In this document: positions 1-64,000 of the stretch, piece by piece | How the letters are laid out: every line of letters begins with the position of its first letter | Position numbering within the stretch: the first letter of the stretch is position 1 | The notes under the pieces: model-generated | Databases searched by the model: none | Told to the model about the DNA's origin: nothing | Seen by the model: the letters and a program-made list of their open reading frames with translations, nothing else | Assembly: GCF_017854565.1 (NCBI RefSeq) | Contig: NZ_JAFMHJ010000010.1 | Span: 9,307-73,306 of the forward strand | Source: Yoonia sp. | GTDB lineage: Bacteria; Pseudomonadota; Alphaproteobacteria; Rhodobacterales; Rhodobacteraceae | DNA length: 64,000 nt | Direction: 5' to 3' | Program-made: the position numbers and the translations under genes

Positions 1-345
1 GGTGACCCAATAACGGTTCGCCTCCCAATGCTGGTTCGGACCTTTGGGGTTGTGGCGGGTCAGATGGGCCGTGGTTTCGTTGACCTTCAGTTCCTCGAGT
101 ACTTCACCGCGTTTGTAGCTGATGGTCAGGGCCGTCCATAACCCCCAGAGCATAAGCACGAAAAACGGCAGCAATCCCCACAATACAGCCGTCCCCAGCA
201 CGGTGACCAGAGGCAGCGCGACAATAGCAGCGGTCGCCCCGATGAATAACACGAAATCACGGCGCAGCAGTGACCGATAGGGCCAAAGGCTCAGTTCCCA
301 ATCGGGCGTGTGGTGTGGTGGTGGTGGCGACCATTCATAGGGCAT
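1..345 (-). CDS. DUF2244-like two-TM integral membrane protein, 3' end beyond the window edge
   Basis: Missing from the ORF track because it runs off the edge. Reverse-strand ATG at 345..343 opens MPYEWSPPPPHHTPDWELSLWPYRSLLRRDFVLFIGATAAIVALPLVTVLG...LPFFVLMLWGLWTALTISYKRGEVLEEL, in frame to nt 1. Two hydrophobic helices. Family name is from memory. Confidence 0.5.
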   Translation of the reverse strand, partial: MPYEWSPPPPHHTPDWELSLWPYRSLLRRDFVLFIGATAAIVALPLVTVLGTAVLWGLLPFFVLMLWGLWTALTISYKRGEVLEELKVNETTAHLTRHNPKGPNQHWEANRYWVT

Positions 346-461
346 GGGAAATCATTAGCCGGGCTGCGCTGTGCCGCCAATGTGCAAATTGGTCGCGCTA
401 TGCGGTGCCGGTGCGATACGACGGTTTGAAAATGCAGGGTGCGAAAATGGGCGACGGCAGA

Positions 462-1313
462 TCACATGCGAAATGTTGCGTCTGTCCATGTGCCGTTGGC
501 ACGCCACGCGATCAGGCGGTTGCGGACCCCGGCGACTGGGCGATCAAATGGGCGCATCACTTCGCGTCGCAGCTTGCGCCATCCCCTGCGCCGTGGCGGT
601 GCCGCCTGTGTCTGGCTGGCCAAACGCGCCTCATCTATGATGGACTGTCCGGCATCGGCTGGCAGGAACTGCATCGCTTCCGCTTGTTTTTGCTGGATAC
701 AAACGCCGGGCACGACGTGATGCCGGATCACGTCAGCCAGCGGCCAATGTGCCGGGTTGAACATAAAGTCGTCAACAGGCGTGTCGCATGTTTGTGATGC
801 GTCCAGCAGGCGGACTGCGTTCTCGCGCGATAGCAGGTACCCTGCGGTGCCATCACTGGTGGAATGGACCGGCGCAAGCACGCGGTTATCGCACAAGCTG
901 CGCTGTTGCCTGCCGATCAGTATCCTTTGCGGCAGGAAGCTTTCCAGTTTGACGAATGTCGTATGGTCCGCACTGCGATAGATATCGCGCAAGACATGGC
1001 TGATGTCTTGGGATAGCATAATGTCATCTTCAAACACGCAGCCCCACCGCTGATCCCCCGCCGCAATATCCGTCCAGGCGGCCCGGTGGCTGAGAAAACA
1101 ACCGATCTCTGGTTTGGATAGCTGGCGCTTGCCGGATGCGGGTGGACGATGGGCCGCACATGCCGCGTCAGTCAGCGTGGCACCGTCGCACGCGGCAATC
1201 CGGATCGCCGTCAGTCCACGGTCCTTGATGACCGTTTCCATATGGGCGCGCCGATCCACCGACCGATCAAGGTTGATATAGTAACACATCAGATCTTCGG
1301 TGTCGTTTTGCAT
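462..1313 (-). CDS. glycosyltransferase family 25 (LPS/LOS biosynthesis type)
   Basis: 283-aa ORF. CYYINLDRSVDRR near the N-terminus, then SKPEIGCFLSHRAAW and VFEDDI, are typical GT25 motifs. Confidence 0.75.
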   Translation of the reverse strand: MQNDTEDLMCYYINLDRSVDRRAHMETVIKDRGLTAIRIAACDGATLTDAACAAHRPPASGKRQLSKPEIGCFLSHRAAWTDIAAGDQRWGCVFEDDIMLSQDISHVLRDIYRSADHTTFVKLESFLPQRILIGRQQRSLCDNRVLAPVHSTSDGTAGYLLSRENAVRLLDASQTCDTPVDDFMFNPAHWPLADVIRHHVVPGVCIQQKQAEAMQFLPADAGQSIIDEARLASQTQAAPPRRRGWRKLRREVMRPFDRPVAGVRNRLIAWRANGTWTDATFRM

Positions 1314-1723
1314 GATGTCACCTTATAAAATGCTGCGATAGTAGCAAGATGGGCCGTTGCGGGCAACCGGTGACGATTCAGGGAAAATCGGCGGATGCGT
1401 CCGGCCTCGATCGGCATCTCCGTCTTTCTCCAGAATCGCGCGCCAGGCGACCCCGAGGCAACCTGCGCGCGAAACCGGGCACCAATACGGCGTGCCACAT
1501 TTGTACCGCAGTCTGTCAGCGGTTCATTCGCAGCATTTTGCCACTTTATTAGTGTATGCACGAAGGTTTGGGCGATTGACGCCCTGCGCATATCTGCTTT
1601 TTGTGCCGATAATCGCAACAGTAATCAAAGTTCTGTCTTAATTCAGACGACAATTGGGCACTTTATGCGGCCAAGGTGGCGACGGTTACCCATGCCTATT
1701 ATACTCAAACTAGGAGAATACTC

Positions 1724-3310
1724 GTGAGACGCACGAAACAGAATTTCTTGAACAGCGCGGCTATATGCCTTGCGTCGGCTGTTGTCGGCCTGACAGCGGC
1801 GCCTGCCTTCGCTGATACTATTAAACTGATGGGCGTCCAGGGCGACATCAATTTGGAAGGCGAATTTATCAAGTTTGAAAATGATATATTCACAATTCGC
1901 ACGAGCCTTGGCGATCTGAATATCGCCGCAGATGCAGTCACTTGCGAAGGTGCGGCCTGTCCGCAGAATGCCGCACAGGCTGGCGAAATCACGATCGTTG
2001 GGTCTGAAACGCTGGGCACGGGCCTGATGCCTTTCCTCATCGAAGGTTTCGCAACCGAGGACGGCGCCACGATCGAATCGCAGCGCAATGTTAACGGCTA
2101 CCTGACGACTGAAGTTATTGGCGATGGTGGGTTCGGTGAACCTGTCGGGACGTTCCGCGTGCTGTCCAACAGCTCTTCTGATGCATTTACGGCCCTGCAA
2201 AGCCCGGACGTGAAAATCGGCATGTCGTCACGTCGTATTCTGCCCGCCGAAGCGCGCCAGTTGCGCAACTTTGGCGCCGGTAACCTGATTGAACTCAATC
2301 AGGAACATGTTGTCGCCGTTGACAGCCTTTCGGTTATCGTACACCCCGATAACCCGCTCGGCACGATTTCGCTGGAAAACCTCGATCTGATTTTCAGCGG
2401 TCGCATCACGAACTGGGCAGAGATTGGCGGCCCCAACGCGCCGATCGTGCTTTATAGCCGCGAGGATGGTTCCGGTTCGCAGGCCGTGTTCGAAGAACGC
2501 GTGTTCGCACAATCCGGTCGGGTCCAGACCGACGCAGTCGAGGTCGTGCCATCACATGAGGCGATGGCAAGCGCAGTCCGCGCAAACCCGTTTGCCATCG
2601 GCTATGTCGGTTCGGCATTCGAGCGTGGCACCAAGGCGTTGGACCTTGTCGGTTCTTGCGGCCTGTCGTTTTCACCTAACGCATTTTCGGCCAAGACCGA
2701 GGAATACCCGCTTCAGCGGCGTCTGTACCTCTATAACCGCGCTGACAATGTCGACGCCACAACGCAAGAGTTCATCGACTACGTCACGTCCGACGCAGCC
2801 GACAGTGTCATCGCCAAGTCCGGCCTGATCAACCTGTCGATTTCCCGCGTTCAGCAGGACCGTGAAAATGGCCGGATACGTTCGGTTCTGCAAAATGCCG
2901 TGGACCCGTTTGAATTCCAACTGGCCCGCGACATGTTGCTGGACATGTTCGAATGGAACCGCCTGTCGACTACGTTCCGTTTTGCGTCAGGTTCTGCGCG
3001 TCTTGACGGTAAAGGTCTTGAAGACCTTGGACGTCTGATCGACTTCCTCAAAGTTCAGCCTGCCGGCACTGAGGTGTCTGTCGTTGGTTTCACCGATGGC
3101 GACGGCGCATTTGGGTCGAACCAAGGTCTGTCTGTCGTGCGTGCGCAGCAGGTTGCGGACGAGTTGCTGAATGCGGGCGGTGCTGATCTGCAGAACGTCA
3201 GCGTCGGCGTGAAAGGTTATGGCGAGCTGTCACCAGCGGCCTGTAACGATTCCCTCGAAGGCAAGCGTATCAACCGTAGGGTCGAAGTCTGGGTGCGTCA
3301 GGGAGCATAA
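1724..3310 (+). CDS. PstS-like phosphate-binding domain fused to a C-terminal OmpA-like peptidoglycan-binding domain
   Basis: ORF 1676..3310. Likely start is GTG 1724, 7 nt after AGGAGA. Signal peptide ends ...AAPAFA. The middle is type-2 periplasmic-binding-protein-like (SSDAFTAL..IGMSSRR, YSREDGSGS). The C-terminus is OmpA_C-like (FRFASGSARLD...VVGFTDGDG...NRRVEVWV). Confidence 0.75.
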   Translation: MRRTKQNFLNSAAICLASAVVGLTAAPAFADTIKLMGVQGDINLEGEFIKFENDIFTIRTSLGDLNIAADAVTCEGAACPQNAAQAGEITIVGSETLGTGLMPFLIEGFATEDGATIESQRNVNGYLTTEVIGDGGFGEPVGTFRVLSNSSSDAFTALQSPDVKIGMSSRRILPAEARQLRNFGAGNLIELNQEHVVAVDSLSVIVHPDNPLGTISLENLDLIFSGRITNWAEIGGPNAPIVLYSREDGSGSQAVFEERVFAQSGRVQTDAVEVVPSHEAMASAVRANPFAIGYVGSAFERGTKALDLVGSCGLSFSPNAFSAKTEEYPLQRRLYLYNRADNVDATTQEFIDYVTSDAADSVIAKSGLINLSISRVQQDRENGRIRSVLQNAVDPFEFQLARDMLLDMFEWNRLSTTFRFASGSARLDGKGLEDLGRLIDFLKVQPAGTEVSVVGFTDGDGAFGSNQGLSVVRAQQVADELLNAGGADLQNVSVGVKGYGELSPAACNDSLEGKRINRRVEVWVRQGA

Positions 3311-3321
3311 GGTCAAATGAT

Positions 3322-3345
3322 ACCGTCGCGCGCCCGCGCGGCGGT
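3322..3345 (+). terminator. GC-rich hairpin downstream of the PstS-OmpA gene
   Basis: accgtcgcgcgcccgcgcggcggt is nearly self-complementary and is followed by gcctttcgtt. The T-tract is weak. Confidence 0.35.
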
Positions 3346-3423
3346 GCCTTTCGTTCACAGATGTTAACTGATCTTGCTGTGGCGTATCGCTACGTCCGCA
3401 CGCATGATCTTTGGAGAATGACG

Positions 3424-4566
3424 ATGAAAATCAGAACAACACTACTTAGTGTGTTGACGGCCTTGGCTATTCCATCCGCGTTGTTGGCAGAAGACGGCGT
3501 TACTGCCGACACGATCCAATTTGGCCAGATCGCGGCATTGGACGGACCAGCAGCGCAGCTGGGTCTTGGCATGCAACTGGGGCTCTTGGCGGCCTTTGAG
3601 GAAGTAAACCGTAACGGCGGCGTCAATGGTCACAAGCTGGCTCTCGACAGTTGGGACGACGGCTATGAGCCTGACCGCTCGACCGCCCATATCAACGCGA
3701 TGATCGAAGGCGGTGAACACTTTGCCCTGATCGGCAGCGTGGGTACACCGACTGCCTCTGTGTTGCAGCCCATCGCAACTGCGGCGCAATTTCCAATGGT
3801 GGGTGCCTTTACCGGCGCCGGTTTCCTGCGCAACCCCGCGCTGGGCAATGTCTACAACGTCCGCGGCAGCTATGACGCTGAAACGGAACAATGGATCGCC
3901 CATCTGGTCGACAATGAGGGGCTGACCCGCATTGCGATCCTGTACCAGGACGACAGCTTTGGCCGGGCCGGTCTAAGCGGCGTCAACAAGGCGATGGATG
4001 CCCGCGGCATGTCGCTCATTTCCGAAGGCACCTACACCCGGAACACAACGGATGTAAAAGACGCGCTGCTGACGATCCGCGATTCCAACCCCGAAGCTGT
4101 CGTCATGGTGGGCGCGTACAAACCCATCGGCGAGTTTATCAAACTGTCGCGTTCGTATGAATTCACGCCAGAGTTCGTCACGATCTCCTTTGTGGGATCA
4201 CAGGCGCTGGCGGATGAGCTTTGGCCAGAAGGCTCCGGTGTGGTGATCAGCCAGGTTGTGCCGTTCCCTTGGGACAACTCTGTGCCGATCGTTGCCGACT
4301 ATCATGCGGCTTTGCAGGCGCAGAACCCCAATGCATTGTTCGGTTTCGTGTCCCTCGAAGGGTACATGGTCGGCCGCGTTGCCATCGAGGCGTTGAAAAA
4401 TGCGGGCGAAAATCCAACCCACGAAAGCTTTTTGCAGGCGTTTGCGGAAATGAGTTCGTTTGATTTGGGTGGGATCGAAATCTCGCTCGGCGCAGAGGAC
4501 AACCAAGGCATCGACACGATCTTTATGACCCGGCTTTTGCCTGACGGGTTCTTTGAGCCGATGTAA
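3424..4566 (+). CDS. periplasmic substrate-binding protein, branched-chain amino acid/amide (LivJ-like, Peripla_BP_6) family, orphan
   Basis: ORF 3361..4566. ATG 3424 lies 7 nt after GGAG. Signal peptide MKIRTTLLSVLTALAIPSALLA. FGQIAALDGPAAQLG and DDGYEPDR are typical of the family. No permease or ATPase genes are adjacent. Confidence 0.75.
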   Translation: MKIRTTLLSVLTALAIPSALLAEDGVTADTIQFGQIAALDGPAAQLGLGMQLGLLAAFEEVNRNGGVNGHKLALDSWDDGYEPDRSTAHINAMIEGGEHFALIGSVGTPTASVLQPIATAAQFPMVGAFTGAGFLRNPALGNVYNVRGSYDAETEQWIAHLVDNEGLTRIAILYQDDSFGRAGLSGVNKAMDARGMSLISEGTYTRNTTDVKDALLTIRDSNPEAVVMVGAYKPIGEFIKLSRSYEFTPEFVTISFVGSQALADELWPEGSGVVISQVVPFPWDNSVPIVADYHAALQAQNPNALFGFVSLEGYMVGRVAIEALKNAGENPTHESFLQAFAEMSSFDLGGIEISLGAEDNQGIDTIFMTRLLPDGFFEPM

Positions 4567-4590
4567 CTGACGGTCCAACGTGGATTCATC

Positions 4591-4623
4591 AAAAAAGGGC
4601 AGCGCGCAAGTGCTGCCCTTTTT
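4591..4623. terminator. rho-independent terminator, A-tract/stem/T-tract so potentially bidirectional
   Basis: aaaaaa-GGGCAGC-gcgcaagt-GCTGCCC-ttttt: a perfect 7-bp GC stem, an 8-nt loop and a T5 run. Confidence 0.85.
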
Positions 4624-4709
4624 GCTGTGCCGATTGCGTCATGCCGCGATTGATCCTATTGATCGGTCGTGAAAACATACGCGCATGAACGATCAGGCAG
4701 GCAAGAACT

Positions 4710-5414
4710 ATGGGTGAAATCTGGGAGGGACTGATGGCTGGCTTGTGGCTGGTCGTGACCCTTGATCCCGATCTTGTCGAAATCACGCTGCGGTCGTTGC
4801 AGGTCACGCTGACCGCTGTGGTGATTGGGTCTGCGATTGCTTTGCCTTTTGGGGCCTGGCTGGCCATTCGCCGGTTTCGCCACCGGCGCGCGACGATTGC
4901 ACTGTTGAATGCGCTGATGGGGCTGCCGCCGGTCGTGGTGGGGCTGATTGTTTATCTTTTATTGTCGCGCTCGGGGCCGTTTGGCGTATTGGGGCTGCTG
5001 TTCACGCCCACGGCGATGATCATCGCGCAGGTAATTATCATCACACCGCTGATCGCGTCCATCGCGCACCAATCCATCCGCGATATCTGGTCCGAATATC
5101 ATGATCTGTTGATTTCGCTTTCAACCACCAAACGGCAGCGCATCGCGACCCTGATCTGGGACGGGCGGCGGGCACTGATGACTGCGTCGCTTGCCGGGTT
5201 CGGGCGTGCGATTGGCGAAGTGGGCGCGATTATGATCGTCGGCGGCAATATCGACCACGCGACCCGCGTCTTGACGACGGCCATCGCGCTTGAGACGGGC
5301 AAAGGTGACTTTGCGCTCGCGCTTGGTCTTGGTTTCGTGCTGATCGGGCTGGCGATTGCGGTGAACGTCGCAACCCATATGATCGGACGCACCGAAAGCG
5401 ACGGCAAATGGTAA
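4710..5414 (+). CDS. tupB: tungstate ABC transporter permease (TupB-type)
   Basis: 234-aa multi-TM ORF with an ABC permease EAA-like region (LAGFGRAIGEVGAIMIVGGN). Overall it resembles the TupB family. It sits in an overlapping operon with an ATPase and a TupA-like binding protein. Confidence 0.75.
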   Translation: MGEIWEGLMAGLWLVVTLDPDLVEITLRSLQVTLTAVVIGSAIALPFGAWLAIRRFRHRRATIALLNALMGLPPVVVGLIVYLLLSRSGPFGVLGLLFTPTAMIIAQVIIITPLIASIAHQSIRDIWSEYHDLLISLSTTKRQRIATLIWDGRRALMTASLAGFGRAIGEVGAIMIVGGNIDHATRVLTTAIALETGKGDFALALGLGFVLIGLAIAVNVATHMIGRTESDGKW

Positions 5415-6124
5415 CTTCGATCCTGCCCCTGAAAATGTCCGGTGCCGTGGTGAAACGGCGGGGGAAAACCCTGCTGGGTCCGGTTGACCTGACGGTGTCG
5501 CAAACCGGTTTTACGATTGTGATGGGCCCAAATGGCGCCGGTAAGACGACCCTTTTGCGCGCGCTGCATGGCTTGGAACGGCTTTCTGGTGGACAGGTGC
5601 AATGGCAAATTCCGCTGCGCGACACGCTACAGCGGCAAGCCTTTGTGTTTCAGACCCCGATCATGATGCGCCGCTCGGTGCGCGATAATCTGGCCTATCC
5701 GCTGATCCTGCATGGCACACCCAAGGCTGCTGCGTATGCGCTGGCCGCCGACTGGGCCGGGCGCATTGGTCTGGGCCGGGCGCTTGATCAGCAAGCCCCC
5801 CAACTGTCGGGCGGCGAAAAACAAAAGCTGGCGCTGGCACGCGCGCTGATGCGGTCACCCGATATTCTTTTTCTGGACGAACCCTGCGCCAATCTGGACG
5901 GCCGCGCCATCCGCGAGATCGAAGCGATCTTGAAATCCGCGCAGGCAGGTGGCACCCGTATCCTCATGGCGACCCATGACATCGGGCAGGCCAGACGTTT
6001 GGCGAGTGATGTCGTGTTTCTCATGCATGGAAAAATAATCGAAATGGCCGCCGCCGATGCATTTTTCGGCGCACCCAAAACCCCACAGGCCGCCGCTTTG
6101 TTAAATGGAGATATCGTAGAGTGA
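5408..6124 (+). CDS. tupC: ABC transporter ATP-binding protein (TupC-type)
   Basis: Walker A GPNGAGKTT, signature LSGGEKQK, Walker B ILFLDEP. Overlaps tupB by 7 nt. Confidence 0.8.
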   Translation: MVTSILPLKMSGAVVKRRGKTLLGPVDLTVSQTGFTIVMGPNGAGKTTLLRALHGLERLSGGQVQWQIPLRDTLQRQAFVFQTPIMMRRSVRDNLAYPLILHGTPKAAAYALAADWAGRIGLGRALDQQAPQLSGGEKQKLALARALMRSPDILFLDEPCANLDGRAIREIEAILKSAQAGGTRILMATHDIGQARRLASDVVFLMHGKIIEMAAADAFFGAPKTPQAAALLNGDIVE

Positions 6125-6918
6125 CCCGTATACTTGCTCTGGTTCTTGGGCTGACAGGCACTATCGCCTCTGCCGAAGACCTTAAACTTGCCGTGACCAC
6201 ATCGTTCCACAATTCAGGTCTGTCAGAAATTCTGCTGCCTGCCATTGCCGAAGACACCGGCATCACCGTCCAGTTGCTTGTCGTGGGCACCGGTCAGGCG
6301 ATCCGTCTGGGCGAGGCGGGGGATGTCGATGCGATCCTTGTCCACTCGCGTCCCGCAGAAGATGCATTTCTGGCCGACGGCTACGGCACGCATCGCCGCG
6401 AAATCATGTACAATGACTTTGTTTTCATCGGTCCGGTTGCTGACCCTGCGGCCATCGCCGATGCAGATACTGCCGCCGATGCGCTGGCGCGCATTGCCCA
6501 GACCGAAGCCGTTTTTGTCAGCCGTGGCGACGATAGCGGAACCCACAAGAAAGAACTGTCTTTGTGGGATGCCGCCGACGTGTCGCGCGGCGGTGACTGG
6601 TATCGGCCAGTGGGTGCCGGCATGGGCGCTGCGCTGAACACGGCTGCCGGTATGAACGCCTACATTCTGGCCGACCGCGCCAGCTGGCTGAACTTTGGCA
6701 ACAAGGCTGATCTGGGTCTGTTGTTTGCAGGCGATCCGGTGCTGTTTAACCAATACGCCTACATCCCGGTCAATCCCGAATTGCACGGCCACATCAAAGC
6801 CGATCTGGCGGTGAAACTGGAAGACTGGCTGACATCGCCCCGCGCGGCAGAGCTGATCAACAGCTACACGATCAACGGTGAAACGCTGTTCACCTTCAAC
6901 GCGCAGCCCGCATCCTAG
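6121..6918 (+). CDS. tupA: periplasmic tungstate-binding protein (TupA-type)
   Basis: GTG start overlaps the tupC stop (GTGA). Signal peptide ...GTIASA. VTTSFHNSGL...VVGTGQAIRLGEAGDVDAILVH...FVSRGDDSGTH matches my recollection of the TupA family. Confidence 0.75.
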   Translation: MTRILALVLGLTGTIASAEDLKLAVTTSFHNSGLSEILLPAIAEDTGITVQLLVVGTGQAIRLGEAGDVDAILVHSRPAEDAFLADGYGTHRREIMYNDFVFIGPVADPAAIADADTAADALARIAQTEAVFVSRGDDSGTHKKELSLWDAADVSRGGDWYRPVGAGMGAALNTAAGMNAYILADRASWLNFGNKADLGLLFAGDPVLFNQYAYIPVNPELHGHIKADLAVKLEDWLTSPRAAELINSYTINGETLFTFNAQPAS

Positions 6919-7457
6919 TGGTGGTGATGGCCATGATCATGCCCGTGTTCATGATCATGCGGTTCGTCTTCATCTAGCGAGCCGTGAATGGCAAACTGAT
7001 CGATCCCCGCTGATTGGGGCTCGATCGACCTGAACCCTTCCTTCACGCCGGCCTCGGTCAGTTCGCGTGATACCATCAGCAGGGTGTTCGGGTCCTGACC
7101 GTCACATAATGCGATCATCTGCGCGATTTCATCTGCCGCCACGCCCTGTGCGGCCGCGACCGATGGCGCGCCATAGTGGCTGACGAAATGGGCGGCCAGT
7201 GCGGCGGTCAGGGCGTCGATTTCGACCTGCTCGACCTTGGTGACAGCCACGACCGACACCCGTCCGAATGTCTCAAGGCCCAGCCAGCCGTTGCTGAATG
7301 CCTGCCGCGCCTTGCCAGCCAGATCGCCGTCCGACCAGTTCGAAAACTCGAACCCGCCGGATATGCACCATTCACCCGTCCGGGCGGGCGCATGAAAGAT
7401 GTTCATGTCGCTTTCGTCAAAATGGATCGCGCGGGCAAGGTATTGGGCTGTCATCAT
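6915..7457 (-). CDS. conserved hypothetical protein with a C-terminal His-rich tail (DUF6505-like)
   Basis: 180-aa ORF ending DEDEPHDHEHGHDHGHHHH. Its start overlaps the stop of the upstream gene (7454-7457). The family label is from memory. Confidence 0.65.
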   Translation of the reverse strand: MMTAQYLARAIHFDESDMNIFHAPARTGEWCISGGFEFSNWSDGDLAGKARQAFSNGWLGLETFGRVSVVAVTKVEQVEIDALTAALAAHFVSHYGAPSVAAAQGVAADEIAQMIALCDGQDPNTLLMVSRELTEAGVKEGFRSIEPQSAGIDQFAIHGSLDEDEPHDHEHGHDHGHHHH

Positions 7458-8125
7458 GTTTCCAACAAACTGGTCAGTGGGATAAGTGTGGTCGTTTCGC
7501 CGTCCCGGCGCAACATGCCAAAACGTTCGTCAAGGCCGACAAAGTCGCCTTCGCCAAGGCCGTGCATCAACCCCTGCAATTCCGAATGCAGCGGTTTGAC
7601 ACCGTCATCGTCCCAGCGGTTGACCCAGACCAGCATGTGACGCGCCCAGCTTTCCAACAGCAAGACGGGGTCCACATCCATGCAGCCTTCGGCGTAAAGC
7701 GCCGTTTCGTCGGGCGTGTCGCCGGGATCGTCGGACGCGGGCCAAAGCGGTAGTTCCAGACCGATGATCAGCCAATCGGGGATGTCGTCGGGGACCGTCC
7801 CCGATGCTTTGGCCTGCAACCGGCCGCAAGCGCCGCCGTTCAATCGGATGCCGCCGTTCCAATCCAGATGCACGGCGACTTCTGGCGGGGCGACGGACCC
7901 CAAGGCGTTCTGAAACCCGATGCCGCAGGCCGGCAGCATCGCCATTGCATCTGCCAACGGAACCTCGGGCGCAAAGACGATGGCGGCGCGCAGGTCATTC
8001 CCGCTGAGGTTATAAATCACCGTGCCCGCGTCGCAGCCTTCGGTGGCCATGGCAACAGCGACATCCATGGGATTGTCGACCGTTGCCATGCCCGAAAGAA
8101 GCGGCGGAAAGACCGGCGCTGTCAT
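7454..8125 (-). CDS. biotin/lipoate A/B protein ligase-fold family protein (BPL_LplA_LipB-like, catalytic role unknown)
   Basis: 223-aa ORF with its stop coupled to the next gene. PPLLSG...CDAGTVIYN...LRAAIVFAPE...GGIRLNGGACG resembles the short BPL/LplA-like family that neighbours this type of FDH cluster. Confidence 0.6.
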   Translation of the reverse strand: MTAPVFPPLLSGMATVDNPMDVAVAMATEGCDAGTVIYNLSGNDLRAAIVFAPEVPLADAMAMLPACGIGFQNALGSVAPPEVAVHLDWNGGIRLNGGACGRLQAKASGTVPDDIPDWLIIGLELPLWPASDDPGDTPDETALYAEGCMDVDPVLLLESWARHMLVWVNRWDDDGVKPLHSELQGLMHGLGEGDFVGLDERFGMLRRDGETTTLIPLTSLLET

Positions 8126-9189
8126 GCGTGACCTGCGGCGATCAAGGTGCGTGCGACCACGCGAAACGCCTCTGCCTGCGGGCTGTCGGGTTTGGATACG
8201 ACAATCGGCGCGCCCCCGTCGGCGGCCAGACGGATGTCCAGATGCAAGGGCAATTCAGCCAACAGGGGCACCCCCAGCTTTGCCGCCTCTGCCGCCACGC
8301 CGCCATGGCCAAAGGTGTGTTCCTCGTGGCCGCAGTTGGAGCAGATGTGCGTGCTCATGTTTTCGATCATGCCAATGATCGGGGTGCCCAGCTGGTTGAA
8401 CATATCAATGCCCTTGCGCGCGTCGATCAGGGCCACGTCCTGCGGCGTCGAGACGATCACGGCACCTGTCACGTCGAACTTTTGCGCCAGTGTCATCTGC
8501 ACATCGCCGGTGCCGGGGGGCAGGTCCACGATCAGCACGTCAAGCGCGCCCCATTGCACCTGATTCATCATCTGCTGCAACGCGCCCATCAACATCGGGC
8601 CGCGCCAGACAACGGCCTGATCATCGTTTTGCATCAGGCCGATCGACATCATCGTCACGCCGTGGTTGCGCATCGGCAGGATCGTCTTGCCATCGGGTGA
8701 CGCAGGACGCCCCGAAACACCCAGCATACGGGGCTGCGATGGCCCGTAGACATCGGCGTCCAGCAGGCCAACGCGGCGCCCTTCGGCGGCCAGCGCACAG
8801 GCCAGATTGGCCGAGACCGTGGATTTGCCCACGCCGCCCTTGCCCGAGGCAATCGCAAGGATGCGATCAATGCCGGGGATCTTCTGCGGGCCCTTGGGTT
8901 CGGATTTACGCTGCGGCTTCAGATCCGGCGGCGCGGCAGGCGTGGTGTGCGCGGTCATGATGGCCGACACGTTGCCGATGCCCGGCATCGCCCTGAGCGC
9001 CGCTTCGGCTGCGGCGCGCACGGGTTCCATTTGTTGGGCCAGTGCAGGGGCCACTTCAAAGACAAAGCGCACGTTGCCGTCATCGACATTCAAGGCCCGG
9101 ACCAAACCGGCAGCCATGATATCATCGCCCGAGGCGGGGTCTTCAATCGTTTTCAGGGTCGCAATGACCGCGTCGCGGGTGATGCTCAC
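8122..9189 (-). CDS. apbC: Mrp/NBP35/ApbC-type iron-sulfur cluster carrier ATPase
   Basis: N-terminal DUF59/MIP18-like domain, deviant Walker A SGKGGVGKST and the CSNCGHEE CxxC motif. 355 aa. Confidence 0.9.
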   Translation of the reverse strand: MSITRDAVIATLKTIEDPASGDDIMAAGLVRALNVDDGNVRFVFEVAPALAQQMEPVRAAAEAALRAMPGIGNVSAIMTAHTTPAAPPDLKPQRKSEPKGPQKIPGIDRILAIASGKGGVGKSTVSANLACALAAEGRRVGLLDADVYGPSQPRMLGVSGRPASPDGKTILPMRNHGVTMMSIGLMQNDDQAVVWRGPMLMGALQQMMNQVQWGALDVLIVDLPPGTGDVQMTLAQKFDVTGAVIVSTPQDVALIDARKGIDMFNQLGTPIIGMIENMSTHICSNCGHEEHTFGHGGVAAEAAKLGVPLLAELPLHLDIRLAADGGAPIVVSKPDSPQAEAFRVVARTLIAAGHA

Positions 9190-9381
9190 TTACGCGTCCT
9201 TCCCGCTGATTTTGCCAGTCACGACATGCTCCAGACCCAGTTCGGGAATGGACAGGACCATCTTGGCTTCAAATGTCTTGCCGGGCGCTGCGTTGCGCAT
9301 CGCCTCTTCAATCGCTTGCTGCGATGTGACGCCGACCTGCTTGAGAAACTTGCGCATGGACATGTTGAAATCTTCGCTCAT
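9190..9381 (-). CDS. small conserved hypothetical protein (63 aa, DUF6494-like)
   Basis: Its stop abuts the apbC start with no gap. Sequence MSEDFNMSMRKFLKQVGVTSQQAIEEAMRNA..., soluble and helical. Confidence 0.55.
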   Translation of the reverse strand: MSEDFNMSMRKFLKQVGVTSQQAIEEAMRNAAPGKTFEAKMVLSIPELGLEHVVTGKISGKDA

Positions 9382-9444
9382 TTTCGTCTCCTGTCTGTTG
9401 CGCGCGATTGACGCTGCGGGGTTCGTCCCGCTAGCGTGGTCACC

Positions 9445-10185
9445 ATGCGCATTTTCCTAATTCTTCTGTGGCTCATACCTATAAGCGCTGGCGCGCAAGA
9501 CAACAGCATTCGGCTGGCGATCCCTGATCCTTTGTTGGAAACCGGGTTTATGGACTACTTGCTGCCGCGTTTTTCGCTCAAATCCGCGATCCGCGTGGAC
9601 CGTGTGCCCGTTGGTGCGCCCGCCGATCTGGTCCTGACCCGCGAACCCGCCGGGCAAGTGGTGTTCATTGGCGCCGATGCGCAGTGGTATCTGGACACGC
9701 AGATCGACAGCCCGACCGCCATGCGGTTCGCCGATTGGCTGACATCTGATGCGGGGGGCCGCGCCATCACAGGCTTTCAGCCGCAGGGTGACACGATATT
9801 CCTGTTGCCGCAACCCGACGCACCTGTCGTGGTCCGGGTCCCGATCAACCCGGCGCTGGCGGCCAAAGGGGGCGATCTGTCGCTGGATCACTGTGGGCGC
9901 TGTCATGTGGTCAGCGATGCCAACCGGATGAAGGGTATCGGCTCGACCCCGTCTTTTGCGCTGATCCGCACATTTTCCGACTGGGACACCCGGTTTCAAA
10001 CCTTTTACGTGCTCAAGCCGCACCCCGCCTTCACCCAGATCACGGATGTGACGGACCCATTCGATCCCGCGCGCCCATCGCCCATCGTGCCCCTGCACAT
10101 CACGGCAGAGGACCTGGACGCAATCATCGCCTTTGTGGCGACGATTGCCCCCGCTGATCTGGGCGCACCTATGCAATCTCAGTGA
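9445..10185 (+). CDS. periplasmic protein with a single CxxCH heme-c motif
   Basis: ORF 9436..10185, ATG at 9445. Signal peptide MRIFLILLWLIPISAGA. CGRCH motif in the middle. The segment FADWLTSDAGGRAITGF..GDTIFLL echoes the TupA C-terminus LEDWLTSPRAAELINSY..GETLFTF. Confidence 0.6.
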   Translation: MRIFLILLWLIPISAGAQDNSIRLAIPDPLLETGFMDYLLPRFSLKSAIRVDRVPVGAPADLVLTREPAGQVVFIGADAQWYLDTQIDSPTAMRFADWLTSDAGGRAITGFQPQGDTIFLLPQPDAPVVVRVPINPALAAKGGDLSLDHCGRCHVVSDANRMKGIGSTPSFALIRTFSDWDTRFQTFYVLKPHPAFTQITDVTDPFDPARPSPIVPLHITAEDLDAIIAFVATIAPADLGAPMQSQ

Positions 10186-12146
10186 TCCTTGCGCTTTGAC
10201 AGGTAGTCATCGGTCGTGCGGACGCGCGGGCGCTCTGCCCCGGCGAAGGGATTGTTTTCCGAATGATACTGCGCCTGTATCCGACAATTGTCACACATCT
10301 GGATCATCCGGGCCGCTGCCGGATTGGCGAACATCGCGTGTTTCCCGGCCAGCTTTTCGGTGATCTTGTCGATCGTTGATTTGACACCGAACAGGTTGCC
10401 GCATTCGACGCAGGCAAACGGCTCTTCTTCGTGCAATACCACCTGGGCAAATGCGCCATCAGTCAGGTTCAACTGCGGCTTGAGGGTAATCGCATTCTCG
10501 GGGCAGATGTTGCTGCACAGACCGCACTGCAAACACGCATCTTCCTGAAACCGCAACTGCGGCTTGTCTTCGTTGTCCATCAACGCGCCCGATGGGCAAA
10601 GCGATACGCATGACAGACACAGGGTACAGGCATCGGTATCCACCAGAACCGCGCCATAGGGGGCGGTGTCGGGCAGGGGGATGATCGTGGCATCCGTCAG
10701 CGCCTTGGCTGCCGTCCGCGCCACTTGGCGTCGCGAACCCATGGGCAGGATCGGGCTTGCGACGGCGCGCGCCTCTGTGCCGTCAAACAAGGTGTCCGAC
10801 AAGGCGTCGGGGTCTGCAATATCCAGCAGCCGGATCGCCTTGCCGCTGATCGCCAGTCCCAGCGCCAGTTCGCGCGACAACGTATCGCGGTCCGACTTGG
10901 GCGACAGCAAAATATCTACGGTCGCAAATCCAGCCCCCAGACCTGCCAACATCTCGGCATGGCCGAAACCAGCCAGCGCCGTCACTTCCAGAGGGATCAC
11001 ATTCGCGGGCAGACCGCGCCCGAAACGTGCAGCCAGCTGGATCATTTCGATCCCGTGGCTGTCATCATGCACCAGCAACCGCGGCTGGGTCCCGCCGGCC
11101 TTGCGAAACGTGCTGGCCAGCGTTTGGATGCGGCGGAACAGGCTGTCGACTGGCGGGGCATCAAACGTAATAGCCCCCGAAGGACAAAGCGCCGAACACG
11201 CGCCGCACCCGGCACAGATCATCGGATCAATCGCCACATGTTCGCCCGCCGACGTGATCGCACCCGTCGGGCAGGCATTCAGGCAATTCGAACAGGCCGG
11301 TTGTTCGGCACGCGAATGCGCACAAAGCGATGGTTCAAGCCGCACATACAGCGGCTTTTCAAAGGTGCCGACCATCTGTGCCGCCTCAAACACGGCATCG
11401 GCAACCGATGGTGCATGCTTGGGATCGGCGCGCAGATAGCCGTCACGCTTTTCATGGGCTGAAAACAGCGGCGTATCGCCTGACAGGTCCAGTATGATGT
11501 CGCACTGCGACGTGGCGCCATCCTGCGGCGCGGAAAACCGGGGGTGGCCCCGCCCGCCCGGCTCGAGGTTCTGGACGGCATCCAGCCGCAGATCGAACGC
11601 GCCCAGTGATCCGCTCGCCCGTGTCACCCGGCCTTTGATCACATCGAAGCGGTCCGTTGCATCAGGATCGCTGGCATCGGTCAAAAGCAAGGTCACGCTC
11701 AGCACCTCACCCAGCTTTGCGGCCGCGTCCAGCGCGACCTGACCCGCGCCGATAATCAGGCAAACCCCATCTGACGTTACGTCACGTACCTTGGGTTCGA
11801 TCTGCGGCAGCAACGCTTCCGCCGCGAGGGCCGCCATCTTTGGACCATTTGTCGCAGGGTCATCAGACCAACCCGCCCGGTCGCGCAGATCTACAAAAAG
11901 TGGTAACTCCGCGTTAACTTCTTGGGCGATTTCTTCAAAAATGCTCTGCTCTTGACCGCAGGCGATGATTACTCCGCCATTTGTGATCGCTTTTGTCGCG
12001 CTCTCGATTTCTTTTGTGCACAAAGCGGTGTGTAAACGCGAACACTTCAGGCCGGTTGCACCCTCAATCGCGGCTGTGTCTATTGTTTGGCTTCCCAAAC
12101 AATCACATATAATCAATTGTTTAACTGTATTTGGCTGTTGGGTCAT
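10179..12146 (-). CDS. large cytoplasmic polyferredoxin (4Fe-4S dicluster domains, Rossmann-like GxGxxA segment, C-terminal CxxC...CxxC)
   Basis: ORF 10179..12251. ATG 12146 (MTQQPNTVKQL) is preceded by GGGAGAGA. Motifs: CAGCGACSALCP, CTLCLSCVSLCP, CLQCGLCSNICP, the variant C..CSNCLNACP, LIIGAGQVALDAAAKLG, and CVECG...CDNC. Confidence 0.8.
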   Translation of the reverse strand: MTQQPNTVKQLIICDCLGSQTIDTAAIEGATGLKCSRLHTALCTKEIESATKAITNGGVIIACGQEQSIFEEIAQEVNAELPLFVDLRDRAGWSDDPATNGPKMAALAAEALLPQIEPKVRDVTSDGVCLIIGAGQVALDAAAKLGEVLSVTLLLTDASDPDATDRFDVIKGRVTRASGSLGAFDLRLDAVQNLEPGGRGHPRFSAPQDGATSQCDIILDLSGDTPLFSAHEKRDGYLRADPKHAPSVADAVFEAAQMVGTFEKPLYVRLEPSLCAHSRAEQPACSNCLNACPTGAITSAGEHVAIDPMICAGCGACSALCPSGAITFDAPPVDSLFRRIQTLASTFRKAGGTQPRLLVHDDSHGIEMIQLAARFGRGLPANVIPLEVTALAGFGHAEMLAGLGAGFATVDILLSPKSDRDTLSRELALGLAISGKAIRLLDIADPDALSDTLFDGTEARAVASPILPMGSRRQVARTAAKALTDATIIPLPDTAPYGAVLVDTDACTLCLSCVSLCPSGALMDNEDKPQLRFQEDACLQCGLCSNICPENAITLKPQLNLTDGAFAQVVLHEEEPFACVECGNLFGVKSTIDKITEKLAGKHAMFANPAAARMIQMCDNCRIQAQYHSENNPFAGAERPRVRTTDDYLSKRKDH

Positions 12147-12338
12147 TGGCTCTCTCCCGCGGTTCTGCGCTTCCGCAGTCGGCAGAGTGTAGCCATGTAT
12201 TGCCGGGAACGTAAACCGGAAACGGTGTCGTGATATGCCGCATCGCAGCATCGCATTTTAGCAAAAAAGTGCTTTCCGAACAGTCCGATTTGGTCCAGCA
12301 TAGAGGTTAACGACGTCCGAGAAAGCCCGAGGAAAATT

Positions 12339-12902
12339 GTGATCCACAATCCGCATCAATACCAGACCATGCCCTTGGGCATTGTCGTGCGACGCGCGCC
12401 CGGTGCGACGCGTTGGGCCAAGTGGGCATGGAAAGTGGTTTCGGTTCTTCCCGGTGCTGCGGGTGCGGATTGGAAACCGCTGCGCGAAGACGGCGATGTG
12501 GTTGAATATCATGCCGCAACCCGCCCGCTGGAATTGCACGGTGCCGAATGCGAAGCCTATATGGCCGGTTTGGCCGATAAAACACCCGCCGTTTACGTCG
12601 TAATGCGCCGCAGCGATGATGCTCAACGCCCGTTCGATGTGCTGTTGGTGACCGCTTCACCCTACGAGGCGCAGGATTACTGCGACAACGGCGAAGACAT
12701 CGTCGAAAAAGTCGCGATGCCGGATGGTATCATCGGCTGGGTCCGCGACTTTACCGACCGCTTTTTCGAAGAAGAAGTGTTCATAAAGCGGCGCCGCGAC
12801 AAGCATCGGACGGACCGGGTCGAGGATGGCGTTGGCGATGCGCGCATCCAGCAGTTGACGGATGTCTACCGTGCGCCGGGCCGCAAGGATCCAGCCGCAT
12901 GA
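12339..12902 (+). CDS. DUF3305 domain protein
   Basis: 187-aa ORF divergent from the polyferredoxin gene. LGIVVRRAPGATRWAKWAWKVVSVLPG...VYVVMRR matches my recollection of DUF3305. The start is uncertain (GTG 12339 or ATG 12369). Confidence 0.65.
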   Translation: MIHNPHQYQTMPLGIVVRRAPGATRWAKWAWKVVSVLPGAAGADWKPLREDGDVVEYHAATRPLELHGAECEAYMAGLADKTPAVYVVMRRSDDAQRPFDVLLVTASPYEAQDYCDNGEDIVEKVAMPDGIIGWVRDFTDRFFEEEVFIKRRRDKHRTDRVEDGVGDARIQQLTDVYRAPGRKDPAA

Positions 12903-13498
12903 CCAAACCCGCAAGTGATTTCTGGTCGCGCCGCAAGGCAAAGGTCGCAGACGAGGCAGAGGCCGAGGTGGCGCTGCAGCCGGACGTTGCACCCGAGGTG
13001 TCGACAGAAGACCTGTCTGACGAAGAAATTCTGGCTGTGCTGGAACTGCCTGACCCCGATACGCTGGTGCTGGGCGACGACATCAAGGGCTTTATGTCCA
13101 AGGCGGTCCCCGAACATCTGCGCCGCCGGGCGCTGCGCAAGCTATGGCGTTTGAACCCCGTTTTGGCCTGTCTGGACGGCTTGAACGACTATGACGGCGA
13201 TTTCACCGATGCGGCAACCGTGTTTCCCGACATGAAGACCGCATATCAGGTCGGCAAGGGCATGTTGGCCCATGTGCAGGAAATGGCACGTCAAGCAGAG
13301 GTTTTGCTAGCTTCGAACACAGATGACGTTGTAGAACAAATAGGGGAGCAAAATTCAGATGAGAATCAAGAGGTTGATACCGTGATCGCGGAGGCGCCCA
13401 AAGCGCCCCAAGCCGTTGCATCACAGGGTCATGCCGCGCCGCGCCGTCGGATGCGCATGTCATTTGAACAAGACGCCCCGTCGGAGATGACATCATGA
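12899..13498 (+). CDS. DUF3306 domain protein
   Basis: ATGA overlap with the upstream gene. N-terminus FWSRRKAKV, acidic linker, and LRRRALRKLWRLNPVLACLDGLNDYDGDFTD are typical of DUF3306. Confidence 0.65.
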   Translation: MTKPASDFWSRRKAKVADEAEAEVALQPDVAPEVSTEDLSDEEILAVLELPDPDTLVLGDDIKGFMSKAVPEHLRRRALRKLWRLNPVLACLDGLNDYDGDFTDAATVFPDMKTAYQVGKGMLAHVQEMARQAEVLLASNTDDVVEQIGEQNSDENQEVDTVIAEAPKAPQAVASQGHAAPRRRMRMSFEQDAPSEMTS

Positions 13499-14106
13499 GC
13501 GCGATGGCGGATATAGCCGAAACCAGCACCGAAGACCGTATGCGTGCTGATCTATATAATTATCTTGGGCTAATGCTGTCCGCTCCGCCCGATGAGATGT
13601 TGCTCGCGCAGACTGCTGATCTTCAGGGAGACGACAGTGTGCTGGGCAAATCAATCACGCAACTTGCGCGCGTGGCCAAAGTGTCAAAGCCCAAGGCAGT
13701 GCGAAGCGAGTTTAACGCGCTGTTCATCGGGCTTGGCCGGGGCGAGCTTTTGCCATTTGCCAGCTATTACCTCACCGGCTTTCTAAACGAAAAGCCGCTC
13801 GCCGCATTGCGTGGCGATATGATGGCGCGCGGCATTGCGCGTGCGCCCAATGTTTTCGAACCAGAAGACAACATCGCCTCCTTGCTGGAGATGATGGGTG
13901 GGCTGATCGTCGGGCGTTTCGCCGGGCCGGCGGCGGATCTGCAAAGTCAGAAGGTGTTTTTTAACAAGCATGTCGGGTCTTGGGCAGGTCACTTTTTCAG
14001 TGACCTTGAAGCTGCGAAAAATTCGGTTCTCTATGCCTCGGTTGGGGCAGTGGGGCGAAATTTGATGGATATCGAACGCGAAGCGTTTCGAATGATAGCG
14101 GATTAA
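13495..14106 (+). CDS. TorD/DmsD-family redox-enzyme maturation chaperone
   Basis: ATGA overlap with the upstream gene. RADLYNYLGLMLSAPP...EFNALFIGLGRGELLPFASYYLTGF is the TorD-family core. Confidence 0.8.
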   Translation: MSAMADIAETSTEDRMRADLYNYLGLMLSAPPDEMLLAQTADLQGDDSVLGKSITQLARVAKVSKPKAVRSEFNALFIGLGRGELLPFASYYLTGFLNEKPLAALRGDMMARGIARAPNVFEPEDNIASLLEMMGGLIVGRFAGPAADLQSQKVFFNKHVGSWAGHFFSDLEAAKNSVLYASVGAVGRNLMDIEREAFRMIAD

Positions 14107-14158
14107 TCCGTGGATAACGGCGGGACCCCCGCCAAAAGAAGAGAAGGGAAACGGTCAC

Positions 14159-14344
14159 ATGGCCAATGAAAAAGAAGTCGGCGCAAGCCGTCGTAATTTT
14201 CTCAAACTCGGAATTGCAGCACCAGCACTCGTTGCCGCAGCGGCGTCGGGAACAGCGGCAGCGGCACAGCCGGTCGATCTGACATCCGGAAAAATGCAAG
14301 ACACCGATCATACCCGCGCCTACTTGGCCAGTGCCCGGTTCTAA
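14159..14344 (+). CDS. 61-aa twin-arginine signal peptide protein (formate dehydrogenase region Tat target)
   Basis: SRRNFLKLGIAAPALVAAAASGTAAAA is a Tat signal. The gene lies directly upstream of fdhA. Confidence 0.7.
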   Translation: MANEKEVGASRRNFLKLGIAAPALVAAAASGTAAAAQPVDLTSGKMQDTDHTRAYLASARF

Positions 14345-14419
14345 GGATTTTCGGGTCTTGGCCCGAAGTAACGCAACCCAGCGAGACCGGGTCAGCCGGT
14401 GCCAGCAAGGGAGAGAAGA

Positions 14420-17296
14420 ATGTTAAAGAAAAAGACCAACGGGGTCGCCCGACGTGCCAGCATCGACACGCAAGCGACCAAAGGATCTGTCGACCGGCGT
14501 ACGTTCCTGCGCGGGTCCGGCCTGACAATCGGCGGTTTGGCCGCGATTGCAGCGACGGGTGGCAATGTAACCGCCGCGCACGCACAGCAGGCCGTCAATA
14601 ACGCCGTTCAGACGATCAAATCCATTTGTACGCATTGTTCAGTGGGCTGTACCGTGATTGCCGAAGTCGACAATGGCGTCTGGACAGGTCAGGAACCCGG
14701 CTGGGACAGCCCGTTCAATCTGGGTGCGCATTGCGCCAAAGGTGCGGCCGTGCGCGAACATGCCCATGGTGAGCGTCGCCTGAAGTACCCAATGAAAAAA
14801 GAGAACGGCGAATGGGTTCGTATCAGCTGGGAAACCGCGATCGACGAAATCGGCGATAAGATGTTGCAGATCCGCGAAGAAAGCGGTCCTGACTCGGTCT
14901 ACTGGCTTGGTTCCGCCAAGCACAACAATGAACAGGCCTATCTGTTCCGCAAATTTGCGGCCTATTGGGGCACCAACAACGTCGATCACCAGGCGCGCAT
15001 CTGCCACTCGACCACGGTTGCCGGTGTGGCGAACACATGGGGCTACGGCGCCATGACCAACAGCTACAATGACATGCATAACTCCAAGGCGATCTTTCTG
15101 ATCGGCGGCAACCCGGCAGAAGCACACCCGGTGTCGCTGCTGCACATGCTCAAAGCCAAAGAGCAGAACAACGCGCCATTGATCGTGTGCGATCCGCGTT
15201 TCACACGGACTGCGGCCCATGCTGACGAATATGTACGCTTCCGGCCCGGCTCGGACGTTGCATTGGTCTGGGGTATCCTGTGGCACATCTTTGAAAACGG
15301 ATGGGAAGACAAAGAGTTCATCCGCACCCGCGTTTGGGGCATGGATCAGATCCAGGACGAAGTGAAAAAGTGGAACCCGGAGGAAGTCGAGCGCGTCACC
15401 GGTGCCCCCGGTGAACAGCTGCGCCGCGTGGCCTTTACCTTGGCAAACAACCGTCCCGGCACCGTGATCTGGTGCATGGGTGGCACGCAGCACACCAACG
15501 GTAACAACAACACCCGCGCTTACTGCATCCTTCAGCTTGCTCTTGGCAACATGGGTACATCCGGCGGCGGCACGAACATTTTCCGCGGTCACGACAACGT
15601 GCAGGGCGCGACGGACCTTGGCGTTCTGGCCGATACGCTGCCCGGCTACTACGGTCTGGCACCGGGATCATGGGCGCACTGGGCACGTGTCTGGAACGAG
15701 GATCTGGATTGGCTCAAGGGTCGGTTCTCGGATGCGTCTTATGGCGACACGTCGATGATGAACCTCAACGGTATCACGGTCGGTCGCTGGATCGACGGTG
15801 TGCTGGAAGACAAGGAAAACATCGACCAGCCCGATAATACCCGTGCGATGGTGCTGTGGGGCCACGCGCCCAACTCGCAGACCCGTCAGAAGGAAATGAA
15901 GACGGCGATGGAAAAACTCGACCTGTTGGTCGTTGTGGACCCTTATCCAACCGTATCTGCCGTGCTGCATGATCGTACCGATGGCGTGTATCTGCTGCCC
16001 GCTTGTACCCAGTTCGAAACCCGTGGTTCTGTCACCGCTTCAAACCGTTCGTTGCAGTGGCGTGACAAAGTGGTCGAGCCACTCTTCGAGAGCCTTCCAG
16101 ACCACACGATCATGGCGAAATTCGCCACCAAGTTCGGGTTTGCGGATAAAATCTTCCGCAACATCGCTGTGGATGAAGCCGGTGAGCCAAACATCGAAGA
16201 CCTCACCCGCGAATTCAACAGCGGTATGTGGACGATCGGTTATACTGGCCAAAGCCCTGAGCGCTTGAAAATGCACATGGCCAACCAGCACACCTTCGAC
16301 CGCACGACGCTGCGTGCGATCGGTGGCCCGGCCGATGGTGATTTCTACGGTCTGCCATGGCCTTGCTGGGGTACCGCCGAGATGAACCACCCCGGTTCGG
16401 CGAACCTCTATGATATCTCCATTCCTGTCGCCGAAGGTGGCATGGGCTTCCGTGCCCGCTACGGGGTAGAGCGGGATGGCGACAATCTGCTGGCCGAAGG
16501 CGTCTACCCGGTTGGGTCGGAAATTCAGGACGGTTACCCTGAATTCACGATGCAGATGCTGATGGATCTGGGCTGGGACGGTGATCTGACCGCAGACGAG
16601 CGTGCTGCGATTGATGCCGTTGCCGGGGCAAGCACCAACTGGAAAACCGACCTTTCGGGCGGTATCCAGCGGGTTGCGATCAAACATGGCTGTGCCCCTT
16701 ATGGCAACGCCAAGGCCCGCGCCGTGGTCTGGACCTTCCCTGATCCGGTACCGCTGCACCGCGAACCGCTGTACAGCAACCGCCGCGATCTGGTCGCTGA
16801 TTACCCGACCTACGAAGACCGCAAGTTCTGGCGCGTTCCAACCCTTTACAAGTCAATCCAGCAGAATGATTTCTCGCAAGAGTATCCGATCATCCTGACC
16901 TCTGGCCGTCTTGTGGAATACGAGGGTGGCGGCGACGAAAGCCGGTCCAACCCATGGTTGGCCGAGCTTCAACAGGACATGTTCGTGGAAATCAACACCC
17001 GCGATGCCAACAACCTTGGTGTCCGTGACGGCGCACAAGTCTGGGTCGAAGGCCCGGAGGGTGGCAAAGTCAAGGTGATGGCAATGGTCACCGAACGGGT
17101 GGGCGTGGGCGTTGCCTTCATGCCATTCCACTTTGGTGGTCACCTCGAAGGCAAGGATCTGCGCGACAAGTATCCCGACGGTGCAGACCCGTTTGTCTTG
17201 GGCGAAAGCAGCAACACCGCACAAACATATGGCTACGATTCAGTGACCCAGATGCAAGAGACCAAAGCGACCCTCTGCAAAATCTGGACAGCGTAA
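14420..17296 (+). CDS. fdhA: formate dehydrogenase catalytic subunit (Mo/W-bisPGD), Tat-exported, Cys variant
   Basis: ORF 14399..17296. ATG 14420 follows AGGGAGAGAA. Tat motif DRRTFLRGSG. The 4Fe-4S motif is CTHCSVGC..C. The active-site region HQARICHSTT uses TGC (15002-15004) where Sec enzymes carry TGA. Confidence 0.92.
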   Translation: MLKKKTNGVARRASIDTQATKGSVDRRTFLRGSGLTIGGLAAIAATGGNVTAAHAQQAVNNAVQTIKSICTHCSVGCTVIAEVDNGVWTGQEPGWDSPFNLGAHCAKGAAVREHAHGERRLKYPMKKENGEWVRISWETAIDEIGDKMLQIREESGPDSVYWLGSAKHNNEQAYLFRKFAAYWGTNNVDHQARICHSTTVAGVANTWGYGAMTNSYNDMHNSKAIFLIGGNPAEAHPVSLLHMLKAKEQNNAPLIVCDPRFTRTAAHADEYVRFRPGSDVALVWGILWHIFENGWEDKEFIRTRVWGMDQIQDEVKKWNPEEVERVTGAPGEQLRRVAFTLANNRPGTVIWCMGGTQHTNGNNNTRAYCILQLALGNMGTSGGGTNIFRGHDNVQGATDLGVLADTLPGYYGLAPGSWAHWARVWNEDLDWLKGRFSDASYGDTSMMNLNGITVGRWIDGVLEDKENIDQPDNTRAMVLWGHAPNSQTRQKEMKTAMEKLDLLVVVDPYPTVSAVLHDRTDGVYLLPACTQFETRGSVTASNRSLQWRDKVVEPLFESLPDHTIMAKFATKFGFADKIFRNIAVDEAGEPNIEDLTREFNSGMWTIGYTGQSPERLKMHMANQHTFDRTTLRAIGGPADGDFYGLPWPCWGTAEMNHPGSANLYDISIPVAEGGMGFRARYGVERDGDNLLAEGVYPVGSEIQDGYPEFTMQMLMDLGWDGDLTADERAAIDAVAGASTNWKTDLSGGIQRVAIKHGCAPYGNAKARAVVWTFPDPVPLHREPLYSNRRDLVADYPTYEDRKFWRVPTLYKSIQQNDFSQEYPIILTSGRLVEYEGGGDESRSNPWLAELQQDMFVEINTRDANNLGVRDGAQVWVEGPEGGKVKVMAMVTERVGVGVAFMPFHFGGHLEGKDLRDKYPDGADPFVLGESSNTAQTYGYDSVTQMQETKATLCKIWTA

Positions 17297-17309
17297 GGAG
17301 AACAAGAAG

Positions 17310-17903
17310 ATGGCAAGAGCAAAGTTTCTCGTCGATGCCGAACGCTGCATTGAATGCAACGCATGCGTCACGGCTTGTAAGAACGAACACGAGGTCCCTT
17401 GGGGCATCAACCGCCGCAAGGTGGTAACGATCAATGATGGTAAGCCGGGCGAGCGTTCAATCTCGGTCGCTTGCATGCATTGTTCCGATGCGCCCTGCAT
17501 GGCCGTGTGTCCGGTCGACTGTTTCTACCAGAACGAAGAAGGCGTCGTTCTGCATTCAAAAGACCTGTGCATCGGGTGCGGTTACTGTTTCTATGCCTGC
17601 CCATTCGGCGCGCCGCAGTATCCGCAGGCTGGTAACTTCGGTTCGCGCGGCAAGATGGACAAATGTACCTTCTGCGCAGGCGGCCCCGAAGAGAACAACA
17701 GTCAGGCCGAATTCCAAAAGTATGGCCGCAACCGGATCGCAGAAGGCAAGTTGCCAATCTGTGCCGAAATGTGCGCCACAAAGGCCCTGCTTGCCGGTGA
17801 CGGCGACGTGGTGTCGGGCATCTACCGTGAACGCGTTGTCGCACGCGGTTTCGGGTCCGGCGCATGGGGCTGGGGCACGGCCTACGACCAAAAAGGCGGC
17901 TGA
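17310..17903 (+). CDS. fdhB: formate dehydrogenase iron-sulfur subunit (4x 4Fe-4S ferredoxin-type)
   Basis: RBS AAGGAGA. Motifs CIECNACVTAC, CMHCSDAPCMAVCP, CIGCGYCFYACP, CTFC...CAEMC. Confidence 0.9.
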   Translation: MARAKFLVDAERCIECNACVTACKNEHEVPWGINRRKVVTINDGKPGERSISVACMHCSDAPCMAVCPVDCFYQNEEGVVLHSKDLCIGCGYCFYACPFGAPQYPQAGNFGSRGKMDKCTFCAGGPEENNSQAEFQKYGRNRIAEGKLPICAEMCATKALLAGDGDVVSGIYRERVVARGFGSGAWGWGTAYDQKGG

Positions 17904-18008
17904 ACCCGTCTTTGACCGTAAAAGGTGCGGGGGTGCTCCATCAGGATCATCCCCGTCGCTACGATTACATTCCTGGGGGTGACCCCCAACCGACCAAGGA
18001 GCCTGCAG

Positions 18009-19214
18009 ATGACGCGCGCCTTCTTCGCTATTGTTGTTACGTGTTTTTTGTCTGTTTTGGGTTCCGTATCCCTAGCTCAAGAGACATCGACGACTGACCG
18101 CTCTGCCACCGGTGGTGCGCAGACCCTCGAAGATATCATGGCACGCCAGCAAGGTTTGCCAATTGATGACAGTTTTCGCAGCGACGCGATTGGAAATCCT
18201 GAACAGGCTGCACCGCTGACTGACCAGCTTGGCAGTCTCGGGGGCTTGTCCGAACCGGAGGTGTGGCGCGCGATGCGCTACAACAAGGCCGATATTTCCG
18301 GGCAGGCGCGCGGTCCTGCCGCGAACGTCTTGATCCAAGACAGCGGCATGTGGTGGCTGTTATTCCGCGATGGGCCTCTGGCGACCTATGGATCATACCT
18401 GTTGGGCGGCACGATCGCGCTGCTTGCCCTGTTTTTCCTGATCCGTGGCCGGGTCCGCATCGACGGCGAAAAGACAGGCCGCACGATCACCCGCTTCAAG
18501 GCATTTGAACGCTTCGGCCATTGGCTGATGGCGGGCTCCTTCGTCGTCCTTGGGCTGACCGGGCTGATCACGCTGTTCGGGCGCAAGATCATGATCCCCT
18601 ACTTTGGCCATGACAGCTTTGCGACGATGGCGATTGCGTCCAAATGGATACACAACAACATCTCATGGGCCTTTATGATCGGACTGGTGATGGTGTTCTT
18701 CATGTGGGTCCTTGAAAATATCCCCAACCGTCTTGACCTGAAATGGATCGCGGTCGGTGGCGGGCTGTTCAAAAAGGGCGTCCACCCCCCCGCCAAGAAA
18801 TTCAACGCCGGTCAAAAGGTGATCTTCTGGTCGGTCATCGTGTTGGGAACCTCGATTTCCGTCTCCGGGCTTTCGCTGCTGTTCCCGTTTGAACTGCCCA
18901 TGTTCGCGAAAACATTTGTCCTGCTCAACAGCACTGGCCTGCCGGAAATGCTGGGCTTTGGCACCCTGCCAACCCAGTTGACACCGCACGCCGAAATGCA
19001 GTTCGCGCAGCTATGGCATGCGATCATTTCCTTTGTGCTGATGGCGATTATCCTCGCCCATATTTACATCGGTTCGATCGGCATGGAAGGCGCGTTCGAT
19101 GCGATGGGATCGGGCGAAGTCGAAGAACAATGGGCCCGCGAACACCACAGCCTCTGGGTCGATGAGGTCAAGGAAAAACAATCCGCCTCTGCCCAAACGA
19201 CCCCTGCTGAATAG
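18009..19214 (+). CDS. fdhC: formate dehydrogenase cytochrome b (gamma) subunit with a long N-terminal periplasmic extension
   Basis: ORF 17925..19214. ATG 18009 follows AAGGAG. Signal-like MTRAFFAIVVTCFLSVLGSVSLA, then multiple TM helices with conserved His residues (FERFGHWLMA, HAEMQFAQLWHAII, AHIYIG). Confidence 0.85.
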   Translation: MTRAFFAIVVTCFLSVLGSVSLAQETSTTDRSATGGAQTLEDIMARQQGLPIDDSFRSDAIGNPEQAAPLTDQLGSLGGLSEPEVWRAMRYNKADISGQARGPAANVLIQDSGMWWLLFRDGPLATYGSYLLGGTIALLALFFLIRGRVRIDGEKTGRTITRFKAFERFGHWLMAGSFVVLGLTGLITLFGRKIMIPYFGHDSFATMAIASKWIHNNISWAFMIGLVMVFFMWVLENIPNRLDLKWIAVGGGLFKKGVHPPAKKFNAGQKVIFWSVIVLGTSISVSGLSLLFPFELPMFAKTFVLLNSTGLPEMLGFGTLPTQLTPHAEMQFAQLWHAIISFVLMAIILAHIYIGSIGMEGAFDAMGSGEVEEQWAREHHSLWVDEVKEKQSASAQTTPAE

Positions 19215-19226
19215 GAGCGACAGATC

Positions 19227-19355
19227 ATGAAAACGATGTTCGCAGCGTTTGCCATTTCTGCATTGATCTCGGTCGGTGCCTACTATGGCTTGCACGCAGC
19301 AGGCTTTGGCGCGGCCGAGCATACGGTCAGCGTTTCAGTCCGACTTGACGATTGA
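19227..19355 (+). CDS. unlisted 42-aa single-TM mini-protein downstream of fdhC
   Basis: Below the ORF-track size cut-off. AGGAG at 19213-19217 lies 9 nt before ATG 19227. Sequence MKTMFAAFAISALISVGAYYGLHAAGFGAAEHTVSVSVRLDD, stop TGA 19353-19355. Confidence 0.45.
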   Translation: MKTMFAAFAISALISVGAYYGLHAAGFGAAEHTVSVSVRLDD

Positions 19356-19374
19356 TCGGCGCAGATAGACGACG

Positions 19375-19402
19375 CTGCCGCCCCGATTGATCCGGGCGGC
19401 AG
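19375..19402 (+). terminator. 9-bp GC hairpin at the end of the fdh operon, no T-tract
   Basis: CTGCCGCCC-cgattgatcc-GGGCGGCAG starts 20 nt after the mini-ORF stop. Confidence 0.4.
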
Positions 19403-19832
19403 ACACGGCCACGGGCGGCACGCCATGCCCGGCCCAGCTTGACCGTAATCGTCCCAAATCATGTCACATAGCGCGTTGCCCAGTCGTCCTCGCAACTGCC
19501 GTGTCGATTATGCAAATCCGGGTTACGCGATAAAAAGCAGACAAACCGTCCTCCGTCATCGCGCGGACTGGACCAAGGCGACAGCGTTTCTTGGCGACCG
19601 GGCCAATCGGTTGGTAATAGATGGCCCTGATGTGCTGCCAGAGCCGAACGCCTTTACCACCCCGTCCGGCTGATCCACGCCACCAGCGCGCATCCGGCGA
19701 AGGATGGTTTCAGACCAATTGGCATGTTGCAGGTTATCTATACGCATGGCCCGCTATGGACGTATCCGCGCAGGGGCGTCAAACACGTGCTGTGCAAACG
19801 GCCATGCGCGAACCCAAAAAAGGAGCCACACC

Positions 19833-21005
19833 ATGCACCACGACAGACCCATCCGCCTTGGCATGGTTGGCGGCGGCAACGACGCATTGATTGGCGGTGT
19901 CCACCGGATCGCGGCGCGGCTTGATGGCCGCTTCCAGCTGGTTGCGGGCGCGCTATCGGCAACCCCGCAAAAGGCGCAGGTATCGGGTGCCGCACTTGGC
20001 CTCGATCCCGCCCGCACCTATGACGACTTCAACACTATGGCCACCCGCGAGGCGCGTCTGAAAAACGGGATCGAGGCAGTGGCCATCGTTACCCCGAACC
20101 ACGTTCACTACGCCGCCGCGTGCGCATTTCTCAAACGCGGGATACACGTGATCTGCGACAAGCCGCTGACGGCCACGCTGGCGGATGCCGAAAAGCTGGT
20201 AAAACTGGCCAAGGACAGCGATGCGTTGTTTGTGCTGACGCATAATTACACCGGCTACCCGATGATGCGACAGGCCCGGCAAATGGTCACACAGGGCGAT
20301 TTGGGCCGTATCCGCGTGGTACAGGTGGAATATGCCCAAGACTGGCTGACGCAGGCCGACACCTCTCGGCAAGCCGCGTGGCGGACCGATCCGGCCCGCG
20401 CCGGGGTGGGGGGATCGACCGGCGACATCGGCACCCATGCGTTCAACCTTGCCAGTTTCGTGACCGGGTTGACGCTTGACAGCCTGTCGGCGGATTTGCA
20501 GTCCTTCGTCAGCGGGCGCACATTGGACGACAACGCCCATGTGATGCTGCGCTTTGACGGTGGCGCGCGGGGGATGCTGTGGTGCTCGCAAGTTGCCCCG
20601 GGCAATGAAAACGGCCTGCGGCTGCGCGTCTTTGGCGATAAGGGCGGTATGGAATGGACCCAGGAACATCCCAACCAGCTATGGTTTACCCCCTACGGCG
20701 CACCCAAGCAGCTTTTGACCCGTGGCGGCAGTGGCACGCTGGATGCAGCGGCCCGCGTCACCCGTATTCCCGCAGGCCACCCCGAGGGGTATCTGGAAGC
20801 CTTTGCCACCATCTATCGCGAGGCCGCAGACGCGATTACCGCGCACCGTGAAGGGCGCGATCCGCACGCCGATGTGATCTACCCGACCATCGACGATGGC
20901 CTGCGCGGGATGCAGTTCGTCGATGCCTGCGTGCGGTCGTCCCAGCGCAACGGTGCCTGGATCACCCTAGCGGGCCAGGGTCCGGGCAATATCTTCGGAC
21001 AGTGA
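19833..21005 (+). CDS. Gfo/Idh/MocA family NAD(P)-dependent oxidoreductase
   Basis: ORF 19704..21005. ATG 19833 follows AAGGAG. IRLGMVGGGNDALIGGVHR Rossmann N-terminus and CDKPL motif. Confidence 0.85.
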   Translation: MHHDRPIRLGMVGGGNDALIGGVHRIAARLDGRFQLVAGALSATPQKAQVSGAALGLDPARTYDDFNTMATREARLKNGIEAVAIVTPNHVHYAAACAFLKRGIHVICDKPLTATLADAEKLVKLAKDSDALFVLTHNYTGYPMMRQARQMVTQGDLGRIRVVQVEYAQDWLTQADTSRQAAWRTDPARAGVGGSTGDIGTHAFNLASFVTGLTLDSLSADLQSFVSGRTLDDNAHVMLRFDGGARGMLWCSQVAPGNENGLRLRVFGDKGGMEWTQEHPNQLWFTPYGAPKQLLTRGGSGTLDAAARVTRIPAGHPEGYLEAFATIYREAADAITAHREGRDPHADVIYPTIDDGLRGMQFVDACVRSSQRNGAWITLAGQGPGNIFGQ

Positions 21006-21524
21006 CAACAGTGCGGTGGCCTGTGCTGCGGCGATACTGCCAAGGCTTTGGTCGGGCATCGGTGTGGCGATCGCAAATGTATGCGCGCTGTTGCGGAAAT
21101 CAATGGCATCGCCACCCACATAGAACTGGCCTTCCAGACGGAACATGCCATCGGTCCCGGCCAGCATCCTCTCGACCCGGACATCAATCGCGACATCGGC
21201 CAGCCCGACAAATGGCCATGGGTCCGGCCCCACATCGGTATTCAGAATATCGGCCAGATTGCGTGTCAGCACCAATGTCACCGCGCGCTCCGGATCGTCG
21301 GCCCACAGCACATCGGGGCTGCTGGCGATCAGGCCGGTGGCCGTTTCAAATGCGACTTCCTCGGCTGCGGCATAGGTCGGCAACGATACGGTGCGGACCA
21401 TCGCGCTGCGCACCAAGGGGCGCAGCTCCAGCGTGGATTGCACCGGCGTCAGTGCCAGCCGTTCGAGCGGCGGTGAACAGGCGGCAAGACCCGTCAGTGC
21501 GACAAACGTTATTTTTTTCAGCAT
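20967..21524 (-). CDS. PqiC/YmbA-like ABC-type transport auxiliary lipoprotein (DUF330)
   Basis: Lipobox LTGLAAC. 185 aa. Lies immediately downstream of pqiB with a 2-nt gap. Confidence 0.65.
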   Translation of the reverse strand: MLKKITFVALTGLAACSPPLERLALTPVQSTLELRPLVRSAMVRTVSLPTYAAAEEVAFETATGLIASSPDVLWADDPERAVTLVLTRNLADILNTDVGPDPWPFVGLADVAIDVRVERMLAGTDGMFRLEGQFYVGGDAIDFRNSAHTFAIATPMPDQSLGSIAAAQATALLSLSEDIARTLAR

Positions 21525-21526
21525 TT

Positions 21527-23620
21527 CTATCGTCCTGTCAGCAATGAATTAGGGTTGCGCTGGATCGCGCGGGACAGTGCAGAGACTGCATCCGCAGCGG
21601 CCTGAATGTCGCGCATCGTCGCCAGTGTTTCCGCGCTAAAGCGCGACCGTTCGCTATAGCTTTCGATGACCGCTTCGGTTTGGGCCACCAGCCTGCCAGC
21701 CTGTGCGGACAGGGCGGGCAGGGTGCTGACCGCCTCTTCGATGGCTAGCGCCGCTTCATTGGCGGATGCAAGCGCCGCGTTCACGTTTTCAATCGCCCCA
21801 CCGGCACGGACTTCGGCCAGAAACACCCGCATTTCATCCAACGCGCCATTCAGCGAACCGGGCAGGGCGGCCGCACTGTCGCTGCCGATCAGGCTGTCAA
21901 TCGACGCAAGCGTCTGCGTGGCGGTGGTCACCAGCGCTTCGAACTCAAGGCTGTTGGCCTTCGCGGTCAGCGCCTCGATCTGGGCCGTGATCGCGGGCAG
22001 GTTCCGCGTGGCCGCTTCGACATTGGCAGCCGCAGCGGTCGCCACGGCAAGTGCCCCATCCAGATCGCCGACAAGATCGGCGTCGGCTGCGCTTGCGATC
22101 AGCGCGTCCAGATCATTGATCGTCTTGCGCAGATCGCGGGGCACCGCCTGAATGTCATCCGATGCGACCAGCGCGCGGGCCTCGTCCAGCAAAGCCACCA
22201 GCGACGCGGGGGCCGCAACCGTCGCATCATCATTTGCCAGCCGTTCAAGGCTGTCCATCAGGTCAATCGCGCCATCCATCAACTCTTCGACAGGCAGGGC
22301 ATTGATCCGGGCCAGCACACCCTCGGCGGTCGCCGCCACGTCTGAAATCTGCGATTGCGTCGTTGGAATAACCGGGTAGGCACCAGACGTGAACGTCATG
22401 ATTGCGGGCAGCGCGTCCTCGATCTGGACCAGTTCGACAACCAGCGACCCGGACAGAATATTGCCCGTGACCATACGCGCCCGCAGGCCGCGGATCACAA
22501 AATCAGACAGCAAGGCAATCGCGTCCTCCGGCGTTGCCTGCGCGCCCATTCCAAGCCGGTTCGGCTCAATCGACAAAACGGCCTGTAGCCGCACATCTGC
22601 CGTCTCGCCTTCACCGACGACAATCGCGCTCAATTCGCTGACTTCGCCGATGCGAATACCTTGGAACCGCACTTCGGACCCTTTGGACAGGCCGCTGACG
22701 GATTGTGCAAACAGCACCGCCACCTTCACGACTTCGGCGTTTGGATCGGCAAACAGGCTGTCGCGCGCGGTTTCCCGGTCGGGGAAAATATCAAAGATAT
22801 GGCCATCGCGGATCGGCTGGCCACCGGACACGACGGTATCAAACGCGATGCCGCCTTCGATCAGCGACGCCAGCGAATTCACGTCAAGCGATACACCACC
22901 TGCCCCGAACGACACGCTGAACCCCGATGTGTCCCAAAACCGCGTGCTTGTGGTGATCCGCCGGTCATAGGGGCTTTCGATAAAGGCGCTGACGACCACC
23001 TGATTGCCGTCAAACGACAGCTCGGGCTTTTCAAGATAGCCGACCTCAAGCCCCTTGTGCAGCACTGGTGCGCCCGCCGAAACTGCGCCGCCGTCATTGG
23101 CACGCAAAACAATATGGGTGCCGCGTTCGCCCGCGCGGGTCAAAACGGGTTGCTCAAGCCCGGTGAATTCATACTGCGCCACATCGGCTTCGGTGTCCCA
23201 GTTGCCTTCGATGTAGACCCCCGAAAGCACGGTATCCAAACCCGTGATCCCGCGCACGGAAACATCCGGGCGCACGACCCAGAATTGCGCATCGTCGTCC
23301 AGATAGGGCGCGACCGTCTTGTCGATCCGCGCGTGCACCAAAAGGTCTGACAGGCCCGGTGCAAATTCAACGCTCTCGACCGCGCCGATTGTCACGTCAC
23401 GATATTTGATCACGGTCTCGCTGGCGGTAATACCGGCCGCGTTTTCAAAGGTTATGGTGATCAGCGTGCCGCGATCAAGATAGTTCTGCCATGCGGCCCA
23501 CAGCGAAACCGACAGCGCAACGACCGGCACCAGCCAAACCAACGAAAGCCGCCGCCAAATCCGTTGTTTCACGGGCCGCACGTCAAGCGGTGCAGGTCGT
23601 GTTGGCGGGATATCACTCAT
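21527..23620 (-). CDS. pqiB: PqiB-family multi-MCE-domain protein with a long Ala-rich helical C-terminus
   Basis: 697 aa. N-terminal TM (LSLVWLVPVVALSVSLWAAW), repeated MlaD/MCE-like beta domains, and a C-terminal coiled region. Confidence 0.8.
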   Translation of the reverse strand: MSDIPPTRPAPLDVRPVKQRIWRRLSLVWLVPVVALSVSLWAAWQNYLDRGTLITITFENAAGITASETVIKYRDVTIGAVESVEFAPGLSDLLVHARIDKTVAPYLDDDAQFWVVRPDVSVRGITGLDTVLSGVYIEGNWDTEADVAQYEFTGLEQPVLTRAGERGTHIVLRANDGGAVSAGAPVLHKGLEVGYLEKPELSFDGNQVVVSAFIESPYDRRITTSTRFWDTSGFSVSFGAGGVSLDVNSLASLIEGGIAFDTVVSGGQPIRDGHIFDIFPDRETARDSLFADPNAEVVKVAVLFAQSVSGLSKGSEVRFQGIRIGEVSELSAIVVGEGETADVRLQAVLSIEPNRLGMGAQATPEDAIALLSDFVIRGLRARMVTGNILSGSLVVELVQIEDALPAIMTFTSGAYPVIPTTQSQISDVAATAEGVLARINALPVEELMDGAIDLMDSLERLANDDATVAAPASLVALLDEARALVASDDIQAVPRDLRKTINDLDALIASAADADLVGDLDGALAVATAAAANVEAATRNLPAITAQIEALTAKANSLEFEALVTTATQTLASIDSLIGSDSAAALPGSLNGALDEMRVFLAEVRAGGAIENVNAALASANEAALAIEEAVSTLPALSAQAGRLVAQTEAVIESYSERSRFSAETLATMRDIQAAADAVSALSRAIQRNPNSLLTGR

Positions 23621-24264
23621 GTTGTGGTCCTGTCTGCGTCCCAGATCAGCCGGGCGTCAAAGCTTTGCGCGGAAAGCATAGTGAAAATCACGGAAAGCGC
23701 AAAGCTGACAGCCGCAATTCCGGGGTTGATAGTCGCAATCGTGTTGAGTTGCACGAGCGCAGACAAGATGGCAACGACAAAGACGTCGATCATCGACCAA
23801 CGGCCTATGAACTCTACTATTTCATAGGCTTTGTGCCGCTGATGTCGGTTGGTGCCGGATTTCCGCTGCACGCTGATCGCCAGATAAATGATGGCCATGA
23901 ACTTGCCCATGGGAATCATGATCGAGGCCACGAAGACAATCACCGCAATGCCGATTGACCCATGGTGGATCAACTCGATCACGCCGCTGACAATCGTGCT
24001 TTCGCTGCGTTCGACCAGGGTCGAGGTCAGCAGCATCGGGTAGATGTTCGCGGGGATAAACGCGATCATCCCCGCAATCAGCCAGGCCCAGACCTTTTGC
24101 AGGCTGTCGGTGTCGCGGCTGATCAGCGCACCGTCGCAGCGCGTGCAAAGACGCACGTCTTGCCGATGTACCTGACCGCAACGCTGACAGGCCACCAGAC
24201 CTGCCTCGCGGGCGGTAATCAGGCCGCTGGTTGTTCCAGTGCTTCCCAAATCGAATACCTGCAT
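23617..24264 (-). CDS. pqiA: PqiA-family membrane protein, second half-size copy
   Basis: Only the part of ORF 23617..24750 from ATG 24264 (MQVFDLG...) looks real. It has CQRCG...CTRCD zinc-ribbon-like pairs followed by TM helices. Its stop overlaps the pqiB start. Confidence 0.7.
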   Translation of the reverse strand: MQVFDLGSTGTTSGLITAREAGLVACQRCGQVHRQDVRLCTRCDGALISRDTDSLQKVWAWLIAGMIAFIPANIYPMLLTSTLVERSESTIVSGVIELIHHGSIGIAVIVFVASIMIPMGKFMAIIYLAISVQRKSGTNRHQRHKAYEIVEFIGRWSMIDVFVVAILSALVQLNTIATINPGIAAVSFALSVIFTMLSAQSFDARLIWDADRTTT

Positions 24265-24863
24265 ATCAGTTGATCTTTGAGCACCGTAATGATCACAACA
24301 CCCGCAAAAGCCCAAAACGCGGGGCCGATGGTCACTGCCGCAAGGCCCGCAACCTTTACCAAGGCGACAGTCACACCGACGATGAAAATCTCTGCCATAC
24401 TCCATGGCCGCAGCTTTTCGGCGATGCCAAAGGCGACGCGGGCGCCAACGCGTGCCGGCTGTTCGCGCACCAACGGCCCCAGCGCGTAAATCAGCGCGCC
24501 CAGACGGATCAGCGGAATAACCACGATGAAAAACGCCACCGCGATCGCCAGCGGAAACGCCAGCCCTTTGTTGAACGCCAAAATGGCATCCATAACGGAT
24601 GTCGCATTGTGAAACCCGCCCGCGTCCAGCGACAGAAACGGAAAGCTGATCGCGGCAATCATCATTACAAACGCGGTCAGCGCAAGGCTGAGGATACGCG
24701 CCATCGCTTCGGGCTGTGATGTCATCAAGACCACGCCGCACTGCTGGCAATAGGCCCGCGTGTGATCGGGCAGTGCCGTCGCATTATGCAACGTGTCGCA
24801 TTGCGGGCAGGCGACCAAATCATCCAAAGGCGGTAATGTGACGGTCACGCAGGCTCCTGGCAA
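24219..24863 (-). CDS. pqiA: PqiA-family membrane protein, first half-size copy
   Basis: CPQCD...CQQCG pairs followed by 4 TM helices. 214 aa. Confidence 0.75.
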   Translation of the reverse strand: MPGACVTVTLPPLDDLVACPQCDTLHNATALPDHTRAYCQQCGVVLMTSQPEAMARILSLALTAFVMMIAAISFPFLSLDAGGFHNATSVMDAILAFNKGLAFPLAIAVAFFIVVIPLIRLGALIYALGPLVREQPARVGARVAFGIAEKLRPWSMAEIFIVGVTVALVKVAGLAAVTIGPAFWAFAGVVIITVLKDQLICRYSIWEALEQPAA

Positions 24864-24964
24864 TGTCTGGGCGGTTGCCCCGATTGTCGTTGCAACGTTA
24901 TCTTGTTGCAGGCAGATATGCTACGGTCGCTACCGTTACAACTCAACAAAGAGAGAGCGCGCTT

Positions 24965-25651
24965 ATGAGCGACACCCTGTTCCCGCCCCGTCCGACCCCG
25001 ATTGTACCCGTCAAAGGGCGGGGGGGCTTTCCGGTCGCCCGCATTTTCTGCGTCGGGCGCAACTATGCCGCCCACGCCGCCGAAATGGGCCACGAGGTGG
25101 ACCGCGAGGCGCCGTTCTATTTCACCAAATCCGCCCATGCCGTGCTGCTGTCAGGTGCACCCATGCCCTATCCGCCGCGCACCAACGACCTGCACCACGA
25201 AATGGAACTTGTCGTGGCCATCGGCGCACAGGCCCGCGACGTCCCGGTGGATCAGGCGATGGATGCTGTGCTGGGCTACGGGTGCGGCCTTGATATGACC
25301 CGCCGCGATCTGCAGGCCGCAGCCAAGGACAAACGCAGGCCATGGGATACCGGCAAGGATTTCGAAAACGCGGCCATCATCGGACGGCTCACACCCGCCG
25401 ATCAGGTCGGCGATCTGGCTGCGCTGCCGATCCGGCTCTGCGTGAATGGCGCCGTGCGGCAACAGGCGCTGCTGTCCGATATGATCTGGTCCGTCGCTGA
25501 AATCATCGCCGATCTGTCCACGCTTTATACATTGCAACCCGGCGACCTGATCATGACAGGCACCCCCGCCGGCGTTGGTGCGGTTGTGCGCGGCGACGTG
25601 CTGCACGGCACAATCGGCGATCTTGATCCGGTTGCGACAACCATCATCTGA
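24965..25651 (+). CDS. fumarylacetoacetate hydrolase (FAH) family protein
   Basis: ORF 24863..25651, ATG 24965. VARIFCVGRNYAAHAAEMG...HHEMELVVAIG...DMTRRD are FAH-family motifs. Confidence 0.85.
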   Translation: MSDTLFPPRPTPIVPVKGRGGFPVARIFCVGRNYAAHAAEMGHEVDREAPFYFTKSAHAVLLSGAPMPYPPRTNDLHHEMELVVAIGAQARDVPVDQAMDAVLGYGCGLDMTRRDLQAAAKDKRRPWDTGKDFENAAIIGRLTPADQVGDLAALPIRLCVNGAVRQQALLSDMIWSVAEIIADLSTLYTLQPGDLIMTGTPAGVGAVVRGDVLHGTIGDLDPVATTII

Positions 25652-25688
25652 CCCCATCAACCAATTCTTGAAGCAAGAGAGGATCACC

Positions 25689-26720
25689 ATGACCACCACC
25701 CGCCGCACACTGCTTGGCCTGATCGCCGCCGCCGCCCTTGGCACCGGTGCGACCGCCCAGCAGATCACGCTTCGCATGCACCAATTCCTGCCCGCTCAGG
25801 CGAATGTGCCCGCCCATATTCTTGATGTCTGGGCCGACAAGGTCGAGGCCGACAGCAATGGCCGCATCAAAATCGACCGCTTTCCATCAATGCAACTGGG
25901 CGGCACCCCGCCGCAACTGATTGATCAGGCGATCGACGGCGTGGCCGACATCATCTGGACCGTCGCAGGCTATACGCCGGGCCGCTTTCCCCAGCTTGAA
26001 GTGTTTGAACTGCCCTTCATCATGACCAACGCCGAGGCCACATCCCGCGCCTATTGGGAACTGGCCGAAGCGCGCATGATGGACACCGATTTCGCCGATT
26101 TTCACCCCCTTGGCCTCTGGGTCCACGGACCTGGTGTGATCCATGCCAACCGCCCGGTCACTGATGTCGCCGACCTCAACGGGTTGAAACTGCGCGCGCC
26201 GACCCGGACCACGACGACGCTGTTCACCAGCCTTGGCGCAACCGCCGTCGGCATGCCCGTGCCCGCCGTCCCCGAGGCACTGTCCAAAGGTGTCATCGAC
26301 GGCGCCGTGATCCCATGGGAAGTCGTCCCCGCCCTGAAGGTGCAGGAACTGGTCACGAACCACACAGAATTTCCCGGTGCATCACTATACACCACCGCCT
26401 TTATCTTTGCGATGAACAACGCCACCTACAACGGGTTGCCTGACGATCTTCAGGCGGTGATCGACACGAACTCCGGGCTTGAATTCTCGGCCTTTGCAGG
26501 GCGCACGATGCAAGACTACGACGCCCCCGGTCGCGCCTTGGCGGAGGCCGCAGGCAACACCATCATTGCGCTGACCCCGGCACAGATCGCCGCTTGGCGC
26601 ATCGCCAGCCAGCCGACAATCGACAATTGGATCGCCGATGCGGACGCCGCAGGGATCGACGGCACGGGCCTGTATGATGCCGCGACAGCGCTGATTGCCA
26701 AGAACACCAGCAGCAACTAA
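25689..26720 (+). CDS. TRAP transporter substrate-binding protein (DctP family)
   Basis: ATG 25689. Signal MTTTRRTLLGLIAAAALGTGATA. DctP-like core. Followed by Q and M subunits. Confidence 0.85.
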   Translation: MTTTRRTLLGLIAAAALGTGATAQQITLRMHQFLPAQANVPAHILDVWADKVEADSNGRIKIDRFPSMQLGGTPPQLIDQAIDGVADIIWTVAGYTPGRFPQLEVFELPFIMTNAEATSRAYWELAEARMMDTDFADFHPLGLWVHGPGVIHANRPVTDVADLNGLKLRAPTRTTTTLFTSLGATAVGMPVPAVPEALSKGVIDGAVIPWEVVPALKVQELVTNHTEFPGASLYTTAFIFAMNNATYNGLPDDLQAVIDTNSGLEFSAFAGRTMQDYDAPGRALAEAAGNTIIALTPAQIAAWRIASQPTIDNWIADADAAGIDGTGLYDAATALIAKNTSSN

Positions 26721-26779
26721 ACCGCTCCGCGACCCCCTTGGACTGACTTTGGGGGTGGCGTTGCGTCTGGAGACCTGCC

Positions 26780-27319
26780 TTGCTGCACATCCTCGTTGAA
26801 CGATTGGCCCGGTTCATGGCGCTGCTTGGCGGGCTTGTGCTGTGCCTGCTGGTGGTTCTGGTCTGCCTCAGCGTCGCTGGCCGCGAGGTGAACGACATCG
26901 CACATACCGGCTATCTGGGCACCGTTGGCCAATGGCTGCTGGACGCGGGTATCGGCCCGGTCACCGGGGATTTTGAACTGGTCGAGGCGGGCATCGCCTT
27001 TGCGATCTTCGCCTTCCTGCCGCTGACCCAGCTGACCGGGGAACACGCAAGGGTCGATATCTTCACCAGCGGCCTTGGCCCCCGCGTGAACCATGCGCTG
27101 GCAACATTCTGGAGCCTGATCATGGCCGCCGTTATCGTGCTGATCACATGGCGGCTTTTCATTGGGATGCAGGACAAGATCCGCTATGGCGAAACGACAT
27201 ATCTGATCCAGTTTCCGATCTGGTGGGCCTATGCCGCCAGCTTTGCGGCGGCGGTGACGGCCAGCATCATCAGCCTGTACTGCGCCGCCATGCGCCTGAC
27301 CGGAAAGCGCCGCACATGA
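26780..27319 (+). CDS. TRAP transporter small permease (DctQ family)
   Basis: 179 aa with 4 TM helices and a TTG start. Its stop overlaps the dctM-type ATG (ATGA at 27316-27319). Confidence 0.8.
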   Translation: MLHILVERLARFMALLGGLVLCLLVVLVCLSVAGREVNDIAHTGYLGTVGQWLLDAGIGPVTGDFELVEAGIAFAIFAFLPLTQLTGEHARVDIFTSGLGPRVNHALATFWSLIMAAVIVLITWRLFIGMQDKIRYGETTYLIQFPIWWAYAASFAAAVTASIISLYCAAMRLTGKRRT

Positions 27320-28680
27320 GCGATCTTGCCCTTGGCTACCTGTCATTTCCGGTTTTGCTGCTGCTGATCTTCTTGCGCGCACCCATCGGGCTGGCCATGT
27401 TGATCTGCGGTATCGGCGGGCTTTGGCTGGCCACGGACGGCACAGTCGTCTTCATGGCGAAACTCAAATCCGAGGTTTATTCGACCTTCTCGAGCTACAA
27501 TCTGTCGATCATCCCGATGTTCCTGCTGATGGGGCAATTCGCAACCCTGTCGGGCATGTCGCGCGCCCTGTTCAAAGCCGCCGAGGCATGGCTTGGCCAC
27601 CGCAAGGGCGGCATGGCGATGGCCGCTGTGGGTGCCTGTGCCGGTTTCGGCGCGATCTGCGGTTCGTCCCTCGCGACCGCCGCCACAATGAGCAGGGTCG
27701 CCTTGCCAGAACTGCGCAAATACGGCTATTCGGGCGGTTTCTCAACCGCGACGCTTGCCGCGGGCGGCACGCTGGGCATCTTGATCCCGCCCTCGGTCAT
27801 CCTTGTGATCTATGCTATCCTGACCGAGCAAAACATCGCGAAACTCTTTGCGGCGGCGTTTGTGCCCGGCATATTGGCCGCGCTTGGCTACATGCTCACC
27901 ATTGCGATCTACGTCCGGCTCTATCCCGATCAGGCGGGCACCCACCCGCGATTGCCCTATGCGGAACGGGTCCGTGCATTGGTCGCGGTCTGGCCGGTGC
28001 TAATCGTCTTTGCCGTCGTTGTGGGCGGGATCTACAACGGCTGGTTCACCCCCACCGAAGGGGCCGCAATCGGCGCCATGGGCACTGGCCTGATCGCGCT
28101 GTTTTCGCGCGCGCTGAATTGGGCGGTGTTGCGCGACAGCATCATGCAGACCGCGACCGGAACCGGCATGATCTTTTTCATCGTGCTGGGCGCTGCGTTC
28201 TACAACGGCTTTCTGGCCCTGACCCAAGTGCCGCAGGAACTGTCGGCATGGGTGACGGGCCAAGGGTTCAGCCCGTGGATGGTCATGGTGCTGATCTTGC
28301 TGTTCTATCTCGTGCTGGGCTGCCTGATGGACAGCCTGTCAATGATCCTGCTGACCATCCCGATCTTCTGGCCAGTGATCCAGACACTTGATTTCGGCAT
28401 GACCAGCGAAGAGGTGGCGATTTGGTTCGGCATCCTTGTGCTGATCGTGGTCGAGGTCGGGTTGATCACACCGCCCGTCGGCATGAACCTGTTCATTATC
28501 AACAGCATGGACCGCGAAACGCCGATGACGGCGACCTATAAGGCCGTGCTGTTCTTTGTCGGCTCGGATATTGTGCGGGTGATGATCCTGCTGCTGTTTC
28601 CCGCGATCACGCTGTTCACGATTGACGGCTCGCTGGGGCAGGCATGGCAAGCCGTCATGGGGCTTTTCGTCAGGTTATGA
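27316..28680 (+). CDS. TRAP transporter large permease (DctM family)
   Basis: ORF 27148..28680, ATG 27316 (MSDLALGYLSFPVLLLLIFL...). Polytopic, about 454 aa. Confidence 0.88.
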   Translation: MSDLALGYLSFPVLLLLIFLRAPIGLAMLICGIGGLWLATDGTVVFMAKLKSEVYSTFSSYNLSIIPMFLLMGQFATLSGMSRALFKAAEAWLGHRKGGMAMAAVGACAGFGAICGSSLATAATMSRVALPELRKYGYSGGFSTATLAAGGTLGILIPPSVILVIYAILTEQNIAKLFAAAFVPGILAALGYMLTIAIYVRLYPDQAGTHPRLPYAERVRALVAVWPVLIVFAVVVGGIYNGWFTPTEGAAIGAMGTGLIALFSRALNWAVLRDSIMQTATGTGMIFFIVLGAAFYNGFLALTQVPQELSAWVTGQGFSPWMVMVLILLFYLVLGCLMDSLSMILLTIPIFWPVIQTLDFGMTSEEVAIWFGILVLIVVEVGLITPPVGMNLFIINSMDRETPMTATYKAVLFFVGSDIVRVMILLLFPAITLFTIDGSLGQAWQAVMGLFVRL

Positions 28681-30280
28681 CGTCCGGTGCTTGCCGTCCG
28701 GTGTGTCTGGCAATCTCGGCAATCGCGGCGGCGGCTTTGGTCACGGCGGCCAGCGCTGCCGCAGTCGGCTGGTCAAGCTGGCCGGGGTCCGTTTCCAATC
28801 TCTCCAGATAGACCCGCAGCGTCGCCCCTGCGGTTCCGGTGCCCGACAGCCGAAACACCACCCGCGCTGTGTCGCCAAAGATAACGCGAATACCCTGATG
28901 CGCGGTATGGCTGCCATCAATCGGATCGTCATAGGCAAACTCATCCGCGCGGGTCACCACAAGCCCGGCAAACGACTGCCCCGTCAGCGCCGGCAAACTG
29001 CCGCGCAGCGCCTGCATCACCGCATCCGCCTTGTCGGTATCTATCGCTTCATAGTCATGGCGCGCGTAATAGTTCCGGCCATATTTCTGCCAATGCTCAG
29101 CCATCAGCGCCGCCACCGATTGGCCCGTGGACGCAATAACGCTGAGCCACGAAAGCACGGCCCACAACCCGTCCTTTTCGCGCACATGATCCGCCCCGGT
29201 GCCGGCACTTTCTTCGCCACACAGGTTGATCAGCCCGGCGTCAAGCAGGGTGCCAAAGAACTTCCATCCCGTCGGCACCTCGTAACAGGCAACACCTTTG
29301 GTGCGCGCCACCCGGTCGACTGCCGCAGATGTCGGCATCGACCGCGCGACCCCCTTGAGGTGGGGATGATGCGCCGCAAGCACGGCCAGACTATCGGACG
29401 GCGTTACATAGGCGCCGCGCCCGATGATCATGTTGCGGTCGCCGTCACCGTCGCTGGCTGCACCGAAATTCGGTGCATCGGGCCCGGCCATGATCGCCAT
29501 CAACCCCTGCGCCCAGATCGGGTTGGGGTCGGGATGGCCACCGCCGAAATCCGGCAGCGGCGTCCCGTTGATCACGGTCCCGCGCGGTGCTCCCAGCCGC
29601 TCTTCCAACAGGTGCTTTGCATAGGGGCCCGTCACCGCATGCATCGCGTCAAACGCCATGCGAAACCCGCCCGCAAACAGCCCGCGCAGCGCGTCGAAAT
29701 CAAACAGCGTGGCCATCAGGGCGGCATAATCAACCACCGGGTCCACGACCGTAACCGTCATTGCGCCAAGCCGGGTCTGGCCAATCACCGCCAAATCGAC
29801 ATCCTGCGCGTCGAAAATCCGATAGGCCGACAGCGCCTGCGTCTGCGCAAAGATCGCGTCACTCACGCTTTCCGTCGCCGGGCCGCCATTGGCCATGTTG
29901 AATTTCAAACCAAAGTCCTGATCGACCCCGCCGGGATTATGGCTCGCCGTCAGCAAGAACCCACCATCCATGCCGTGCTTGCGGATCAGATGTGATGCGG
30001 CAGGGGTCGACAGAATCCCGTTCTGCCCCACGATCACGCCACGGGCGCCATTCGCCGCCGCCATCCGCAAGATGACCTGAATGGCCCGGTCGTTAAAATA
30101 GCGGCCATCGCCACCCACGACAAACCGCTTTTCCGCCGCGCCGCCAATCGCATTGATGACGGCCTGCACATAATTTTCCAGAAAATGCGGCGCCATAAAG
30201 TCACGCGTCTTGCGACGCAGGCCCGACGTGCCGGCCTTTTGATCTGCAATCGGTTGGGTCGCAACGGTGTGACGTGCCAT
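28670..30280 (-). CDS. pgm: phosphoglucomutase (alpha-D-glucose phosphate-specific)
   Basis: 536 aa. KAGTSGLRRK near the N-terminus, active-site TASHNPGG, metal loop SDGDGDRN and GEESAG. Confidence 0.92.
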   Translation of the reverse strand: MARHTVATQPIADQKAGTSGLRRKTRDFMAPHFLENYVQAVINAIGGAAEKRFVVGGDGRYFNDRAIQVILRMAAANGARGVIVGQNGILSTPAASHLIRKHGMDGGFLLTASHNPGGVDQDFGLKFNMANGGPATESVSDAIFAQTQALSAYRIFDAQDVDLAVIGQTRLGAMTVTVVDPVVDYAALMATLFDFDALRGLFAGGFRMAFDAMHAVTGPYAKHLLEERLGAPRGTVINGTPLPDFGGGHPDPNPIWAQGLMAIMAGPDAPNFGAASDGDGDRNMIIGRGAYVTPSDSLAVLAAHHPHLKGVARSMPTSAAVDRVARTKGVACYEVPTGWKFFGTLLDAGLINLCGEESAGTGADHVREKDGLWAVLSWLSVIASTGQSVAALMAEHWQKYGRNYYARHDYEAIDTDKADAVMQALRGSLPALTGQSFAGLVVTRADEFAYDDPIDGSHTAHQGIRVIFGDTARVVFRLSGTGTAGATLRVYLERLETDPGQLDQPTAAALAAVTKAAAAIAEIARHTGRQAPDVIT

Positions 30281-30294
30281 GACAGCTCCCTCAG

Positions 30295-30948
30295 TTACGC
30301 GGGCAAGTTTGGCGCAGGGTTGGGCTGACCGTCAAATGTAAAATCACATTGTAACGCACGATCAATCACGCGCTGCGCATTGGGTATATCGTTCCCCTCG
30401 GCGCGGCGGGTCGCCACAGAGGGCGAATAATTCAGGCTGAGCCAGCGTTGGATCAGCCGTGCACGCAATTCGCGCATCGGCACATCCAGCCGCGCGGTCA
30501 CATCCCAAAGCGGGGCAAGCGATGCCCACGGTGCCTCATCGAACATCAGGTAATTGCCCTCGACGATGATGATAGCCGCATCCAGCGGCACCGCCACGGC
30601 CCCCGCGATGGCCAGATCACGGGCCCGGTCAAAGATCGGCGCAAAGACCTCTTCGCGCGCTTTCAACGCCTTGATCATGCGCACGAATCCCGGCGCGTCA
30701 AAGGTTTCGGGCGCGCCTTTGCGGGGCCGCAGATTGCGCGCCTCAAGCACGGCATTGTCCAGATGAAAGCCGTCCATCGGCACCACGGTTGTCTTGCGTT
30801 TTTGCGTGTTCAGGCGGCGGGCCAGTTCGCTTGCCAATGTTGATTTGCCACAGCCGGGCGCGCCGGTGATCGCCACCAGTTGCTGTGATCCGCTGCGGTC
30901 CAGCAGATGCTCCGCCAATATGTTGACGTGATCGGTTAGCGTTGCCAA
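30295..30948 (-). CDS. P-loop nucleoside/nucleotide (uridine kinase/PRK-like) kinase family protein
   Basis: Walker A GAPGCGKSTL. 217 aa. Lies 14 nt upstream of pgm on the same strand. Confidence 0.7.
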   Translation of the reverse strand: MATLTDHVNILAEHLLDRSGSQQLVAITGAPGCGKSTLASELARRLNTQKRKTTVVPMDGFHLDNAVLEARNLRPRKGAPETFDAPGFVRMIKALKAREEVFAPIFDRARDLAIAGAVAVPLDAAIIIVEGNYLMFDEAPWASLAPLWDVTARLDVPMRELRARLIQRWLSLNYSPSVATRRAEGNDIPNAQRVIDRALQCDFTFDGQPNPAPNLPA

Positions 30949-31044
30949 AATTTTACCTGTAAGTCAGTGGGCTTTGCCCTGTTTTTCCCTAGCTTAACGC
31001 GCCGCGCCCGGTTCTGCGACCTGTTTTTGCACCATCTTGCGTTT

Positions 31045-31081
31045 CTTATGGCCATCCCCCGGCTTTTTGCATGGCCATAAG
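31045..31081. promoter_or_regulatory. perfect 11-bp inverted repeat in a divergent intergenic region
   Basis: CTTATGGCCAT-n15-ATGGCCATAAG, flanked by direct copies of GCTTTGCCCT at 30971-30980 and 31106-31115. Confidence 0.4.
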
Positions 31082-31157
31082 AGATGAAAAGTGGCGCTTG
31101 CAGGTGCTTTGCCCTAGGTTGCACAATGGAACGACAACGCACGAAGGGAGCGCGGTT

Positions 31158-32024
31158 ATGTCGATGATCCTTCGGGTGTGGCGTGTGTTGCGCACCGTCT
31201 GGAAAACAGCGGGCGAAAAGCACCTTGGCCTGATTGCGGCAGGTGTCGCGTTCTTTGGCATGTTCGGCATTTTCCCCGGCATCGCTGCGGTCATCGCCAT
31301 CTTTGGGTTGGTCGCCGACCCCGTGGTCATCGAAGAACAACTGCGCCTGATGGAGGGGATCATTCCCCCCGATGCCTATAATCTGCTGTCGGCTCAGATC
31401 ACGGGGCTGGTCAATGCGGGCACAGGTAGGTTGGGCTGGGCCACGTTGGTTTCCATCACGCTGGCGCTGTGGTCGTGCCGGGCGGGGGTGGGCGCGCTGA
31501 TCGGCGGCTTGAACGCCATCGCAGGCCAGCGCATGCGCAATGGGATCTGGCAGATGGTGGTCGCGCTGTTGCTGACGGTCGCCCTTGTGGCGCTGGCCAT
31601 TGTCGCGCTGTCGGCCGTCGTGATCTTGCCGATCATCATGGCCTTTATTCCGCTCGCAAATTCAACGGCTTGGCTGCTCGAAGGGCTGCGCTGGTTCTTG
31701 GCGTTGGGTGTGCTCATGACCGGGCTCAGCTTGCTCTACCGGTTCGGACCCGCCCGCATCGACACGCGCGGGCGATGGATCACCGTGGGCGCATTTGTCG
31801 TCGTGATCATCTGGGTCGCGGCTTCGGCGGGGCTGTCGTACTACCTGACGAACTTTGCCAGCTACAACGAGGTGTACGGCTCAATCGGGGCAGTGATCGG
31901 TCTGCTGCTGTGGCTTTACGTCAGCGCCTATCTGATCCTGCTGGGGGCCGCATTGAACGTGGCGGTGCATGGCCATGGCATCCGGCACGGATCAAGCGCA
32001 ACAGCCTTCCTTGACGAAGGTTAG
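31158..32024 (+). CDS. YihY/BrkB (ribonuclease BN-like) family membrane protein
   Basis: ORF 31071..32024. ATG 31158 follows GGGAG. GLIAAGVAFFGMFGIFPG plus 6 TM helices are typical. Confidence 0.8.
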   Translation: MSMILRVWRVLRTVWKTAGEKHLGLIAAGVAFFGMFGIFPGIAAVIAIFGLVADPVVIEEQLRLMEGIIPPDAYNLLSAQITGLVNAGTGRLGWATLVSITLALWSCRAGVGALIGGLNAIAGQRMRNGIWQMVVALLLTVALVALAIVALSAVVILPIIMAFIPLANSTAWLLEGLRWFLALGVLMTGLSLLYRFGPARIDTRGRWITVGAFVVVIIWVAASAGLSYYLTNFASYNEVYGSIGAVIGLLLWLYVSAYLILLGAALNVAVHGHGIRHGSSATAFLDEG

Positions 32025-32041
32025 CCAAGGCACCAAAACAC

Positions 32042-33235
32042 CTAGGTGACTGCGGCTTTGGCTTTATAGGCCGGATCATCCCACAGACGGTTTTGCATGA
32101 CATCCGCGATGATGCTGATGGCGCGATCCACGTCATCGGCGTCGATAAACAGCGGTGTGAACCCAAAGCGCATGATATCCGGCGCACGAAAATCCCCCAC
32201 CAGATTGCGCGCAATACAGGCCTGCATCGCAGCGTATCCATCGGCAAAGCGGAACGATACCTGACTGCCCCGTGCATCGGGGTCGCGTGGACTGGCCAGC
32301 GTCAACATCGGGCAGGCCGCCTCGACACCGGCGATAAACTGCTGCGTCAGCGCGATTGATGTGCGGCGTAGCGCGGCCATATCCACATGGTCCCAGATGT
32401 CCATCGCGGCATCCAATGCGGCCATCTGCAAGACCGGCGGCGTGCCCACGCGCATCCGCGAAATGCCGCTGCCGGGCCGATAGTCCAGATCAAATGCAAA
32501 CGGTGCGGCATGGCCCAACCACCCCGATAGCGCCGGGGCACAGTTTTCGATATGGCGCGGTGCGACATAGATGAACGCCGGCGCGCCGGGTCCGCCATTC
32601 AGGTATTTATACGTGCACCCCACCGCAAAGTCCGCGCCACATCCCTGCACATCGACCGCTATCGCACCCGCGGAATGGGCCAAATCCCACACCGCAACAG
32701 CCCCCACGCCATGCGCCGCCTTGGTCAAGGCGGCCATATCATGCAGCCGCCCCGTGCGGTAATCGACCTGTGTCAGCAGCACCACAGCCACATCGCCGCC
32801 GATGCTGCCCGCGACATCCTGGGGGGCCATGACGCGCAATTCATGCCCGCGCCCCAATGCCTTGATCAGCCCCTCAGTCATATAGATATCAGACGGGAAA
32901 TTGCCGCTATCGGTCAGAATCACCTTGCGGTCGGGCACCAGATCAATCGCAGCGGCCAGCGCCTGATAGACCTTGATCGACAATGTGTCGCCCAACACCA
33001 CATGCCCCGCTTCCGCCCCGATCAGCCGCCCGATCCGATCCCCCAGACGTTCCGGCTGCGCCATCCACCCTGCACGGTTCCAGCCGGTAATCACCTTTTC
33101 GCCCCATTCCTGCGTGACCGTCCGTGCCACCCGCGCCGCCGCCGTCTTTGGCAACGGGCCCAGCGAATTGCCGTCCAGATAAATCATACCCGCAGGCAAG
33201 TGGAACAAGGCCTTTGTCGCCGCGAAATCCGTCAT
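32042..33235 (-). CDS. kynU: kynureninase
   Basis: ORF 32042..33304. ATG 33235 (MTDFAATKALFHLP..IYLDGNSLGP). PLP lysine region CTYKYLNGGPG. Confidence 0.88.
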   Translation of the reverse strand: MTDFAATKALFHLPAGMIYLDGNSLGPLPKTAAARVARTVTQEWGEKVITGWNRAGWMAQPERLGDRIGRLIGAEAGHVVLGDTLSIKVYQALAAAIDLVPDRKVILTDSGNFPSDIYMTEGLIKALGRGHELRVMAPQDVAGSIGGDVAVVLLTQVDYRTGRLHDMAALTKAAHGVGAVAVWDLAHSAGAIAVDVQGCGADFAVGCTYKYLNGGPGAPAFIYVAPRHIENCAPALSGWLGHAAPFAFDLDYRPGSGISRMRVGTPPVLQMAALDAAMDIWDHVDMAALRRTSIALTQQFIAGVEAACPMLTLASPRDPDARGSQVSFRFADGYAAMQACIARNLVGDFRAPDIMRFGFTPLFIDADDVDRAISIIADVMQNRLWDDPAYKAKAAVT

Positions 33236-33993
33236 TACACCTGACCGCCTGAAATCTGTATCGTCTGCCCATTCACACTGCGCGCCGCATCCGAACACAG
33301 CCACATCGCCGCCCCTGTCGTCTCATCGACCGCCAGCAGCCGCCGATGCCGGTTGCCCTTTGCAACCATGTCGATCGCGCCCTGTTCATCCACGCCGAAA
33401 CGCGTGATCAAGCCGGGCAACTGGTTGCGCACAATCGCCGTATCCACATAGCCGGGGCACAGCGCGTTAAACGTAATCGGACGGCGCATGAATTCCTCGG
33501 ACAGACCCCGGATCAGGCCGATCACGCCGTGCTTTGTCACCGTATAGGGGATGGCGTTCTTCAGCCCCCGCACCCCGGCGATCGAACTGATGACGATCAT
33601 CCGCCCGGTATCTTCGGGCGCCAAAGTGGCAAGCGCGGCCTGAAACGTCAGGAAAACCCCGTCCAGATTGGTCGTCATAGTGCGCCGCCAGTCCGCCAGC
33701 GATGTTTTCTCAAACGGGCCACCCTCGGCGATCCCGGCATTGGCCACACATATCTGGATTGGGCCACGTACCGCCGCCGCCGCCGCGATACCATCGCGCA
33801 CCGATGCTTCGTCGTCGACATCCATCACCAACGCATGCAGGCGCGGGCTTGATGCCGCGACCCTCGCCAGTTGATCCGCGCGCCGCCCGGTGATCGTCAC
33901 CTCGGCCCCGGCATGGGCCAACGCAAGGGCGATCCCCTCGCCAATCCCTGTGCCGCCGCCCGTGATCAGCGCGTGCTTGCCTGCATGTTCCAT
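33235..33993 (-). CDS. short-chain dehydrogenase/reductase (SDR)
   Basis: Only the C-terminal 252 aa of ORF 33235..34557 look real. ATG 33993 follows GGAGGA. TGGGTGIG, NAG and YxxxK (YTVTKHG) motifs. The stop shares one nt with the kynU start (TAATG). Confidence 0.88.
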   Translation of the reverse strand: MEHAGKHALITGGGTGIGEGIALALAHAGAEVTITGRRADQLARVAASSPRLHALVMDVDDEASVRDGIAAAAAVRGPIQICVANAGIAEGGPFEKTSLADWRRTMTTNLDGVFLTFQAALATLAPEDTGRMIVISSIAGVRGLKNAIPYTVTKHGVIGLIRGLSEEFMRRPITFNALCPGYVDTAIVRNQLPGLITRFGVDEQGAIDMVAKGNRHRRLLAVDETTGAAMWLCSDAARSVNGQTIQISGGQV

Positions 33994-34071
33994 GACCTGT
34001 CCTCCGTTATTTGGCATGCTAACCGCAAGCAGGGCGTGGACAAGCACAAAGGCAGCGGGCACAACTACGCC

Positions 34072-34521
34072 ATGAAATGGATCGACATACCCCCCGTCTG
34101 GCTGGCCATCGCCGTCGCCGCGACCTGGGCCGTCAGCCAATTGCAGCCTGCGGCAATCGCGCTGGGCGGGTCTGCGGTTGATTTTGCCGGTGGCCTCTTG
34201 GTGGGTGGCGGCCTTGTCCTGATGGCATTGGCCGTTGCTGAAATGCGTAAACGGCGCACGACCGTCATGCCACATATGGAGGCGGACACCCTTGTCACCA
34301 CAGGTATCTTCTCGCGCAGCCGCAATCCGATCTATCTGGGTGATGCGCTGGTGCTGGCGGGGCTGGCCCTGCGGTGGGATACGCCCGCCGCGTTGATTCT
34401 CGTGCCGCTTTTCATGGCCACGATCACCCAGCGCTTTATCGTGCCCGAAGAAAACCGCCTGCGGGTCAAATTTCGTGCAGACTTTGCCCGTTACTGCCAA
34501 AAGACGCGGCGTTGGGCCTGA
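34072..34521 (+). CDS. isoprenylcysteine carboxyl methyltransferase (ICMT)/phospholipid methyltransferase-family membrane protein
   Basis: ORF 33871..34521, ATG 34072. TTGIFSRSRNPIYLGD...EENRLRVKFRADFARY is the ICMT-family signature. Confidence 0.75.
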   Translation: MKWIDIPPVWLAIAVAATWAVSQLQPAAIALGGSAVDFAGGLLVGGGLVLMALAVAEMRKRRTTVMPHMEADTLVTTGIFSRSRNPIYLGDALVLAGLALRWDTPAALILVPLFMATITQRFIVPEENRLRVKFRADFARYCQKTRRWA

Positions 34522-34561
34522 CTGTGTGTGCGTGACATGTGCCCGTGCGGGGGGCACTCTC

Positions 34562-34588
34562 TTGTGAAATGCTCTGGGCCGCTATAAT
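34562..34588 (+). promoter_or_regulatory. candidate sigma70-type promoter for pntAB
   Basis: TTGTGA-n15-TATAAT (TATAAT at 34583-34588), about 39 nt upstream of the pntA GTG. The spacer is shorter than optimal. Confidence 0.3.
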
Positions 34589-34626
34589 CCATGTCAGGCT
34601 GCTTGAATAACAATGGGGGACGGTCC

Positions 34627-36198
34627 GTGAAAATCGGCACACCAAAAGAGACATTCGAAGGCGAGAACCGGGTTGCGATGACGCCCGCCTCGGCCAAGGA
34701 CCTGCAAAAGCTGGGTTATGATTGTATGATTGAAACCGGCGCCGGGCAGTCGGCTGGTTTTTCCGATCAGACCTATATTGACGCGGGCGTCGATGTGGTC
34801 AAAACCGCCGCCGCCTTGTGGAAGGCCGCCGATGTGGTCGCCAAGGTCCGCCCACCATCCGATACCGAGGTCAAGCGCCTGCGCGAAAGCCAGACATTGA
34901 TCTCGTTCTTCTACCCTGGCCAAAACAAAGACCTGATGGAGGCAGCCAACAAGAAAGGCGCCACCGTCATCGCGATGGACATGGTCCCGCGTATCAGCCG
35001 CGCCCAGAAAATGGACGCGCTGTCGTCGATGGCCAATATCGCGGGCTACCGCGCCGTGATCGAGGCCGGCAGTAACTTTGGCCGCTTCTTTACCGGGCAA
35101 ATCACCGCCGCCGGCAAAGTGCCCCCCGCCAAGGTGCTGGTCGTCGGCGCCGGTGTTGCAGGCCTTGCCGCCATCGGGACCGCCACATCGCTGGGTGCGA
35201 TCACCTATGCCTTTGACGTGCGCCCCGAAGTGGCCGAACAGGTCGAAAGCATGGGCGCCCAGTTTGTGTTCCTTGATTTCGAGGAAGAACAGCAGGACGG
35301 CGCGGCCACCGGCGGCTACGCCTCTGTGTCGTCGCCCGAATTTGCCGCGGCCCAGCTTGCCAAGTTCCGCGAACTGGCACCCGATATTGATATCGTCATC
35401 ACCACTGCCCTGATCCCCGGCCGCGACGCGCCCGAACTGTGGACCAAGGACATGGTCGAAGCGATGAAACCCGGTTCCGTCATCGTCGACCTCGCCGCAG
35501 AACGCGGCGGCAACTGCAAACTGACCGTCAAGGACGAGAAAATCGTCACCGACAACGGCGTGACCATCATCGGCTACACCGACTTCCCCAGCCGAATGGC
35601 GGCGCAAGCCTCGACGCTTTATGCGACCAATATCCGTCACATGATGTCAGACCTGACGCCGGACAAAGATGGCGTGCCAAATCAGAACATGGAAGACGAC
35701 GTGATCCGCGGTGCCACCATCACCGACAAGGGCGCCATCACCTTTCCGCCGCCACCACCCAAAGTGGCCGCCATCGCGGCGGTCAAACGCGAACCGATCA
35801 AGGAACTGACACCACAGGAAAAGCGCGCCAGAGAAGTGGCGGCATTTCAGGCCCAGACCAAAAGCCAGGTCACATTGCTGGCCGTCGGCGGCGCGCTGAT
35901 GTTGCTGATCGGGGCCTTTGCGCCAGCCAGCTTCATGCAGCACTTTATCGTGTTCGCATTGGCCTGTTTCGTCGGGTTTCAGGTGATCTGGGGCGTCGCC
36001 CATTCGCTGCACACGCCTTTGATGGCGATCACCAACGCCATCTCGGGGATCGTGATCCTTGGCGCGCTGTTGCAGATCGGGTCGGGCAGCTGGATCGTGG
36101 TGATCCTGTCGCTCATCGGGGTGCTTATCGCGTCCATCAATATCGTCGGGGGTTTCCTCGTCACACGGCGGATGCTCGCCATGTTCCAGAAATCCTGA
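34627..36198 (+). CDS. pntA: NAD(P) transhydrogenase subunit alpha
   Basis: ORF 34591..36198. GTG 34627 ([20 protein letters not shown]) follows [17 protein letters not shown] Rossmann motif and C-terminal TM helices. Confidence 0.92.
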
Positions 36199-36208
36199 GG
36201 GGGCCGAT

Positions 36209-37657
36209 ATGTTTAGCATTGGCATTACATCGGCGGCCTACATTGCGTCCGCAATTCTGTTCATTCTGGCCCTCGGCGGCCTGAGCAATCAAGAAAGCGC
36301 CAAGCGCGCCGTCTGGTACGGTATCGTGGGCATGGCGGTGGCTGTCGTGGCCACCGTGTTCGGCCCCGGCGTGTTCAACATCGGGCTGATCATCGTTTCA
36401 ATCGCGGTGGGGTCATTCGCCGGGCACTACGTGGCAAGCAAGGTCCAGATGACCGAAATGCCGCAACTTGTCGCCGCCTTGCACTCCTTCGTGGGTCTGG
36501 CTGCGGTCTTTATCGGCCTGAACGCTGAAATCATGTTGCAGGCGGTACAGGACATGAAGGCGGCCGGCGTTGATGAAACCATCGCGCAGCTGACCGGCTT
36601 TGGTGAAAAGCTCTGGCACAAGGACGCGGTCGAGGTCGCGATCCTCAAGGTCGAGGTCGCCCTTGGCATCTTCATCGGTGCGGTCACCTTCACCGGGTCC
36701 ATCGTGGCCTTCGGCAAGCTGGCGGGCAAAGTCGATGGCAAGCCCAGCAAACTACCCGGCGGGCATATGCTGAACCTTGGCGCGGCCATTCTATCGCTGG
36801 TGCTGTTGATTGCCTACGCCAATGGCGCGGGTATCTGGACCATGGTGCTGATGACGATCGTTGCGGGCTTTATCGGGTATCACCTGATCATGGGCATCGG
36901 CGGCGCGGATATGCCCGTCGTCGTGTCGATGCTGAACAGCTACTCGGGCTGGGCGGCTGCGGCGATCGGCTTTACGCTGGGCAACGACCTGCTGATCGTG
37001 ACCGGCGCGCTTGTCGGCTCGTCCGGTGCGATCCTGTCCTACATCATGTGCAAGGCGATGAACCGCAGCTTTGTATCGGTAATCTTGGGCGGCTTTGGTG
37101 GCCCGCAGGGCGAACAGATGGCGGTCGAAGGCGAACAGATCGCCATCGACGCCGATGGTGTTGCCGCCGCGCTGAACGAAGCGGATTCTGTCATCATCAT
37201 TCCGGGCTACGGCATGGCCGTTGCGCAGGCTCAGCAATCGGTGTCTGAACTGGTCCGCAAACTGCGCGCCCAAGGCAAGACCGTGCGCTTTGCGATTCAC
37301 CCCGTCGCGGGGCGTTTGCCGGGGCACATGAACGTGCTCTTGGCCGAAGCCAAAGTTCCCTATGACATCGTGATGGAGATGGACGAGATCAACGATGATT
37401 TCCCCAATACGGACGTGGCTATCGTGATCGGCTCGAACGACATCGTGAACCCCGCAGCCCAGGACGACCCCAACAGCCCCATCGCTGGCATGCCCGTGTT
37501 GGAATGTTGGAAGGCCAAGCAGGTGTTCGTGTCCAAACGTGGGCAGGGTACGGGCTATTCCGGCATCGAAAACCCGCTGTTCTTCAAGGAAAACACACGC
37601 ATGTTCTATGGCGATGCGAAAAAATCGCTCGACGAATTGCTGCCGAAAATCGACTAG
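36209..37657 (+). CDS. pntB: NAD(P) transhydrogenase subunit beta
   Basis: 482 aa. N-terminal polytopic domain plus a C-terminal NADP(H) domain ([31 protein letters not shown]). Confidence 0.93.
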
Positions 37658-37685
37658 ACGCGCGGGGCGGCACGCCGCACCGCAG

Positions 37686-37718
37686 GCCCCGCTGGAAACG
37701 GCGGGGCTTTTGCGTTTT
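37686..37718 (+). terminator. rho-independent terminator after pntB
   Basis: GCCCCGC-tggaaacg-GCGGGGC followed by ttttgcgtttt. Confidence 0.8.
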
Positions 37719-37785
37719 ATTTCCCGCGTTGTGGACAAAGACACTGCTTGGGGCATATCTACAGATAACCCCCCAGGAGATGACC

Positions 37786-38949
37786 ATGCCCGTCAAAAAC
37801 CGCTTTGCCGAACTGCTGCCCGAAATCACTGCATGGCGCCGGGACCTGCATGAAAACCCTGAAATCCTGTTCGAAACCCATCGCACGGCGGCGGTCGTCG
37901 CCGACAAGCTGACGGTGTTCGGCTGTGACGAGGTGGTCACCGGCATCGGGCGCACCGGCGTCGTGGGCGTGATCAAGGGCAAGACCGATACATCCGGCAA
38001 GGTGATCGGACTGCGCGCCGACATGGATGCGCTGCCAATTCATGAACAGACCGGGCTTGCGTATAAGTCAAAGGTCGATGGGGCGATGCACGCCTGCGGT
38101 CACGACGGGCACACCGCGATGCTGCTTGGTGCCGCGAAATACCTGTCCGAGACGCGCAATTTCGACGGCACCGTCGTAGTCATCTTCCAGCCCGCCGAAG
38201 AAGGCGGCGGCGGTGGCCGCGAGATGTGCCAAGACGGCATGATGGACCGCTGGAATATCCAGGAGGTCTATGGCATGCACAATTGGCCCGGCATACCGCT
38301 TGGCCAGTTTGCGATCCGCGAAGGCGCGTTTTTTGCCGCGACGGATCAGTTTGATATCACCATCGAAGGGCGCGGCGGCCATGCGGCCAAACCGCATGAA
38401 ACGGTCGATGCGACCGTGGTCGCGGCCCATATGATCACCGCCCTGCAAACCATCGCCAGCCGCAACGCCGACCCGGTCGATCAGGTGGTTGTGTCGGTGA
38501 CGTCGATTGTGTCATCGTCCAACGCCTATAACGTCATTGCGCAGCGCGTCCACCTCAAGGGGACCGTGCGCACGATGTCCGGGGACATGCGCGCGCTGGC
38601 GCAACGGCGTCTGACCGCGATTGCAGAGCTGAGCGCCCAGACATTTGGCGCAAAGGCCGAAGTGGCCTATCATCTGGGCTATCCGGTGATGGCCAACCAC
38701 CCGACGCAAACGGCCTTTGCCGCCGATGTGGCGATATCCATCGCGGGCCGCTGTGATCAGGCGCCACTGATCATGGGTGGCGAAGATTTCGCCTTCATGC
38801 TCGAAGAACGCCCGGGTGCCTATATCCTTGTCGGCAATGGCGACAGCGCGTCGGTGCATCATGCCGCATACAATTTCAACGACGAAGCGATCCCTGCTGG
38901 GTGCAGCTGGTGGGCTGGAATTGTGGAACAACGGATGCCCGCAGCCTGA
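37786..38949 (+). CDS. M20 family amidohydrolase (hippurate hydrolase/N-acyl-L-amino acid amidohydrolase type)
   Basis: ORF 37504..38949. ATG 37786 follows CAGGAG. LRADMDALP, HACGHDGH and FQPAEEGGGG motifs. Confidence 0.88.
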   Translation: MPVKNRFAELLPEITAWRRDLHENPEILFETHRTAAVVADKLTVFGCDEVVTGIGRTGVVGVIKGKTDTSGKVIGLRADMDALPIHEQTGLAYKSKVDGAMHACGHDGHTAMLLGAAKYLSETRNFDGTVVVIFQPAEEGGGGGREMCQDGMMDRWNIQEVYGMHNWPGIPLGQFAIREGAFFAATDQFDITIEGRGGHAAKPHETVDATVVAAHMITALQTIASRNADPVDQVVVSVTSIVSSSNAYNVIAQRVHLKGTVRTMSGDMRALAQRRLTAIAELSAQTFGAKAEVAYHLGYPVMANHPTQTAFAADVAISIAGRCDQAPLIMGGEDFAFMLEERPGAYILVGNGDSASVHHAAYNFNDEAIPAGCSWWAGIVEQRMPAA

Positions 38950-39007
38950 TCGCCCAACCGTATGTACGCTGTATGTACAGGGTCTGTACGGCAAAAATAT
39001 GCTGTAG

Positions 39008-39026
39008 GGCGGGGGGGTACCCCGCC
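39008..39026. terminator. GC hairpin between convergent genes
   Basis: GGCGGGG-gggta-CCCCGCC lies between the amidohydrolase stop and the moaA stop. Confidence 0.4.
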
Positions 39027-39031
39027 TGCAC

Positions 39032-40036
39032 CTAGCCTCCGGTATGCGACATATGGCGGCTGACCTGCCCATCGACCTGCTGGCGCGAATAGTCGAAATC
39101 ATGCCCCTTGGGTTTCAGCGCTATCGCGGCGCGAATGGCATCTTCCAGCTCTGCGTCGGCCTCTGACGCGCGCAGCGGACCGCGCAGATCCGAATGACCT
39201 TCCTGACCCAGACATGTGTAAATCTCGCCGGTGCAGGTGATCCGGACGCGATTGCAGCTTTCGCAGAAATTATGGGAAAGCGGCGTGATGAACCCGATCT
39301 TCTGTCCGGTGCCCTGCACCCGCACATAGCGCGCCGGACCGCCTGTCTTTTCAGGTAGATCCGTCAGCGATGACCGCTCTTCCAACCGCTTGCGCAGCTC
39401 TTTGAGCGACCAGTACTGCCCGATCCGGTCTTCGTTCCCAAGATCGCCCATCGGCATCACTTCGATGAATGTCAGGTCCAGATCACGCGAGGCGCACCAA
39501 TCGGTCAGCGTGAACAGTTCATCTTCGTTAAACCCTTGCAGGGCAACGGTATTTATCTTGACCCGGAGGCCAGCGGCTTGGGCTGCATCAATGCCGCGCA
39601 GCACTTGTGGCAGGCGTCCCCAGCGGGTGATTTTGGCAAACTTTGCCTCGTCCAGCGTATCAAGCGACACGTTGATCCGGCGCACCCCGGCGGCGTAAAG
39701 GTCGCTCGCATATTTCTCTAGCTGGCTGCCGTTCGTGGTCACGGTCAGTTCGCTGAGCGCGCCACTGTCCAGATGCCGGGTCATGCTGCGAAAGAACGTC
39801 ATGATGTCGCGTCGCACCAACGGCTCTCCGCCGGTGATCCGCAACTTGCGCACCCCAAGGCGGATAAAGGTCGAACACATGCGATCCAGCTCTTCGAGCG
39901 TCAGCAGCTCTTTTTTGGGCAGAAAAGTCATGTTTTCCGACATGCAATACACGCAGCGAAAATCGCAACGGTCCGTGACAGAGACACGCAGATATTGGAT
40001 CGCGCGGGCAAATGGATCAATCAGAGGGTCATTCAT
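39032..40036 (-). CDS. moaA: GTP 3',8-cyclase (molybdenum cofactor biosynthesis protein A, radical SAM)
   Basis: [18 protein letters not shown] (CxxxCxxC) and the C-terminal cluster [13 protein letters not shown]. 334 aa. Confidence 0.93.
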
Positions 40037-40122
40037 GCCACCAACCTAGGGACAGGCGATCCGCTGCGCAAGCGCCAAGCCATCACTTGCATCACCCGGA
40101 ACTGCGAAATACGGTCACACCC

Positions 40123-40584
40123 ATGAGACTGATCATAAGCCTTACCATGCTCGCCTTCGCAGGCTGCACGGCGCCTTCGTTGCAAGGGTTGCCGATGGGC
40201 ACCGCGCCCGTGATGCCTGCGCCGACGCTGGACCCCACACCGCCGCTGCCGCCTGCGGGTGCGACAACACCAGAACAGTTTGACACCACAAGTGCCGCCG
40301 ACCGGGCCGCCGCAGTCGCCGCGCAAACGGCAACAGGTGAGGTGAATTTGGGCACGACAATCGCATCGCTGGGCCCCCCTGCAGAGCCGGGGATCTGGCT
40401 GAAAACGCCACTGGTAACGGCACTGGCGCGGGGGCGTGTGGTGTATAAGGGCAAGTCGGTCAATGTCGAACTGCGCCCCTCCGGTGGGGTTGTGGGGGCC
40501 GGCAGCCAGATAAGTCTGGCCGCCATGCGCCTGATTGAAGCCCCGTTGACAGGGCTGCCGGAGGTGATGGTTTTTCTCTATTAG
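40123..40584 (+). CDS. hypothetical lipoprotein
   Basis: ORF 40012..40584, ATG 40123. Lipobox LAFAGC, a Pro/Ala-rich linker, and the C-terminus GRVVYKGKSVNVELR. No family recognised. Confidence 0.55.
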   Translation: MRLIISLTMLAFAGCTAPSLQGLPMGTAPVMPAPTLDPTPPLPPAGATTPEQFDTTSAADRAAAVAAQTATGEVNLGTTIASLGPPAEPGIWLKTPLVTALARGRVVYKGKSVNVELRPSGGVVGAGSQISLAAMRLIEAPLTGLPEVMVFLY

Positions 40585-40605
40585 GGTGGATTGAAATCCA
40601 CCTTA
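40582..40605. terminator. hairpin spanning exactly from one convergent stop codon to the other
   Basis: TAG-GGTGGAT-tgaa-ATCCACC-TTA. The arms fill the intergenic gap between 40584 (+ stop) and 40603 (- stop). Confidence 0.6.
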
Positions 40606-41280
40606 CGACATCAGTTGGCGCAACGCTTCCTTGACGGCGAAAGGTTTCATCGCGGCGGCATGGTCAGCGACAAACGCCCGCACGCGATCGGGGTCATGTT
40701 TGGATAATTCACGCAGCCACCAGCCGATTGCCTTTTGAATAAACCATGCGTGATCAGTGGTATAGCTGGCCGCCCAGCCCAGCACCCGTTCACGCGCCGC
40801 AAGCTCGGCGGGTTTGGGGTGGTTCTGTTTCGTCCATGGCAACGTCATCACCAGCGCGGCACGTCGGGTCCACATATGATCCGATCTGGTCCAGCTTTCG
40901 ACCTGATCCAGACGCGACGGATCAGCGACCAGCCGTTTTTGCCCGGCGATTGACGCATGATCGGCAATCGCCCAGCCATCAAACTCAGGCACCCAAGACG
41001 CGATCAGATCCCATGCGGCCCTGTCATCGGGCCGAATGCGCGCCTGTGTCAACAGTTTGGCGGCGGCGATCCGCGCCTCGTGGATGTTGTTGTCCCACAG
41101 GTCGCGGGCCAAGGCGATGCGGGTGTCCAGATCGACGGCGGCGCGCCAGTCTTTCACATGGGCATCAATGTCGGGGTTGGCCACGCCCAGATATGGGCGG
41201 TCCACCTTATGATACTGGGCCATTTCGGCAGCTTTGACCGGGTCCGCGCCAAGTGCTGCGATGGCATCTGCGGCCTTCAT
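40603..41280 (-). CDS. DNA alkylation repair protein (AlkD-like HEAT-repeat family)
   Basis: 225 aa. MAQYHKVDRPYLGV, HEARIAAAKLL and FIQKAIGWWLRELSK are typical. Overlaps the glmS stop. Confidence 0.8.
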   Translation of the reverse strand: MKAADAIAALGADPVKAAEMAQYHKVDRPYLGVANPDIDAHVKDWRAAVDLDTRIALARDLWDNNIHEARIAAAKLLTQARIRPDDRAAWDLIASWVPEFDGWAIADHASIAGQKRLVADPSRLDQVESWTRSDHMWTRRAALVMTLPWTKQNHPKPAELAARERVLGWAASYTTDHAWFIQKAIGWWLRELSKHDPDRVRAFVADHAAAMKPFAVKEALRQLMS

Positions 41281-43100
41281 TCGACCGTCACCGATTTGGC
41301 AAGGTTGCGGGGCTGGTCAACGTCCGTGCCCTTGGCAACGGCGGTGTGATAGGCCAGCAACTGTGCCGGAATTGCATAAAGGATTGGCGCAAGAAACGGG
41401 TCTACGGCGGGCATCACGATCGTATCCCAGACCCCGGTGCTAGCCTCTTGGGCACCTTTTGCATCGGTAATCAAAAGCACTTTGCCGCCGCGCGCCATGA
41501 CCTCTTGCATATTGGATATTGTCTTGTCGAACAGGGCGTCACGTGGTGCCATCACGATCACGGGTACATGTTCATCGACCAACGCAATGGGGCCATGCTT
41601 TAGCTCTCCAGATGCATAGGCTTCAGCGTGAATATAGCTTATTTCTTTGAGTTTAAGCGCGCCTTCCAAGGCCAGCGGATACATGGCGCCACGCCCCAGA
41701 AACAGAATGTCGCGCGCCTCTGCCAGCTGCCGTGCAATTGTGCGGCATTTATCTTCGATACCCAAGGCAAGGTTGAGTATCCCCGGCAAACCGCGCAGCG
41801 CGGCCAGCTTTTGGGCCATTTCGGCGTCGGTGATACGGCCCCGCACATGTGCGGCCTTTATCGCCAACAGGGCAAGCGTGGTCAGCTGGCAGGTGAATGC
41901 CTTGGTCGATGCGACGCCAATTTCGGTCCCCGCCAGGATTGGCAATGGCAGGTCGCTTTCGCGTGCGATCGAGCTTTCGGGGACATTGACGACCGACACG
42001 ATTTTGCTGGCTTTGCCTTGCATATAGCGCAGCGCGGCCAGTGTATCGGCCGTTTCGCCTGATTGACTGACGAACAGGGCGACGGTGCCCGGCGTGACCG
42101 GCGGCTCGCGGTAGCGAAATTCAGAGGCCACATCGACCTCGACCGGTATCCCAGCGAGCTGTTCGAACCAATATTTCGCGACCATACAGGCATAGAACGC
42201 GGTGCCGCAGGCAACCATTGTCAGTCGCTCGATTCGGGTGAAATCCAGCCCGGGGTCGGGCAGGGTGATCGCTGTCGCATCTGCATTGATGTAGTGGCCC
42301 AAGGCGCCTTGCAGCACGGTGGGCTGTTCGGCGATTTCCTTGGCCATGAAGTGTTTATAGCCGCCCTTATCGACACGGGCGGTGTCGATCTGGATCACCT
42401 TGATCGCGCGATTGGTGATATTGCCGTGAAGGTCGCGAATTTCGGCGGAATTGCGAGTGATCACGGCCCAGTCGCCTTCTTCCAGATATGAAATCCGGTC
42501 GGTCATCGGGGCCAGTGCAATCGCATCAGAGCCGACGAACATTTCCCCATCACCATACCCAATCGCCAAAGGGGACCCTTTGCGCGCGGCAATCAGCAGG
42601 TCATCCTCTCCCTCGAACAAGAAACACAGCGCATAGGCGCCTTCGAGCATGGCAATGGTTTGCTCTGCGGCGTCACGCGGGCTGAACCCCTGGTCGCGAA
42701 AATATTGGGCGAGCAGGGCAACGGTTTCCGTATCTGTCTCGGTTTCGAAGCCGATGCCTTTTTCAGCCAGAAAGGCCCGCAGCGCGCGGAAATTTTCGAC
42801 AATGCCGTTGTGGACAACCGCGACACCGCCCGCACGGTGCGGGTGGGCGTTGCCGACATTGGGCGCGCCGTGGGTGGCCCAGCGGGTATGGCCGATGCCG
42901 GACTTGCCGGCCAGCGGTTCATGCACCAGCAGGTCAGACAGATTGACAAGTTTGCCAACGGCCCGGCGCCGGTCCAGTTTCAGGTGGTTGATCGTCGCAA
43001 TGCCCGCGCTGTCATAGCCACGATACTCCAACCGCTTAAGCGCTTCGACCAAAATAGGCGCCGCTTCGTGGTAGCCCAGAACCCCTACAATACCACACAT
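41277..43100 (-). CDS. glmS: glutamine--fructose-6-phosphate aminotransferase
   Basis: MCGIVG N-terminal nucleophile, 607 aa, ends ...NLAKSVTVE. Confidence 0.96.
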   Translation of the reverse strand: MCGIVGVLGYHEAAPILVEALKRLEYRGYDSAGIATINHLKLDRRRAVGKLVNLSDLLVHEPLAGKSGIGHTRWATHGAPNVGNAHPHRAGGVAVVHNGIVENFRALRAFLAEKGIGFETETDTETVALLAQYFRDQGFSPRDAAEQTIAMLEGAYALCFLFEGEDDLLIAARKGSPLAIGYGDGEMFVGSDAIALAPMTDRISYLEEGDWAVITRNSAEIRDLHGNITNRAIKVIQIDTARVDKGGYKHFMAKEIAEQPTVLQGALGHYINADATAITLPDPGLDFTRIERLTMVACGTAFYACMVAKYWFEQLAGIPVEVDVASEFRYREPPVTPGTVALFVSQSGETADTLAALRYMQGKASKIVSVVNVPESSIARESDLPLPILAGTEIGVASTKAFTCQLTTLALLAIKAAHVRGRITDAEMAQKLAALRGLPGILNLALGIEDKCRTIARQLAEARDILFLGRGAMYPLALEGALKLKEISYIHAEAYASGELKHGPIALVDEHVPVIVMAPRDALFDKTISNMQEVMARGGKVLLITDAKGAQEASTGVWDTIVMPAVDPFLAPILYAIPAQLLAYHTAVAKGTDVDQPRNLAKSVTVE

Positions 43101-43102
43101 GA

Positions 43103-44446
43103 TCAGGCCCCCTTTGCTTTTCTGGCGCGTAGCTTTTCGAACAGGCGCAGCGCAAATCCTGCTTTGTTGTCCTGCCGGGCGCGTGCCACGGCAAGATCGC
43201 CCGCCGGCACATCGCGGGTGATGACAGACCCGCTGCCGGTCATCGCGGCATTGCCGATTTTGACAGGGGCCACCAGCATTGTGTTCGATCCGATAAAGGC
43301 ATCGGCGCCGATCACTGTTTTATGTTTGAAGACGCCGTCATAATTGCAGGTAATGGTGCCCGCGCCGATGTTGGCCCGCGCGCCGATGTCAGCATCGCCG
43401 ATATAGGACAGGTGGTTGACCTTGGCGCCTTCGGCGATCTGCGCATTTTTGATTTCGACAAAATTGCCGATTTTCACGCCTTCGGCCAGCTCTGCACCGG
43501 GGCGCAGGCGGGCATAGGGGCCGACAACCGCGTCACGCGACACATGACAGCCTTCGAGATGGGAAAACGCGCGGATTGTGGCACCTGATTCAATGGTCAC
43601 CTCGGGACCGAAGACCACGTTGGGTTCGATGATCGCGTCGCGGCCAATCACAGTGTCATGCGCAAAGAACACGGTCTCTGGCGCGGTCAGGGTCACGCCA
43701 TCGTCTTGCGCCGCTGTGCGGGCGCGCGATTGAAACAGTGCCTCGGCGGCGGACAGCTCTGCACGGGAATTGATGCCAAGCGTTTCCGCCTCGTCACAGT
43801 GCACCACCGTGGCGGAAAGACCCTTGGCGCGTGCGATGCCGATGATGTCGGTCAGATAATATTCCCCAGCGGCATTGTCGTTCCCAACGGTGTCGATCAG
43901 GTCAAAAAGCGTGTTTGCGTGGGCTGCAATGACACCGCTGTTACACAGGGTTACGGCGCGCTCTTCGTCTGTTGCGTCCGTGAATTCGACGATTCGATCC
44001 AGCTGGTCCGCTTTCATGATCAAGCGGCCATAGCGCCCCGGATCAGCCGCCACGAAGCCCAGCACGACGATATCGTGGGTCAAACGGGCCGCTGTCATCG
44101 CGGCCAGCGTTTCGGGGCGGATAAACGGTGTGTCACCATAGAGCACGATCACGTCGCCATCAAAGCCCGCCAGCGCACCCCGCGCCTGCGCGACCGCATG
44201 CGCGGTGCCCAACTGTTCGCTTTGCTGTGCGATTACCGCATCGGGATCATACGCTTTGGCGGCTGTTTCGACCGCTGCGGCGCCGTGACCTGCCACAATG
44301 ACGGTCAGGTCAGGTTCTAGCGCGGCGCCGGATTTCATCGCATGCACCAACATCGGCGCGCCAGCGATCTGATGCAGCACCTTTGGCAGTTCAGAATTCA
44401 TGCGCGTGCCCATGCCCGCGCCAAGGATAATAAGTGCCGTTGCCAT
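43103..44446 (-). CDS. glmU: bifunctional UDP-N-acetylglucosamine diphosphorylase / glucosamine-1-phosphate N-acetyltransferase
   Basis: LGAGMGTRM N-terminus and C-terminal left-handed beta-helix hexapeptide repeats. 447 aa. Confidence 0.95.
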   Translation of the reverse strand: MATALIILGAGMGTRMNSELPKVLHQIAGAPMLVHAMKSGAALEPDLTVIVAGHGAAAVETAAKAYDPDAVIAQQSEQLGTAHAVAQARGALAGFDGDVIVLYGDTPFIRPETLAAMTAARLTHDIVVLGFVAADPGRYGRLIMKADQLDRIVEFTDATDEERAVTLCNSGVIAAHANTLFDLIDTVGNDNAAGEYYLTDIIGIARAKGLSATVVHCDEAETLGINSRAELSAAEALFQSRARTAAQDDGVTLTAPETVFFAHDTVIGRDAIIEPNVVFGPEVTIESGATIRAFSHLEGCHVSRDAVVGPYARLRPGAELAEGVKIGNFVEIKNAQIAEGAKVNHLSYIGDADIGARANIGAGTITCNYDGVFKHKTVIGADAFIGSNTMLVAPVKIGNAAMTGSGSVITRDVPAGDLAVARARQDNKAGFALRLFEKLRARKAKGA

Positions 44447-44571
44447 TGCTGCCTCAATCTTCTTTGTTTGTACGTCTTCTACTGGCCTTGGCGATTATCA
44501 CAAGGGCAGGGGCTTCACATCAGTTTACGCATCGTTACAGAGGAGGCAGGCGATTTGCAGGAAGGTACACC

Positions 44572-45234
44572 ATGCGCACAGTGATTTTCGATCTCGACGG
44601 GACCCTTGCCGACACCAGTGGCGATTTGATCGCCGCGGCCAACGTCTGTTTTCGGGGGCTCGGCTTGGGTGATCTGCTGGATCCGGTTGCCGATGCCGCC
44701 ACCGCGCTGCGCGGCGGGCGTGCGATGCTGACGCTTGGGTTTTCACGGGTTGATGGGTTCGCTCAGGCGGATGTCGATCAGCAGTATCCGGTTCTGCTAA
44801 CGGCCTATGCCAGCGATATCGACACCCACACCGTGCTGTATCCCGGTGCGATGGATGCGGTTGAGTTGCTAAAGCGCGATGGCTATGCAGTTGGAATTGC
44901 AACAAACAAACCCGAAGCTCTGGCCGAGACATTGATGCAAAGCCTTGGGGTACGGGGCCATTTTGGATCGCTGATCGGGGCGGATACATTGCCCGTGCGC
45001 AAACCTGACCCCGCCCATCACTTTGAGGCGGTGCGCCGCGCCGGTGGCGACCCAAAGCGATCACTTTTGGTTGGCGATACGGCGACCGACCGGGACACAT
45101 CGCGCAATGCCGGCGTGCCGTCGGTGCTGGTCACGTTTGGGCCGGGGCGCGATGATGTGCTTGCATTGGACCCCGAAGCGACGATTGACAGCTTTGCCGA
45201 ACTATCGGGCGTCGTCGCGCACCTGATCGGTTAA
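44572..45234 (+). CDS. HAD-superfamily phosphatase (phosphoglycolate phosphatase-like)
   Basis: ORF 44434..45234, ATG 44572. DLDGTLADT motif I and GDTATD motif IV. Confidence 0.8.
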   Translation: MRTVIFDLDGTLADTSGDLIAAANVCFRGLGLGDLLDPVADAATALRGGRAMLTLGFSRVDGFAQADVDQQYPVLLTAYASDIDTHTVLYPGAMDAVELLKRDGYAVGIATNKPEALAETLMQSLGVRGHFGSLIGADTLPVRKPDPAHHFEAVRRAGGDPKRSLLVGDTATDRDTSRNAGVPSVLVTFGPGRDDVLALDPEATIDSFAELSGVVAHLIG

Positions 45235-45273
45235 CCCATTGACCGGGCACGCGGTGCGTCACACAGTTGCGCC

Positions 45274-46479
45274 ATGACAGAAATATTTGCCGGCAGCTTC
45301 ACCCAGCAGGAACCGATTCCCGATGACGGGATCGCAGCAGCATTGGCCGTGATGCAAACGGGACGGCTGCACCGCTATAACACCGCACCCGGCGAAGTGT
45401 CGCAGGCGGCATTGCTTGAGATCGCATTCGCCGCGCAAGTGGGCGCTGAATATTGCCTCGCGGTCGCCTCTGGTGGCTATGCGATGACCACGGCCTTGCG
45501 CGCGTGCGGTGTGGGGCATGGCGACAGGGTGCTGACCAACGCCTTTACGCTGGCACCGGTACCGGGCGCGATTGCCGCCGTGGGGGGGGTGCCGGTCTTT
45601 GTCGGTGTGACCCAGGAATTGGTGATCGACCTTGATGATCTGGCCGCAAAGCTGGATCAGGCCGGCGTCCTGCTGCTCAGTCATATGCGCGGACATATCT
45701 GCGATATGGATCGGCTGATGGCGCTATGTGACGCGGCGGGTGTGACCGTGATCGAAGATTGCGCGCATACGATGGGCGCTGCCTGGAACGGTGTACCCAG
45801 CGGGCGCTGGGGGCGGTTTGGCTGCTATTCCACCCAAACCTACAAGCATATCAATTCAGGCGAGGGTGGCTTGCTGGTTTCGGATGATGCCGAAGGCATG
45901 GCGCGCGCGATCATGCTGTCTGGCAGCTATATGCTGTTTGACCAACACCGCGCGGCACCGCCGCCTGAAACATTTGCCCGGATCAAATACGAAACACCCA
46001 ATATATCGGGGCGTATGGACAACTTGCGCGCCGCGATCCTGCGTCCGCAACTGCGCGATCTGGCGACACAGGCCGCGCGCTGGAACGACCGGTATCGTGC
46101 GCTGGAAACCGGGCTTGCCGCTACCCCCGGCCTGCGCCTGATCACGCGGCCCGACAAGGAACAGTTCGTCGCGTCATCGTTTCAGTTCCTGCTGCTCGAC
46201 TGGCCCGCCGATGCCGTTGCGGCTGTTCTTGGCCGCTGTGCCGCGCGCGGGGTCGCGTTGAAATGGTTCGGCGGGGCGGAACCCACCGGCTTTACCTCGC
46301 GCTATGACAGTTGGCGCTATGCGCCAAGCGCGCCGATGCCTGCGTCTGATCGGGTGCTGGCGGGTATCATCGACATGCGGCTGCCGCTGACCTTTTCGCT
46401 GGATGACTGCGCCATGATCGCGCGCATCATCCGCGCCGAGGTGAGCGCCGTCTGGCAGGGGCAGGCGGCGGCGCAGTAG
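45274..46479 (+). CDS. DegT/DnrJ/EryC1/StrS family PLP-dependent aminotransferase
   Basis: 401 aa. IEDCAHTMGA and STQTYKHINSGEGG (the putative PLP lysine). Confidence 0.8.
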   Translation: MTEIFAGSFTQQEPIPDDGIAAALAVMQTGRLHRYNTAPGEVSQAALLEIAFAAQVGAEYCLAVASGGYAMTTALRACGVGHGDRVLTNAFTLAPVPGAIAAVGGVPVFVGVTQELVIDLDDLAAKLDQAGVLLLSHMRGHICDMDRLMALCDAAGVTVIEDCAHTMGAAWNGVPSGRWGRFGCYSTQTYKHINSGEGGLLVSDDAEGMARAIMLSGSYMLFDQHRAAPPPETFARIKYETPNISGRMDNLRAAILRPQLRDLATQAARWNDRYRALETGLAATPGLRLITRPDKEQFVASSFQFLLLDWPADAVAAVLGRCAARGVALKWFGGAEPTGFTSRYDSWRYAPSAPMPASDRVLAGIIDMRLPLTFSLDDCAMIARIIRAEVSAVWQGQAAAQ

Positions 46480-46554
46480 CGCAAAAAAGGACTCGACAGG
46501 TCGCGCACTGCAGGCCTACAAATGAACAAGCGTTCAATTAACCGGGAGCGAGCG

Positions 46555-47718
46555 ATGTTTCACGCCTCAATGACTTTTGATCTGGGCGAGGATGTGAATG
46601 CCCTGCGCGATATGGTGCATGGCTGGGCGCAGGCCCGCGTCAAACCCATGGCCGCCGACATTGACCGCAGCAATGCCTTTCCGCCCGCGCTGTGGCAGGA
46701 AATGGGCGACCTTGGCCTGCTGGGTGTCACCGTGGCCGAAGAATACGGCGGGGCTGGCATGTCCTATTTGGCGCACACAGTCGCAGTCGAGGAAATCGCC
46801 CGCGCCAGCGCATCGGTGTCGCTGTCGTATGGCGCGCATTCCAACCTGTGCGTCAATCAAATCAAGCTGAACGGGACTGACGCGCAAAAGGCGAAATACC
46901 TGCCGCGTCTGATATCGGGCGCACATGTGGGCGCATTGGCCATGTCCGAGGCCGGCGCCGGGTCTGACGTGGTGTCCATGTCGCTGCGCGCGGAAAAACG
47001 CAACGACCATTACCGCCTGAACGGCAATAAATATTGGATCACCAACGGTCCCGACGCGGACACGCTGGTGGTTTATGGCAAGACCGACCCTGATGCCGGA
47101 TCAAAGGGGATCACCGCATTCCTGATCGAAAAGGACATGGTGGGTTTCACCACCAGCCCGCATTTCGACAAGCTGGGGATGCGCGGTTCCAATACCGCCG
47201 AGCTGATCTTTGACGATGTGCAGGTGCCGTTCGAAAATGTGCTGGGCGAAGAAGGGCGCGGCGTGCGCGTTCTGATGTCGGGTCTTGATTACGAACGTGT
47301 CGTGCTGGCGGGGATCGGCCTTGGCATCATGGCCGCCTGTCTGGACGAGATCATGCCCTATCTGGCCACGCGCAAGCAATTCGGCCAACCGATTGGGAAC
47401 TTTCAACTGATGCAGGGCAAGATTGCGGATATGTACACCGCGATGAATTCCGCCCGCGCCTATGTCTACGAGGTTGCCAAGGCCTGCGACCGGGGGACCG
47501 TCACCCGGCAGGATGCGGCGGCCTGCTGTCTTTACGCCAGCGAAGAAGCGATGAAACAGGCGCACCAAGCCGTGCAAGCGATGGGCGGGGCCGGGTTCCT
47601 GAACGACGCCCCGGTCGCGCGCCTGTTCCGCGATGCCAAGCTGATGGAAATCGGGGCGGGCACATCCGAAATCCGTCGCATGCTGGTGGGCCGTGAATTG
47701 ATGGGGGCGATGGGGTGA
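46555..47718 (+). CDS. ivd: isovaleryl-CoA dehydrogenase
   Basis: ORF 46522..47718. ATG 46555 follows GGGAG. It is acyl-CoA dehydrogenase-like throughout and its context (mccB, mccA, HMG-CoA lyase) fits leucine catabolism. Confidence 0.9.
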
Positions 47719-48638
47719 AGGATTCGGACGTTCAAAGGCACGTGGATGATTTGGAGCGTCAATGCCTTGAGAGCTTGGACCCGTTTGCCCATTTCGTCCT
47801 TCTCGATTCCGTTGACACGTTTAATCCGTTGCCATTTGCGATTTCTGATAAGATCACGGGCGAAACAATTTCAGATCATCCAATAAGCGATGTCATTAGG
47901 CTGTCGGAGAGCAAAAGGCAGGATAGCGTAAAGGCCCTAAAGCGAGTATTTCGCTATTTCTCAAGCGAAACCCTCGTTTTGATGCTGTTGTCAGGGCGAC
48001 CACTGGGACCTTTTGTACGGCTCTCAAATGTCCTCCGAGGGAAAAAATTGGATGATACTTTCAAAAGTATTGCTCGGAAAGAAGTCCCGGAAGGTTTTGC
48101 GTTGAAGTTCGAGGGACAACCCTTGTCATTTGAAAAATGGATTTCTGAGAGGATAACTGCCGATCCGGATTGGCTTTCCGAGAACGGGTCCGGACAGATT
48201 GCAGACCTTATTGTGGAAGAGGCCGCAATGCTCTCGAATCGAGGAACGATTAACGCCTTCAAGCATTGCAGACCATTTTCGCATGCGAACAGTCCCGAAG
48301 TCGTGGCTACACCAAAGGACGGAGAGCGTCGACCGCTAAACGAAACTTTGAATGGTATCAATTGGATGGAATGGAAAGAAAACCAAGATACGATCACTCT
48401 GTCATACTTATCCGAAGAGATTGAAGATGGGCACGACCAACAGCGTCTTTTCAGCATCGGGTTGCTTCTGGACAGTCTGAAGCGTTTGCGTCTAGCCCAG
48501 CTTGGGGGAGCCGTTGAGAATTTCGAACTCATTTTGCCCACAGATATGAAAACTGGCTTGCGAGTAAGGCACCAGAAAATCGCGATCAAATACGCTTCGT
48601 CAGAGAGTGTTGAGACACTGCATGGGGCGAATGAATGA
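47715..48638 (+). CDS. orphan hypothetical protein (307 aa) encoded on a low-GC insert
   Basis: The GTG start overlaps the ivd stop (GTGA) and the stop overlaps the next ATG (ATGA). Amino-acid composition is ordinary, but the DNA is visibly AT-richer than both flanks. I recognise no motif. Confidence 0.6.
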
Positions 48639-48934
48639 AACGCTGGATGATCTTCGCACCTGTCGCGGGATTGGCGGTTTTTGCTGCTGTATTGGGCCTG
48701 CGTCTGGGCGGACAACCCAGCGAGACGGATATCATCAACCGTTATGCCGCGGCCTATTTGGCGACAGCGGGCGTGGGTGCCAAACCGACCGATTGCGCCG
48801 CGACCACGCACCCCGATCCAGCGGTGCGGATGGTGGTGACCTGCAGCCATGCCAGCGGTGTGGTGACGACTTTTTTCGTGGGGCGACGGGGCGAAACGCT
48901 GCCGTTTCCCGATCAAGGGGAACCCACCACATGA
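48635..48934 (+). CDS. 99-aa membrane-anchored hypothetical protein
   Basis: N-terminal TM helix [26 protein letters not shown] overlaps at both ends (48635-48638 and 48931-48934). Normal high GC. Confidence 0.5.
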
Positions 48935-50493
48935 CACAGGTCGATGCACATTTGGCCGCACTTGAACAGGTCGCCGCTGCTGCTGCTGCTGCCGCCCTTG
49001 GTGGCGGTGAAAAATCCCGCGCGCGCCATATCAGCCGGGGCAAGATGCTGCCGCGTGATCGGGTCGCGGGCCTGCTTGACCCCGGCAGTCCGTTTCTTGA
49101 GATCGGCGCGACTGCGGCCCATGGCATGTACGACGGTGCGGCACCCTGTGCGGGTGTGATTGCCGGGGTGGGCCGCGTAAGCGGGATCGAGGTGATGGTC
49201 GTGTGCAATGACGCGACGGTGAAGGGTGGCACCTACTACCCCATGACGGTCAAGAAACACCTCAGGGCACAGGAGATTGCCGAGAAATGCCATCTGCCTT
49301 GCGTCTATCTGGTGGACAGCGGCGGTGCCAACCTGCCCAATCAGGACGAAGTATTCCCGGACCGTGACCATTTTGGCCGGATTTTCTATAATCAGGCGCA
49401 GATGTCGGCCAAGGGTATCCCGCAGATCGCGGTCGTCATGGGGTCCTGCACGGCGGGCGGCGCCTATGTGCCGGCGATGGCGGATGTGTCGATTATCGTC
49501 AAGGATCAGGGCACGATCTTTTTGGCTGGGCCGCCGTTGGTCAAAGCCGCCACCGGCGAGGTGGTCAGCGCCGAGGATCTGGGCGGCGGTGATGTGCATA
49601 CGCGCCTGTCTGGCGTCGCGGATTACCTTGCCGAGGATGACGCCCATGCGCTGGCACTGGCGCGGCAGGCCATCGCATCATGTTCGCGTGAAAATGCGAT
49701 ACAGGTCAAACGGTTGCCTTCCGAACCTCCGACACTTGACCCGGCGACTTTGTTCGATGTGGTGCCCGCCGATTTGCGCACGCCCTATGACATTCGCGAG
49801 GTCATTCGCCGGGTTGTGGATGGGTCGCGGTTTGATGAATTCAAGGTGCGCTTTGGCGAAACGCTGGTGACGGGCTTTGCCCATATTGACGGCTGGCCAT
49901 GCGGGATTGTGGCCAACAATGGCGTTCTGTTTTCGGAAAGCGCGCAAAAGGGTGCGCATTTCATTGAACTGTGCAGCCAGCGCAAAATCCCGCTGGTGTT
50001 CTTGCAAAATATCACAGGCTTCATGGTCGGTCAGAAATACGAAAACGAAGGCATCGCACGGCATGGGGCCAAGATGGTTATGGCCGTGGCCACAACGAAG
50101 GTCCCCAAGATCACGATGGTTGTCGGCGGTTCCTTTGGCGCTGGGAATTATGGCATGTCAGGAAGGGCTTACAGCCCGAATTTCATGTGGTCATGGCCCA
50201 CGTCGCGGATTTCCGTGATGGGTGGCGCGCAGGCCGCTGGTGTGCTGGCGACGGTCAAACGTGATGCAATTGAACGGGGTGGCGGGACATGGTCAGCCGA
50301 CGAAGAAGCCGCGTTCAAGCAGCCTACGATTGATATGTTCGCGGAACAATCGCACCCGCTGTATGCCAGCGCCCGGCTCTGGGACGACGGCGTGATCGAC
50401 CCCCGCAAATCCCGCGAGGTGCTTGCGCTTTCACTGTCCGCCGCCTGCAACGCGCCCATAGAGGAGACACGCTTTGGCGTGTTCAGGATGTGA
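48931..50493 (+). CDS. mccB: methylcrotonyl-CoA carboxylase beta (carboxyltransferase) subunit
   Basis: ORF 48607..50493, ATG 48931 ([14 protein letters not shown]...). Carboxyltransferase motifs ([36 protein letters not shown]). Confidence 0.9.
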
Positions 50494-50498
50494 GCCGC

Positions 50499-52409
50499 AT
50501 GTTTGACAAGATTCTCATCGCCAACCGGGGCGAGATTGCCTGTCGCGTGATCCGCACCGCGCGCGCCATGGGGGTCAGGACGGTGGCCGTTTATTCGGAT
50601 GCGGACGCCGACGCCCTGCATGTCGCCCAAGCGGATGAGGCGGTGCGCATTGGCCCGGCCCCCGTCGCCGAAAGCTATCTGCGGGGTGATCTGATCATTC
50701 AGGCAGCCTTGGAGACCGGCGCGCAGGGGGTCCATCCCGGCTACGGCTTTTTGTCCGAGAACCCGGATTTTGTCGATGCGGTGACGGCGGCGGGGCTGGT
50801 TTTCATTGGCCCTTCGGCCAGCGCCATCCGGGCGATGGGGCTCAAGGATGCGGCCAAGGCGTTGATGGTCAAGGCGGGTGTGCCTGTGGTGCCGGGCTAT
50901 CACGGCACAAATCAAAACCCCGACTTTCTGGCCGGTGAGGCCGACCAGATCGGCTATCCAGTTTTGATCAAGGCGGTCGCGGGTGGCGGTGGCAAGGGGA
51001 TGAGGCTGGCACAAAGCGCCGCCGACTTTGCCGAGGCGCTGGCGTCGGCGCAGGCCGAGGCGCGCACTGCGTTTGGCAATGCCGATGTGCTGGTTGAAAA
51101 ATATGTCACGTCACCGCGCCACATTGAGGTGCAGGTCTTTGGCGATGGCACCGACGCTGTGCATCTTTTCGAACGGGACTGTTCGTTGCAGCGCCGCCAC
51201 CAAAAGGTGATCGAGGAAGCCCCTGCGCCGGGGATGACCGATGCGGTGCGCCGCGCGATGGGCGATGCGGCGGTGACGGCGGCCAAGGCCATCGGCTATG
51301 CCGGTGCGGGTACGATTGAATTTATTGTGGATGGGGCGGGCGGGCTGCGCACAGACGGGTTCTGGTTCATGGAAATGAACACCCGGCTACAGGTCGAGCA
51401 TCCGGTCACAGAGGCGATTACCGGCGTTGATCTGGTGGAATGGCAACTGCGCGTCGCCAGCGGTGAGCCATTGCCCGCAGGGCAGGACGATTTGGTGATC
51501 AATGGGCATGCCTTCGAAGCGCGGCTTTATGCCGAAGATGTCCCGAAAGGGTTTTTGCCTGCGACCGGCGTGATTGATCATCTGCTATTTCCGGATTCGG
51601 CGCGGATTGACAGCGGTGTCGTGGCCGGGTCCGAAATCTCGCCTTGGTACGACCCGATGATTGCCAAGATCACGGTGCATGGGCGTGATCGTGCGACGGC
51701 GCTACGGGGGTTGTCGGCGGCGCTGGATGCCACGCAGGTTGCTGGTACGGTCACAAATCTTGGCTTTTTGCGCAGGCTGTCGCGAGATAAGGGTTTCGCT
51801 GCAGGACGGGTCGATACCGGGTTGATCGCCCGCCAAGAGGCGGTTCTGTGCGCGGTCGCCGTGGCGATGCCGCACGATCTGGCGATTGCTGGCGTGGTTG
51901 CGGCTGGTGTTGATCGTGGCGCGTTCACCGGGTTTGCGCTGTGGGCGCCATTGGCGCGGGACATTCTGCTGATGTATGAGGGCGCGCTGGTGACGGCGCG
52001 TCTGACGATGCAGGGTCCCGACCGCTGCGATGTTGCGGTGGCGGGCGCCTTGGTGTCGCTGACATGGCGCGGCGATCATTGGGGCGTGCCTGCGGTGCGC
52101 CATGGGCGCCGGGTCACGGTGTTCGGCGCGCAAACCCTGACCTTTGACATCGTTGATCCGCTGGACCGGGGCGTTGATGCCATGGGGGGCGATACGGTGC
52201 TGGCGCCGATGCCGGGGCTGGTGCGCGATGTGGCGGTTGCAGTGGGGCAGGCGGTTGCCGAAGGGGACCGGATGGTGGTGCTTGAGGCGATGAAGATGGA
52301 GCATGTCTTGCGCGCGCCGCGTGACGGTATCGTGTCAGCGGTTTTGGTGGTCGCCGGCGATCAGGTGACGGCCGGGGCCTTGATGGTGGCGTTGGAGGAC
52401 GCAGGATGA
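50499..52409 (+). CDS. mccA: methylcrotonyl-CoA carboxylase alpha subunit (biotin carboxylase plus BCCP domain)
   Basis: MFDKILIANRGEIACRVIRTA N-terminus (alternative GTG at 50490). C-terminal biotinylation motif EAMKME. Confidence 0.92.
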   Translation: MFDKILIANRGEIACRVIRTARAMGVRTVAVYSDADADALHVAQADEAVRIGPAPVAESYLRGDLIIQAALETGAQGVHPGYGFLSENPDFVDAVTAAGLVFIGPSASAIRAMGLKDAAKALMVKAGVPVVPGYHGTNQNPDFLAGEADQIGYPVLIKAVAGGGGKGMRLAQSAADFAEALASAQAEARTAFGNADVLVEKYVTSPRHIEVQVFGDGTDAVHLFERDCSLQRRHQKVIEEAPAPGMTDAVRRAMGDAAVTAAKAIGYAGAGTIEFIVDGAGGLRTDGFWFMEMNTRLQVEHPVTEAITGVDLVEWQLRVASGEPLPAGQDDLVINGHAFEARLYAEDVPKGFLPATGVIDHLLFPDSARIDSGVVAGSEISPWYDPMIAKITVHGRDRATALRGLSAALDATQVAGTVTNLGFLRRLSRDKGFAAGRVDTGLIARQEAVLCAVAVAMPHDLAIAGVVAAGVDRGAFTGFALWAPLARDILLMYEGALVTARLTMQGPDRCDVAVAGALVSLTWRGDHWGVPAVRHGRRVTVFGAQTLTFDIVDPLDRGVDAMGGDTVLAPMPGLVRDVAVAVGQAVAEGDRMVVLEAMKMEHVLRAPRDGIVSAVLVVAGDQVTAGALMVALEDAG

Positions 52410-53056
52410 TCCGGTTGCATCATTGCCATCAGACCCGGTCGATGCGCAGCCTTTGGTTGCTGCACGAGATGGGCATTGATTTTGATCTGGTTGTTTATCC
52501 GTTCGACAAGACGCTGCGCGAAGAACCGTACCGTTCACTGAACCCCACGGGCCGGGTGCCGACGCTTGAGATTGACGGCGCGGTTGTCACCGAAAGTGGC
52601 GCCATTGCCGAAGTGTTGTGCGAACGGTTCCCGGCGGCGGGTCTGGGGCGTGCGCCGGATGACGCAGAGCGCATTCCATGGCTGAACTGGATTCATTTCG
52701 CCGAGACGATCAGCCAACATTGTGCCGCACTGACCCAGCAGCACGTCGCATTGCGCGAAGATCAGATGCGGTCACCCATTGTGATGCAGCTGGAGGCTAG
52801 GCGGTTGGCCAAGACATTGGGCGCAGTGGAGGCCGGGTTGCGCGGTGACTGTCTGCTGGCGTCGTTTTCGGCGGCTGATGTCGGGATCGGGCAGGCCGTT
52901 TATATGGCGGCGCATTTTGTCCGGTTAGATGGGTTTCCGAAGGTGGCTGCATGGTTTGATCGGCTTCAGGCGCGCGCAGCATATCGCATGGCGCTGCCGG
53001 ATGAGCCCGGACTTTATCTGCGTGATTTCTATCCACCTTGGGATCTGCCGCAATGA
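52406..53056 (+). CDS. glutathione S-transferase family protein
   Basis: 216 aa. The ATGA start overlaps mccA. The N-terminus is thioredoxin-like (SMRSLWLLHEMGIDF...NPTGRVPTLEIDG..VTESGAI). Confidence 0.8.
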   Translation: MIRLHHCHQTRSMRSLWLLHEMGIDFDLVVYPFDKTLREEPYRSLNPTGRVPTLEIDGAVVTESGAIAEVLCERFPAAGLGRAPDDAERIPWLNWIHFAETISQHCAALTQQHVALREDQMRSPIVMQLEARRLAKTLGAVEAGLRGDCLLASFSAADVGIGQAVYMAAHFVRLDGFPKVAAWFDRLQARAAYRMALPDEPGLYLRDFYPPWDLPQ

Positions 53057-53156
53057 GCGGCTGCGCAGCACGCGATATTTTGTGGGGCGCTGCCCCCGTC
53101 CCGGCACAGGGCCGGGACGTCCCCGGGATATTTCCGCTCGGAAGAAGTGAGGTGTG

Positions 53157-54017
53157 ATGGCGGAGTTTGTACGTATTCACGAAGTGGGTCCGCGTGATGG
53201 GTTGCAGAATGAACCGGGGGTGATCGCGGTTGCGGATAAGGTCGCGTTGATTGACCTGCTGAGCACGTCGGGGTTGCGCGATATTGAGGTGGGTAGTTTT
53301 GTCAGCCCCAAATGGGTGCCGCAGATGGCCGATACGGATCGGGTGTTGGCGGGGCTGCATGCCGTGGATGGCGTGCGCTATGCTGTTCTGGTTCCCAACA
53401 TGCGCGGCTGGGACGGGTTTGTTGCGGCGCGTGTGCCAGGTGTCACCTATGAGGTGGCGGTGTTTATTTCCGCTTCGGAAGGGTTTTCCCGGAGTAATCT
53501 GAATTGCTCCATCGCGGAATCGGTGGCGCGGTTGGTGCCGGTGGTGCGTGCGGCGCAGGCCGCAGGGGTTGGCGTGCGCGGCTATATTTCCTGCGTGACG
53601 GATTGCCCGTTTGATGGGCCGGTGCGGCCCGGTGCCGTGGCGCGTGCGGCACAGATGTTGTGGGACGTGGCGCCCATGCAGTTGTCGCTGGGCGATACGA
53701 TTGGCAAAGGTACCCCGCAGACTGTTGCACGCATGTTGCGCGCGGTGTGCGATGTCGCGCCGGCCACCGCGTTGGCGGGGCATTTTCATGACACCGGCGG
53801 GCAGGCATTGGCCAATATTGCGACCGCGCTGGATCTGGGGCTGCGGGCGTTTGACAGTGCGGTGGGCGGATTGGGTGGTTGCCCCTATGCCCCGGGCGCG
53901 CCGGGCAATGTCGCGACCGAGGCCGTGTTGGAGATGCTGCATGGGCTGGGGTTTGAGACGGGTGTTGATCTGGATGTGATTGGACAGGCGGCCGAGATGG
54001 CGCGGGGGATGAGATGA
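53157..54017 (+). CDS. liuE: hydroxymethylglutaryl-CoA lyase
   Basis: IHEVGPRDGLQNE N-terminus, HFHDTGGQALAN and GGLGGCPYAPGAPGNV. Confidence 0.92.
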   Translation: MAEFVRIHEVGPRDGLQNEPGVIAVADKVALIDLLSTSGLRDIEVGSFVSPKWVPQMADTDRVLAGLHAVDGVRYAVLVPNMRGWDGFVAARVPGVTYEVAVFISASEGFSRSNLNCSIAESVARLVPVVRAAQAAGVGVRGYISCVTDCPFDGPVRPGAVARAAQMLWDVAPMQLSLGDTIGKGTPQTVARMLRAVCDVAPATALAGHFHDTGGQALANIATALDLGLRAFDSAVGGLGGCPYAPGAPGNVATEAVLEMLHGLGFETGVDLDVIGQAAEMARGMR

Positions 54018-54787
54018 TTGATCTGGCGGTCGATGATCGCGGTGTGGCGACGCTGACGCTGGCCCGGCCCGACAAACACAACGCGCTGTCGCAGGCATTG
54101 ATTGATGCGTTGCGCGATGCTGCGGCGCGTATTGCGGCGGATAGGGCGATCCGTGTTGTGGTGTTGGCCGGGCAGGGGGCTTCGTTCTGCGCAGGTGGCG
54201 ATTTGGGCTGGATGCGCGATCAGATGGCGGGTGATACGGCAACGAAACGCGCGGCTGCCCGGTCGCTTGCCGAGATGCTGGGCGCGCTCAATACTTTGCC
54301 GCAGCCGCTGATTGGGCGGGTGCATGGCAATGCGTTCGGCGGCGGGGTTGGCATGGCCTGTGTCTGTGATGTGGCGATTGCCGCAGATCATGTGAAGTTT
54401 GGTTTGACCGAGACCAAGCTGGGTCTGATCCCGGCTACCATCGGCCCCTATGTGTTGGCCCGGATGGGCGAGGCGCATGCCCGCCGCGTGTTCATGTCGG
54501 CGCGGGTGTTTGGTGCGGCCGAGGCGGTGACGCTGGGGATCGTCGCCAAGGCCGTGCCTGCAGATATGCAGGATGCGGCTGTAGAGGCGGAGGTTGCCCC
54601 CTACCTGGCCTGTGCGCCGGGGGCGGTTGCTGCGGCCAAACGGTTTGCCCGGTCGCTGGGGCCGGTGATTGACGAAGCCACTGTCGCCCGTTCGATCGAC
54701 GCGTTGATTGCCTGCTGGGATGGGGATGAAGCCGCGCAGGGGATTGCCGCATTTTTCGACAAGGTACCGCCAGCTTGGATGAAATAG
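54014..54787 (+). CDS. liuC: enoyl-CoA hydratase family (methylglutaconyl-CoA hydratase by context)
   Basis: Crotonase fold (FCAGGDL, GNAFGGGVGMA). ATGA overlap with the lyase gene. Confidence 0.85.
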   Translation: MIDLAVDDRGVATLTLARPDKHNALSQALIDALRDAAARIAADRAIRVVVLAGQGASFCAGGDLGWMRDQMAGDTATKRAAARSLAEMLGALNTLPQPLIGRVHGNAFGGGVGMACVCDVAIAADHVKFGLTETKLGLIPATIGPYVLARMGEAHARRVFMSARVFGAAEAVTLGIVAKAVPADMQDAAVEAEVAPYLACAPGAVAAAKRFARSLGPVIDEATVARSIDALIACWDGDEAAQGIAAFFDKVPPAWMK

Positions 54788-55268
54788 GGCCCTTTGAGCG
54801 TTTGTTGGGGTGATGGTGCAGGGGCGTGTTTGGATAGTCGACCATACTTGCACCCCATGTCACAATGTCGATCGTGATCTTTTCCGAAAAAGATAGGGTG
54901 ACAACTGTGAAGTCAGTCTGGCTGAACCGTGTGAACGCAGTATAATATACTAGAACCTGAACCGCTGGTTGATCGACTGTGCGTACAACATCACTTTTGT
55001 CGTGAAGACTTGCGCTACGGGCGCCCTTTGTCGATATCCAGCGCATCGCATGCGTGGTCATCGGGCTTTTGCATTGCGGCGTTTTTTGCCGGTCCGGCTG
55101 TTGGCGAAGATCAAAAATGACATTTGCCGCGTGTGTTATCGCGAACTATCCCGGCCTTGCGACACCTCTGCCCGTTGACCCCACCGGGACCCAGCGGTAT
55201 GCAACACGCAGCCAACTTTAGGCGCGTCTTTTGGCGTGTCGCGACGAAAGGAATATCCTTTGCCCGAA

Positions 55269-55625
55269 ATGCTATCCGAATATCTGCCGATCATGATTTT
55301 TCTGGGGCTCGCTATTGCGCTGGGCCTGATCCTGATCTTGGCGGCTGCCGTTATCGCGGTGCGCAACCCTGATCCTGAAAAAGTGTCGGCCTACGAATGC
55401 GGGTTCAATGCGTTTGACGATGCGCGGATGAAGTTTGATGTGCGGTTCTATCTGGTGTCGATCCTGTTCATCATCTTTGATCTTGAGGTTGCGTTCCTGT
55501 TTCCATGGGCCGTGGCGTTCAAGGATATCAGCATGGTCGGCTTTTGGTCGATGATCGTATTCCTTTGTGTGTTGACCATCGGCTTTGCATACGAATGGAA
55601 AAAGGGCGCGTTGGAGTGGGAATAA
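55269..55625 (+). CDS. nuoA: NADH-quinone oxidoreductase subunit A
   Basis: ORF 55236..55625. ATG 55269 ([13 protein letters not shown]...) is preferred by analogy to other NuoA N-termini. YECGF and [14 protein letters not shown] motifs. Confidence 0.9.
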
Positions 55626-55671
55626 TCCCGCTTCGCGCGCTGTGTGTCATGGCCGGTCTGGCCGTGCCAAG

Positions 55672-57105
55672 TCACTGAACGGGCTGCGCTGTGTCCATGA
55701 CGCGGACAAGAGCCATGCGTTCGGCATAGAATACAGGTTGCGCGCCCCCCTGCTGTTTGGCGCGATACATGGCCATATCGGCCCGTGCGAGTAGTTGCGC
55801 CCAACCAAGGTTCTTTTCTGCCATGGCAACGCCGATTGCGGGGCGTATGATGTGGCTGTAGTTCCCAATGTGTATGGGCGGTGTCGTGTGCCGGATGATC
55901 CGGTTCGCCACATGCTCGGCTGCCTGACAGGGGGCGTCATCCAAGAGCAGGCACACAAATTCGTCGCCGCCGATCCGGGCGACATAGTCATTGCCGCGCA
56001 CAGCCGCGCGCAAGCGTTCGGCGACAACTTGAAGCGCCATATCCCCGGCGTCATGGCCCATGTTATCGTTGAGCTTCTTGAACCCGTTGAGGTCCAGGTA
56101 AATCACGGCGGCGTGGCCTTCGGCCAATGCATCGGCGACCCGTGGCAACCGTAGAATATCGTCCAGCCCCGCGCGATTGACCAAACCTGTCAGCGTATCG
56201 GTACGCGCCAGTGACTTTTCGCGGAGCAATGCCGCCGTTTGCCGTGCCGACGCTCTGCCGACGACTGTCGTCGCAACCAACGTCAGCAAGGACAGAAGGC
56301 CAATGATTGGCAGGGCCGATGACAATAGCCGCCGACCCGGTCGCGGGGCATCCCAGCTGAGGTGGCCAATAGCCGTCCCCGCAGGGCCGTCAATCTCCAA
56401 AACAGCCTTCCCGTGTATGACGGAAGTATCCGCCGTTTGAAGCTGGACATTTGTGATCATGAGCAGCGCGCCAATCGCGCTCAGACGATCCGGGTTAAGC
56501 CACTTGCCGCCAACCATCATCGGCAGTTGCGTGGCCTGAAATCCTGTGGTGTCGGTGCTTTGGATGCGCCCAGCCGCCAGTACGGCGAGTTGCCCGCCAA
56601 TCCGTGCATAATGCGATATCGTTGTGTAGGGTTCCATGGGCTGCGCCGATAACGTCAGCCGCAGTCGATCGGTCAGTGCGGTGTCAACGATGGAGGTGTC
56701 GGACGCTTCGCCATCCGTCTGGTACGCATAGATGGGCTGGCCATCGGACCCAAGGACATAGATAAAGTCGAAGGTTGCGCCGTCCGTGGCGCCGGTGCCG
56801 AAATTTGTGAAAAATGCGTCGTCATCGCGGGCGATGAGCAGATCAGAAGCAAGGTCCCAATAAGCGTAGTCTTGGGTGCTGATTGCCACACTCAGCAGTT
56901 CTGCCTGAACGGCGCTGTCCATCAGGCTGACCGCGTTTTCCGACGCAATGACATCAACCTTGCGCGCCATCCAGAATGTCATCGCCAGAATGACCAGGAT
57001 TGCGGTCACGCCATTCCCGACAGAGGCCCAAAAAATGCGCCGTGGCAGGCGATGCACTTCGTCCTGATCGGGTGGTGATGATGTCATCTCGTTTTTCATG
57101 TGCAC
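55672..57105 (-). CDS. membrane-bound diguanylate cyclase: CHASE4-like periplasmic sensor plus GGDEF domain with an intact I-site
   Basis: 477 aa. TM, a periplasmic domain with QDYAYWDLASD (CHASE4-like), a second TM, then a GGDEF domain. RGNDYVARIGGDEF carries RxxD at canonical spacing. Confidence 0.85.
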   Translation of the reverse strand: MHMKNEMTSSPPDQDEVHRLPRRIFWASVGNGVTAILVILAMTFWMARKVDVIASENAVSLMDSAVQAELLSVAISTQDYAYWDLASDLLIARDDDAFFTNFGTGATDGATFDFIYVLGSDGQPIYAYQTDGEASDTSIVDTALTDRLRLTLSAQPMEPYTTISHYARIGGQLAVLAAGRIQSTDTTGFQATQLPMMVGGKWLNPDRLSAIGALLMITNVQLQTADTSVIHGKAVLEIDGPAGTAIGHLSWDAPRPGRRLLSSALPIIGLLSLLTLVATTVVGRASARQTAALLREKSLARTDTLTGLVNRAGLDDILRLPRVADALAEGHAAVIYLDLNGFKKLNDNMGHDAGDMALQVVAERLRAAVRGNDYVARIGGDEFVCLLLDDAPCQAAEHVANRIIRHTTPPIHIGNYSHIIRPAIGVAMAEKNLGWAQLLARADMAMYRAKQQGGAQPVFYAERMALVRVMDTAQPVQ

Positions 57106-57200
57106 TGGATAGCCGCACTTCGTTAACGATTGTTTCGCAGCAAATGGTTTTTTGTGATAAGTTCAGGCGTGCCAGAACGCCGCGAAGTTGTCTTGTTGCC

Positions 57201-57228
57201 TTGACCTTCGCATGTGCTACGCATAATC
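57201..57228 (+). promoter_or_regulatory. candidate promoter for nuoB and downstream genes
   Basis: TTGACC (57201-57206), a 15-16 nt spacer, then CATAAT/ATAATC. Lies about 60 nt upstream of nuoB in the divergent gap with the GGDEF gene. Confidence 0.3.
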
Positions 57229-57237
57229 CAGCTATGA

Positions 57238-58430
<1,193 letters not shown>

Positions 58431-59324
58431 ATGCCTGATCCGACGCTTCTTTACTGCGTTGGTGCGACCAAGGCGGGGACGTCTTGGCTGTACCGCTATT
58501 TGCATGACCATCCGGCGTGCAGGCTGCCTGCGGTGAAAGAGGCGCATTATTGGGATACTTTCACGCCCGATGCCCGCGACAAGCAGATGACCGCGTTTCG
58601 GTTGCGCCTGCGCGAGTTGTGCGCGCTCAAGGTTGAAGCCGGGGATGCAAATAGGGGTTGGCAGGTTGGCAATGTCGAACGGCGGATTGTGGACATGAAG
58701 GGGTTGATGGCGGCTCTGGACGGTGACCGCGCCGGCGATATGGCCTATGTGGCATGGTTGTTGCACGATGTGGGGGACGCCCATGTCGTCGCCGATATGA
58801 CGCCAAATTATGCGACGCTGCCCGATGACATGCTTGCCCGGATGGTGCAGTTGTCGCCTGCGACAAAGTTTGTCTATCTGATCCGCGATCCGCTGGATCG
58901 GCTGTGGTCGCATATCCGTATGCAGGCCCGCCGTTTTCGGCAGGACCACGAAGAATATGAGAAGAAGGCGAACAACATTCTTTATCGGCTGCTGAACCGG
59001 GGCCAAGAGACGCATATCTTGGAGCGTGGCGACTATCCCGCGACCATCGCCAAGCTGCGGCGTGTAGTGCCCGATGGGCGGTTGCTGGTCCAATTTGCAG
59101 AGGATTTGTTTACACCTCAAGGTGTGGCATCGCTGTGCGCGTTTCTGGGGATTGCCCCGGTGGCACCTGCGGCGGAAAAACCCGTCCAGGCTGGGCCAAA
59201 GGTAGTTATGCTGGATAAACTGCGCCCCAAGGCGTTGAAGATGTTGGACGAACACTACGAATGGGTGGCCCGCAACGTGGGCCCGCTGCCGCAACGGTGG
59301 CACGATAATCAAGCGAGGGCGTAG
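58431..59324 (+). CDS. sulfotransferase family protein inserted between nuoC and nuoD
   Basis: The ATG immediately follows the nuoC stop, and nuoD starts 3 nt after this gene's stop. A 5'-PSB-like loop GATKAGTSWL and a 3'-PB-like YLIRDPLDRLWSH. Confidence 0.75.
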   Translation: MPDPTLLYCVGATKAGTSWLYRYLHDHPACRLPAVKEAHYWDTFTPDARDKQMTAFRLRLRELCALKVEAGDANRGWQVGNVERRIVDMKGLMAALDGDRAGDMAYVAWLLHDVGDAHVVADMTPNYATLPDDMLARMVQLSPATKFVYLIRDPLDRLWSHIRMQARRFRQDHEEYEKKANNILYRLLNRGQETHILERGDYPATIAKLRRVVPDGRLLVQFAEDLFTPQGVASLCAFLGIAPVAPAAEKPVQAGPKVVMLDKLRPKALKMLDEHYEWVARNVGPLPQRWHDNQARA

Positions 59325-59327
59325 GCC

Positions 59328-60566
59328 ATGATGGACGGCGATATCCGGGTGAATACCTATGATGATGGGTCAACTGACGCCGCGACCGGCGAGCAGAAGA
59401 TCCGCAACTTCAACATCAACTTCGGCCCGCAGCACCCTGCGGCGCACGGTGTGTTGCGTCTGGTGCTGGAACTGGATGGCGAAATCGTCGAGCGTTGCGA
59501 TCCGCATATCGGGCTGCTGCACCGTGGCACCGAAAAGCTGATGGAAAGCCGGACGTACCTGCAGAACCTGCCGTATTTTGACCGGCTGGATTATGTGGCG
59601 CCGATGAATCAGGAACATGCGTGGTGTCTGGCCATCGAGAAGCTGACCGGGACCGAAGTTCCGCGTCGGGCGTCGCTGATCCGGGTGCTTTATTCCGAGA
59701 TTGGCCGCGTGCTGAACCACCTGTTGAATGTCACGACGCAGGCGATGGACGTGGGCGCGCTGACGCCGCCGCTGTGGGGCTTTGAAGAGCGCGAAAAGCT
59801 GATGGTGTTCTACGAACGCGCCTGCGGTGCGCGTCTGCACGCCGCGTATTTCCGTCCCGGTGGTGTGCATCAGGACCTGCCGGACGCATTGATCGAAGAT
59901 ATCGACACATGGGCCGTGGAATTTCCGCGTGTGCTGGCCGATATTGATGGGTTGCTGACCGAAAACCGGATTTTCAAGCAGCGTAACGCCGATATTGGCG
60001 TCGTGACCGAAGAAGATATTCAGGAATGGGGTTTTTCGGGTGTCATGGTGCGCGGCTCTGGCCTTGCGTGGGATTTGCGCCGGGCGCAGCCTTATGAATG
60101 CTATGATGAGTTCGAATTTCAGATCCCCGTGGGCAAGAATGGCGATTGCTATGACCGCTACCTTTGCCGCATGGAAGAGATGCGCCAATCAACCCATATC
60201 ATCCGTCAGGCCTGCGAAAAGCTGCGGCATGAAAAGGGTCCGGTGATGGCGCGCGGCAAGATGACGCCGCCGACGCGCGGTGAGATGAAAACCTCGATGG
60301 AGGCGCTTATTCACCACTTTAAGCTCTACACCGAAGGGTTCCACGTACCCGCAGGCGGAGTTTACGCCGCGGTCGAGGCACCCAAAGGCGAGTTTGGCGT
60401 GTACCTTGTGGCGGATGGCACCAACAAACCGTACCGCGCCAAGCTGCGCGCGCCGGGGTATCTGCATCTGCAGGCGATGGACTATATCTGCAAGGGTCAC
60501 CAATTGGCGGACGTCAGTGCCATTATCGGGACGATGGACGTCGTATTCGGCGAGATCGACAGATGA
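59328..60566 (+). CDS. nuoD: NADH-quinone oxidoreductase subunit D
   Basis: [29 protein letters not shown]. 412 aa. Confidence 0.96.
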
Positions 60567-60760
60567 CCATCACAAACATCCTGATGGGATTTCTGATCAC
60601 GGGCGGCTTTTTCGTGGCTGCGGCCGTATCGCGGCTGTTTCGCAACGCGTCGGCCGGGATCGTGGTTGGCGGCGTGGCGGGTATCGCCGTGTCGGTTCTG
60701 GTGCTGCGGTACGGGCTGGCGGATTTGTTTGCCCCCGACGCGCTGACACTGACGGAATAG
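60563..60760 (+). CDS. 65-aa two-TM mini-protein (nuo-operon URF)
   Basis: ATGA overlap with the nuoD stop. Sequence [26 protein letters not shown]...[17 protein letters not shown]. Confidence 0.5.
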
Positions 60761-60768
60761 GTGCGCAG

Positions 60769-60927
60769 ATGATGACGATCACGATCAACTATTGGCTGCT
60801 TTTGCTTGGTGCTTTTGGGGGTGTCGGTGGCGCACTCGTGGCGCGGGGCAGCAACCGGCTGATCAAGGCCGCGATAGCCGGGGCTGCGGTTGTTTTTCTG
60901 GTGGACCTTGCGCGCGACCTCTTGTGA
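60769..60927 (+). CDS. 52-aa two-TM mini-protein (nuo-operon URF)
   Basis: C-terminal part of track ORF 60394..60927 from ATG 60769. Sequence MMTITINYWLLLLGAFGGVGGALVARGSNRLIKAAIAGAAVVFLVDLARDLL. Confidence 0.4.
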   Translation: MMTITINYWLLLLGAFGGVGGALVARGSNRLIKAAIAGAAVVFLVDLARDLL

Positions 60928-60976
60928 CCCGGTCTGTCACGACGATGACAATAAAATAAATAGAGAGAGTGTGTAG

Positions 60977-61261
60977 ATGATGCGTCCTTTGATCCTTCTC
61001 GCGTTTGTATCGGTTTCCGCCTGTGCGACGGGTGGGCCGATGTCCATCCCGTCCGCCCAGATGTCCGCAAAGGACCGCTTCGTGCTGGCCCTTGAAAATA
61101 ACGGCTGCATTCTGAACCAAGCGAACACGGCCAAGGTTTTGGACGAAGCGACGGTCAGCGCCGATGAGGTCACACAGATCATCACGACGCTGTCCAACGA
61201 AGGCAAAGCCGAAATTGCTGATGGCGCGTCGATCCGCATTTTGACGGAACGGTGCAGCTGA
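60977..61261 (+). CDS. 94-aa lipoprotein (nuo-operon URF)
   Basis: GAGAGAG lies upstream. Lipobox FVSVSAC. The mature part is soluble. Confidence 0.55.
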
Positions 61262-61386
61262 TGACGACTATTGGTTTGCCCGGGCTTCTGCTTGTGCTAG
61301 GGGCAGGCCTGAACCCTGGTGGGCTGATCCCCACTGCTTTGTTTGCGCTGACGACGGGCGCTGCCATGATGACCGGAATAAACTGA
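61261..61386 (+). CDS. unlisted 41-aa hydrophobic mini-ORF bridging the lipoprotein gene and nuoE
   Basis: TGATG overlaps at both ends (61259-61263 and 61384-61388). Sequence [41 protein letters not shown]. Confidence 0.35.
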
Positions 61387-62411
61387 TGCTACGCCGCCTT
61401 TATCACGACCAGCCAGAAACATTTGCCTTCACGTCCGACAACCAAAAGTGGGCCGATGCGCAGATCAAGAAATTTCCCGAGGGCCGTCAGGCTTCGGCGA
61501 TTATCCCGCTTTTGTGGCGCGCCCAAGAGCAAGAGGGCTGGCTGACCCGCCCCGCGATTGAACATGTGGCCCAAATGCTGAACCTTGCGTTTATTCGCGC
61601 GCTTGAGGTGGCATCGTTTTATTTCATGTTCCAGCTCCAGCCCGTCGGCGCGGTCGCCCATATTCAGGTTTGCGGCACGCTGTCGTGCATGATCTGCGGA
61701 GCCGAGGATCTGATCGGCGTGTGTCGCGACAAAATTGCCGATAAGCCGCATATGCTGTCTGCCGATGGCAAGTTTTCGTGGGAGGAGGTCGAATGTCTCG
61801 GCTCTTGCGCGAATGCGCCGATGGCCCAGATTGGCAAAGACTATTACGAAGATCTGACCGCCGCGCGTCTGGCCGAGATTATTGACGAACTTGCTGCGGG
61901 GCAGGTGCCTGTACCGGGCCCGCAAAATGGCCGTTTCGCGGCGGAGCCGTTGAAAGGGTTGACCAGTCTCAAAGCCTATGAGAGCGGCAAGACGCAGTAT
62001 AATGCCAGCGTGCAGTTGGCTGTCGATATCGGCGACACGGTCAAGCGGATCGACGGCACCGAAGTGCCGCTGCTGACGCCATGGATCGCCGGTGCCGCCA
62101 AAAAGCCAGCCACCAAGAAAGCCGCTGCGCCAACGGCGGTAGCCGTTGAAACCGTACCCATGGCCGAATCCAAGCCGCGGACAACGAAAGCCCCCCGCAA
62201 GGCCGGTGCCGATGACCTTAAGCTGATCAGTGGCGTCGGACCCAAGCTTGAGGGCGTGCTGAACGAATTGGGCTTCTGGCATTTCGATCAGATCGCCAAA
62301 TGGACCGAGGCCGAGGTTGTCTGGGTCGATAGCCGTTTGAAATTCAAAGGCCGTATCATGCGCGATAACTGGATGGCACAGGCCGCCGCGCTGGCCAAAA
62401 ACGAGGCTTGA
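61386..62411 (+). CDS. nuoE: NADH-quinone oxidoreductase subunit E with a ~170-aa C-terminal extension ending in an HhH-like domain
   Basis: The 2Fe-2S ligands are in [11 protein letters not shown]...[10 protein letters not shown]. The extension contains a Lys/Ala/Pro linker and then [31 protein letters not shown]. Confidence 0.92.
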
Positions 62412-62589
62412 GGCCACAAATCGGGCGTTTTACCCAGCGCATTCCACTTAAGCTGGCCGAAATGAACAAATTATTTACGATTTGGCATCATTTCGGGTAC
62501 ACCCATTCTCATGAAGCGGGATCGGGCGTTTATTTTGCCCTTCGCCGCGATGCTGCATGCGTTAGCGCGCCACCTAGGGGAGAATGTAC

Positions 62590-63174
62590 ATGATGAAGGA
62601 TACTGCGCCAAAAGAACTGGGTGTCATTGTCGTTGCCGGCCTGTTTGGCGTCATTGCCGCTGGCGTCGCGATTGTTTTGTATCACTTTGGCTTTATCGGC
62701 GGGATATTCGTTGGCGCGATTGTGGCCGTGCTGGCCGCCGTGGTGCTGGCCCTTGGTTGGCGCGCGCCGCAGCCCGGACCGCATGGTGTGGCAAAACCTG
62801 CGCCAGCACCCGCAGCAACTGCATTGACAGAACCCGCAGCGACCGTTGTGACAGCACCGGCGCCGGCACCGGCATCTGCCCCGACGGGTGGCAAGCCTGT
62901 ATTCCTGGATGCAGCCCGTGCCGGTGGGCCTGATGACCTCAAGCAGATCAAGGGCGTGGGGCCAAAGCTGGAAACGACGTTGCGCGACATGGGGATCTAT
63001 CATTTCGATCAGATTGCCGGATGGGGTGCGGCGGAACAGCAGTGGATGGATGACAATCTCGTGGGCTTCAAGGGGCGCGCGACCCGTGATGGCTGGGTGG
63101 CGCAAGCAAAACTGCTTGCCGCTGGCGAGGCCACCGCATTTTCCGACAAAGTAAAGAAGGGTGGCGTTTATTAA
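62590..63174 (+). CDS. membrane-anchored protein carrying a paralogue of the NuoE C-terminal HhH-like domain
   Basis: ORF 62584..63174. ATG 62590 lies 7 nt after AGGGGAG. It has two TM helices, an Ala/Pro linker, then DDLKQIKGVGPKLETTLRDMGIYHFDQIAGW. Confidence 0.65.
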   Translation: MMKDTAPKELGVIVVAGLFGVIAAGVAIVLYHFGFIGGIFVGAIVAVLAAVVLALGWRAPQPGPHGVAKPAPAPAATALTEPAATVVTAPAPAPASAPTGGKPVFLDAARAGGPDDLKQIKGVGPKLETTLRDMGIYHFDQIAGWGAAEQQWMDDNLVGFKGRATRDGWVAQAKLLAAGEATAFSDKVKKGGVY

Positions 63175-63186
63175 CGCCGTTGAACC

Positions 63187-63417
63187 ATGGCCCAGACCCC
63201 ACAGACCGCCCAATCAAAAGCAGGACAACGTACCGCGTTGATCATGGCCGGAACTGGTGTCATGTGGATCTGTGCAACATGGGCGGGGGCAAAATATGGC
63301 TGGTCGACACGCACCAGTGGGCTTTTTGACCTTGCAGCGCTGGCCGGTTTCGGCTTTGCGCTGTGGCAGACATTTAAACTCTGGCGAACGCGTCAGAACG
63401 ACAAGGGCGGTAGCTGA
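63187..63417 (+). CDS. 76-aa two-TM protein (DUF5337-like nuo-operon URF)
   Basis: Sequence [39 protein letters not shown]...[18 protein letters not shown]. The stop overlaps the nuoF ATG (TGATG). Confidence 0.6.
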
Positions 63418-64000
63418 TGCTCAAAGACGAAAACCGGATTTTCACGAACCTTTACGGGATGCACGACCGCACGCTGGCGGGCGCGCAGGCGCGCGGCCAT
63501 TGGGATGGTACTGCGGGTATCATCAAAAAGGGGCGTAACTGGATCATCAATGAGATGAAAGCATCCGGGTTGCGGGGCCGGGGCGGTGCGGGGTTCCCGA
63601 CGGGCCTGAAATGGTCTTTCATGCCCAAGGAAAGCGACGGTCGCCCATCTTATCTGGTGGTGAATGCGGATGAATCCGAACCGGGCACCTGTAAAGACCG
63701 CGAAATCATGCGCCATGATCCGCATACGCTGATCGAAGGGTGCCTGATCGCGAGCTTCGCCATGAACGCGAACGCCTGCTATATCTACATTCGCGGCGAA
63801 TATATCCGCGAAAAAGAAGCCCTGCAGGCGGCGATTGATGAATGCTATGCGGCTGGAATGGTTGGCAAAAACGCCTGCAAATCCGGCTGGGACTTTGACA
63901 TCTATCTGACCCATGGTGCGGGCGCGTATATTTGTGGCGAAGAAACGGCGCTGCTGGAAAGCCTTGAAGGCAAAAAAGGCATGCCGCGCATGAAGCCGCC
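63417..64000 (+). CDS. nuoF: NADH-quinone oxidoreductase subunit F, 5' part (continues past the window)
   Basis: Missing from the ORF track because there is no stop in the window. Sequence [14 protein letters not shown]...[18 protein letters not shown]...[15 protein letters not shown]...[19 protein letters not shown]. Confidence 0.93.

Follow-up and report, generated by a model that had tools for sequence, protein, structure and literature searches.

Organization of the gene block

One block of genes at 4710-19355 of the window (the whole stretch of 64,000 nucleotides that was analysed) holds a Tup-like transporter, two wings of accessory genes and the formate dehydrogenase (FDH) genes fdhABC. 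The left wing consists of DUF6494, Mrp/ApbC, a ligase-fold protein and DUF6505, and the right wing of a polyferredoxin, DUF3305, DUF3306, a TorD-like chaperone and a 61-aa Tat peptide. The open reading frames listed in an earlier note on this DNA were all recovered where it had placed them, and its gene junctions were borne out by direct reading of the sequence: the 4-nt overlaps at 12899-12902 and 13495-13498 read ATGA, those at 8122-8125 and 7454-7457 read TCAT (i.e., ATGA on the minus strand), and at the zero gap 9189/9190 a TAA stop is directly followed by a GTG start.

The formate dehydrogenase and the transporter

By its sequence, the enzyme is a Cys-type, Tat-exported FdhABC of the FDH3 / Shewanella FdhA1B1C1 kind. 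FdhA (14399-17296, plus strand), the catalytic Mo/W-bisPGD subunit, matched Shewanella oneidensis FdhA (PDB 9VAP_A) with 1413 bits, and 9VAP is its closest solved structure. The Tat signal and active-site Cys described earlier were both found: FdhA has the twin-arginine leader DRRTFLR and one [4Fe-4S] motif, and the Cys in QARICHSTTVA stands, in the alignment, where E. coli FdnG has selenocysteine and Shewanella FdhA has Cys. Translation probably starts at the ATG at 14420, 3' of a AAGGGAGAG site. FdhB (17310-17903, plus), the four-cluster Fe-S subunit, scored 341.6 bits against NCBIfam NF038355 'FDH3 subunit beta' (cut-off 240) and matched 9VAP_B at 4.2e-98. FdhC (17925-19214, plus), the membrane cytochrome b subunit, scored 137.4 bits against TIGR01583 (formate-DH-gamma, cut-off 115.85), also matched Pfam Ni_hydr_CYTB, and has an unusual N-terminal extension of 185 aa. 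Directly 3' of FdhC lies a hydrophobic, single-helix mini-ORF of 42 aa (19227-19355, plus); a 47-aa ORF of similar residue pattern is found 3' of FdhC on a Loktanella plasmid.

In 9VAP, a tungsten enzyme, each protein contained 0.78 W and 0.05 Mo (PMC13066108). The earlier suggestion that the FDH is possibly tungsten dependent agrees with this nearest solved homologue, which contains W, not Mo, and with the recurrence of Tup-like neighbors. The FDH is periplasmic and probably W-dependent, and we infer tungsten use in the Yoonia organism itself.

The TupB-, TupC- and TupA-like ABC transporter (4710-6918, plus) is made up of a permease (4710-5414), an ATPase (5408-6124) and a binding protein (6121-6918), all on the plus strand. 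The label 'tungstate-type' stood in part: the NCBIfam TupB and TupA models were matched (8.2e-46 and 1e-50), but the TupA/TupB scores missed the equivalog cut-offs (172.6 vs 400 and 156.6 vs 320), so that the label is likely, without proof by score. The transporter is likely a tungstate importer, judging from these matches. Of 80 Rhodobacterales loci, 17 have the TupBCA-like trio next to DUF6505, and Tup-like genes also flank the cluster in Sinorhizobium, Variovorax and a metagenome locus (L091); such transporters next to the cluster are recurrent across three classes.

The accessory proteins

The link of the right wing to torD-fdh operons has already been published (Bay 2015). Full-text literature searches on the DUF names returned one bioinformatic mention and nothing further, consistent with the earlier statement that the accessory families have no described role. 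The polyferredoxin (10179-12146, minus), recognized by its Cys motifs, has a longest ORF of 690 aa. The 655-aa form aligns to homologues across about 620-710 residues, in agreement with a start at the ATG at 12146, which is preceded by a GGGAGAGAG Shine-Dalgarno-like site. Its 27 Cys include three CxxCxxCxxxCP motifs, a variant cluster motif (C275...C285xxC288xxxC292P) and a C-terminal CxxC...CxxC pair, while its 280-aa N-terminal domain gave no family match. Neither a signal peptide nor a transmembrane segment was found, and the protein is cytoplasmic in character.

DUF3305 (12339-12902, plus; Pfam PF11749, 5.6e-40) is 187 aa long from the GTG, and its start is probably M11 (12369), giving 177 aa. 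It also matched the NCBIfam model 'MobA, DUF3305 domain-containing'. A MobA-DUF3305 fusion (P0468) lies in an operon ordered FdhD, MobA-DUF3305, DUF3306, TorD, Tat peptide and FdhABC, and in a different lineage DUF3305 is fused to DUF3306 (P0478). The AlphaFold model of DUF3305 had a pLDDT of 83 (about 88-96 for residues 1-130), and a fold search of the PDB with it returned no neighbor (best E=1.3, TM<0.2). DUF3306 (199 aa; 12899-13498, plus; Pfam PF11748, 2.5e-18) is built of an N-terminal FWSRRK, an acidic linker and a conserved C-terminal domain. The N-terminal motif is Tat-like and near-invariant (W[SA][RAN][RL][KRQ] in 120/126 homologues, WSRRK in 74/126), and no hydrophobic segment was found in the protein. 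The TorD/NarJ-family chaperone (13495-14106, plus; Pfam Nitrate_red_del, 2.9e-27, 95.8 bits, cut-off 22.2) is the counterpart of Shewanella FdhT and of Campylobacter FdhM, whose role has been described (PMC10609526). The 61-aa Tat-signal peptide of the 'formate dehydrogenase region TAT target' (FdhX) kind (14159-14344, plus) scored 30.9 bits against TIGR02811, below the cut-off of 48.45. It carries SRRNFLK, and its C-terminal TDHTRAY is a diverged version of a motif that reads YRETEHVxxYY in Rhizobiales and betaproteobacterial copies. It lies directly upstream of FdhA in all loci examined.

For the left wing, the literature search found no prior report of a tie to FDH of the FDH3 kind. The ligase-fold protein (BPL_LplA_LipB_2 + DUF4444, 223 aa; 7454-8125, minus) matched Pfam PF16917 (2.4e-74) and PDB 3BFM, a 'biotin protein ligase-like protein of unknown function' (1e-83), and gave no match to the canonical family PF03099 even at E<=5. 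Public sources frequently label it BirA. In an alignment to BirA that is of low confidence (hhalign E=0.12), the five commonest residues at the position of K183 are Ser, Arg, Ala, Thr and Leu, which together account for 104 of 120 close homologues, and Lys is also absent there from four distant homologues. The protein is therefore probably a non-catalytic pseudo-ligase. The residues kept across orders are chiefly Pro, Gly and Trp; the Cys residues invariant in Rhodobacterales are missing in other orders.

DUF6505 (180 aa; 6915-7457, minus; Pfam PF20115, 1.9e-77) ends in the His/Asp tail HDHEHGHDHGHHHH, which is variable in length, with a ...DDEPHQH end in most homologues and an expanded one in a few. 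Its AlphaFold model was poor (pLDDT 55), and no PDB relative was found by sequence search or by fold search. Mrp/ApbC (355 aa; 8122-9189, minus) matched Pfam FeS_assembly_P + ParA/NUBPL (1.1e-98), scored 343.3 bits against NCBIfam ApbC (cut-off 348), and has the P-loop GKGGVGKST and a CSNC motif, by which it is assigned to the Fe-S cluster carrier ATPase type. DUF6494 (63 aa; 9190-9381, minus; Pfam PF20104, 1.5e-28) has an invariant, Tat-signal-like N-terminal motif, FNMSMRKFLKQVGVTSQQAIE; SMRKFLK was present in 66/66 homologues, Sinorhizobium included, and in the whole window [ST]xRxF[LI]K occurs only in DUF6494 and the FdhX-like peptide. Among the helper proteins, none was found to have a signal peptide or membrane segment.

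Between the wings lies the gene of a CxxCH protein, a periplasmic c-type cytochrome (9445-10185). The earlier note had listed it after the minus-strand operon; its coding strand is corrected here to plus (9436/9445-10185), and the gene converges with the polyferredoxin gene with a 7-nt overlap. A 239-aa minus-strand ORF at this site is Arg-rich and was rejected as an antisense artefact. The cytochrome has a signal peptide, CGRCH at residue 153 and a match to Pfam Cytochrom_C (5.6e-4). It also matches TupA weakly, and in a pairwise comparison with the TupA of the window, its residues 2-57 and 83-119 matched TupA residues 3-56 and 221-257 collinearly, such that the N-terminal half of the cytochrome resembles what is left of a collapsed TupA. 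The cytochrome is found in 61/80 Rhodobacterales loci, and Rhizobiales have at the equivalent site a WD40 protein that is unrelated to it and carries a c-type cytochrome annotation.

Conservation of the neighborhood

In over 150 other genomes and contigs from metagenomes, the helper genes adjoin an FDH of the FDH3 kind. The earlier note had named a lack of co-occurrence with this FDH type in other genomes as evidence against its proposal; the opposite was found. Its broader idea, a dedicated cytoplasmic maturation or electron-coupling system around the FDH, gains support from the conserved linkage, which makes the helper genes candidates for building the FDH. A scan with the ligase-fold gene gave 80 genome loci, all of the single order Rhodobacterales, and these contained Mrp (79), DUF6505 (79), polyferredoxin (76), DUF3305 (72), TorD (72) and FdhA (69), with nearly all absences at contig or locus ends, and the ligase-fold gene adjoins FDH in nearly every locus of sufficient length. 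In 80 soil metagenome contigs of the Rhizobiales type, where a gene was counted only if the contig was long enough, the figures were 61/65 for DUF6505, 43/44 for DUF6352, 37/38 for both polyferredoxin and DUF3305, 28/28 for TorD and 20/20 for FdhA. The operon of this type runs on one strand in the order ligase-fold, DUF6505, DUF6352, DUF3305, DUF3306, TorD, Tat peptide and FdhABC in Sinorhizobium, Bradyrhizobium, Microvirga and Methylobacterium. In these genera and Azospirillum the ligase-fold gene stands within the FDH operon at 25-32% identity, and in Azospirillum it is 18 nt upstream of DUF3305. Mrp was not found in the Rhizobiales-type clusters, and Mrp and DUF6494 are tied to the cluster in some lineages only.

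Plasmid records contained ligase-fold (84), DUF3305 (89) and FDH3-beta (99) genes in near-equal numbers and the same genera; the plasmid ligase-fold gene occurred only in genera also having the other two. Roseobacter plasmids of 60-400 kb carry the block in full, with Mrp. Betaproteobacterial and gammaproteobacterial plasmids with FDH3-beta gave no ligase-fold match. The Variovorax cluster lacks the left wing; it runs DUF3305, DUF3306, polyferredoxin and TorD, with the polyferredoxin gene overlapping both neighbors, and is followed downstream by MoeA paralogues and Tup genes. In Shewanella, an FdhD gene, two hypothetical genes and the gene of an Fe-S protein lie ahead of fdhT, fdhX and fdhA; a regulator mutant showed joint down-regulation of FdhD, this Fe-S protein and FdhA. 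In Azospirillum lipoferum, the only helpers in cis to the FDH3 operon are TorD and the Tat peptide, with DUF3305/DUF3306 100 kb away and no polyferredoxin gene nearby, and the Loktanella plasmid FDH copy has no helper genes nearby; thus the helpers are not universally required in cis. In one Rhodobacterales-like genome (L080), the left wing is present and no FDH was found within 10 kb on either side.

Proposed function of the block

We propose, with somewhat better than even confidence, that the block is one unit, in which a periplasmic, membrane-anchored Cys-type W-FDH is accompanied by cytoplasmic helpers that build the enzyme before Tat export. A maturation rather than a structural role is indicated by the MobA-DUF3305 fusion placed after FdhD and before DUF3306, TorD, the Tat peptide and FdhABC, by the DUF3305-DUF3306 fusion, by the overlapping gene order in Variovorax with MoeA/Tup downstream, and by the placement of the Shewanella FdhD and Fe-S genes and their joint down-regulation. 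The lack of signal peptides and membrane segments in the helpers points the same way, as does the solved FdhAB structure, in which the A and B chains alone match proteins of the block.

Some observations run counter to the maturation reading. A protein with at least four clusters also resembles an electron wire, and DUF3305 and DUF6505 gave no structural clue. Helpers are missing in cis in the A. lipoferum operon and the Loktanella copy, the left wing is missing in Variovorax, and it occurs in L080 without a nearby FDH. Shewanella FdhAB was obtained from a plasmid with fdhT, fdhX, fdhA and fdhB only, in the native host, where the other genes are chromosomal (PMC13066108).

Electron coupling is an unlikely alternative, in which the polyferredoxin, perhaps with DUF3305/DUF3306, binds FdhC or some other membrane partner from the cytoplasmic side and passes electrons from periplasmic formate to a cytoplasmic acceptor, or the reverse for CO2 reduction, with the neighboring cytochrome as a second, periplasmic acceptor. 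The four [4Fe-4S]-type motifs and further Cys pairs, the cytochrome gene converging on the polyferredoxin gene in 61/80 loci, the different protein annotated as a c-type cytochrome in Rhizobiales and the FdhC extension would suit it. However, the cytochromes at this site are non-homologous between orders, the A. lipoferum operon lacks a nearby polyferredoxin gene, and DUF3305 is fused to a cofactor-synthesis enzyme, MobA, not to a redox protein. The polyferredoxin gene between DUF3306 and TorD in betaproteobacteria and the Fe-S protein gene adjoining fdhT in Shewanella both stand in the maturation half of the operon. We give a lower probability to the idea that the extra helpers of aerobic alphaproteobacteria, instead of building the enzyme, keep or mend its O2-labile sulfido-tungsten cofactor and Fe-S clusters while it awaits export from an oxic cytoplasm. 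In favor of it, the fullest helper sets among the loci compared belong to aerobes (roseobacters, rhizobia, Methylobacterium and Azospirillum), oxygen tolerance has been described for the homologous Shewanella enzyme (PMC13066108), and cluster repair is compatible with Mrp-type carriers and ferredoxins, but no thiol-redox or known repair domain was found among the helpers, and by sequence data such a role is indistinguishable from primary maturation.

Less probable still is a left wing that is a housekeeping, Mrp-centred Fe-S operon, placed beside FDH by ancestry or plasmid carriage and functionally untied to it. Mrp/ApbC has a general carrier function and scores near the ApbC equivalog cut-off, the 80 loci of the first scan all came from one order, and L080 has no FDH in its 10-kb flanks; yet in Rhizobiales and Azospirillum, at 25-32% identity and in a different gene order, the ligase-fold gene and DUF6505 stand inside the FDH operon without Mrp, the plasmid ligase-fold gene is confined to genera with DUF3305 and FDH3-beta, and the entire block, Mrp included, moves on roseobacter plasmids. 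That the ligase-fold protein is a working biotin, lipoate or other acyl ligase modifying an FDH subunit or helper seems very improbable. The family fold (PF16917, 3BFM) and the frequent BirA label speak for it, but the low-confidence BirA alignment shows no Lys at K183 among the five commonest residues or in the four distant homologues, a glycine-rich biotin loop is not evident, PF03099 is unmatched, and the Rhodobacterales-invariant Cys residues are not kept in other orders. As the earlier note had remarked for this locus, there is no biotinyl/lipoyl acceptor domain near the gene, and none was found in any cluster.

Returning to the maturation reading, we infer the role of each single helper as follows. 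Tungstate would be imported by TupABC, and the sulfurated W-bisPGD cofactor made by MoeA, MobA and FdhD, encoded elsewhere in the genome. The TorD-family chaperone would hold the Tat leader of FdhA until the protein is loaded; NarJ-/TorD-family chaperones proofread cofactor loading (PMC10609526). The DUF3305 and DUF3306 pair may act at the cofactor hand-over from MobA/FdhD to the chaperone-bound precursor. Mrp/ApbC and the four-cluster polyferredoxin may provide FdhAB with its five [4Fe-4S] clusters or keep these intact, in likeness to the action on NapA of NapF, a cytoplasmic four-cluster protein required for NapA Fe-S loading (PMC10609526). The ligase-fold protein, with its ligase chemistry lost, and DUF6505 could form a module for binding or scaffolding that only alphaproteobacteria have, joined by DUF6352 in Rhizobiales and by Mrp and DUF6494 in Rhodobacterales. 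Tat would finally export the loaded FdhAB, which would dock on FdhC.

Organization of the gene block

The ORF map of the block agreed with the list in the earlier note, and families were assigned with Pfam and NCBIfam. The left wing consists of four genes in a gapless minus-strand run from 9381 down to 6915, which encode, in this order, DUF6494 (63 aa), an Mrp/ApbC Fe-S carrier (355 aa), a ligase-fold protein with the families BPL_LplA_LipB_2 and DUF4444 (223 aa; 7454-8125) and DUF6505 (180 aa, with the C-terminal end HDHEHGHDHGHHHH). Read from the sequence, the junctions are those described before: a TAA stop directly abuts a GTG start at 9189/9190, and the minus-strand overlaps at 8122-8125 and 7454-7457 are both ATGA. 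On the plus strand, the ATGA overlaps at 12899-12902 and 13495-13498 join the genes of DUF3305, DUF3306 and a TorD-family chaperone, as had also been noted. This trio starts at 12339 and is followed on the same strand by a 61-aa Tat peptide, FdhA, FdhB, FdhC and a 42-aa hydrophobic ORF. The transporter at 4710-6918 has TupB and TupA as its best-matching named families in NCBIfam.

The earlier note also listed a CxxCH protein and a 655-aa polyferredoxin after the left-wing genes. The CxxCH protein exists, but its gene is on the plus strand (9445-10185) and converges on that of the polyferredoxin, which corrects the earlier arrangement. The 655-aa start of the polyferredoxin is preferred, with a Shine-Dalgarno-like site before it and alignment of this form to its homologues over about 620-710 residues.

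A minus-strand ORF opposite the cytochrome gene (9457-10176) was rejected; it is rich in Arg and Pro and looks like an antisense or out-of-frame artefact of high-GC DNA. The long, Arg/Pro-rich plus-strand ORF at 21002-21547 has the same appearance. Promoter and terminator scans over 6500-19800 gave results no better than shuffled sequence, and Rfam had no match in the window. The stretch from 50000 to 56000 stands out from the remainder of the window by an unusually strong positive GC skew (up to 0.22) and an unusually negative AT skew (to -0.22).

The formate dehydrogenase and its metal

FdhA matched chain A of PDB 9VAP with 1413 bits and FdhB matched chain B at 4.2e-98. FdhB passed the NCBIfam model NF038355 'FDH3 subunit beta' (341.6 against a cut-off of 240), and FdhC passed the gamma-subunit (cytochrome b) model TIGR01583 (137.4 against 115.85). 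The N-terminal [4Fe-4S] Cys motif of FdhA, CTHCSVGC, is present. QARICHSTTVA of FdhA aligned with QARV-Sec-HGPTVA of E. coli FdnG, with a Cys at the selenocysteine position and a His next to it. ARICHSTTVA is identical in the window FdhA and 9VAP, and their common active-site stretch is ARICHSTTVAGVANTWGYGA. The twin-arginine leader, SVDRRTFLRGSGL, aligned with that of the Shewanella FdhA, GLNRRQFLKSAGL. Judged from these matches, the enzyme is of a known kind, the FDH3 or FdhA1B1C1-type periplasmic three-subunit Mo/W-bisPGD formate dehydrogenase.

The 9VAP protein, solved by cryo-EM, is FdhA1B1 of Shewanella oneidensis, which contained 0.78 W and 0.05 Mo per protein despite extra molybdate (PMC13066108). 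The transporter genes of the window both score below their equivalog cut-offs (TupA 172.6 against 400, TupB 156.6 against 320). Because the Shewanella homologue contains W and a Tup-like transporter adjoins the cluster, we infer by analogy, and with good reason, that the window enzyme would carry tungsten.

Like the window enzyme, E. coli FdnGHI and FdoGHI are periplasmic formate dehydrogenases of three subunits; in all of them, the catalytic subunit carries a Tat leader and a cytochrome b serves as the anchor. The E. coli enzymes contain selenocysteine and molybdenum, and use FdhE instead of a TorD-type chaperone (PMC10609526). No FdhE-like gene was recognised with Pfam and NCBIfam among the cluster genes examined.

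Directly 3' of FdhC lies the single-helix 42-aa ORF (19227-19355, plus strand). A 47-aa ORF like it is found on a plasmid of Loktanella salsilacus (locus L098, 14832-14975), where it overlaps the FdhC end, and the two have a similar pattern, F..F/A..A..Y.(L/M).(H/Q)AG. The 42-aa ORF may encode a conserved mini-subunit. On a Tateyamaria omphalii plasmid (locus L087), a gene for an FKBP-type peptidyl-prolyl isomerase (5079-5747) is found between FdhB and FdhC.

Linkage of the helper genes to the enzyme

According to the earlier note, failure of the accessory genes to co-occur with this type of formate dehydrogenase in other genomes would refute its proposal. They do co-occur, and the proposal was not refuted in surveys of genomes, plasmids and metagenomes. 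The Rhodobacterales survey used one genome per species and the ligase-fold alignment as query, and each of the 80 loci listed, all from Rhodobacterales and out of at least 567 relatives, was searched with every window protein. Mrp and DUF6505 were each found at 79 of these 80 loci, the polyferredoxin at 76, DUF3305, TorD and the Tat peptide at 72 each, DUF3306 and FdhA at 69 each, FdhB at 66, DUF6494 at 63, the cytochrome at 61 and the Tup genes at 17. Nearly all absences were at contig ends or at the 10-kb flank limit. The one clear exception is a 20.7-kb locus of an Alphaproteobacteria MAG (L080), where the left wing and the cytochrome are present but no polyferredoxin or formate dehydrogenase lies within 10 kb on either side. 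An alanine racemase gene stands there at the expected place of the polyferredoxin.

Since linkage within a single order could mean inherited synteny, the survey was widened to other orders. On plasmids, the ligase-fold protein (84 records), DUF3305 (89) and the FDH3 beta subunit (99) occur in the same genera and in almost equal numbers. The ligase-fold proteins of Sinorhizobium, Bradyrhizobium, Microvirga and Methylobacterium share 25-27% identity with the window copy. In these four genera the genes of the ligase-fold protein, DUF6505, DUF6352, DUF3305, DUF3306, TorD, the Tat peptide, FdhA, FdhB and FdhC follow one another on one strand, with the polyferredoxin divergent from this run. In Azospirillum brasilense, 18 nt separate the end of the ligase-fold gene from DUF3305. 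A second, independent survey searched soil metagenomes with a three-sequence alignment of Rhizobiales-type ligase-fold proteins and covered 80 contigs, each gene being counted only on contigs long enough to hold it. DUF6505 was present on 61 of the 65 contigs with room, DUF6352 on 43 of 44, the polyferredoxin and DUF3305 on 37 of 38 each and DUF3306 on 36 of 37, while TorD (28/28), FdhA (20/20) and FdhB (15/15) were present on all. On the Rhodobacterales, plasmid, other-order and soil-contig data, the linkage of the left wing to the formate dehydrogenase is real, and it has survived a complete reorganisation of gene order. Up to eight uncharacterised genes accompany the enzyme in three or more orders of alphaproteobacteria, and part of the helper set reaches betaproteobacteria and, according to published annotation, gammaproteobacteria.

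Several local variations were seen. In M. bullatum (L086), a phosphate-selective porin O/P gene (11945-13231) lies between the ligase-fold gene and DUF6505, and five soil contigs (L163, L164, L167, L173 and L174) have an insertion of about 1.1 kb in the interval between DUF6505 and DUF6352. In many roseobacters (Pseudosulfitobacter, Sulfitobacter, Sagittula, Tateyamaria, Alloyangia and Salipiger), the whole block, including Mrp, is on plasmids, which are non-mobilizable and 60-790 kb in size. This carriage of the whole block on plasmids suggests that it moves as one unit. Regulators with an HTH and a PBP-like domain adjoin the cluster in Sinorhizobium (L081, 9137-10012) and at a metagenome locus (L091, 828-1718), a domain pair that resembles the tungstate-responsive regulators of sulfate reducers. 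No homologue of this regulator was found in the window.

An old core with added layers

A Variovorax cluster consists of DUF3305, DUF3306, the polyferredoxin, TorD, the Tat peptide and FdhABC. Two MoeA paralogues and Tup genes come after it, and the cluster has no ligase-fold, DUF6505 or Mrp gene. In a 2015 survey of NarJ-family chaperones, DUF3305, DUF3306, a fer4 gene and the Tat peptide were found upstream of about 60% of such fdh operons (PMC4464133). The right wing is an old core that had been noticed previously. The ligase-fold gene and DUF6505 are an alphaproteobacterial layer, Mrp and DUF6494 mainly a Rhodobacterales layer, and DUF6352 a Rhizobiales layer. Smaller sets also occur. On plasmid AZO_p4 of Azospirillum lipoferum 4B (L083, L097), an FDH3 operon contains no helper genes in cis beyond TorD and the Tat peptide, which lie upstream, and an isolated DUF3305/DUF3306 pair is located about 100 kb off on the same replicon, and the Loktanella plasmid has a second FDH3-like copy with no helpers nearby.

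In S. oneidensis MR-1, the published annotation of SO_4503-SO_4511 gives FdhD, two hypothetical proteins, an Fe-S protein, FdhT, FdhX and FdhA1B1C1. In both this cluster and the window, genes for a TorD-type chaperone and a small Tat peptide precede FdhA and are themselves preceded by an Fe-S protein gene and two hypothetical genes. The Shewanella helpers and enzyme form one co-directional operon, whereas the window polyferredoxin is divergent, and a ligase-fold, DUF6505, DUF6494 or Mrp gene is not reported for the Shewanella cluster. FdhD, present in Shewanella, was not found within the 64-kb window. The FDH3 of Methylobacterium/Methylorubrum (fdh3ABC) is the basis of NF038355, the model that the window FdhB passes. 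In FDH3 clusters of the Methylobacterium order, which have DUF6352 and lack Mrp, the helpers are part of the FDH operon; in M. bullatum and Microvirga, the polyferredoxin is divergent from the ligase-fold gene, DUF6505, DUF6352, DUF3305, DUF3306, TorD and FdhABC. The window, in contrast, has two divergent wings, with Mrp and DUF6494 and without DUF6352.

The formate dehydrogenase of Campylobacter jejuni is a selenoprotein, and the tungstate transporter TupABC was reportedly linked to it by Smart et al. in 2009. Its gene set comprises the chaperone FdhM, a small Tat protein, FdhABC and FdhD, and the window likewise combines a TorD-family chaperone with a periplasmic FdhABC. FdhM is encoded in the operon and is required for the periplasmic FdhABC (PMC10609526). 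DUF3305, DUF3306, the polyferredoxin and the ligase-fold protein are not described for the C. jejuni system.

The polyferredoxin and the neighboring cytochrome

The polyferredoxin contains three canonical cluster motifs and one variant, and a further Cys4 site at the C-terminus. It is cytoplasmic, with no export signal. Its PDB match is restricted to the ferredoxin part (HdrA), and no PDB or Pfam relative was found for its 280-aa N-terminal domain. The Variovorax polyferredoxin gene overlaps with its two neighbors, DUF3306 and TorD. Membership of the NapF family was ruled out by score (43.2 against a cut-off of 102.2 bits for the napF model TIGR00402). The cytoplasmic protein NapF, which has four tetra-cysteine motifs, loads an Fe-S cluster into the Tat-exported bisPGD enzyme NapA before export, and NapD is a dedicated leader-binding chaperone (PMC10609526). 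The polyferredoxin is similar to NapF in its four cluster motifs and cytoplasmic location, but differs in its length of 655 aa, its 280-aa N-terminal domain and the extra Cys4 site. By analogy, NapF would be its nearest functional counterpart.

Two segments of the cytochrome, residues 2-57 and 83-119, matched residues 3-56 and 221-257 of the window TupA in the same order (E about 1e-4 each). Its N-terminal half thus looks like a TupA binding protein without its middle, with a CGRCH haem domain at the C-terminus. In Rhizobiales, the gene of a WD40 beta-propeller protein with an annotation as c-type cytochrome converges on the polyferredoxin (L081, 10437-11696; L082, 10426-11715). A related WD40 gene is located downstream of FdhC on the Tateyamaria plasmid (L087, about 2750-3900) and appears to be frameshifted there.

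The ligase-fold protein, DUF6505 and Mrp

The ligase fold of the 223-residue protein was established by PF16917 (2.4e-74) and by PDB 3BFM, which aligned with residues 5-221 (E=1e-83); the canonical family PF03099 (BPL_LplA_LipB) had no match to it at E<=5. 3BFM, from Silicibacter sp. TM1040, is a structural-genomics deposit with no assigned function, named 'biotin protein ligase-like protein of unknown function'. The profile comparison with E. coli BirA gave a weak alignment (E=0.12), which showed that the BirA, LplA and LipB families cannot be reliably aligned at the sequence level; it was considered solely in combination with the fold assigned from Pfam and the PDB. It puts an Ala of the window protein opposite K183, the invariant catalytic lysine of BirA. 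Among 120 close homologues, the five commonest classes at this position, 104 proteins in all, have Ser, Arg, Ala, Thr or Leu and in no case Lys, while distant homologues have Leu, Val or Arg. The residues kept across orders are mostly Pro, Gly and Trp, plus one His, and no biotinyl or lipoyl acceptor domain was present in any annotated cluster examined. The ligase-fold protein is best read from its sequence as a putative pseudo-enzyme, which would bind rather than ligate.

Four cysteines are invariant in the 120 close homologues. A four-Cys Fe-S or metal site fed by Mrp was rejected as a family feature, because these cysteines are missing in the Rhizobiales and Azospirillum homologues and one of them is Val in 3BFM.

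The AlphaFold model of DUF6505 had a pLDDT of 55 and Foldseek found nothing with it, while sequence and profile searches of the PDB returned only weak compositional matches to ribosomal protein L7/L12 and designed proteins. The His tail is of variable length, with most homologues ending in DDEPHQH, and was therefore rejected as a defining feature of DUF6505. In Mrp/ApbC, the deviant Walker A motif GKGGVGKST, a C-terminal CSNC and an N-terminal FeS_assembly_P domain are present and both PF01883 and PF10609 match; the score against the ApbC equivalog, 343.3, is just under the cut-off of 348.

DUF3305, DUF3306, the chaperone and the Tat peptide

DUF3305 matched the NCBIfam model 'MobA, DUF3305 domain-containing', and one protein (P0468) is a real fusion of a MobA-like NTP transferase (residues 11-170) with DUF3305 (residues 221-365). 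Its operon runs FdhD, MobA-DUF3305, DUF3306, TorD, Tat peptide and FdhABC, with a Tup-like transporter adjoining. FdhD is responsible for sulfurating and inserting the cofactor, whose guanine dinucleotide form is produced by MobA (PMC10609526). The fusion therefore places DUF3305 at the MobA/FdhD step. A second protein, P0478, fuses DUF3305 with DUF3306. Because of this fusion, and since the DUF3305 and DUF3306 genes overlap in every operon, the two proteins probably act together. The 2015 survey termed both of them 'putative membrane proteins' (PMC4464133), whereas we found zero hydrophobic segments in either. The predicted model of DUF3305 had a pLDDT of 83 (about 88-96 for residues 1-130); it had no neighbor among PDB folds (best E=1.3, TM<0.2) and hence gave no functional lead. 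Three distant DUF3305 relatives were on contigs of 2-4 kb and contributed little.

The TorD-like chaperone passed the Pfam family Nitrate_red_del (95.8 bits against a cut-off of 22.2). At all loci its gene is directly upstream of the Tat peptide and FdhA, and from this position the chaperone is predicted to bind the FdhA Tat leader. The 61-aa peptide scored 30.9 against TIGR02811, below the cut-off of 48.45. Members of this family, 'formate dehydrogenase region TAT target' (FdhX), are shorter than 70 aa, carry a Tat motif and a conserved Y-[HRK]-x-[TS]-x-H at the C-terminus, and are encoded beside the FDH. The peptide agrees with the definition in size, in its SRRNFLK motif and in its FDH-adjacent gene, and its C-terminal motif is divergent (QDTDHTRAYL).

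Proposed role of the block

Taken as a whole, we favor reading the block as an assembly line in the cytoplasm that builds a tungsten enzyme for export by Tat, and consider this somewhat more likely than not; our confidence in any single helper role is much less. Tungstate would be taken up by Tup, and the cofactor would be made by MoeA, MobA and FdhD encoded outside the window, no homologues of these three being found in the 64 kb. DUF3305 and DUF3306 would pass the cofactor to the chaperone-held precursor, Mrp and the polyferredoxin would provide Fe-S clusters, and the ligase-fold protein and DUF6505 would serve as a binding or scaffold module. FdhAB would then be exported and dock on FdhC.

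Other roles for the same genes were considered. The polyferredoxin and the cytochrome could couple electrons, in line with the cluster motifs of one and the haem domain of the other; we regard electron coupling as unlikely. The helpers might instead protect or repair the enzyme in oxic cells. The Shewanella homologue was published in 2026 as an oxygen-tolerant catalyst of CO2 reduction (PMC13066108), a property that such a role would suit; we hold this role to be somewhat less probable than electron coupling. That a housekeeping Mrp operon merely hitch-hikes with the enzyme would fit the near-cut-off ApbC score and the helper-bearing locus L080. The left-wing linkage seen in orders whose clusters have no Mrp stands on the other side, and this explanation is improbable to a still greater degree. 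The ligase-fold protein would be a truly active ligase if its fold were the guide; with the lysine missing at the aligned position and acceptor domains absent, we give this next to no credence.

The assembly-line reading makes the block an expanded variant among the enzyme-specific maturation genes of exported molybdenum/tungsten enzymes, not a new category. Previous descriptions exist for the enzyme, its TorD-type chaperone and the family of Tat peptides, and also for the association of DUF3305, DUF3306 and fer4. The literature searched contained no link of the ligase-fold protein, DUF6505, DUF6352, DUF6494 or a dedicated Mrp to an FDH3 enzyme, nothing on the two fusions, the missing lysine at the aligned catalytic position or the Tat-like motifs, and, for the helper families, 3BFM and fdh3, no functional study of the helpers. 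According to a 2023 review, the division of labor between chaperone and FdhD is still unclear for this class of enzymes. Direct clues to where the helpers act come from the fusions of DUF3305 with MobA and with DUF3306, from the Tat-like motifs and from the missing lysine at the aligned ligase position. Metal-dependent formate dehydrogenases of the FDH3 type are sought as oxygen-tolerant catalysts for CO2 reduction. If the helpers are needed for tungsten or Fe-S loading, they would be obvious co-expression parts for producing such hard-to-produce enzymes in foreign hosts, and five Pfam DUF families and the structural-genomics orphan 3BFM would gain a first function.

Tat-like motifs in DUF6494 and DUF3306

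The following reading was noticed after the fact and is set apart from the main conclusion. Against a Tat consensus of S-R-R-x-F-L-K, the Tat peptide of the cluster reads SRRNFLKLG. The N-terminus of DUF6494 is invariant, FNMSMRKFLKQVGVTSQQAIE, and SMRKFLK was found in 66 of the 66 homologues compared, including the Sinorhizobium copy (53% identity overall). In 120 of 126 homologues, DUF3306 starts with W-S-R-R-K or a closely similar sequence; an acidic linker comes next, and there is no hydrophobic core. DUF6494 and DUF3306 thus jointly hold both halves of the consensus, and neither has a hydrophobic signal core.

NarJ, of the same family as the cluster chaperone, binds the remnant Tat peptide of the non-exported NarG (PMC10609526). 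On this ground we tentatively suggest, as an idea with a low chance of being right, that DUF6494 and DUF3306 might be Tat-leader mimics that dock on the TorD-family chaperone or TatBC, with the pseudo-ligase holding a nucleotide-linked cofactor intermediate. The docked mimics could either bring DUF3305, as partner in cofactor loading, to the bound FdhA precursor or compete with the leader, delaying export until loading. If true, such a Tat-mimic checkpoint would be a kind of mechanism previously undescribed for exported tungsten/molybdenum enzymes. In a six-frame scan of the window for [ST]xRxF[LI]K, only DUF6494 and the Tat peptide matched.

Follow-up and report, generated by a model that had tools for sequence, protein, structure and literature searches.

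The protein encoded at positions 7454 to 8125 of the 64,000-nucleotide stretch of Yoonia DNA that we analysed (the window) has the fold of the biotin protein ligase BirA and has lost the residues that such a ligase uses. Its gene is linked to a formate dehydrogenase cluster in every true member of the family that we examined. Judged from sequence and gene context, this BPL-like protein is probably a pseudoenzyme or accessory protein without ligase activity that acts with the DUF6505 protein encoded next to it in the cytoplasmic maturation of an FDH3-type formate dehydrogenase, an interpretation that we hold with moderate confidence. The genes concerned are the following.

4710..6918, plus strand: TupBCA-like tungstate ABC transporter; the TupA and TupB models match best, below their cut-offs
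6915..7457, minus strand: DUF6505 protein, 180 aa, with a His-rich tail (PF20115, 258.7 bits)
7454..8125, minus strand: putative BirA-like pseudo-ligase, 223 aa (PF16917 and DUF4444)
8122..9189, minus strand: ApbC/Mrp Fe-S carrier paralogue, 355 aa (PF10609, 330 bits, and FeS_assembly_P)
9190..9381, minus strand: DUF6494 mini-protein, 63 aa (PF20104, 99.3 bits), abutting apbC on its upstream side
9436..10185, plus strand: periplasmic protein with a single CxxCH motif (CGRCH), a signal-peptide-like N-terminus and a weak Cytochrom_C match
10179..12251, minus strand: cytoplasmic polyferredoxin, about 655-690 aa and 690 aa in the window, with multiple 4Fe-4S dicluster domains
12339..12902, plus strand: DUF3305 protein (PF11749, 137 bits)
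12899..13498, plus strand: DUF3306 protein (PF11748, 67 bits)
13495..14106, plus strand: maturation chaperone of the TorD/NarJ family (PF02613, 95.8 bits)
14159..14344, plus strand: FdhX-like Tat-signal mini-protein, 61 aa, with a weak TAT_signal match
14399..17296, plus strand: formate dehydrogenase catalytic subunit FdhA, 965 aa, with Molybdopterin domains and without an in-frame stop
17310..17903, plus strand: FDH3-type Fe-S subunit FdhB (NCBIfam NF038355, FDH3 beta, 341.6 bits against a cut-off of 240)
17925..19214, plus strand: cytochrome b membrane subunit FdhC (TIGR01583, 137 bits, above cut-off)

The BPL-like gene is coupled to its neighbours on both sides. On the minus strand apbC ends in ...GCATGA and the BPL-like ATG (8125-8123) shares four nucleotides with the apbC TGA (8124-8122); at the other end the BPL-like TGA (7456-7454) lies over the ATG (7457-7455) of the 180-aa DUF6505 gene, once more as ATGA. 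The overlaps of the 223-aa reading frame with the stop of apbC and with the start of the gene for the His-tailed protein, described in the first-pass annotation, can thus be read directly from the DNA. They represent more than chance because the same spacings recur across loci: apbC and the BPL-like gene are spaced at -4 in 80 of 82 loci, and the BPL-like and DUF6505 genes are spaced at -4 nt in 57 loci and at no more than 10 nt in 91 of 92, the single exception having an OprO/P-type porin gene inserted between the two. The first-pass annotation described three coupled genes. That coupling is real, but the operon has a fourth, leading gene: the DUF6494 gene, present in 67 of 80 roseobacter loci, abuts apbC, and we therefore describe a four-gene operon. 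The genome has three full-length apbC paralogues; the one in this operon, which is dedicated to this cluster, scores 343.5 bits against the NCBIfam ApbC model, slightly below the cut-off of 348.

The remaining genes make up a formate dehydrogenase cluster with a second accessory unit. The gene for the CxxCH protein, found in 66 of 80 loci, is on the other strand and, lying between the two accessory units, separates the polyferredoxin gene from the four-gene operon. The polyferredoxin gene stands beside the cluster in every lineage, whether or not the BPL-like gene is there, and the operon DUF3305-DUF3306-TorD-Tat mini-protein-FdhABC diverges from the polyferredoxin side. The DUF3305 protein also matches an NCBIfam model in which MobA is fused to a DUF3305 domain, and therefore the gene set is tied to work on the bis-MGD cofactor. 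FdhA matches the FdhA chain of PDB entry 9vap (9vap_A) with 1413 bits over nearly its full length, and the Tat mini-protein upstream of it is kept in 69 of 80 loci. At 429 aa FdhC is unusually long, and its cytochrome b domain begins near residue 190. The tup genes converge on the DUF6505 gene; they adjoin the cluster in 20 of 80 roseobacter loci, and do so in the f61 loci too. A gene for FdhD is found elsewhere in the genome, and FdhE was not found in this genome assembly, which is 97% complete.

The association between the BPL-like gene and the formate dehydrogenase cluster extends well beyond the window. Among 80 roseobacter loci, DUF6505 lies downstream of the BPL-like gene in 79 and apbC upstream in 79; wherever the contig extends far enough, it also has the genes for polyferredoxin, DUF3305, TorD and FdhA. 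A search with a 12-sequence alignment returned roseobacter loci only, and more distant loci came from a profile search of sampled genomes. These number 14, share 26-43% identity with the window protein, and are spread over several families of the Alphaproteobacteria and one from a different class. All 14 combine polyferredoxin, the BPL-like protein, DUF6505, DUF3305, DUF3306, TorD and FdhABC, often with DUF6352, and at one of them (L127) this gene set forms a single operon with 4-nt overlaps.

Co-occurrence was examined in 401 genomes of the phylum. Profile scores were bimodal, with full-length members of the family at 148 bits or more and cross-matches to BirA at about 100 bits or less, the exception being a 155-bit match in genome G024 that is a real BirA by its nuoN-birA-coaX context. 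The matches of about 100 bits in G353, G148 and G152 were rejected as BirA too, and G383, which is counted among the 401 genomes, has a BirA-type match. The sample holds 22 carriers of the BPL-like gene. All 22 have DUF3305 and 21 have DUF6505; the one exception (G395) combines the BPL-like gene with DUF6352 and DUF6494. The reverse does not hold, in that 23 of 45 DUF3305 genomes have no full-length BPL-like gene. Two of these, from one genus, have a short form of 179-180 aa that has no C-terminal domain and lies directly upstream of DUF3305 in the absence of DUF6505, a hint, from a single lineage, that the C-terminal domain is associated with DUF6505. The DUF3305 clusters that we fetched from other classes encode DUF3306, polyferredoxin, TorD and FdhABC, and often ApbC, and have neither a BPL-like gene nor DUF6505. 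Because beta- and gamma-like clusters do without it, the BPL-like gene is a lineage-specific add-on and is not generally required for this type of formate dehydrogenase. We also considered whether the protein stands in for FdhD. This was ruled out: FdhD is encoded inside some clusters, both with and without the BPL-like gene, as well as elsewhere in the genome.

The protein itself is a typical member of a family that is known but uncharacterised. It matches PF16917 (BPL_LplA_LipB_2) with 249.3 bits against a cut-off of 27 and PF14563 (DUF4444) with 40.3 bits against a cut-off of 31.6, and it aligns with PDB entry 3BFM over residues 5-221 (E 1e-83, 59% identity). These matches bear out the original assignment of a BPL-type fold. 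The 3BFM protein (TM1040_0394 from Silicibacter sp. TM1040) belongs to the same family and was deposited under the title "biotin protein ligase-like protein of unknown function"; the two differ in nothing of substance, although the linker that precedes the C-terminal domain is a little shorter in the window protein. A literature search on the DUF families, 3BFM (TM1040_0394) and the Pfam family brought up no functional study of any family member.

Structure prediction, one of the checks proposed at the outset, gave a confident AlphaFold2 model (pLDDT 97.2) with a fold of the BirA type. Foldseek matched this model to 3bfm over its whole length (TM 0.94) and next to BirA-type ligases (TM about 0.7, 12-17% identity); after 3bfm all of the matches listed were BirA-type ligases, and LplA and LipB were absent among them. 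PF21948, the catalytic domain of LplA and LipB, did not match the protein at E values up to 1. For a family profile we took 49 diverse members from the 633 clusters that form at 50% identity, and this profile was aligned by hhalign with the genome's own BirA. The probability of homology was 98.5% and the alignment continued through the C-terminal domain; therefore, DUF4444 is a diverged BPL_C domain. The family thus has in common with the group I ligases of the BirA type (among them the structures from M. tuberculosis, P. horikoshii and A. aeolicus, and the genome's own BirA) both the fold of the catalytic domain and the small C-terminal domain.

Where the family differs from those ligases is in the GRGRxGR loop, the catalytic lysine and the Ser-Thr contacts to biotin, all of which are gone family-wide in the alignment with BirA, another of the checks proposed at the outset. 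A GRGRxGR-like motif was found in none of 271 members; the ARGRRGR of the genome's own BirA is situated immediately upstream of the stretch that aligns, and there the family sequences are reduced to a short segment. The catalytic lysine of the KWPND motif aligns to D88 of the window protein in the hhalign comparison, and among 233 full-length members this column holds Asp in 69, Glu in 56, Arg in 31, Gly in 19, Ala in 18 and Lys in only 5. The Ser-Thr pair of the N-terminal DSTN-type motif contacts biotin. The genome's own BirA reads VDSTM at this point and the window protein VDNPM, a correspondence drawn by eye outside the region aligned by hhalign; across the family the stretch is mostly D-P (Asp in 181 and Pro in 186 of 233). 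The public label 'biotin-(acetyl-CoA carboxylase) ligase' that many family members carry is very probably wrong. The gene settings differ too, the BPL-like family lying in the formate dehydrogenase cluster and BirA in nuoN-birA-coaX.

With these residues lost, normal ligases encoded elsewhere and the link to the formate dehydrogenase cluster in place, the proposal that the fold serves something other than the ligation of biotin or lipoate is supported; the opposite combination, intact catalytic residues and no connection with formate dehydrogenase, is not what we found. The first-pass annotation had offered two versions of that proposal, a cofactor or adenylate chemistry linked to the maturation of Mo/W enzymes, or a non-catalytic scaffold. 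The link to the formate dehydrogenase cluster stands, and a scaffold or accessory function is favoured because the adenylation machinery is missing; the adenylate or pterin chemistry finds no support.

We propose that the BPL-like protein is a catalytically degenerate paralogue of BirA, which keeps the fold of the catalytic domain and the small C-terminal domain and lacks the elements for binding biotin and ATP and for forming the acyl-adenylate. It would be made in fixed proportion with DUF6505 and, in the roseobacters, with the dedicated ApbC, and would act in the cytoplasm before Tat export of the periplasmic tungsten/molybdenum formate dehydrogenase. Its most likely role would be that of a protein-binding module, perhaps through the surfaces that in BirA hold the acceptor, as part of a group of proteins that may load the Fe-S clusters and the W/Mo-bis-MGD cofactor. 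A role in maturation is favoured because the neighbours are of the maturation type: a member of the TorD family, an extra ApbC, the MobA-linked DUF3305 and, in some lineages, FdhD. The same logic is seen in the TorD/DmsD/NarJ maturation sets, in which genes for cytoplasmic helpers lie beside the gene for a Tat-exported bis-MGD enzyme. We know of no described maturation system that employs a biotin-ligase fold.

The pocket of the protein invites a different interpretation. The pocket-lining glycines and two near-invariant tryptophans are conserved in the family and could mean that there is a ligand site, a counterpoint to a pure scaffold. The BPL-like protein might then still be an enzyme or a ligand binder whose remodelled BirA pocket holds or transfers a nucleotide-bearing or carboxylate ligand, for example an MGD or pterin intermediate, or some acyl group, with Lys49 of DUF6505 as a possible target for transfer. 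Conservation at the BirA pocket-lining positions A48, W89, G101 and W118 is what such a protein might be expected to display, as is the presence of N96, T141 and E146 among the near-invariant family-specific residues (P7, P8, A23, P53, W89, N96, W118, T141, E146 and H163). DUF6505, always adjacent, has an invariant lysine, K49, alongside the invariants D14, D17, G96-A97-P98, E110, R131 and E140, and cofactor chemistry is close by in that the DUF3305 of the cluster occurs fused to MobA. Against this, the BirA loop and lysine that serve in binding ATP and biotin and in forming the adenylate are missing family-wide. Moreover, in the predicted structure of DUF6505 (pLDDT 87.7) K49 starts a helix (residues 48-56), unlike the acceptor lysine of biotinyl/lipoyl domains, which is at the tip of a beta-hairpin, and the model resembles no acceptor-type fold. 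On balance we consider an active enzyme or ligand binder unlikely.

The DUF6505 model had no Foldseek match at E 0.001 or better, and its best VIA match (Z 3.7) covered a helical hairpin only, which does not prove a new fold. The idea that DUF6505 is an acceptor of the biotinyl/lipoyl type was dropped, as the model matches no acceptor-type fold. Its His-rich tail was rejected as a feature of the family: the tail is sporadic, and most orthologues end in ...HGSLDE. Natural fusions that would support a physical complex were sought, and no genuine one was found; all three candidates are artefacts. In P0277 and P0278 (PF16917 with DUF6505) Arg-rich out-of-frame text replaces DUF4444, and these are frameshift read-throughs of the 4-nt overlap. 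P0279 (a carboxyltransferase with DUF6505) switches at a shared VGK on one 2.5-kb contig and looks like an assembly chimera. A more speculative thought, to which we attach a low probability, is that the BPL-like protein and DUF6505 might be a pseudo-ligase and pseudo-acceptor derived from a BirA-acceptor complex, whose pocket or interface could hold a nucleotide-bearing W/Mo cofactor intermediate or the apo catalytic subunit. If this were true, a biotin-ligase fold would have been turned into a chaperone that delivers cofactor to a CO2/formate enzyme.

A maturation factor and a working or regulatory subunit would look alike in terms of gene linkage, and the BPL-like protein could be a standing cytoplasmic subunit or a regulator of a polyferredoxin electron-transfer or sensing module that is linked to the membrane cytochrome b subunit. 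The polyferredoxin gene is indeed the most constant neighbour, divergent or adjacent, and the long N-terminal part of FdhC, ahead of the cytochrome b domain, would accord with such an arrangement. However, the BPL-like protein contains neither a redox-cofactor motif nor a DNA-binding domain, in many lineages the polyferredoxin cluster functions in its absence, and the remaining set is of the maturation type (the TorD family, ApbC, the MobA-linked DUF3305 and FdhD). We regard a standing subunit or regulator as rather improbable, and maturation remains our preferred interpretation.

That the protein is a normal biotin or lipoate ligase with acceptors encoded elsewhere, its position in the cluster being coincidental, is effectively excluded, and we give this very little credence. 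Relatives are annotated as 'biotin-(acetyl-CoA carboxylase) ligase' and the nine biotinyl/lipoyl domains in the genome need ligases; but every catalytic hallmark tested is gone, and the family is linked to formate dehydrogenase clusters across lineages down to 26% identity. A canonical BirA, with the motifs ARGRRGR and LKWPND, is already encoded in the genome (L003:1399-2199) in the nuoN-birA-coaX setting, and one PF21948 gene, of the LipB/LplA type, lies away from the locus in the window. Going by this gene content, the genome would not need the BPL-like protein as a ligase. Nor is an acceptor encoded close by, as was originally remarked: the nearest of the nine domains is at least 44 kb from the BPL-like gene, and the only Biotin_lipoyl domain of the contig within the window (52194-52391) contains the only in-gene [AV]MKM site of the window, EAMKME at 52287-52298, about 44 kb away.

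The loss of the catalytic motifs is also what a decaying, functionless relic of a duplicated birA would display, but this least credible of the explanations is likewise effectively excluded by the size of the family (633 clusters at 50% identity and 2450 at 90%), its own invariant residues, the conserved translational coupling, the confident compact model, the crystallised homologue 3BFM and a median dN/dS among roseobacter orthologues of 0.24. The corresponding medians are similar for DUF3305 (0.24) and TorD (0.16); that for FdhB is 0.035. The BPL-like gene is under purifying selection and is not decaying.

The locus is also present in RNA libraries. Two metatranscriptome runs from different studies gave contigs that are 99-100% identical to the window, in which the fdh operon is well covered. 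In one of the runs, contigs span 6834-7462 and 7444-7773, which takes in DUF6505 and the 3' half of the BPL-like gene. The RNA runs have next to no cover over the tup genes, whereas a DNA run is even over everything; contigs assembled from RNA cannot rank expression, and low cover at 8058-8551 and in the tup genes does not on its own amount to silence. These data are a weak indication that the operon is transcribed in nature.

The closest described counterpart of the enzyme is the FdhT-FdhX-FdhA1B1C1 system of Shewanella oneidensis (So_4507-4511), a tungsten-dependent, oxygen-tolerant periplasmic formate dehydrogenase shown to contain tungsten (PMC13066108). Entry 9vap would be this enzyme, to judge from its matching molecule name, and the strong match of FdhA to 9vap_A makes the formate dehydrogenase in the window a partner enzyme of the same type. 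A TorD-type chaperone and a Tat mini-protein are encoded upstream in both clusters, the mini-protein of the window at the same position as FdhX (So_4508), upstream of fdhA (PMC13066108), and genes for a tungstate transporter adjoin the cluster in the window. The gamma-like clusters that we sampled (that they are those of Shewanella is a guess) have polyferredoxin, DUF3306 and sometimes FdhD, and are without the BPL-like protein and DUF6505. PMC4464133 had already recorded DUF3305 and DUF3306 with operons of the fdhGHI type, upstream of dmsD-fdhGHI, and the two are termed 'putative membrane proteins' there.

Periplasmic formate dehydrogenases of the FDH3/Shewanella type are oxygen-tolerant, CO2-reducing tungsten enzymes, and two papers from 2026 identify maturation as the bottleneck in producing them in other hosts (PMC13714276, PMC13066108). 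In the Alphaproteobacteria the enzyme is accompanied by a candidate set of helpers, one of which has a biotin-ligase fold devoid of ligase residues. If this set does aid the loading of the cofactor or of the Fe-S clusters, it would represent a new use of the fold and could supply a practical part for expression hosts.

Between the apbC and polyferredoxin genes of the window lies a reading frame that runs the other way:
window 9436-10185, + strand: protein with a signal-peptide-like N-terminus and one CGRCH motif
This gene occupies the same spot in 66 of the 80 roseobacter loci and is missing from the distant clusters that we examined. The fdh structural operon (window 12500-19400) was represented by long contigs at 99-100% identity in two metatranscriptome runs, and the adjacent tup transporter genes (window 4600-6575) had almost no cover in the same two runs; cover in a DNA run was even over both. 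Three full-length ApbC/Mrp paralogues (326-331 bits) are present in the genome of the window, on contigs C15, C17 and C53, and about 1.8 kb separate the one on C53 from the sole LipB/LplA gene of that genome.

Non-roseobacter Alphaproteobacteria have an additional uncharacterised member of the set, DUF6352 (about 335 aa), encoded after DUF6505 or the BPL-like gene, and it was not found in the genome of the window. Single distant loci carry other neighbours: the WD40 gene, just past the polyferredoxin gene, belongs to one large alphaproteobacterial genome, and at L123, a distant alphaproteobacterial cluster, a porin gene (PF07396, 168 bits) separates the BPL-like gene from DUF6505 within the formate dehydrogenase accessory operon.
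L127:10955-11962, + strand: DUF6352
L136:8564-9595, - strand: DUF6352
L123:11940-13631, + strand: DUF6352
L127:5908-7197, + strand: bacterial WD40 beta-propeller protein, 429 aa
L123:10626-11912, + strand: OprO/P-type anion-selective porin
The porin might serve as an entry route for an oxyanion, for example tungstate or formate.

DUF6505 and the BPL-like fold also occur away from their usual pairing.
L143:9733-10218, - strand: orphan DUF6505 gene of genome G024
L141:9699-10238, + strand: short PF16917-only form
L142:9693-10235, + strand: short PF16917-only form
The orphan adjoins a GGDEF diguanylate cyclase gene, and formate-tetrahydrofolate ligase is encoded 2.5 kb away; the DUF3305-FdhABC cluster of the same genome is distant. 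The stretch fetched around that cluster (L149) has no BPL-like gene, and the sole high-scoring match to the BPL-like profile reported from G024, with six of 52 candidates scored, is BirA. The short form (179-180 aa) has no C-terminal domain, no W89 and no PDW motif. In one genus, its gene immediately precedes DUF3305 within a second formate dehydrogenase cluster; DUF6505 is absent from both genomes of that genus.

The complete roseobacter-style cluster is found at L132, L133 and L134, three loci of a family (f61) in another class of the same phylum, where it comprises tupBCA, fdhD, DUF6505, the BPL-like gene, apbC, polyferredoxin, DUF3305, DUF3306, TorD and FdhABC. Its apbC and FdhA are 70% and 80% identical to their counterparts in the window, which suggests that the whole island has moved between the two classes.

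Follow-up and report, generated by a model that had tools for sequence, protein, structure and literature searches.

What kind of gene is an AT-rich, 307-codon open reading frame inside the leucine-catabolism (liu) operon of a marine Rhodobacteraceae bacterium: an old member of the operon, a helper of the pathway, a recent import, or cargo that moves between hosts? The locus was analysed within a 64 kb stretch of DNA (the window), and the reading frame, ORF307, is called X. The genes and junctions concerned are as follows.

46522..47718, + strand: ivd (isovaleryl-CoA dehydrogenase, LiuA), upstream operon gene and left conserved flank; Pfam Acyl-CoA_dh_N/M/1, E down to 5e-44
47715..47718, + strand: GTGA, overlap of the ivd stop and the X start, read directly from the sequence
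47715..48638, + strand: X (ORF307), a 307-codon ORF and AT-rich cassette, from an undescribed family of proteins ~300 aa long
48635..48638, + strand: ATGA, overlap of the X stop and the orf99 start, read directly from the sequence
48635..48934, + strand: orf99, 99 aa, with an N-terminal hydrophobic helix and a native GC content of 62%
48931..50493, + strand: mccB (3-methylcrotonyl-CoA carboxylase carboxyltransferase subunit), right conserved flank; Pfam Carboxyl_trans, 3e-152
50490..52409, + strand: mccA (biotin carboxylase/BCCP subunit), next operon gene; Pfam CPSase_L_D2, Biotin_carb_N/C and Biotin_lipoyl

An earlier sequence-only reading had described a 307-codon ORF directly after ivd, coupled to both neighbours by overlapping start and stop codons, and both the ORF and the two overlaps were found as described. 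It had taken mccB for the downstream neighbour; the actual neighbour is orf99, a membrane-anchored 99-aa ORF, and mccB begins at 48931, where its ATG overlaps the orf99 stop. The N-termini across the family speak for the 307-aa start of X over the shorter one of 298 aa (GTG at 47742) seen in one cluster member. An antisense ORF of 335 aa (47954..48961, - strand) was rejected as a gene: it covers both AT-rich and native-GC segments, it is uncalled in an identical metagenome contig, and the family is conserved in the + frame. The base composition, previously judged by eye, was computed for X (GC 0.479, GC3 0.510) and ivd (0.607 and 0.747) and compared with the 51 long ORFs of the window (GC 0.599±0.027, GC3 0.679±0.065), from which X deviates with z values of about -4.4 for GC and about -2.6 for GC3. 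X is the sole one of these ORFs with a GC content below 0.53, the lowest-GC 900-nt segment of the whole 64 kb begins at 47751, and the edges of the GC drop match the ORF boundaries, so that X is indeed the strongest GC outlier of the window. The protein is acidic and hydrophilic (pI 5.41, GRAVY -0.39).

X had also been called an orphan without a nameable motif. In the strict sense it is no orphan, since 53 relatives (50%-identity cluster representatives), each of about 300 aa, were detected by an exhaustive HMMER search, which was needed because word-indexed protein searches returned almost nothing beyond the query's own cluster (that cluster only, and with a profile one further member, P0044). 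The profile scan of contig collections used the 10 closest sequences. The absence of a nameable motif stood: neither X nor 42 members of its family matched anything above chance in the family libraries (Pfam, NCBIfam and PHROGs gave no match for X; the best hit in PADLOC-DB v2 was a chance-level TPR model, E 0.017), and a profile search of PDB sequences gave a single spurious match (HpcH aldolase, E 0.45). Viral relatives were found neither by a pattern scan of IMG/VR viral contigs nor by tblastn against GenBank phages, and literature searched by accession and topic gave no description of the family. Two conserved motifs were located.

47943..47972, + strand: Motif 1, residues 77-86, with invariant R80 (47952-47954) and E85 (47967-47969) in the 42-sequence alignment (A1)
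48240..48269, + strand: Motif 2, residues 176-185, with near-invariant N180 and invariant K183-H184 (48261-48266) in alignments A1 and A2

A single-sequence AF2 prediction of X was useless (pLDDT 36); with the 42-sequence alignment, a model with pLDDT 94.4 and pTM 0.90 was obtained, in which Motif 1 lies in a long helix (68-92) and Motif 2 in a helix at 177-183. The four invariant residues of the family (R80, E85, K183, H184) and the near-invariant E169, N180, D241 and R259 suggest the active site of an enzyme. The structural search with Foldseek that the sequence-only reading had proposed gave no neighbour in PDB (cut-off E 0.001) or BFVD; PP7/Qβ coat proteins, Rogdi and RdgC were dismissed as noise (E around 0.05-1, TM 0.1-0.15). 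The R-x4-6-H motif of HEPN RNases is not present, the family having [ILVF]-N-[AS]-x-K-H with a hydrophobic residue before N; R176 of X stands 7 residues ahead of H184 and is not invariant. HEPN-clan Pfam domains were found in none of the 42 members (E up to 1), and no HEPN structure was found by Foldseek in PDB (E up to 0.001). With 53 relatives of similar length, conserved motifs and the pLDDT of its model, X is a real gene, and the homology searches place it in a family of proteins that is rare, undescribed and without annotated sequence relatives. Compact, confidently modelled and equipped with catalytic-looking residues while lacking a PDB or BFVD neighbour, the family offers a clean target for structural and functional work.

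Compared with the nearest relatives of the window, gene order shows X to be inserted. The window IVD shares 78-93% identity with 80 Rhodobacteraceae IVDs, and in L002 and L005 (IVD 92-93% identical) an orf99 homologue follows ivd directly, without X; the sister-genome comparison of the ivd-mccB junction that had been proposed as a check thus agrees with an insert, X being present in 1/80 species representatives of the related liu loci. Pseudophaeobacter leonis carries X, and two congeners with a 95-96% identical IVD do not. In Loktanella agnita (IVD 94% identical) the gene order is ivd-LprI-orf99-X-mccB, compared with ivd-X-orf99-mccB in the window, and its X comes from a different deep clade, with identities to the window X of about 34% in a 191-aa stretch and of about 20% when read from the family alignment. 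orf99 itself is a common occupant of the interval in relatives and is 65% identical to a 97-aa gene of L. agnita. In the 80 species, ivd and mccB lie between 48 bp and about 5 kb apart, with more than 40 unrelated ORF clusters in between. An AMP-binding acyl-CoA synthetase shares the interval in 29/80 loci, and LprI, OmpW and small secreted proteins have also been met there. The mccB-mccA gap is likewise variable; at this junction L. agnita has a second low-GC insert, which encodes an HNH protein weakly matching type IV restriction.

In all, 16 distinct contexts of X homologues were recovered: 12 between ivd and mccB in liu operons of Rhodobacteraceae, from at least 5 deep clades and different genera, one after rmuC, and three plasmid-borne or adjacent to a resolvase. 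The liu copies are always on the operon strand and packed tightly against their neighbours, several directly upstream of mccB, and their sub-positions vary (after ivd, after the acyl-CoA synthetase, before or after orf99). They share about 20-43% identity, compared with 79-94% between the corresponding IVDs, and in GC content each falls short of its own host by 9-19 points, including one of 31% GC in a host of 46% GC. The family is therefore AT-rich as a lasting trait, for which exchange between GC-rich hosts cannot by itself account, and this tells against a cargo reading. For method this is a caution, as a low GC content found below host GC everywhere is no proof of recent import. The proposal of horizontally acquired cargo was supported in that X is inserted relative to L002 and L005; a recent acquisition from a low-GC donor would be too simple a reading. 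The sequence-only reading had further held that homologues at the same position across the whole family would make X an ancestral operon member; the slot does recur, in 12 contexts, and X occupies it in only 1/80 species. Because the slot recurs at so low a frequency, and because closely related hosts carry different deep clades on opposite sides of orf99, X is neither a simple ancestral member of the operon nor a one-off import.

Vertical inheritance can nevertheless be put in a stronger form, in which X is an old liu resident, mostly lost, fast-evolving and drifting towards AT under weak selection. The same interval is filled across genera, the X tree is star-like with long branches, X identity correlates weakly and positively with IVD identity (Spearman 0.31, p 0.07), and a GC content far below that of even a 46% GC host suggests long residence rather than one fixed donor pool. 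The individual pairings run the other way: the host with the closest IVD (94%) has an X of another deep clade across orf99, the copies nearest to the window X (42-43%) are in hosts with only 80-82% IVD identity, and presence varies within genera at 95-96% IVD identity. The catalytic-looking conserved residues and the confidently predicted fold would also argue against weak selection, and we regard this explanation as decidedly improbable.

A second alternative is that X serves the pathway, for instance by catalysing a side activity, by acting on MCC as its chaperone or regulator, or by detoxification, and was recruited repeatedly by selection for co-expression. With 12/16 contexts in one metabolic operon, gene-neighbourhood logic favours a link to leucine catabolism and counts against a cargo reading; the operon strand, the tight coupling and the copies just upstream of mccB fit such a role, functional coupling predicts independent insertions in one operon, and the pathway-linked acyl-CoA synthetase shares the interval in 29/80 loci. 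A consistent co-occurrence with liu genes was, however, not found, since 79 of the 80 related species have intact liu operons without X, and some copies (after rmuC, beside a resolvase, in plasmid defence neighbourhoods) lie where there are no liu genes. X diverges much faster than the pathway enzymes, Pfam and NCBIfam revealed no CoA-, biotin- or cofactor-related domain and no homology to LiuA-E in X, and the interval also houses the unrelated LprI, OmpW and small secreted proteins, with the HNH gene at the next junction. A pathway role is for these reasons unlikely, though it deserves to be kept in view. From the rarity of the family, a fold unmatched in two libraries and the repeated return to one operon gap, X resembles mobile cargo more than an enzyme of the pathway.

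How such cargo might have entered was at first read from an imperfect direct repeat at the borders of X, taken as the scar of an insertion at the ivd terminus.

47701..47712, + strand: left 12-nt repeat copy, native and conserved ivd 3' end
48622..48633, + strand: right 12-nt repeat copy, within the C-terminal extension of X (…LHGANE)

Both 12-mers (ATGGGGGCGATG and ATGGGGCGAATG) are present at these coordinates and agree at 9/12 positions in register, or 11/12 with one indel; stretched to 17-18 nt the repeat takes in the stop codons, and the empty site of L002 resembles one repeat copy adjoining orf99, as a transposition-like event duplicating the ivd terminus could leave them. The left copy belongs to ivd, however, as ATGGGGGCGATGG closes ivd in relatives both with and without X, and the 12-mer occurs at about 17 further sites in the window when up to 2 edits are allowed. 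The best Smith-Waterman local alignment of the two 40-nt junction regions scores 7, which is equalled by 36% of random 40-mers, so that the repeat is at chance level; none of the eight other X loci examined has a junction repeat, and neither terminal inverted repeats at the X borders nor a transposase was found. Arrival by such an event is scarcely credible, and the reading of the repeat as a transposition scar is close to refuted. The statement that no integrase, transposase or tRNA lies nearby held, with no integrase or transposase domain among the 22 called genes within ±10 kb and neither a tRNA nor any Rfam family in the window.

We consider it about evenly balanced whether X is a mobile single-gene cassette, probably encoding a conflict-related enzyme, expressed from liu and probably exchanged through the conserved flanks. 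X would act as a promoterless cassette for a functional, folded protein; a consensus scan for a promoter or terminator of its own gave no excess over shuffled sequences. From its position, transcription with the liu operon combined with translational coupling is the natural reading: X would be transcribed within the polycistronic ivd-mccB-mccA-... mRNA and translated by coupling to ivd termination at GTGA, and the ribosomes would be passed on to orf99 at ATGA, by which the host operon would stay intact. The earlier suggestion that X hitch-hikes on liu expression is consistent with this coupled position, its expression part being a reading of the anatomy. The ivd-mccB interval of Rhodobacteraceae is in turn a hot spot of intra-operon gene turnover without mobility genes, into which several deep X clades probably came independently. 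The most likely route would be that transferred DNA underwent homologous recombination by way of the two flanking genes, ivd and mccB, which are highly conserved. In a low-power test, sliding identity along the ivd 3' end gave no anomaly near the junction that would mark a co-conversion or recombination tract.

Many hot spots of horizontal gene transfer are known to lack mobile elements and to recombine at flanking core genes, and new genes seldom integrate inside operons (Oliveira et al. 2017, PMC5635113). The ivd-mccB interval resembles these hot spots in its variable content between conserved core genes, in the lack of an integrase or transposase, and in a turnover plausibly caused by homologous recombination in the flanks; it differs from them in lying inside an operon, between co-transcribed pathway genes, and in inserts that are ORF-precise with overlapping stop and start codons. 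Integron cassettes are comparable as promoterless single ORFs under an upstream promoter and as exchangeable occupants of a slot. X differs from them in having neither an attC-like element nor inverted repeats and in a stop that runs into the following start codon, and its vicinity contains no integron integrase.

For the function of X within the cassette reading, a conflict-type role (defence, abortive infection or a selfish effector) would be the most likely, rather than a step of leucine catabolism, given a divergence beyond that of the flanks, the rarity of the family, its lasting AT-richness and the plasmid homologues beside STAND-NTPase candidates. On two rhizobial plasmids, distant X homologues adjoin such defence candidates, and another homologue adjoins a resolvase; the non-liu neighbours comprise a PDC-S73/nSTAND3 protein (4e-128), DUF4145, an AAA_13 fragment, a 1703-aa Avs4-like/PDC-M54A-like protein and the resolvase. 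A defence-island position was thus seen for the two plasmid homologues (PDC-S73/nSTAND3 and Avs4-like) and not for the 12 liu copies. A specific X-STAND gene pair was considered and rejected because the two adjoining STAND proteins are unrelated beyond the P-loop. X is like single-gene anti-phage and abortive-infection genes in being rare, fast-evolving, AT-rich and solitary and in its plasmid neighbours, and is unlike them in that no PADLOC model matches any of the 42 members and in its habitat, which is mostly a catabolic operon and not an island. Against this reading stand the searches, in which neither homology nor fold linked X to known defence, toxin or nuclease families and phages and viral contigs yielded no homologue. 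The defence-type role proposed from the sequence is the best available guess on account of the plasmid neighbours.

A more specific form of selfish behaviour would be that of a free-standing homing-type enzyme, which cuts or nicks alleles lacking X close to where ivd and mccB meet and is then copied in by repair. The free-standing homing endonuclease genes of T-even phages (seg, mob) are compact, promoterless ORFs between conserved genes, patchy in distribution and low in GC. X shares with them the compact ORF wedged between conserved genes, a sporadic occurrence (12 contexts, 1/80 species, differences within genera), the lower GC content and the lack of border repeats and mobility genes; its insertion is ORF-precise with overlapping start and stop codons, divergent clades share one slot, a bona fide HNH-domain gene sits at the adjoining mccB|mccA junction of L. 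agnita, and the invariant E/K/H/D/R residues fit phosphodiester chemistry. Several findings speak against homing: searches of Pfam, PDB sequences and Foldseek gave no known homing nuclease class, with no likeness to HNH, GIY-YIG, LAGLIDADG, PD-(D/E)xK or EDxHD by sequence or fold; X uses several sub-positions, and the solitary plasmid and rmuC copies do not suit one target site; a consistent flank polymorphism or co-conversion tract was not seen; and seg and mob are phage-borne, whereas X lies in a cellular chromosome and would be a putative nuclease at most. Homing by X is accordingly improbable. That X represents a new class of self-propagating, operon-embedded cassette, homing without an intron and copying itself into X-less ivd|mccB intervals, is a long shot, and the same low expectation attaches to the part of that reading in which the cassette spreads by gene-transfer-agent or other DNA exchange between Rhodobacteraceae. 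Gene transfer agents could also be the way by which X-bearing DNA enters a cell for homing. Were the homing reading true, a housekeeping catabolic operon would be the habitat of a chromosomal selfish element.

Foreign genes are generally considered to stay out of operon interiors, which makes the habitat unusual: one conserved catabolic operon interval is a recurrent slot for AT-rich cargo, mobility genes are absent, and the operon is undamaged. Should the cargo be defensive or selfish, core metabolic operons could house conflict genes unnoticed and provide for their expression, and the locus would be a tractable system for the spread of cassettes, driven by recombination or gene transfer agents, through conserved flanks. 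Three cultured carriers of X are at hand: L. agnita, P. leonis and Ruegeria arenilitoris HKCCD6430.

Tolerance of unrelated ORFs inside a conserved operon has a precedent in the same bacterial order, where the NADH-dehydrogenase (nqo/nuo) operon of Paracoccus and Rhodobacter has interspersed unidentified reading frames (URFs). The nuo operon of the window likewise contains a GGDEF gene and a sulfotransferase gene between nuo genes and, unlike X, these two are no compositional outliers.

ORF307 was located as an open frame of 307 codons between ivd and the next gene, and the overlaps by which it had been described as coupled to both neighbours were found in the sequence: GTGA contains both its GTG start and the ivd stop, and ATGA both its own stop and the start codon (ATG) that follows. 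Its neighbours run in the same direction, and it fits between them with ORF-level precision. The gene after it, which had been taken as mccB, is a 99-aa frame, orf99, and mccB only follows this. The features are:

46522..47718: ivd, acyl-CoA dehydrogenase gene upstream of ORF307
47715..48638 (+): ORF307, open frame of 307 codons
48635..48934 (+): orf99, with an N-terminal hydrophobic helix and native GC
48931 (start): mccB, overlapping the orf99 stop

GC in 300-nt windows fell from 0.63–0.65 to 0.47–0.49 exactly over ORF307 and returned to 0.63–0.66 beyond. The gene has a GC of 0.479 (GC1/2/3 = 0.55/0.38/0.51) versus 0.607 and a GC3 of 0.75 in ivd; for the 51 long ORFs of the window the values are 0.599±0.027 and 0.679±0.065. 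ORF307 is the only one of these below 0.53, and the 900-nt window of lowest GC in the 64 kb begins at 47751; the sequence-only reading, which had judged it by eye to be AT-richer than its flanks and the clearest compositional anomaly in the window, was borne out. The same applies to mobility markers: no tRNA was found in the window, and neither an integrase nor a transposase in the 10 kb to each side of the gene. No Rfam family was matched in the window, and nothing promoter-like or terminator-like above background was detected inside ORF307. Gene status of a 335-aa antisense ORF was not supported.

An imperfect 12-nt direct repeat had been proposed to bracket the insert. It is present, yet at chance level: with up to 2 edits the 12-mer has about 17 further sites in the window, for 36% of random 40-mers the alignment to the left junction is as good as that of the right junction, and a junction repeat of this sort is absent from every other family-bearing locus compared. 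No terminal inverted repeats were found at ORF307, and insertion by transposition with target duplication is essentially refuted. A second direct repeat, TGGGGCGA…GAAACGCTG (18/23, window 48623-48645 and 48879-48901), flanks most of orf99; it is probably due to chance, yet overlaps the ORF307/orf99 junction.

The protein is acidic (pI 5.4) and hydrophilic, in line with its earlier description as soluble and without a nameable motif: Pfam, NCBIfam and PHROGs gave no match, and PADLOC a single one at chance level (E 0.017). Its supposed orphan status was not upheld. A word-indexed search of 5.8 billion clusters returned nothing but the cluster to which it belongs (5 near-identical members). When 1.84 billion cluster representatives were scanned exhaustively with HMMER, 53 relatives emerged, 13 of them at E ≤ 1e-30; nearly all measure 265-325 aa and can be aligned over their full length. 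ORF307 is therefore a real protein and a member of an undescribed family, of which no mention was found, by accession or topic, in the literature searched. Across a 42-sequence alignment R80, E85, K183 and H184 are invariant and P125, F139, W142, E169, N180, D241 and R259 nearly so, and two signature motifs emerge, R-[YF]-x-[SA]-[SA]-E and E-E-A-x5-R-x3-N-[AS]-x-K-H-[GC]-[KR]. Judged from the alignment, the conserved polar residues look like an active site; the set does not match the R-x4-6-H motif of HEPN. The 42 members gave nothing beyond chance in Pfam, PADLOC or PHROGs, and no PDB sequence relative of the family profile was found. AlphaFold2 failed on the single sequence and required the alignment for a confident model (pLDDT 94.4, pTM 0.90), in which the N-terminal two-thirds are predicted to be helical, followed by a sheet of four to five strands packed against a long helix. 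Foldseek comparison of this model with 350,542 PDB chains and BFVD gave no neighbour at E ≤ 0.001 (best TM about 0.1-0.15). The gene is intact and conserved, with a confidently predicted fold; the existence of the family and the model exclude a spurious ORF.

Sixteen distinct genomic contexts of the family were recovered (L numbers denote the loci compared), 12 of them in the ivd–mccB interval of Rhodobacteraceae liu operons:

liu: the window and the identical metagenome contig L001
liu: Ruegeria arenilitoris (L015), order acyl-CoA synthetase–homologue–mccB
liu: L082/83, L084, L085/86 and L087
liu: Pseudophaeobacter leonis (L088)
liu: L089
liu: Loktanella agnita (L094)
liu: L095 and L096
liu: L097
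non-liu: L098, downstream of rmuC, stop and start overlapping again
non-liu: L090, adjoining a serine resolvase
non-liu: rhizobial plasmids L092 and L093, each homologue head-to-head with a STAND-NTPase defence candidate
L093:6182-7798 (-): Neorhizobium galegae pNgVX, PDC-S73/nSTAND3 neighbour (E 4e-128); DUF4145 and an AAA_13 fragment in the vicinity
L092:2545-7656 (-): Phyllobacterium zundukense plasmid, 1703-aa Avs4-like/PDC-M54A-like neighbour

The two STAND NTPases are unrelated beyond the P-loop. Viral contigs and phage genomes yielded no relative. The family tree is star-like, and the 12 liu copies fall into five or more of its deep clades; all lie on the operon strand, and all have stop/start overlaps or 0-19 nt spacers at both sides, except at one junction of L084, where the mccB start lies further downstream. 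Their GC is in each case lower than that of the host by 9-19 points (41-51% where the host has 58-70%); the homologue at L096:4352-5182 has 31% GC and a GC3 of 0.23 in a locus of 46%. Since the offset recurs in every host, AT-richness is a persistent trait relative to the host rather than the mark of a single recent acquisition from one fixed donor; none of the explanations so far accounts for it.

Position recurs, but the gene is rare: of 80 loci, taken from the species representatives whose IVD is most similar, the family HMM found it in one only. In this sample ivd and mccB are between 48 bp and about 5 kb apart, and the interval holds an AMP-binding acyl-CoA synthetase in 29 loci and, as further unrelated occupants, orf99, LprI-domain proteins, OmpW and assorted small secreted proteins. 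An accessory function linked to leucine catabolism, for which the 12 liu contexts speak, is rather unlikely given this rarity, the non-liu homologues and the lack of a CoA- or biotin-related domain.

At the corresponding junction of the nearest relatives (L002 and L005, IVD 92-93%), orf99 follows ivd directly, and in L002 its start overlaps the ivd stop in like manner. Loktanella agnita, whose IVD is 94% identical, carries a homologue from a different deep clade (identity about 34% across 191 aa, and about 20% by the family alignment) in the order ivd-LprI-orf99-homologue-mccB, on the opposite side of the orf99 orthologue (65% identical) from that in the window. The copies closest to ORF307 (42-43%) reside in hosts with only 80-82% IVD identity, and P. 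leonis has the gene where two congeners at 95-96% IVD identity do not. Simple vertical descent cannot account for these cases, which call for independent entries or exchange of alleles; the earlier proposal of horizontally acquired cargo stands in this respect, though not on the ground of low GC. An old vertical resident decaying under weak selection is very unlikely, the clades being incongruent with their hosts and fold and residues strongly conserved. Many family-bearing metagenome contigs are only 1-1.5 kb long and broken within ivd and mccB, as would be expected if strains with and without the gene coexist.

Other junctions vary as well. The mccB–mccA gap has a median of 123 bp and reaches about 2 kb (69 loci among L001-L081); in L089 (9281-10355) it holds three small ORFs, one for an ASCH-domain protein. 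The acyl-CoA-synthetase/mccB slot used by the family in R. arenilitoris and P. leonis is occupied in related species by other small proteins with apparent signal peptides (L012:9497-9973, Ruegeria profundi; L020:9539-9985; L026:9548-10051), one a 158-aa ORF also of low GC (48%). A glutathione S-transferase gene between mccA and the HMG-CoA lyase gene (window 52406-53056; also in L001, L089 and L094) appears to be a stable clade-specific member of the operon. The neighbouring nuo operon also holds intercalated unrelated genes, CHASE4-GGDEF (window 55672-57105 (-), antisense between nuoA and nuoB) and Sulfotransfer_3 (after nuoC, about 58431 onward); these coordinates were taken from L001 and shifted by +37714.

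ORF307 would be co-transcribed with the other liu genes, its translation coupled through GTGA and ATGA, and so would cost the operon little. It probably spreads by homologous recombination through the highly conserved ivd and mccB flanks, a mechanism proposed for many HGT hot spots without mobile elements (PMC5635113); a sliding-identity test on ivd, which has little power, showed no recombination tract. Accessory cargo in a core-flanked hot spot is a known kind of arrangement. New here are the position of the slot inside an operon and its repeated use by a dedicated AT-rich family without a fold neighbour in PDB or BFVD; the slot is unusual because new genes seldom integrate within operons (PMC5635113), and its recurrence together with the missing structural neighbour should surprise the specialist. 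A homing-type selfish enzyme, suggested by the likeness of the anatomy to free-standing homing genes, is quite unlikely, as no known nuclease domain or fold was found, the family takes different sub-positions and the flanks showed no signature. We give roughly even chances to a conflict-type enzyme, i.e. a defence, abortive-infection or selfish effector; rarity, AT-richness, the catalytic-looking invariant set, very fast divergence next to slowly evolving flanks and the defence-island neighbours of solitary homologues point to it, and three cultured carriers make the gene testable. Also bearing on a conflict-type role, the liu operon of L. agnita holds a second AT-rich insert, a gene between mccB and mccA (L094:6701-7549, JBJMBF010000006.1; GC 48% versus 60-63% in its flanks) for a 282-aa HNH-domain protein (Pfam HNH 2e-7) with a weak PADLOC match to type IV methyl-directed restriction (1.5e-4).
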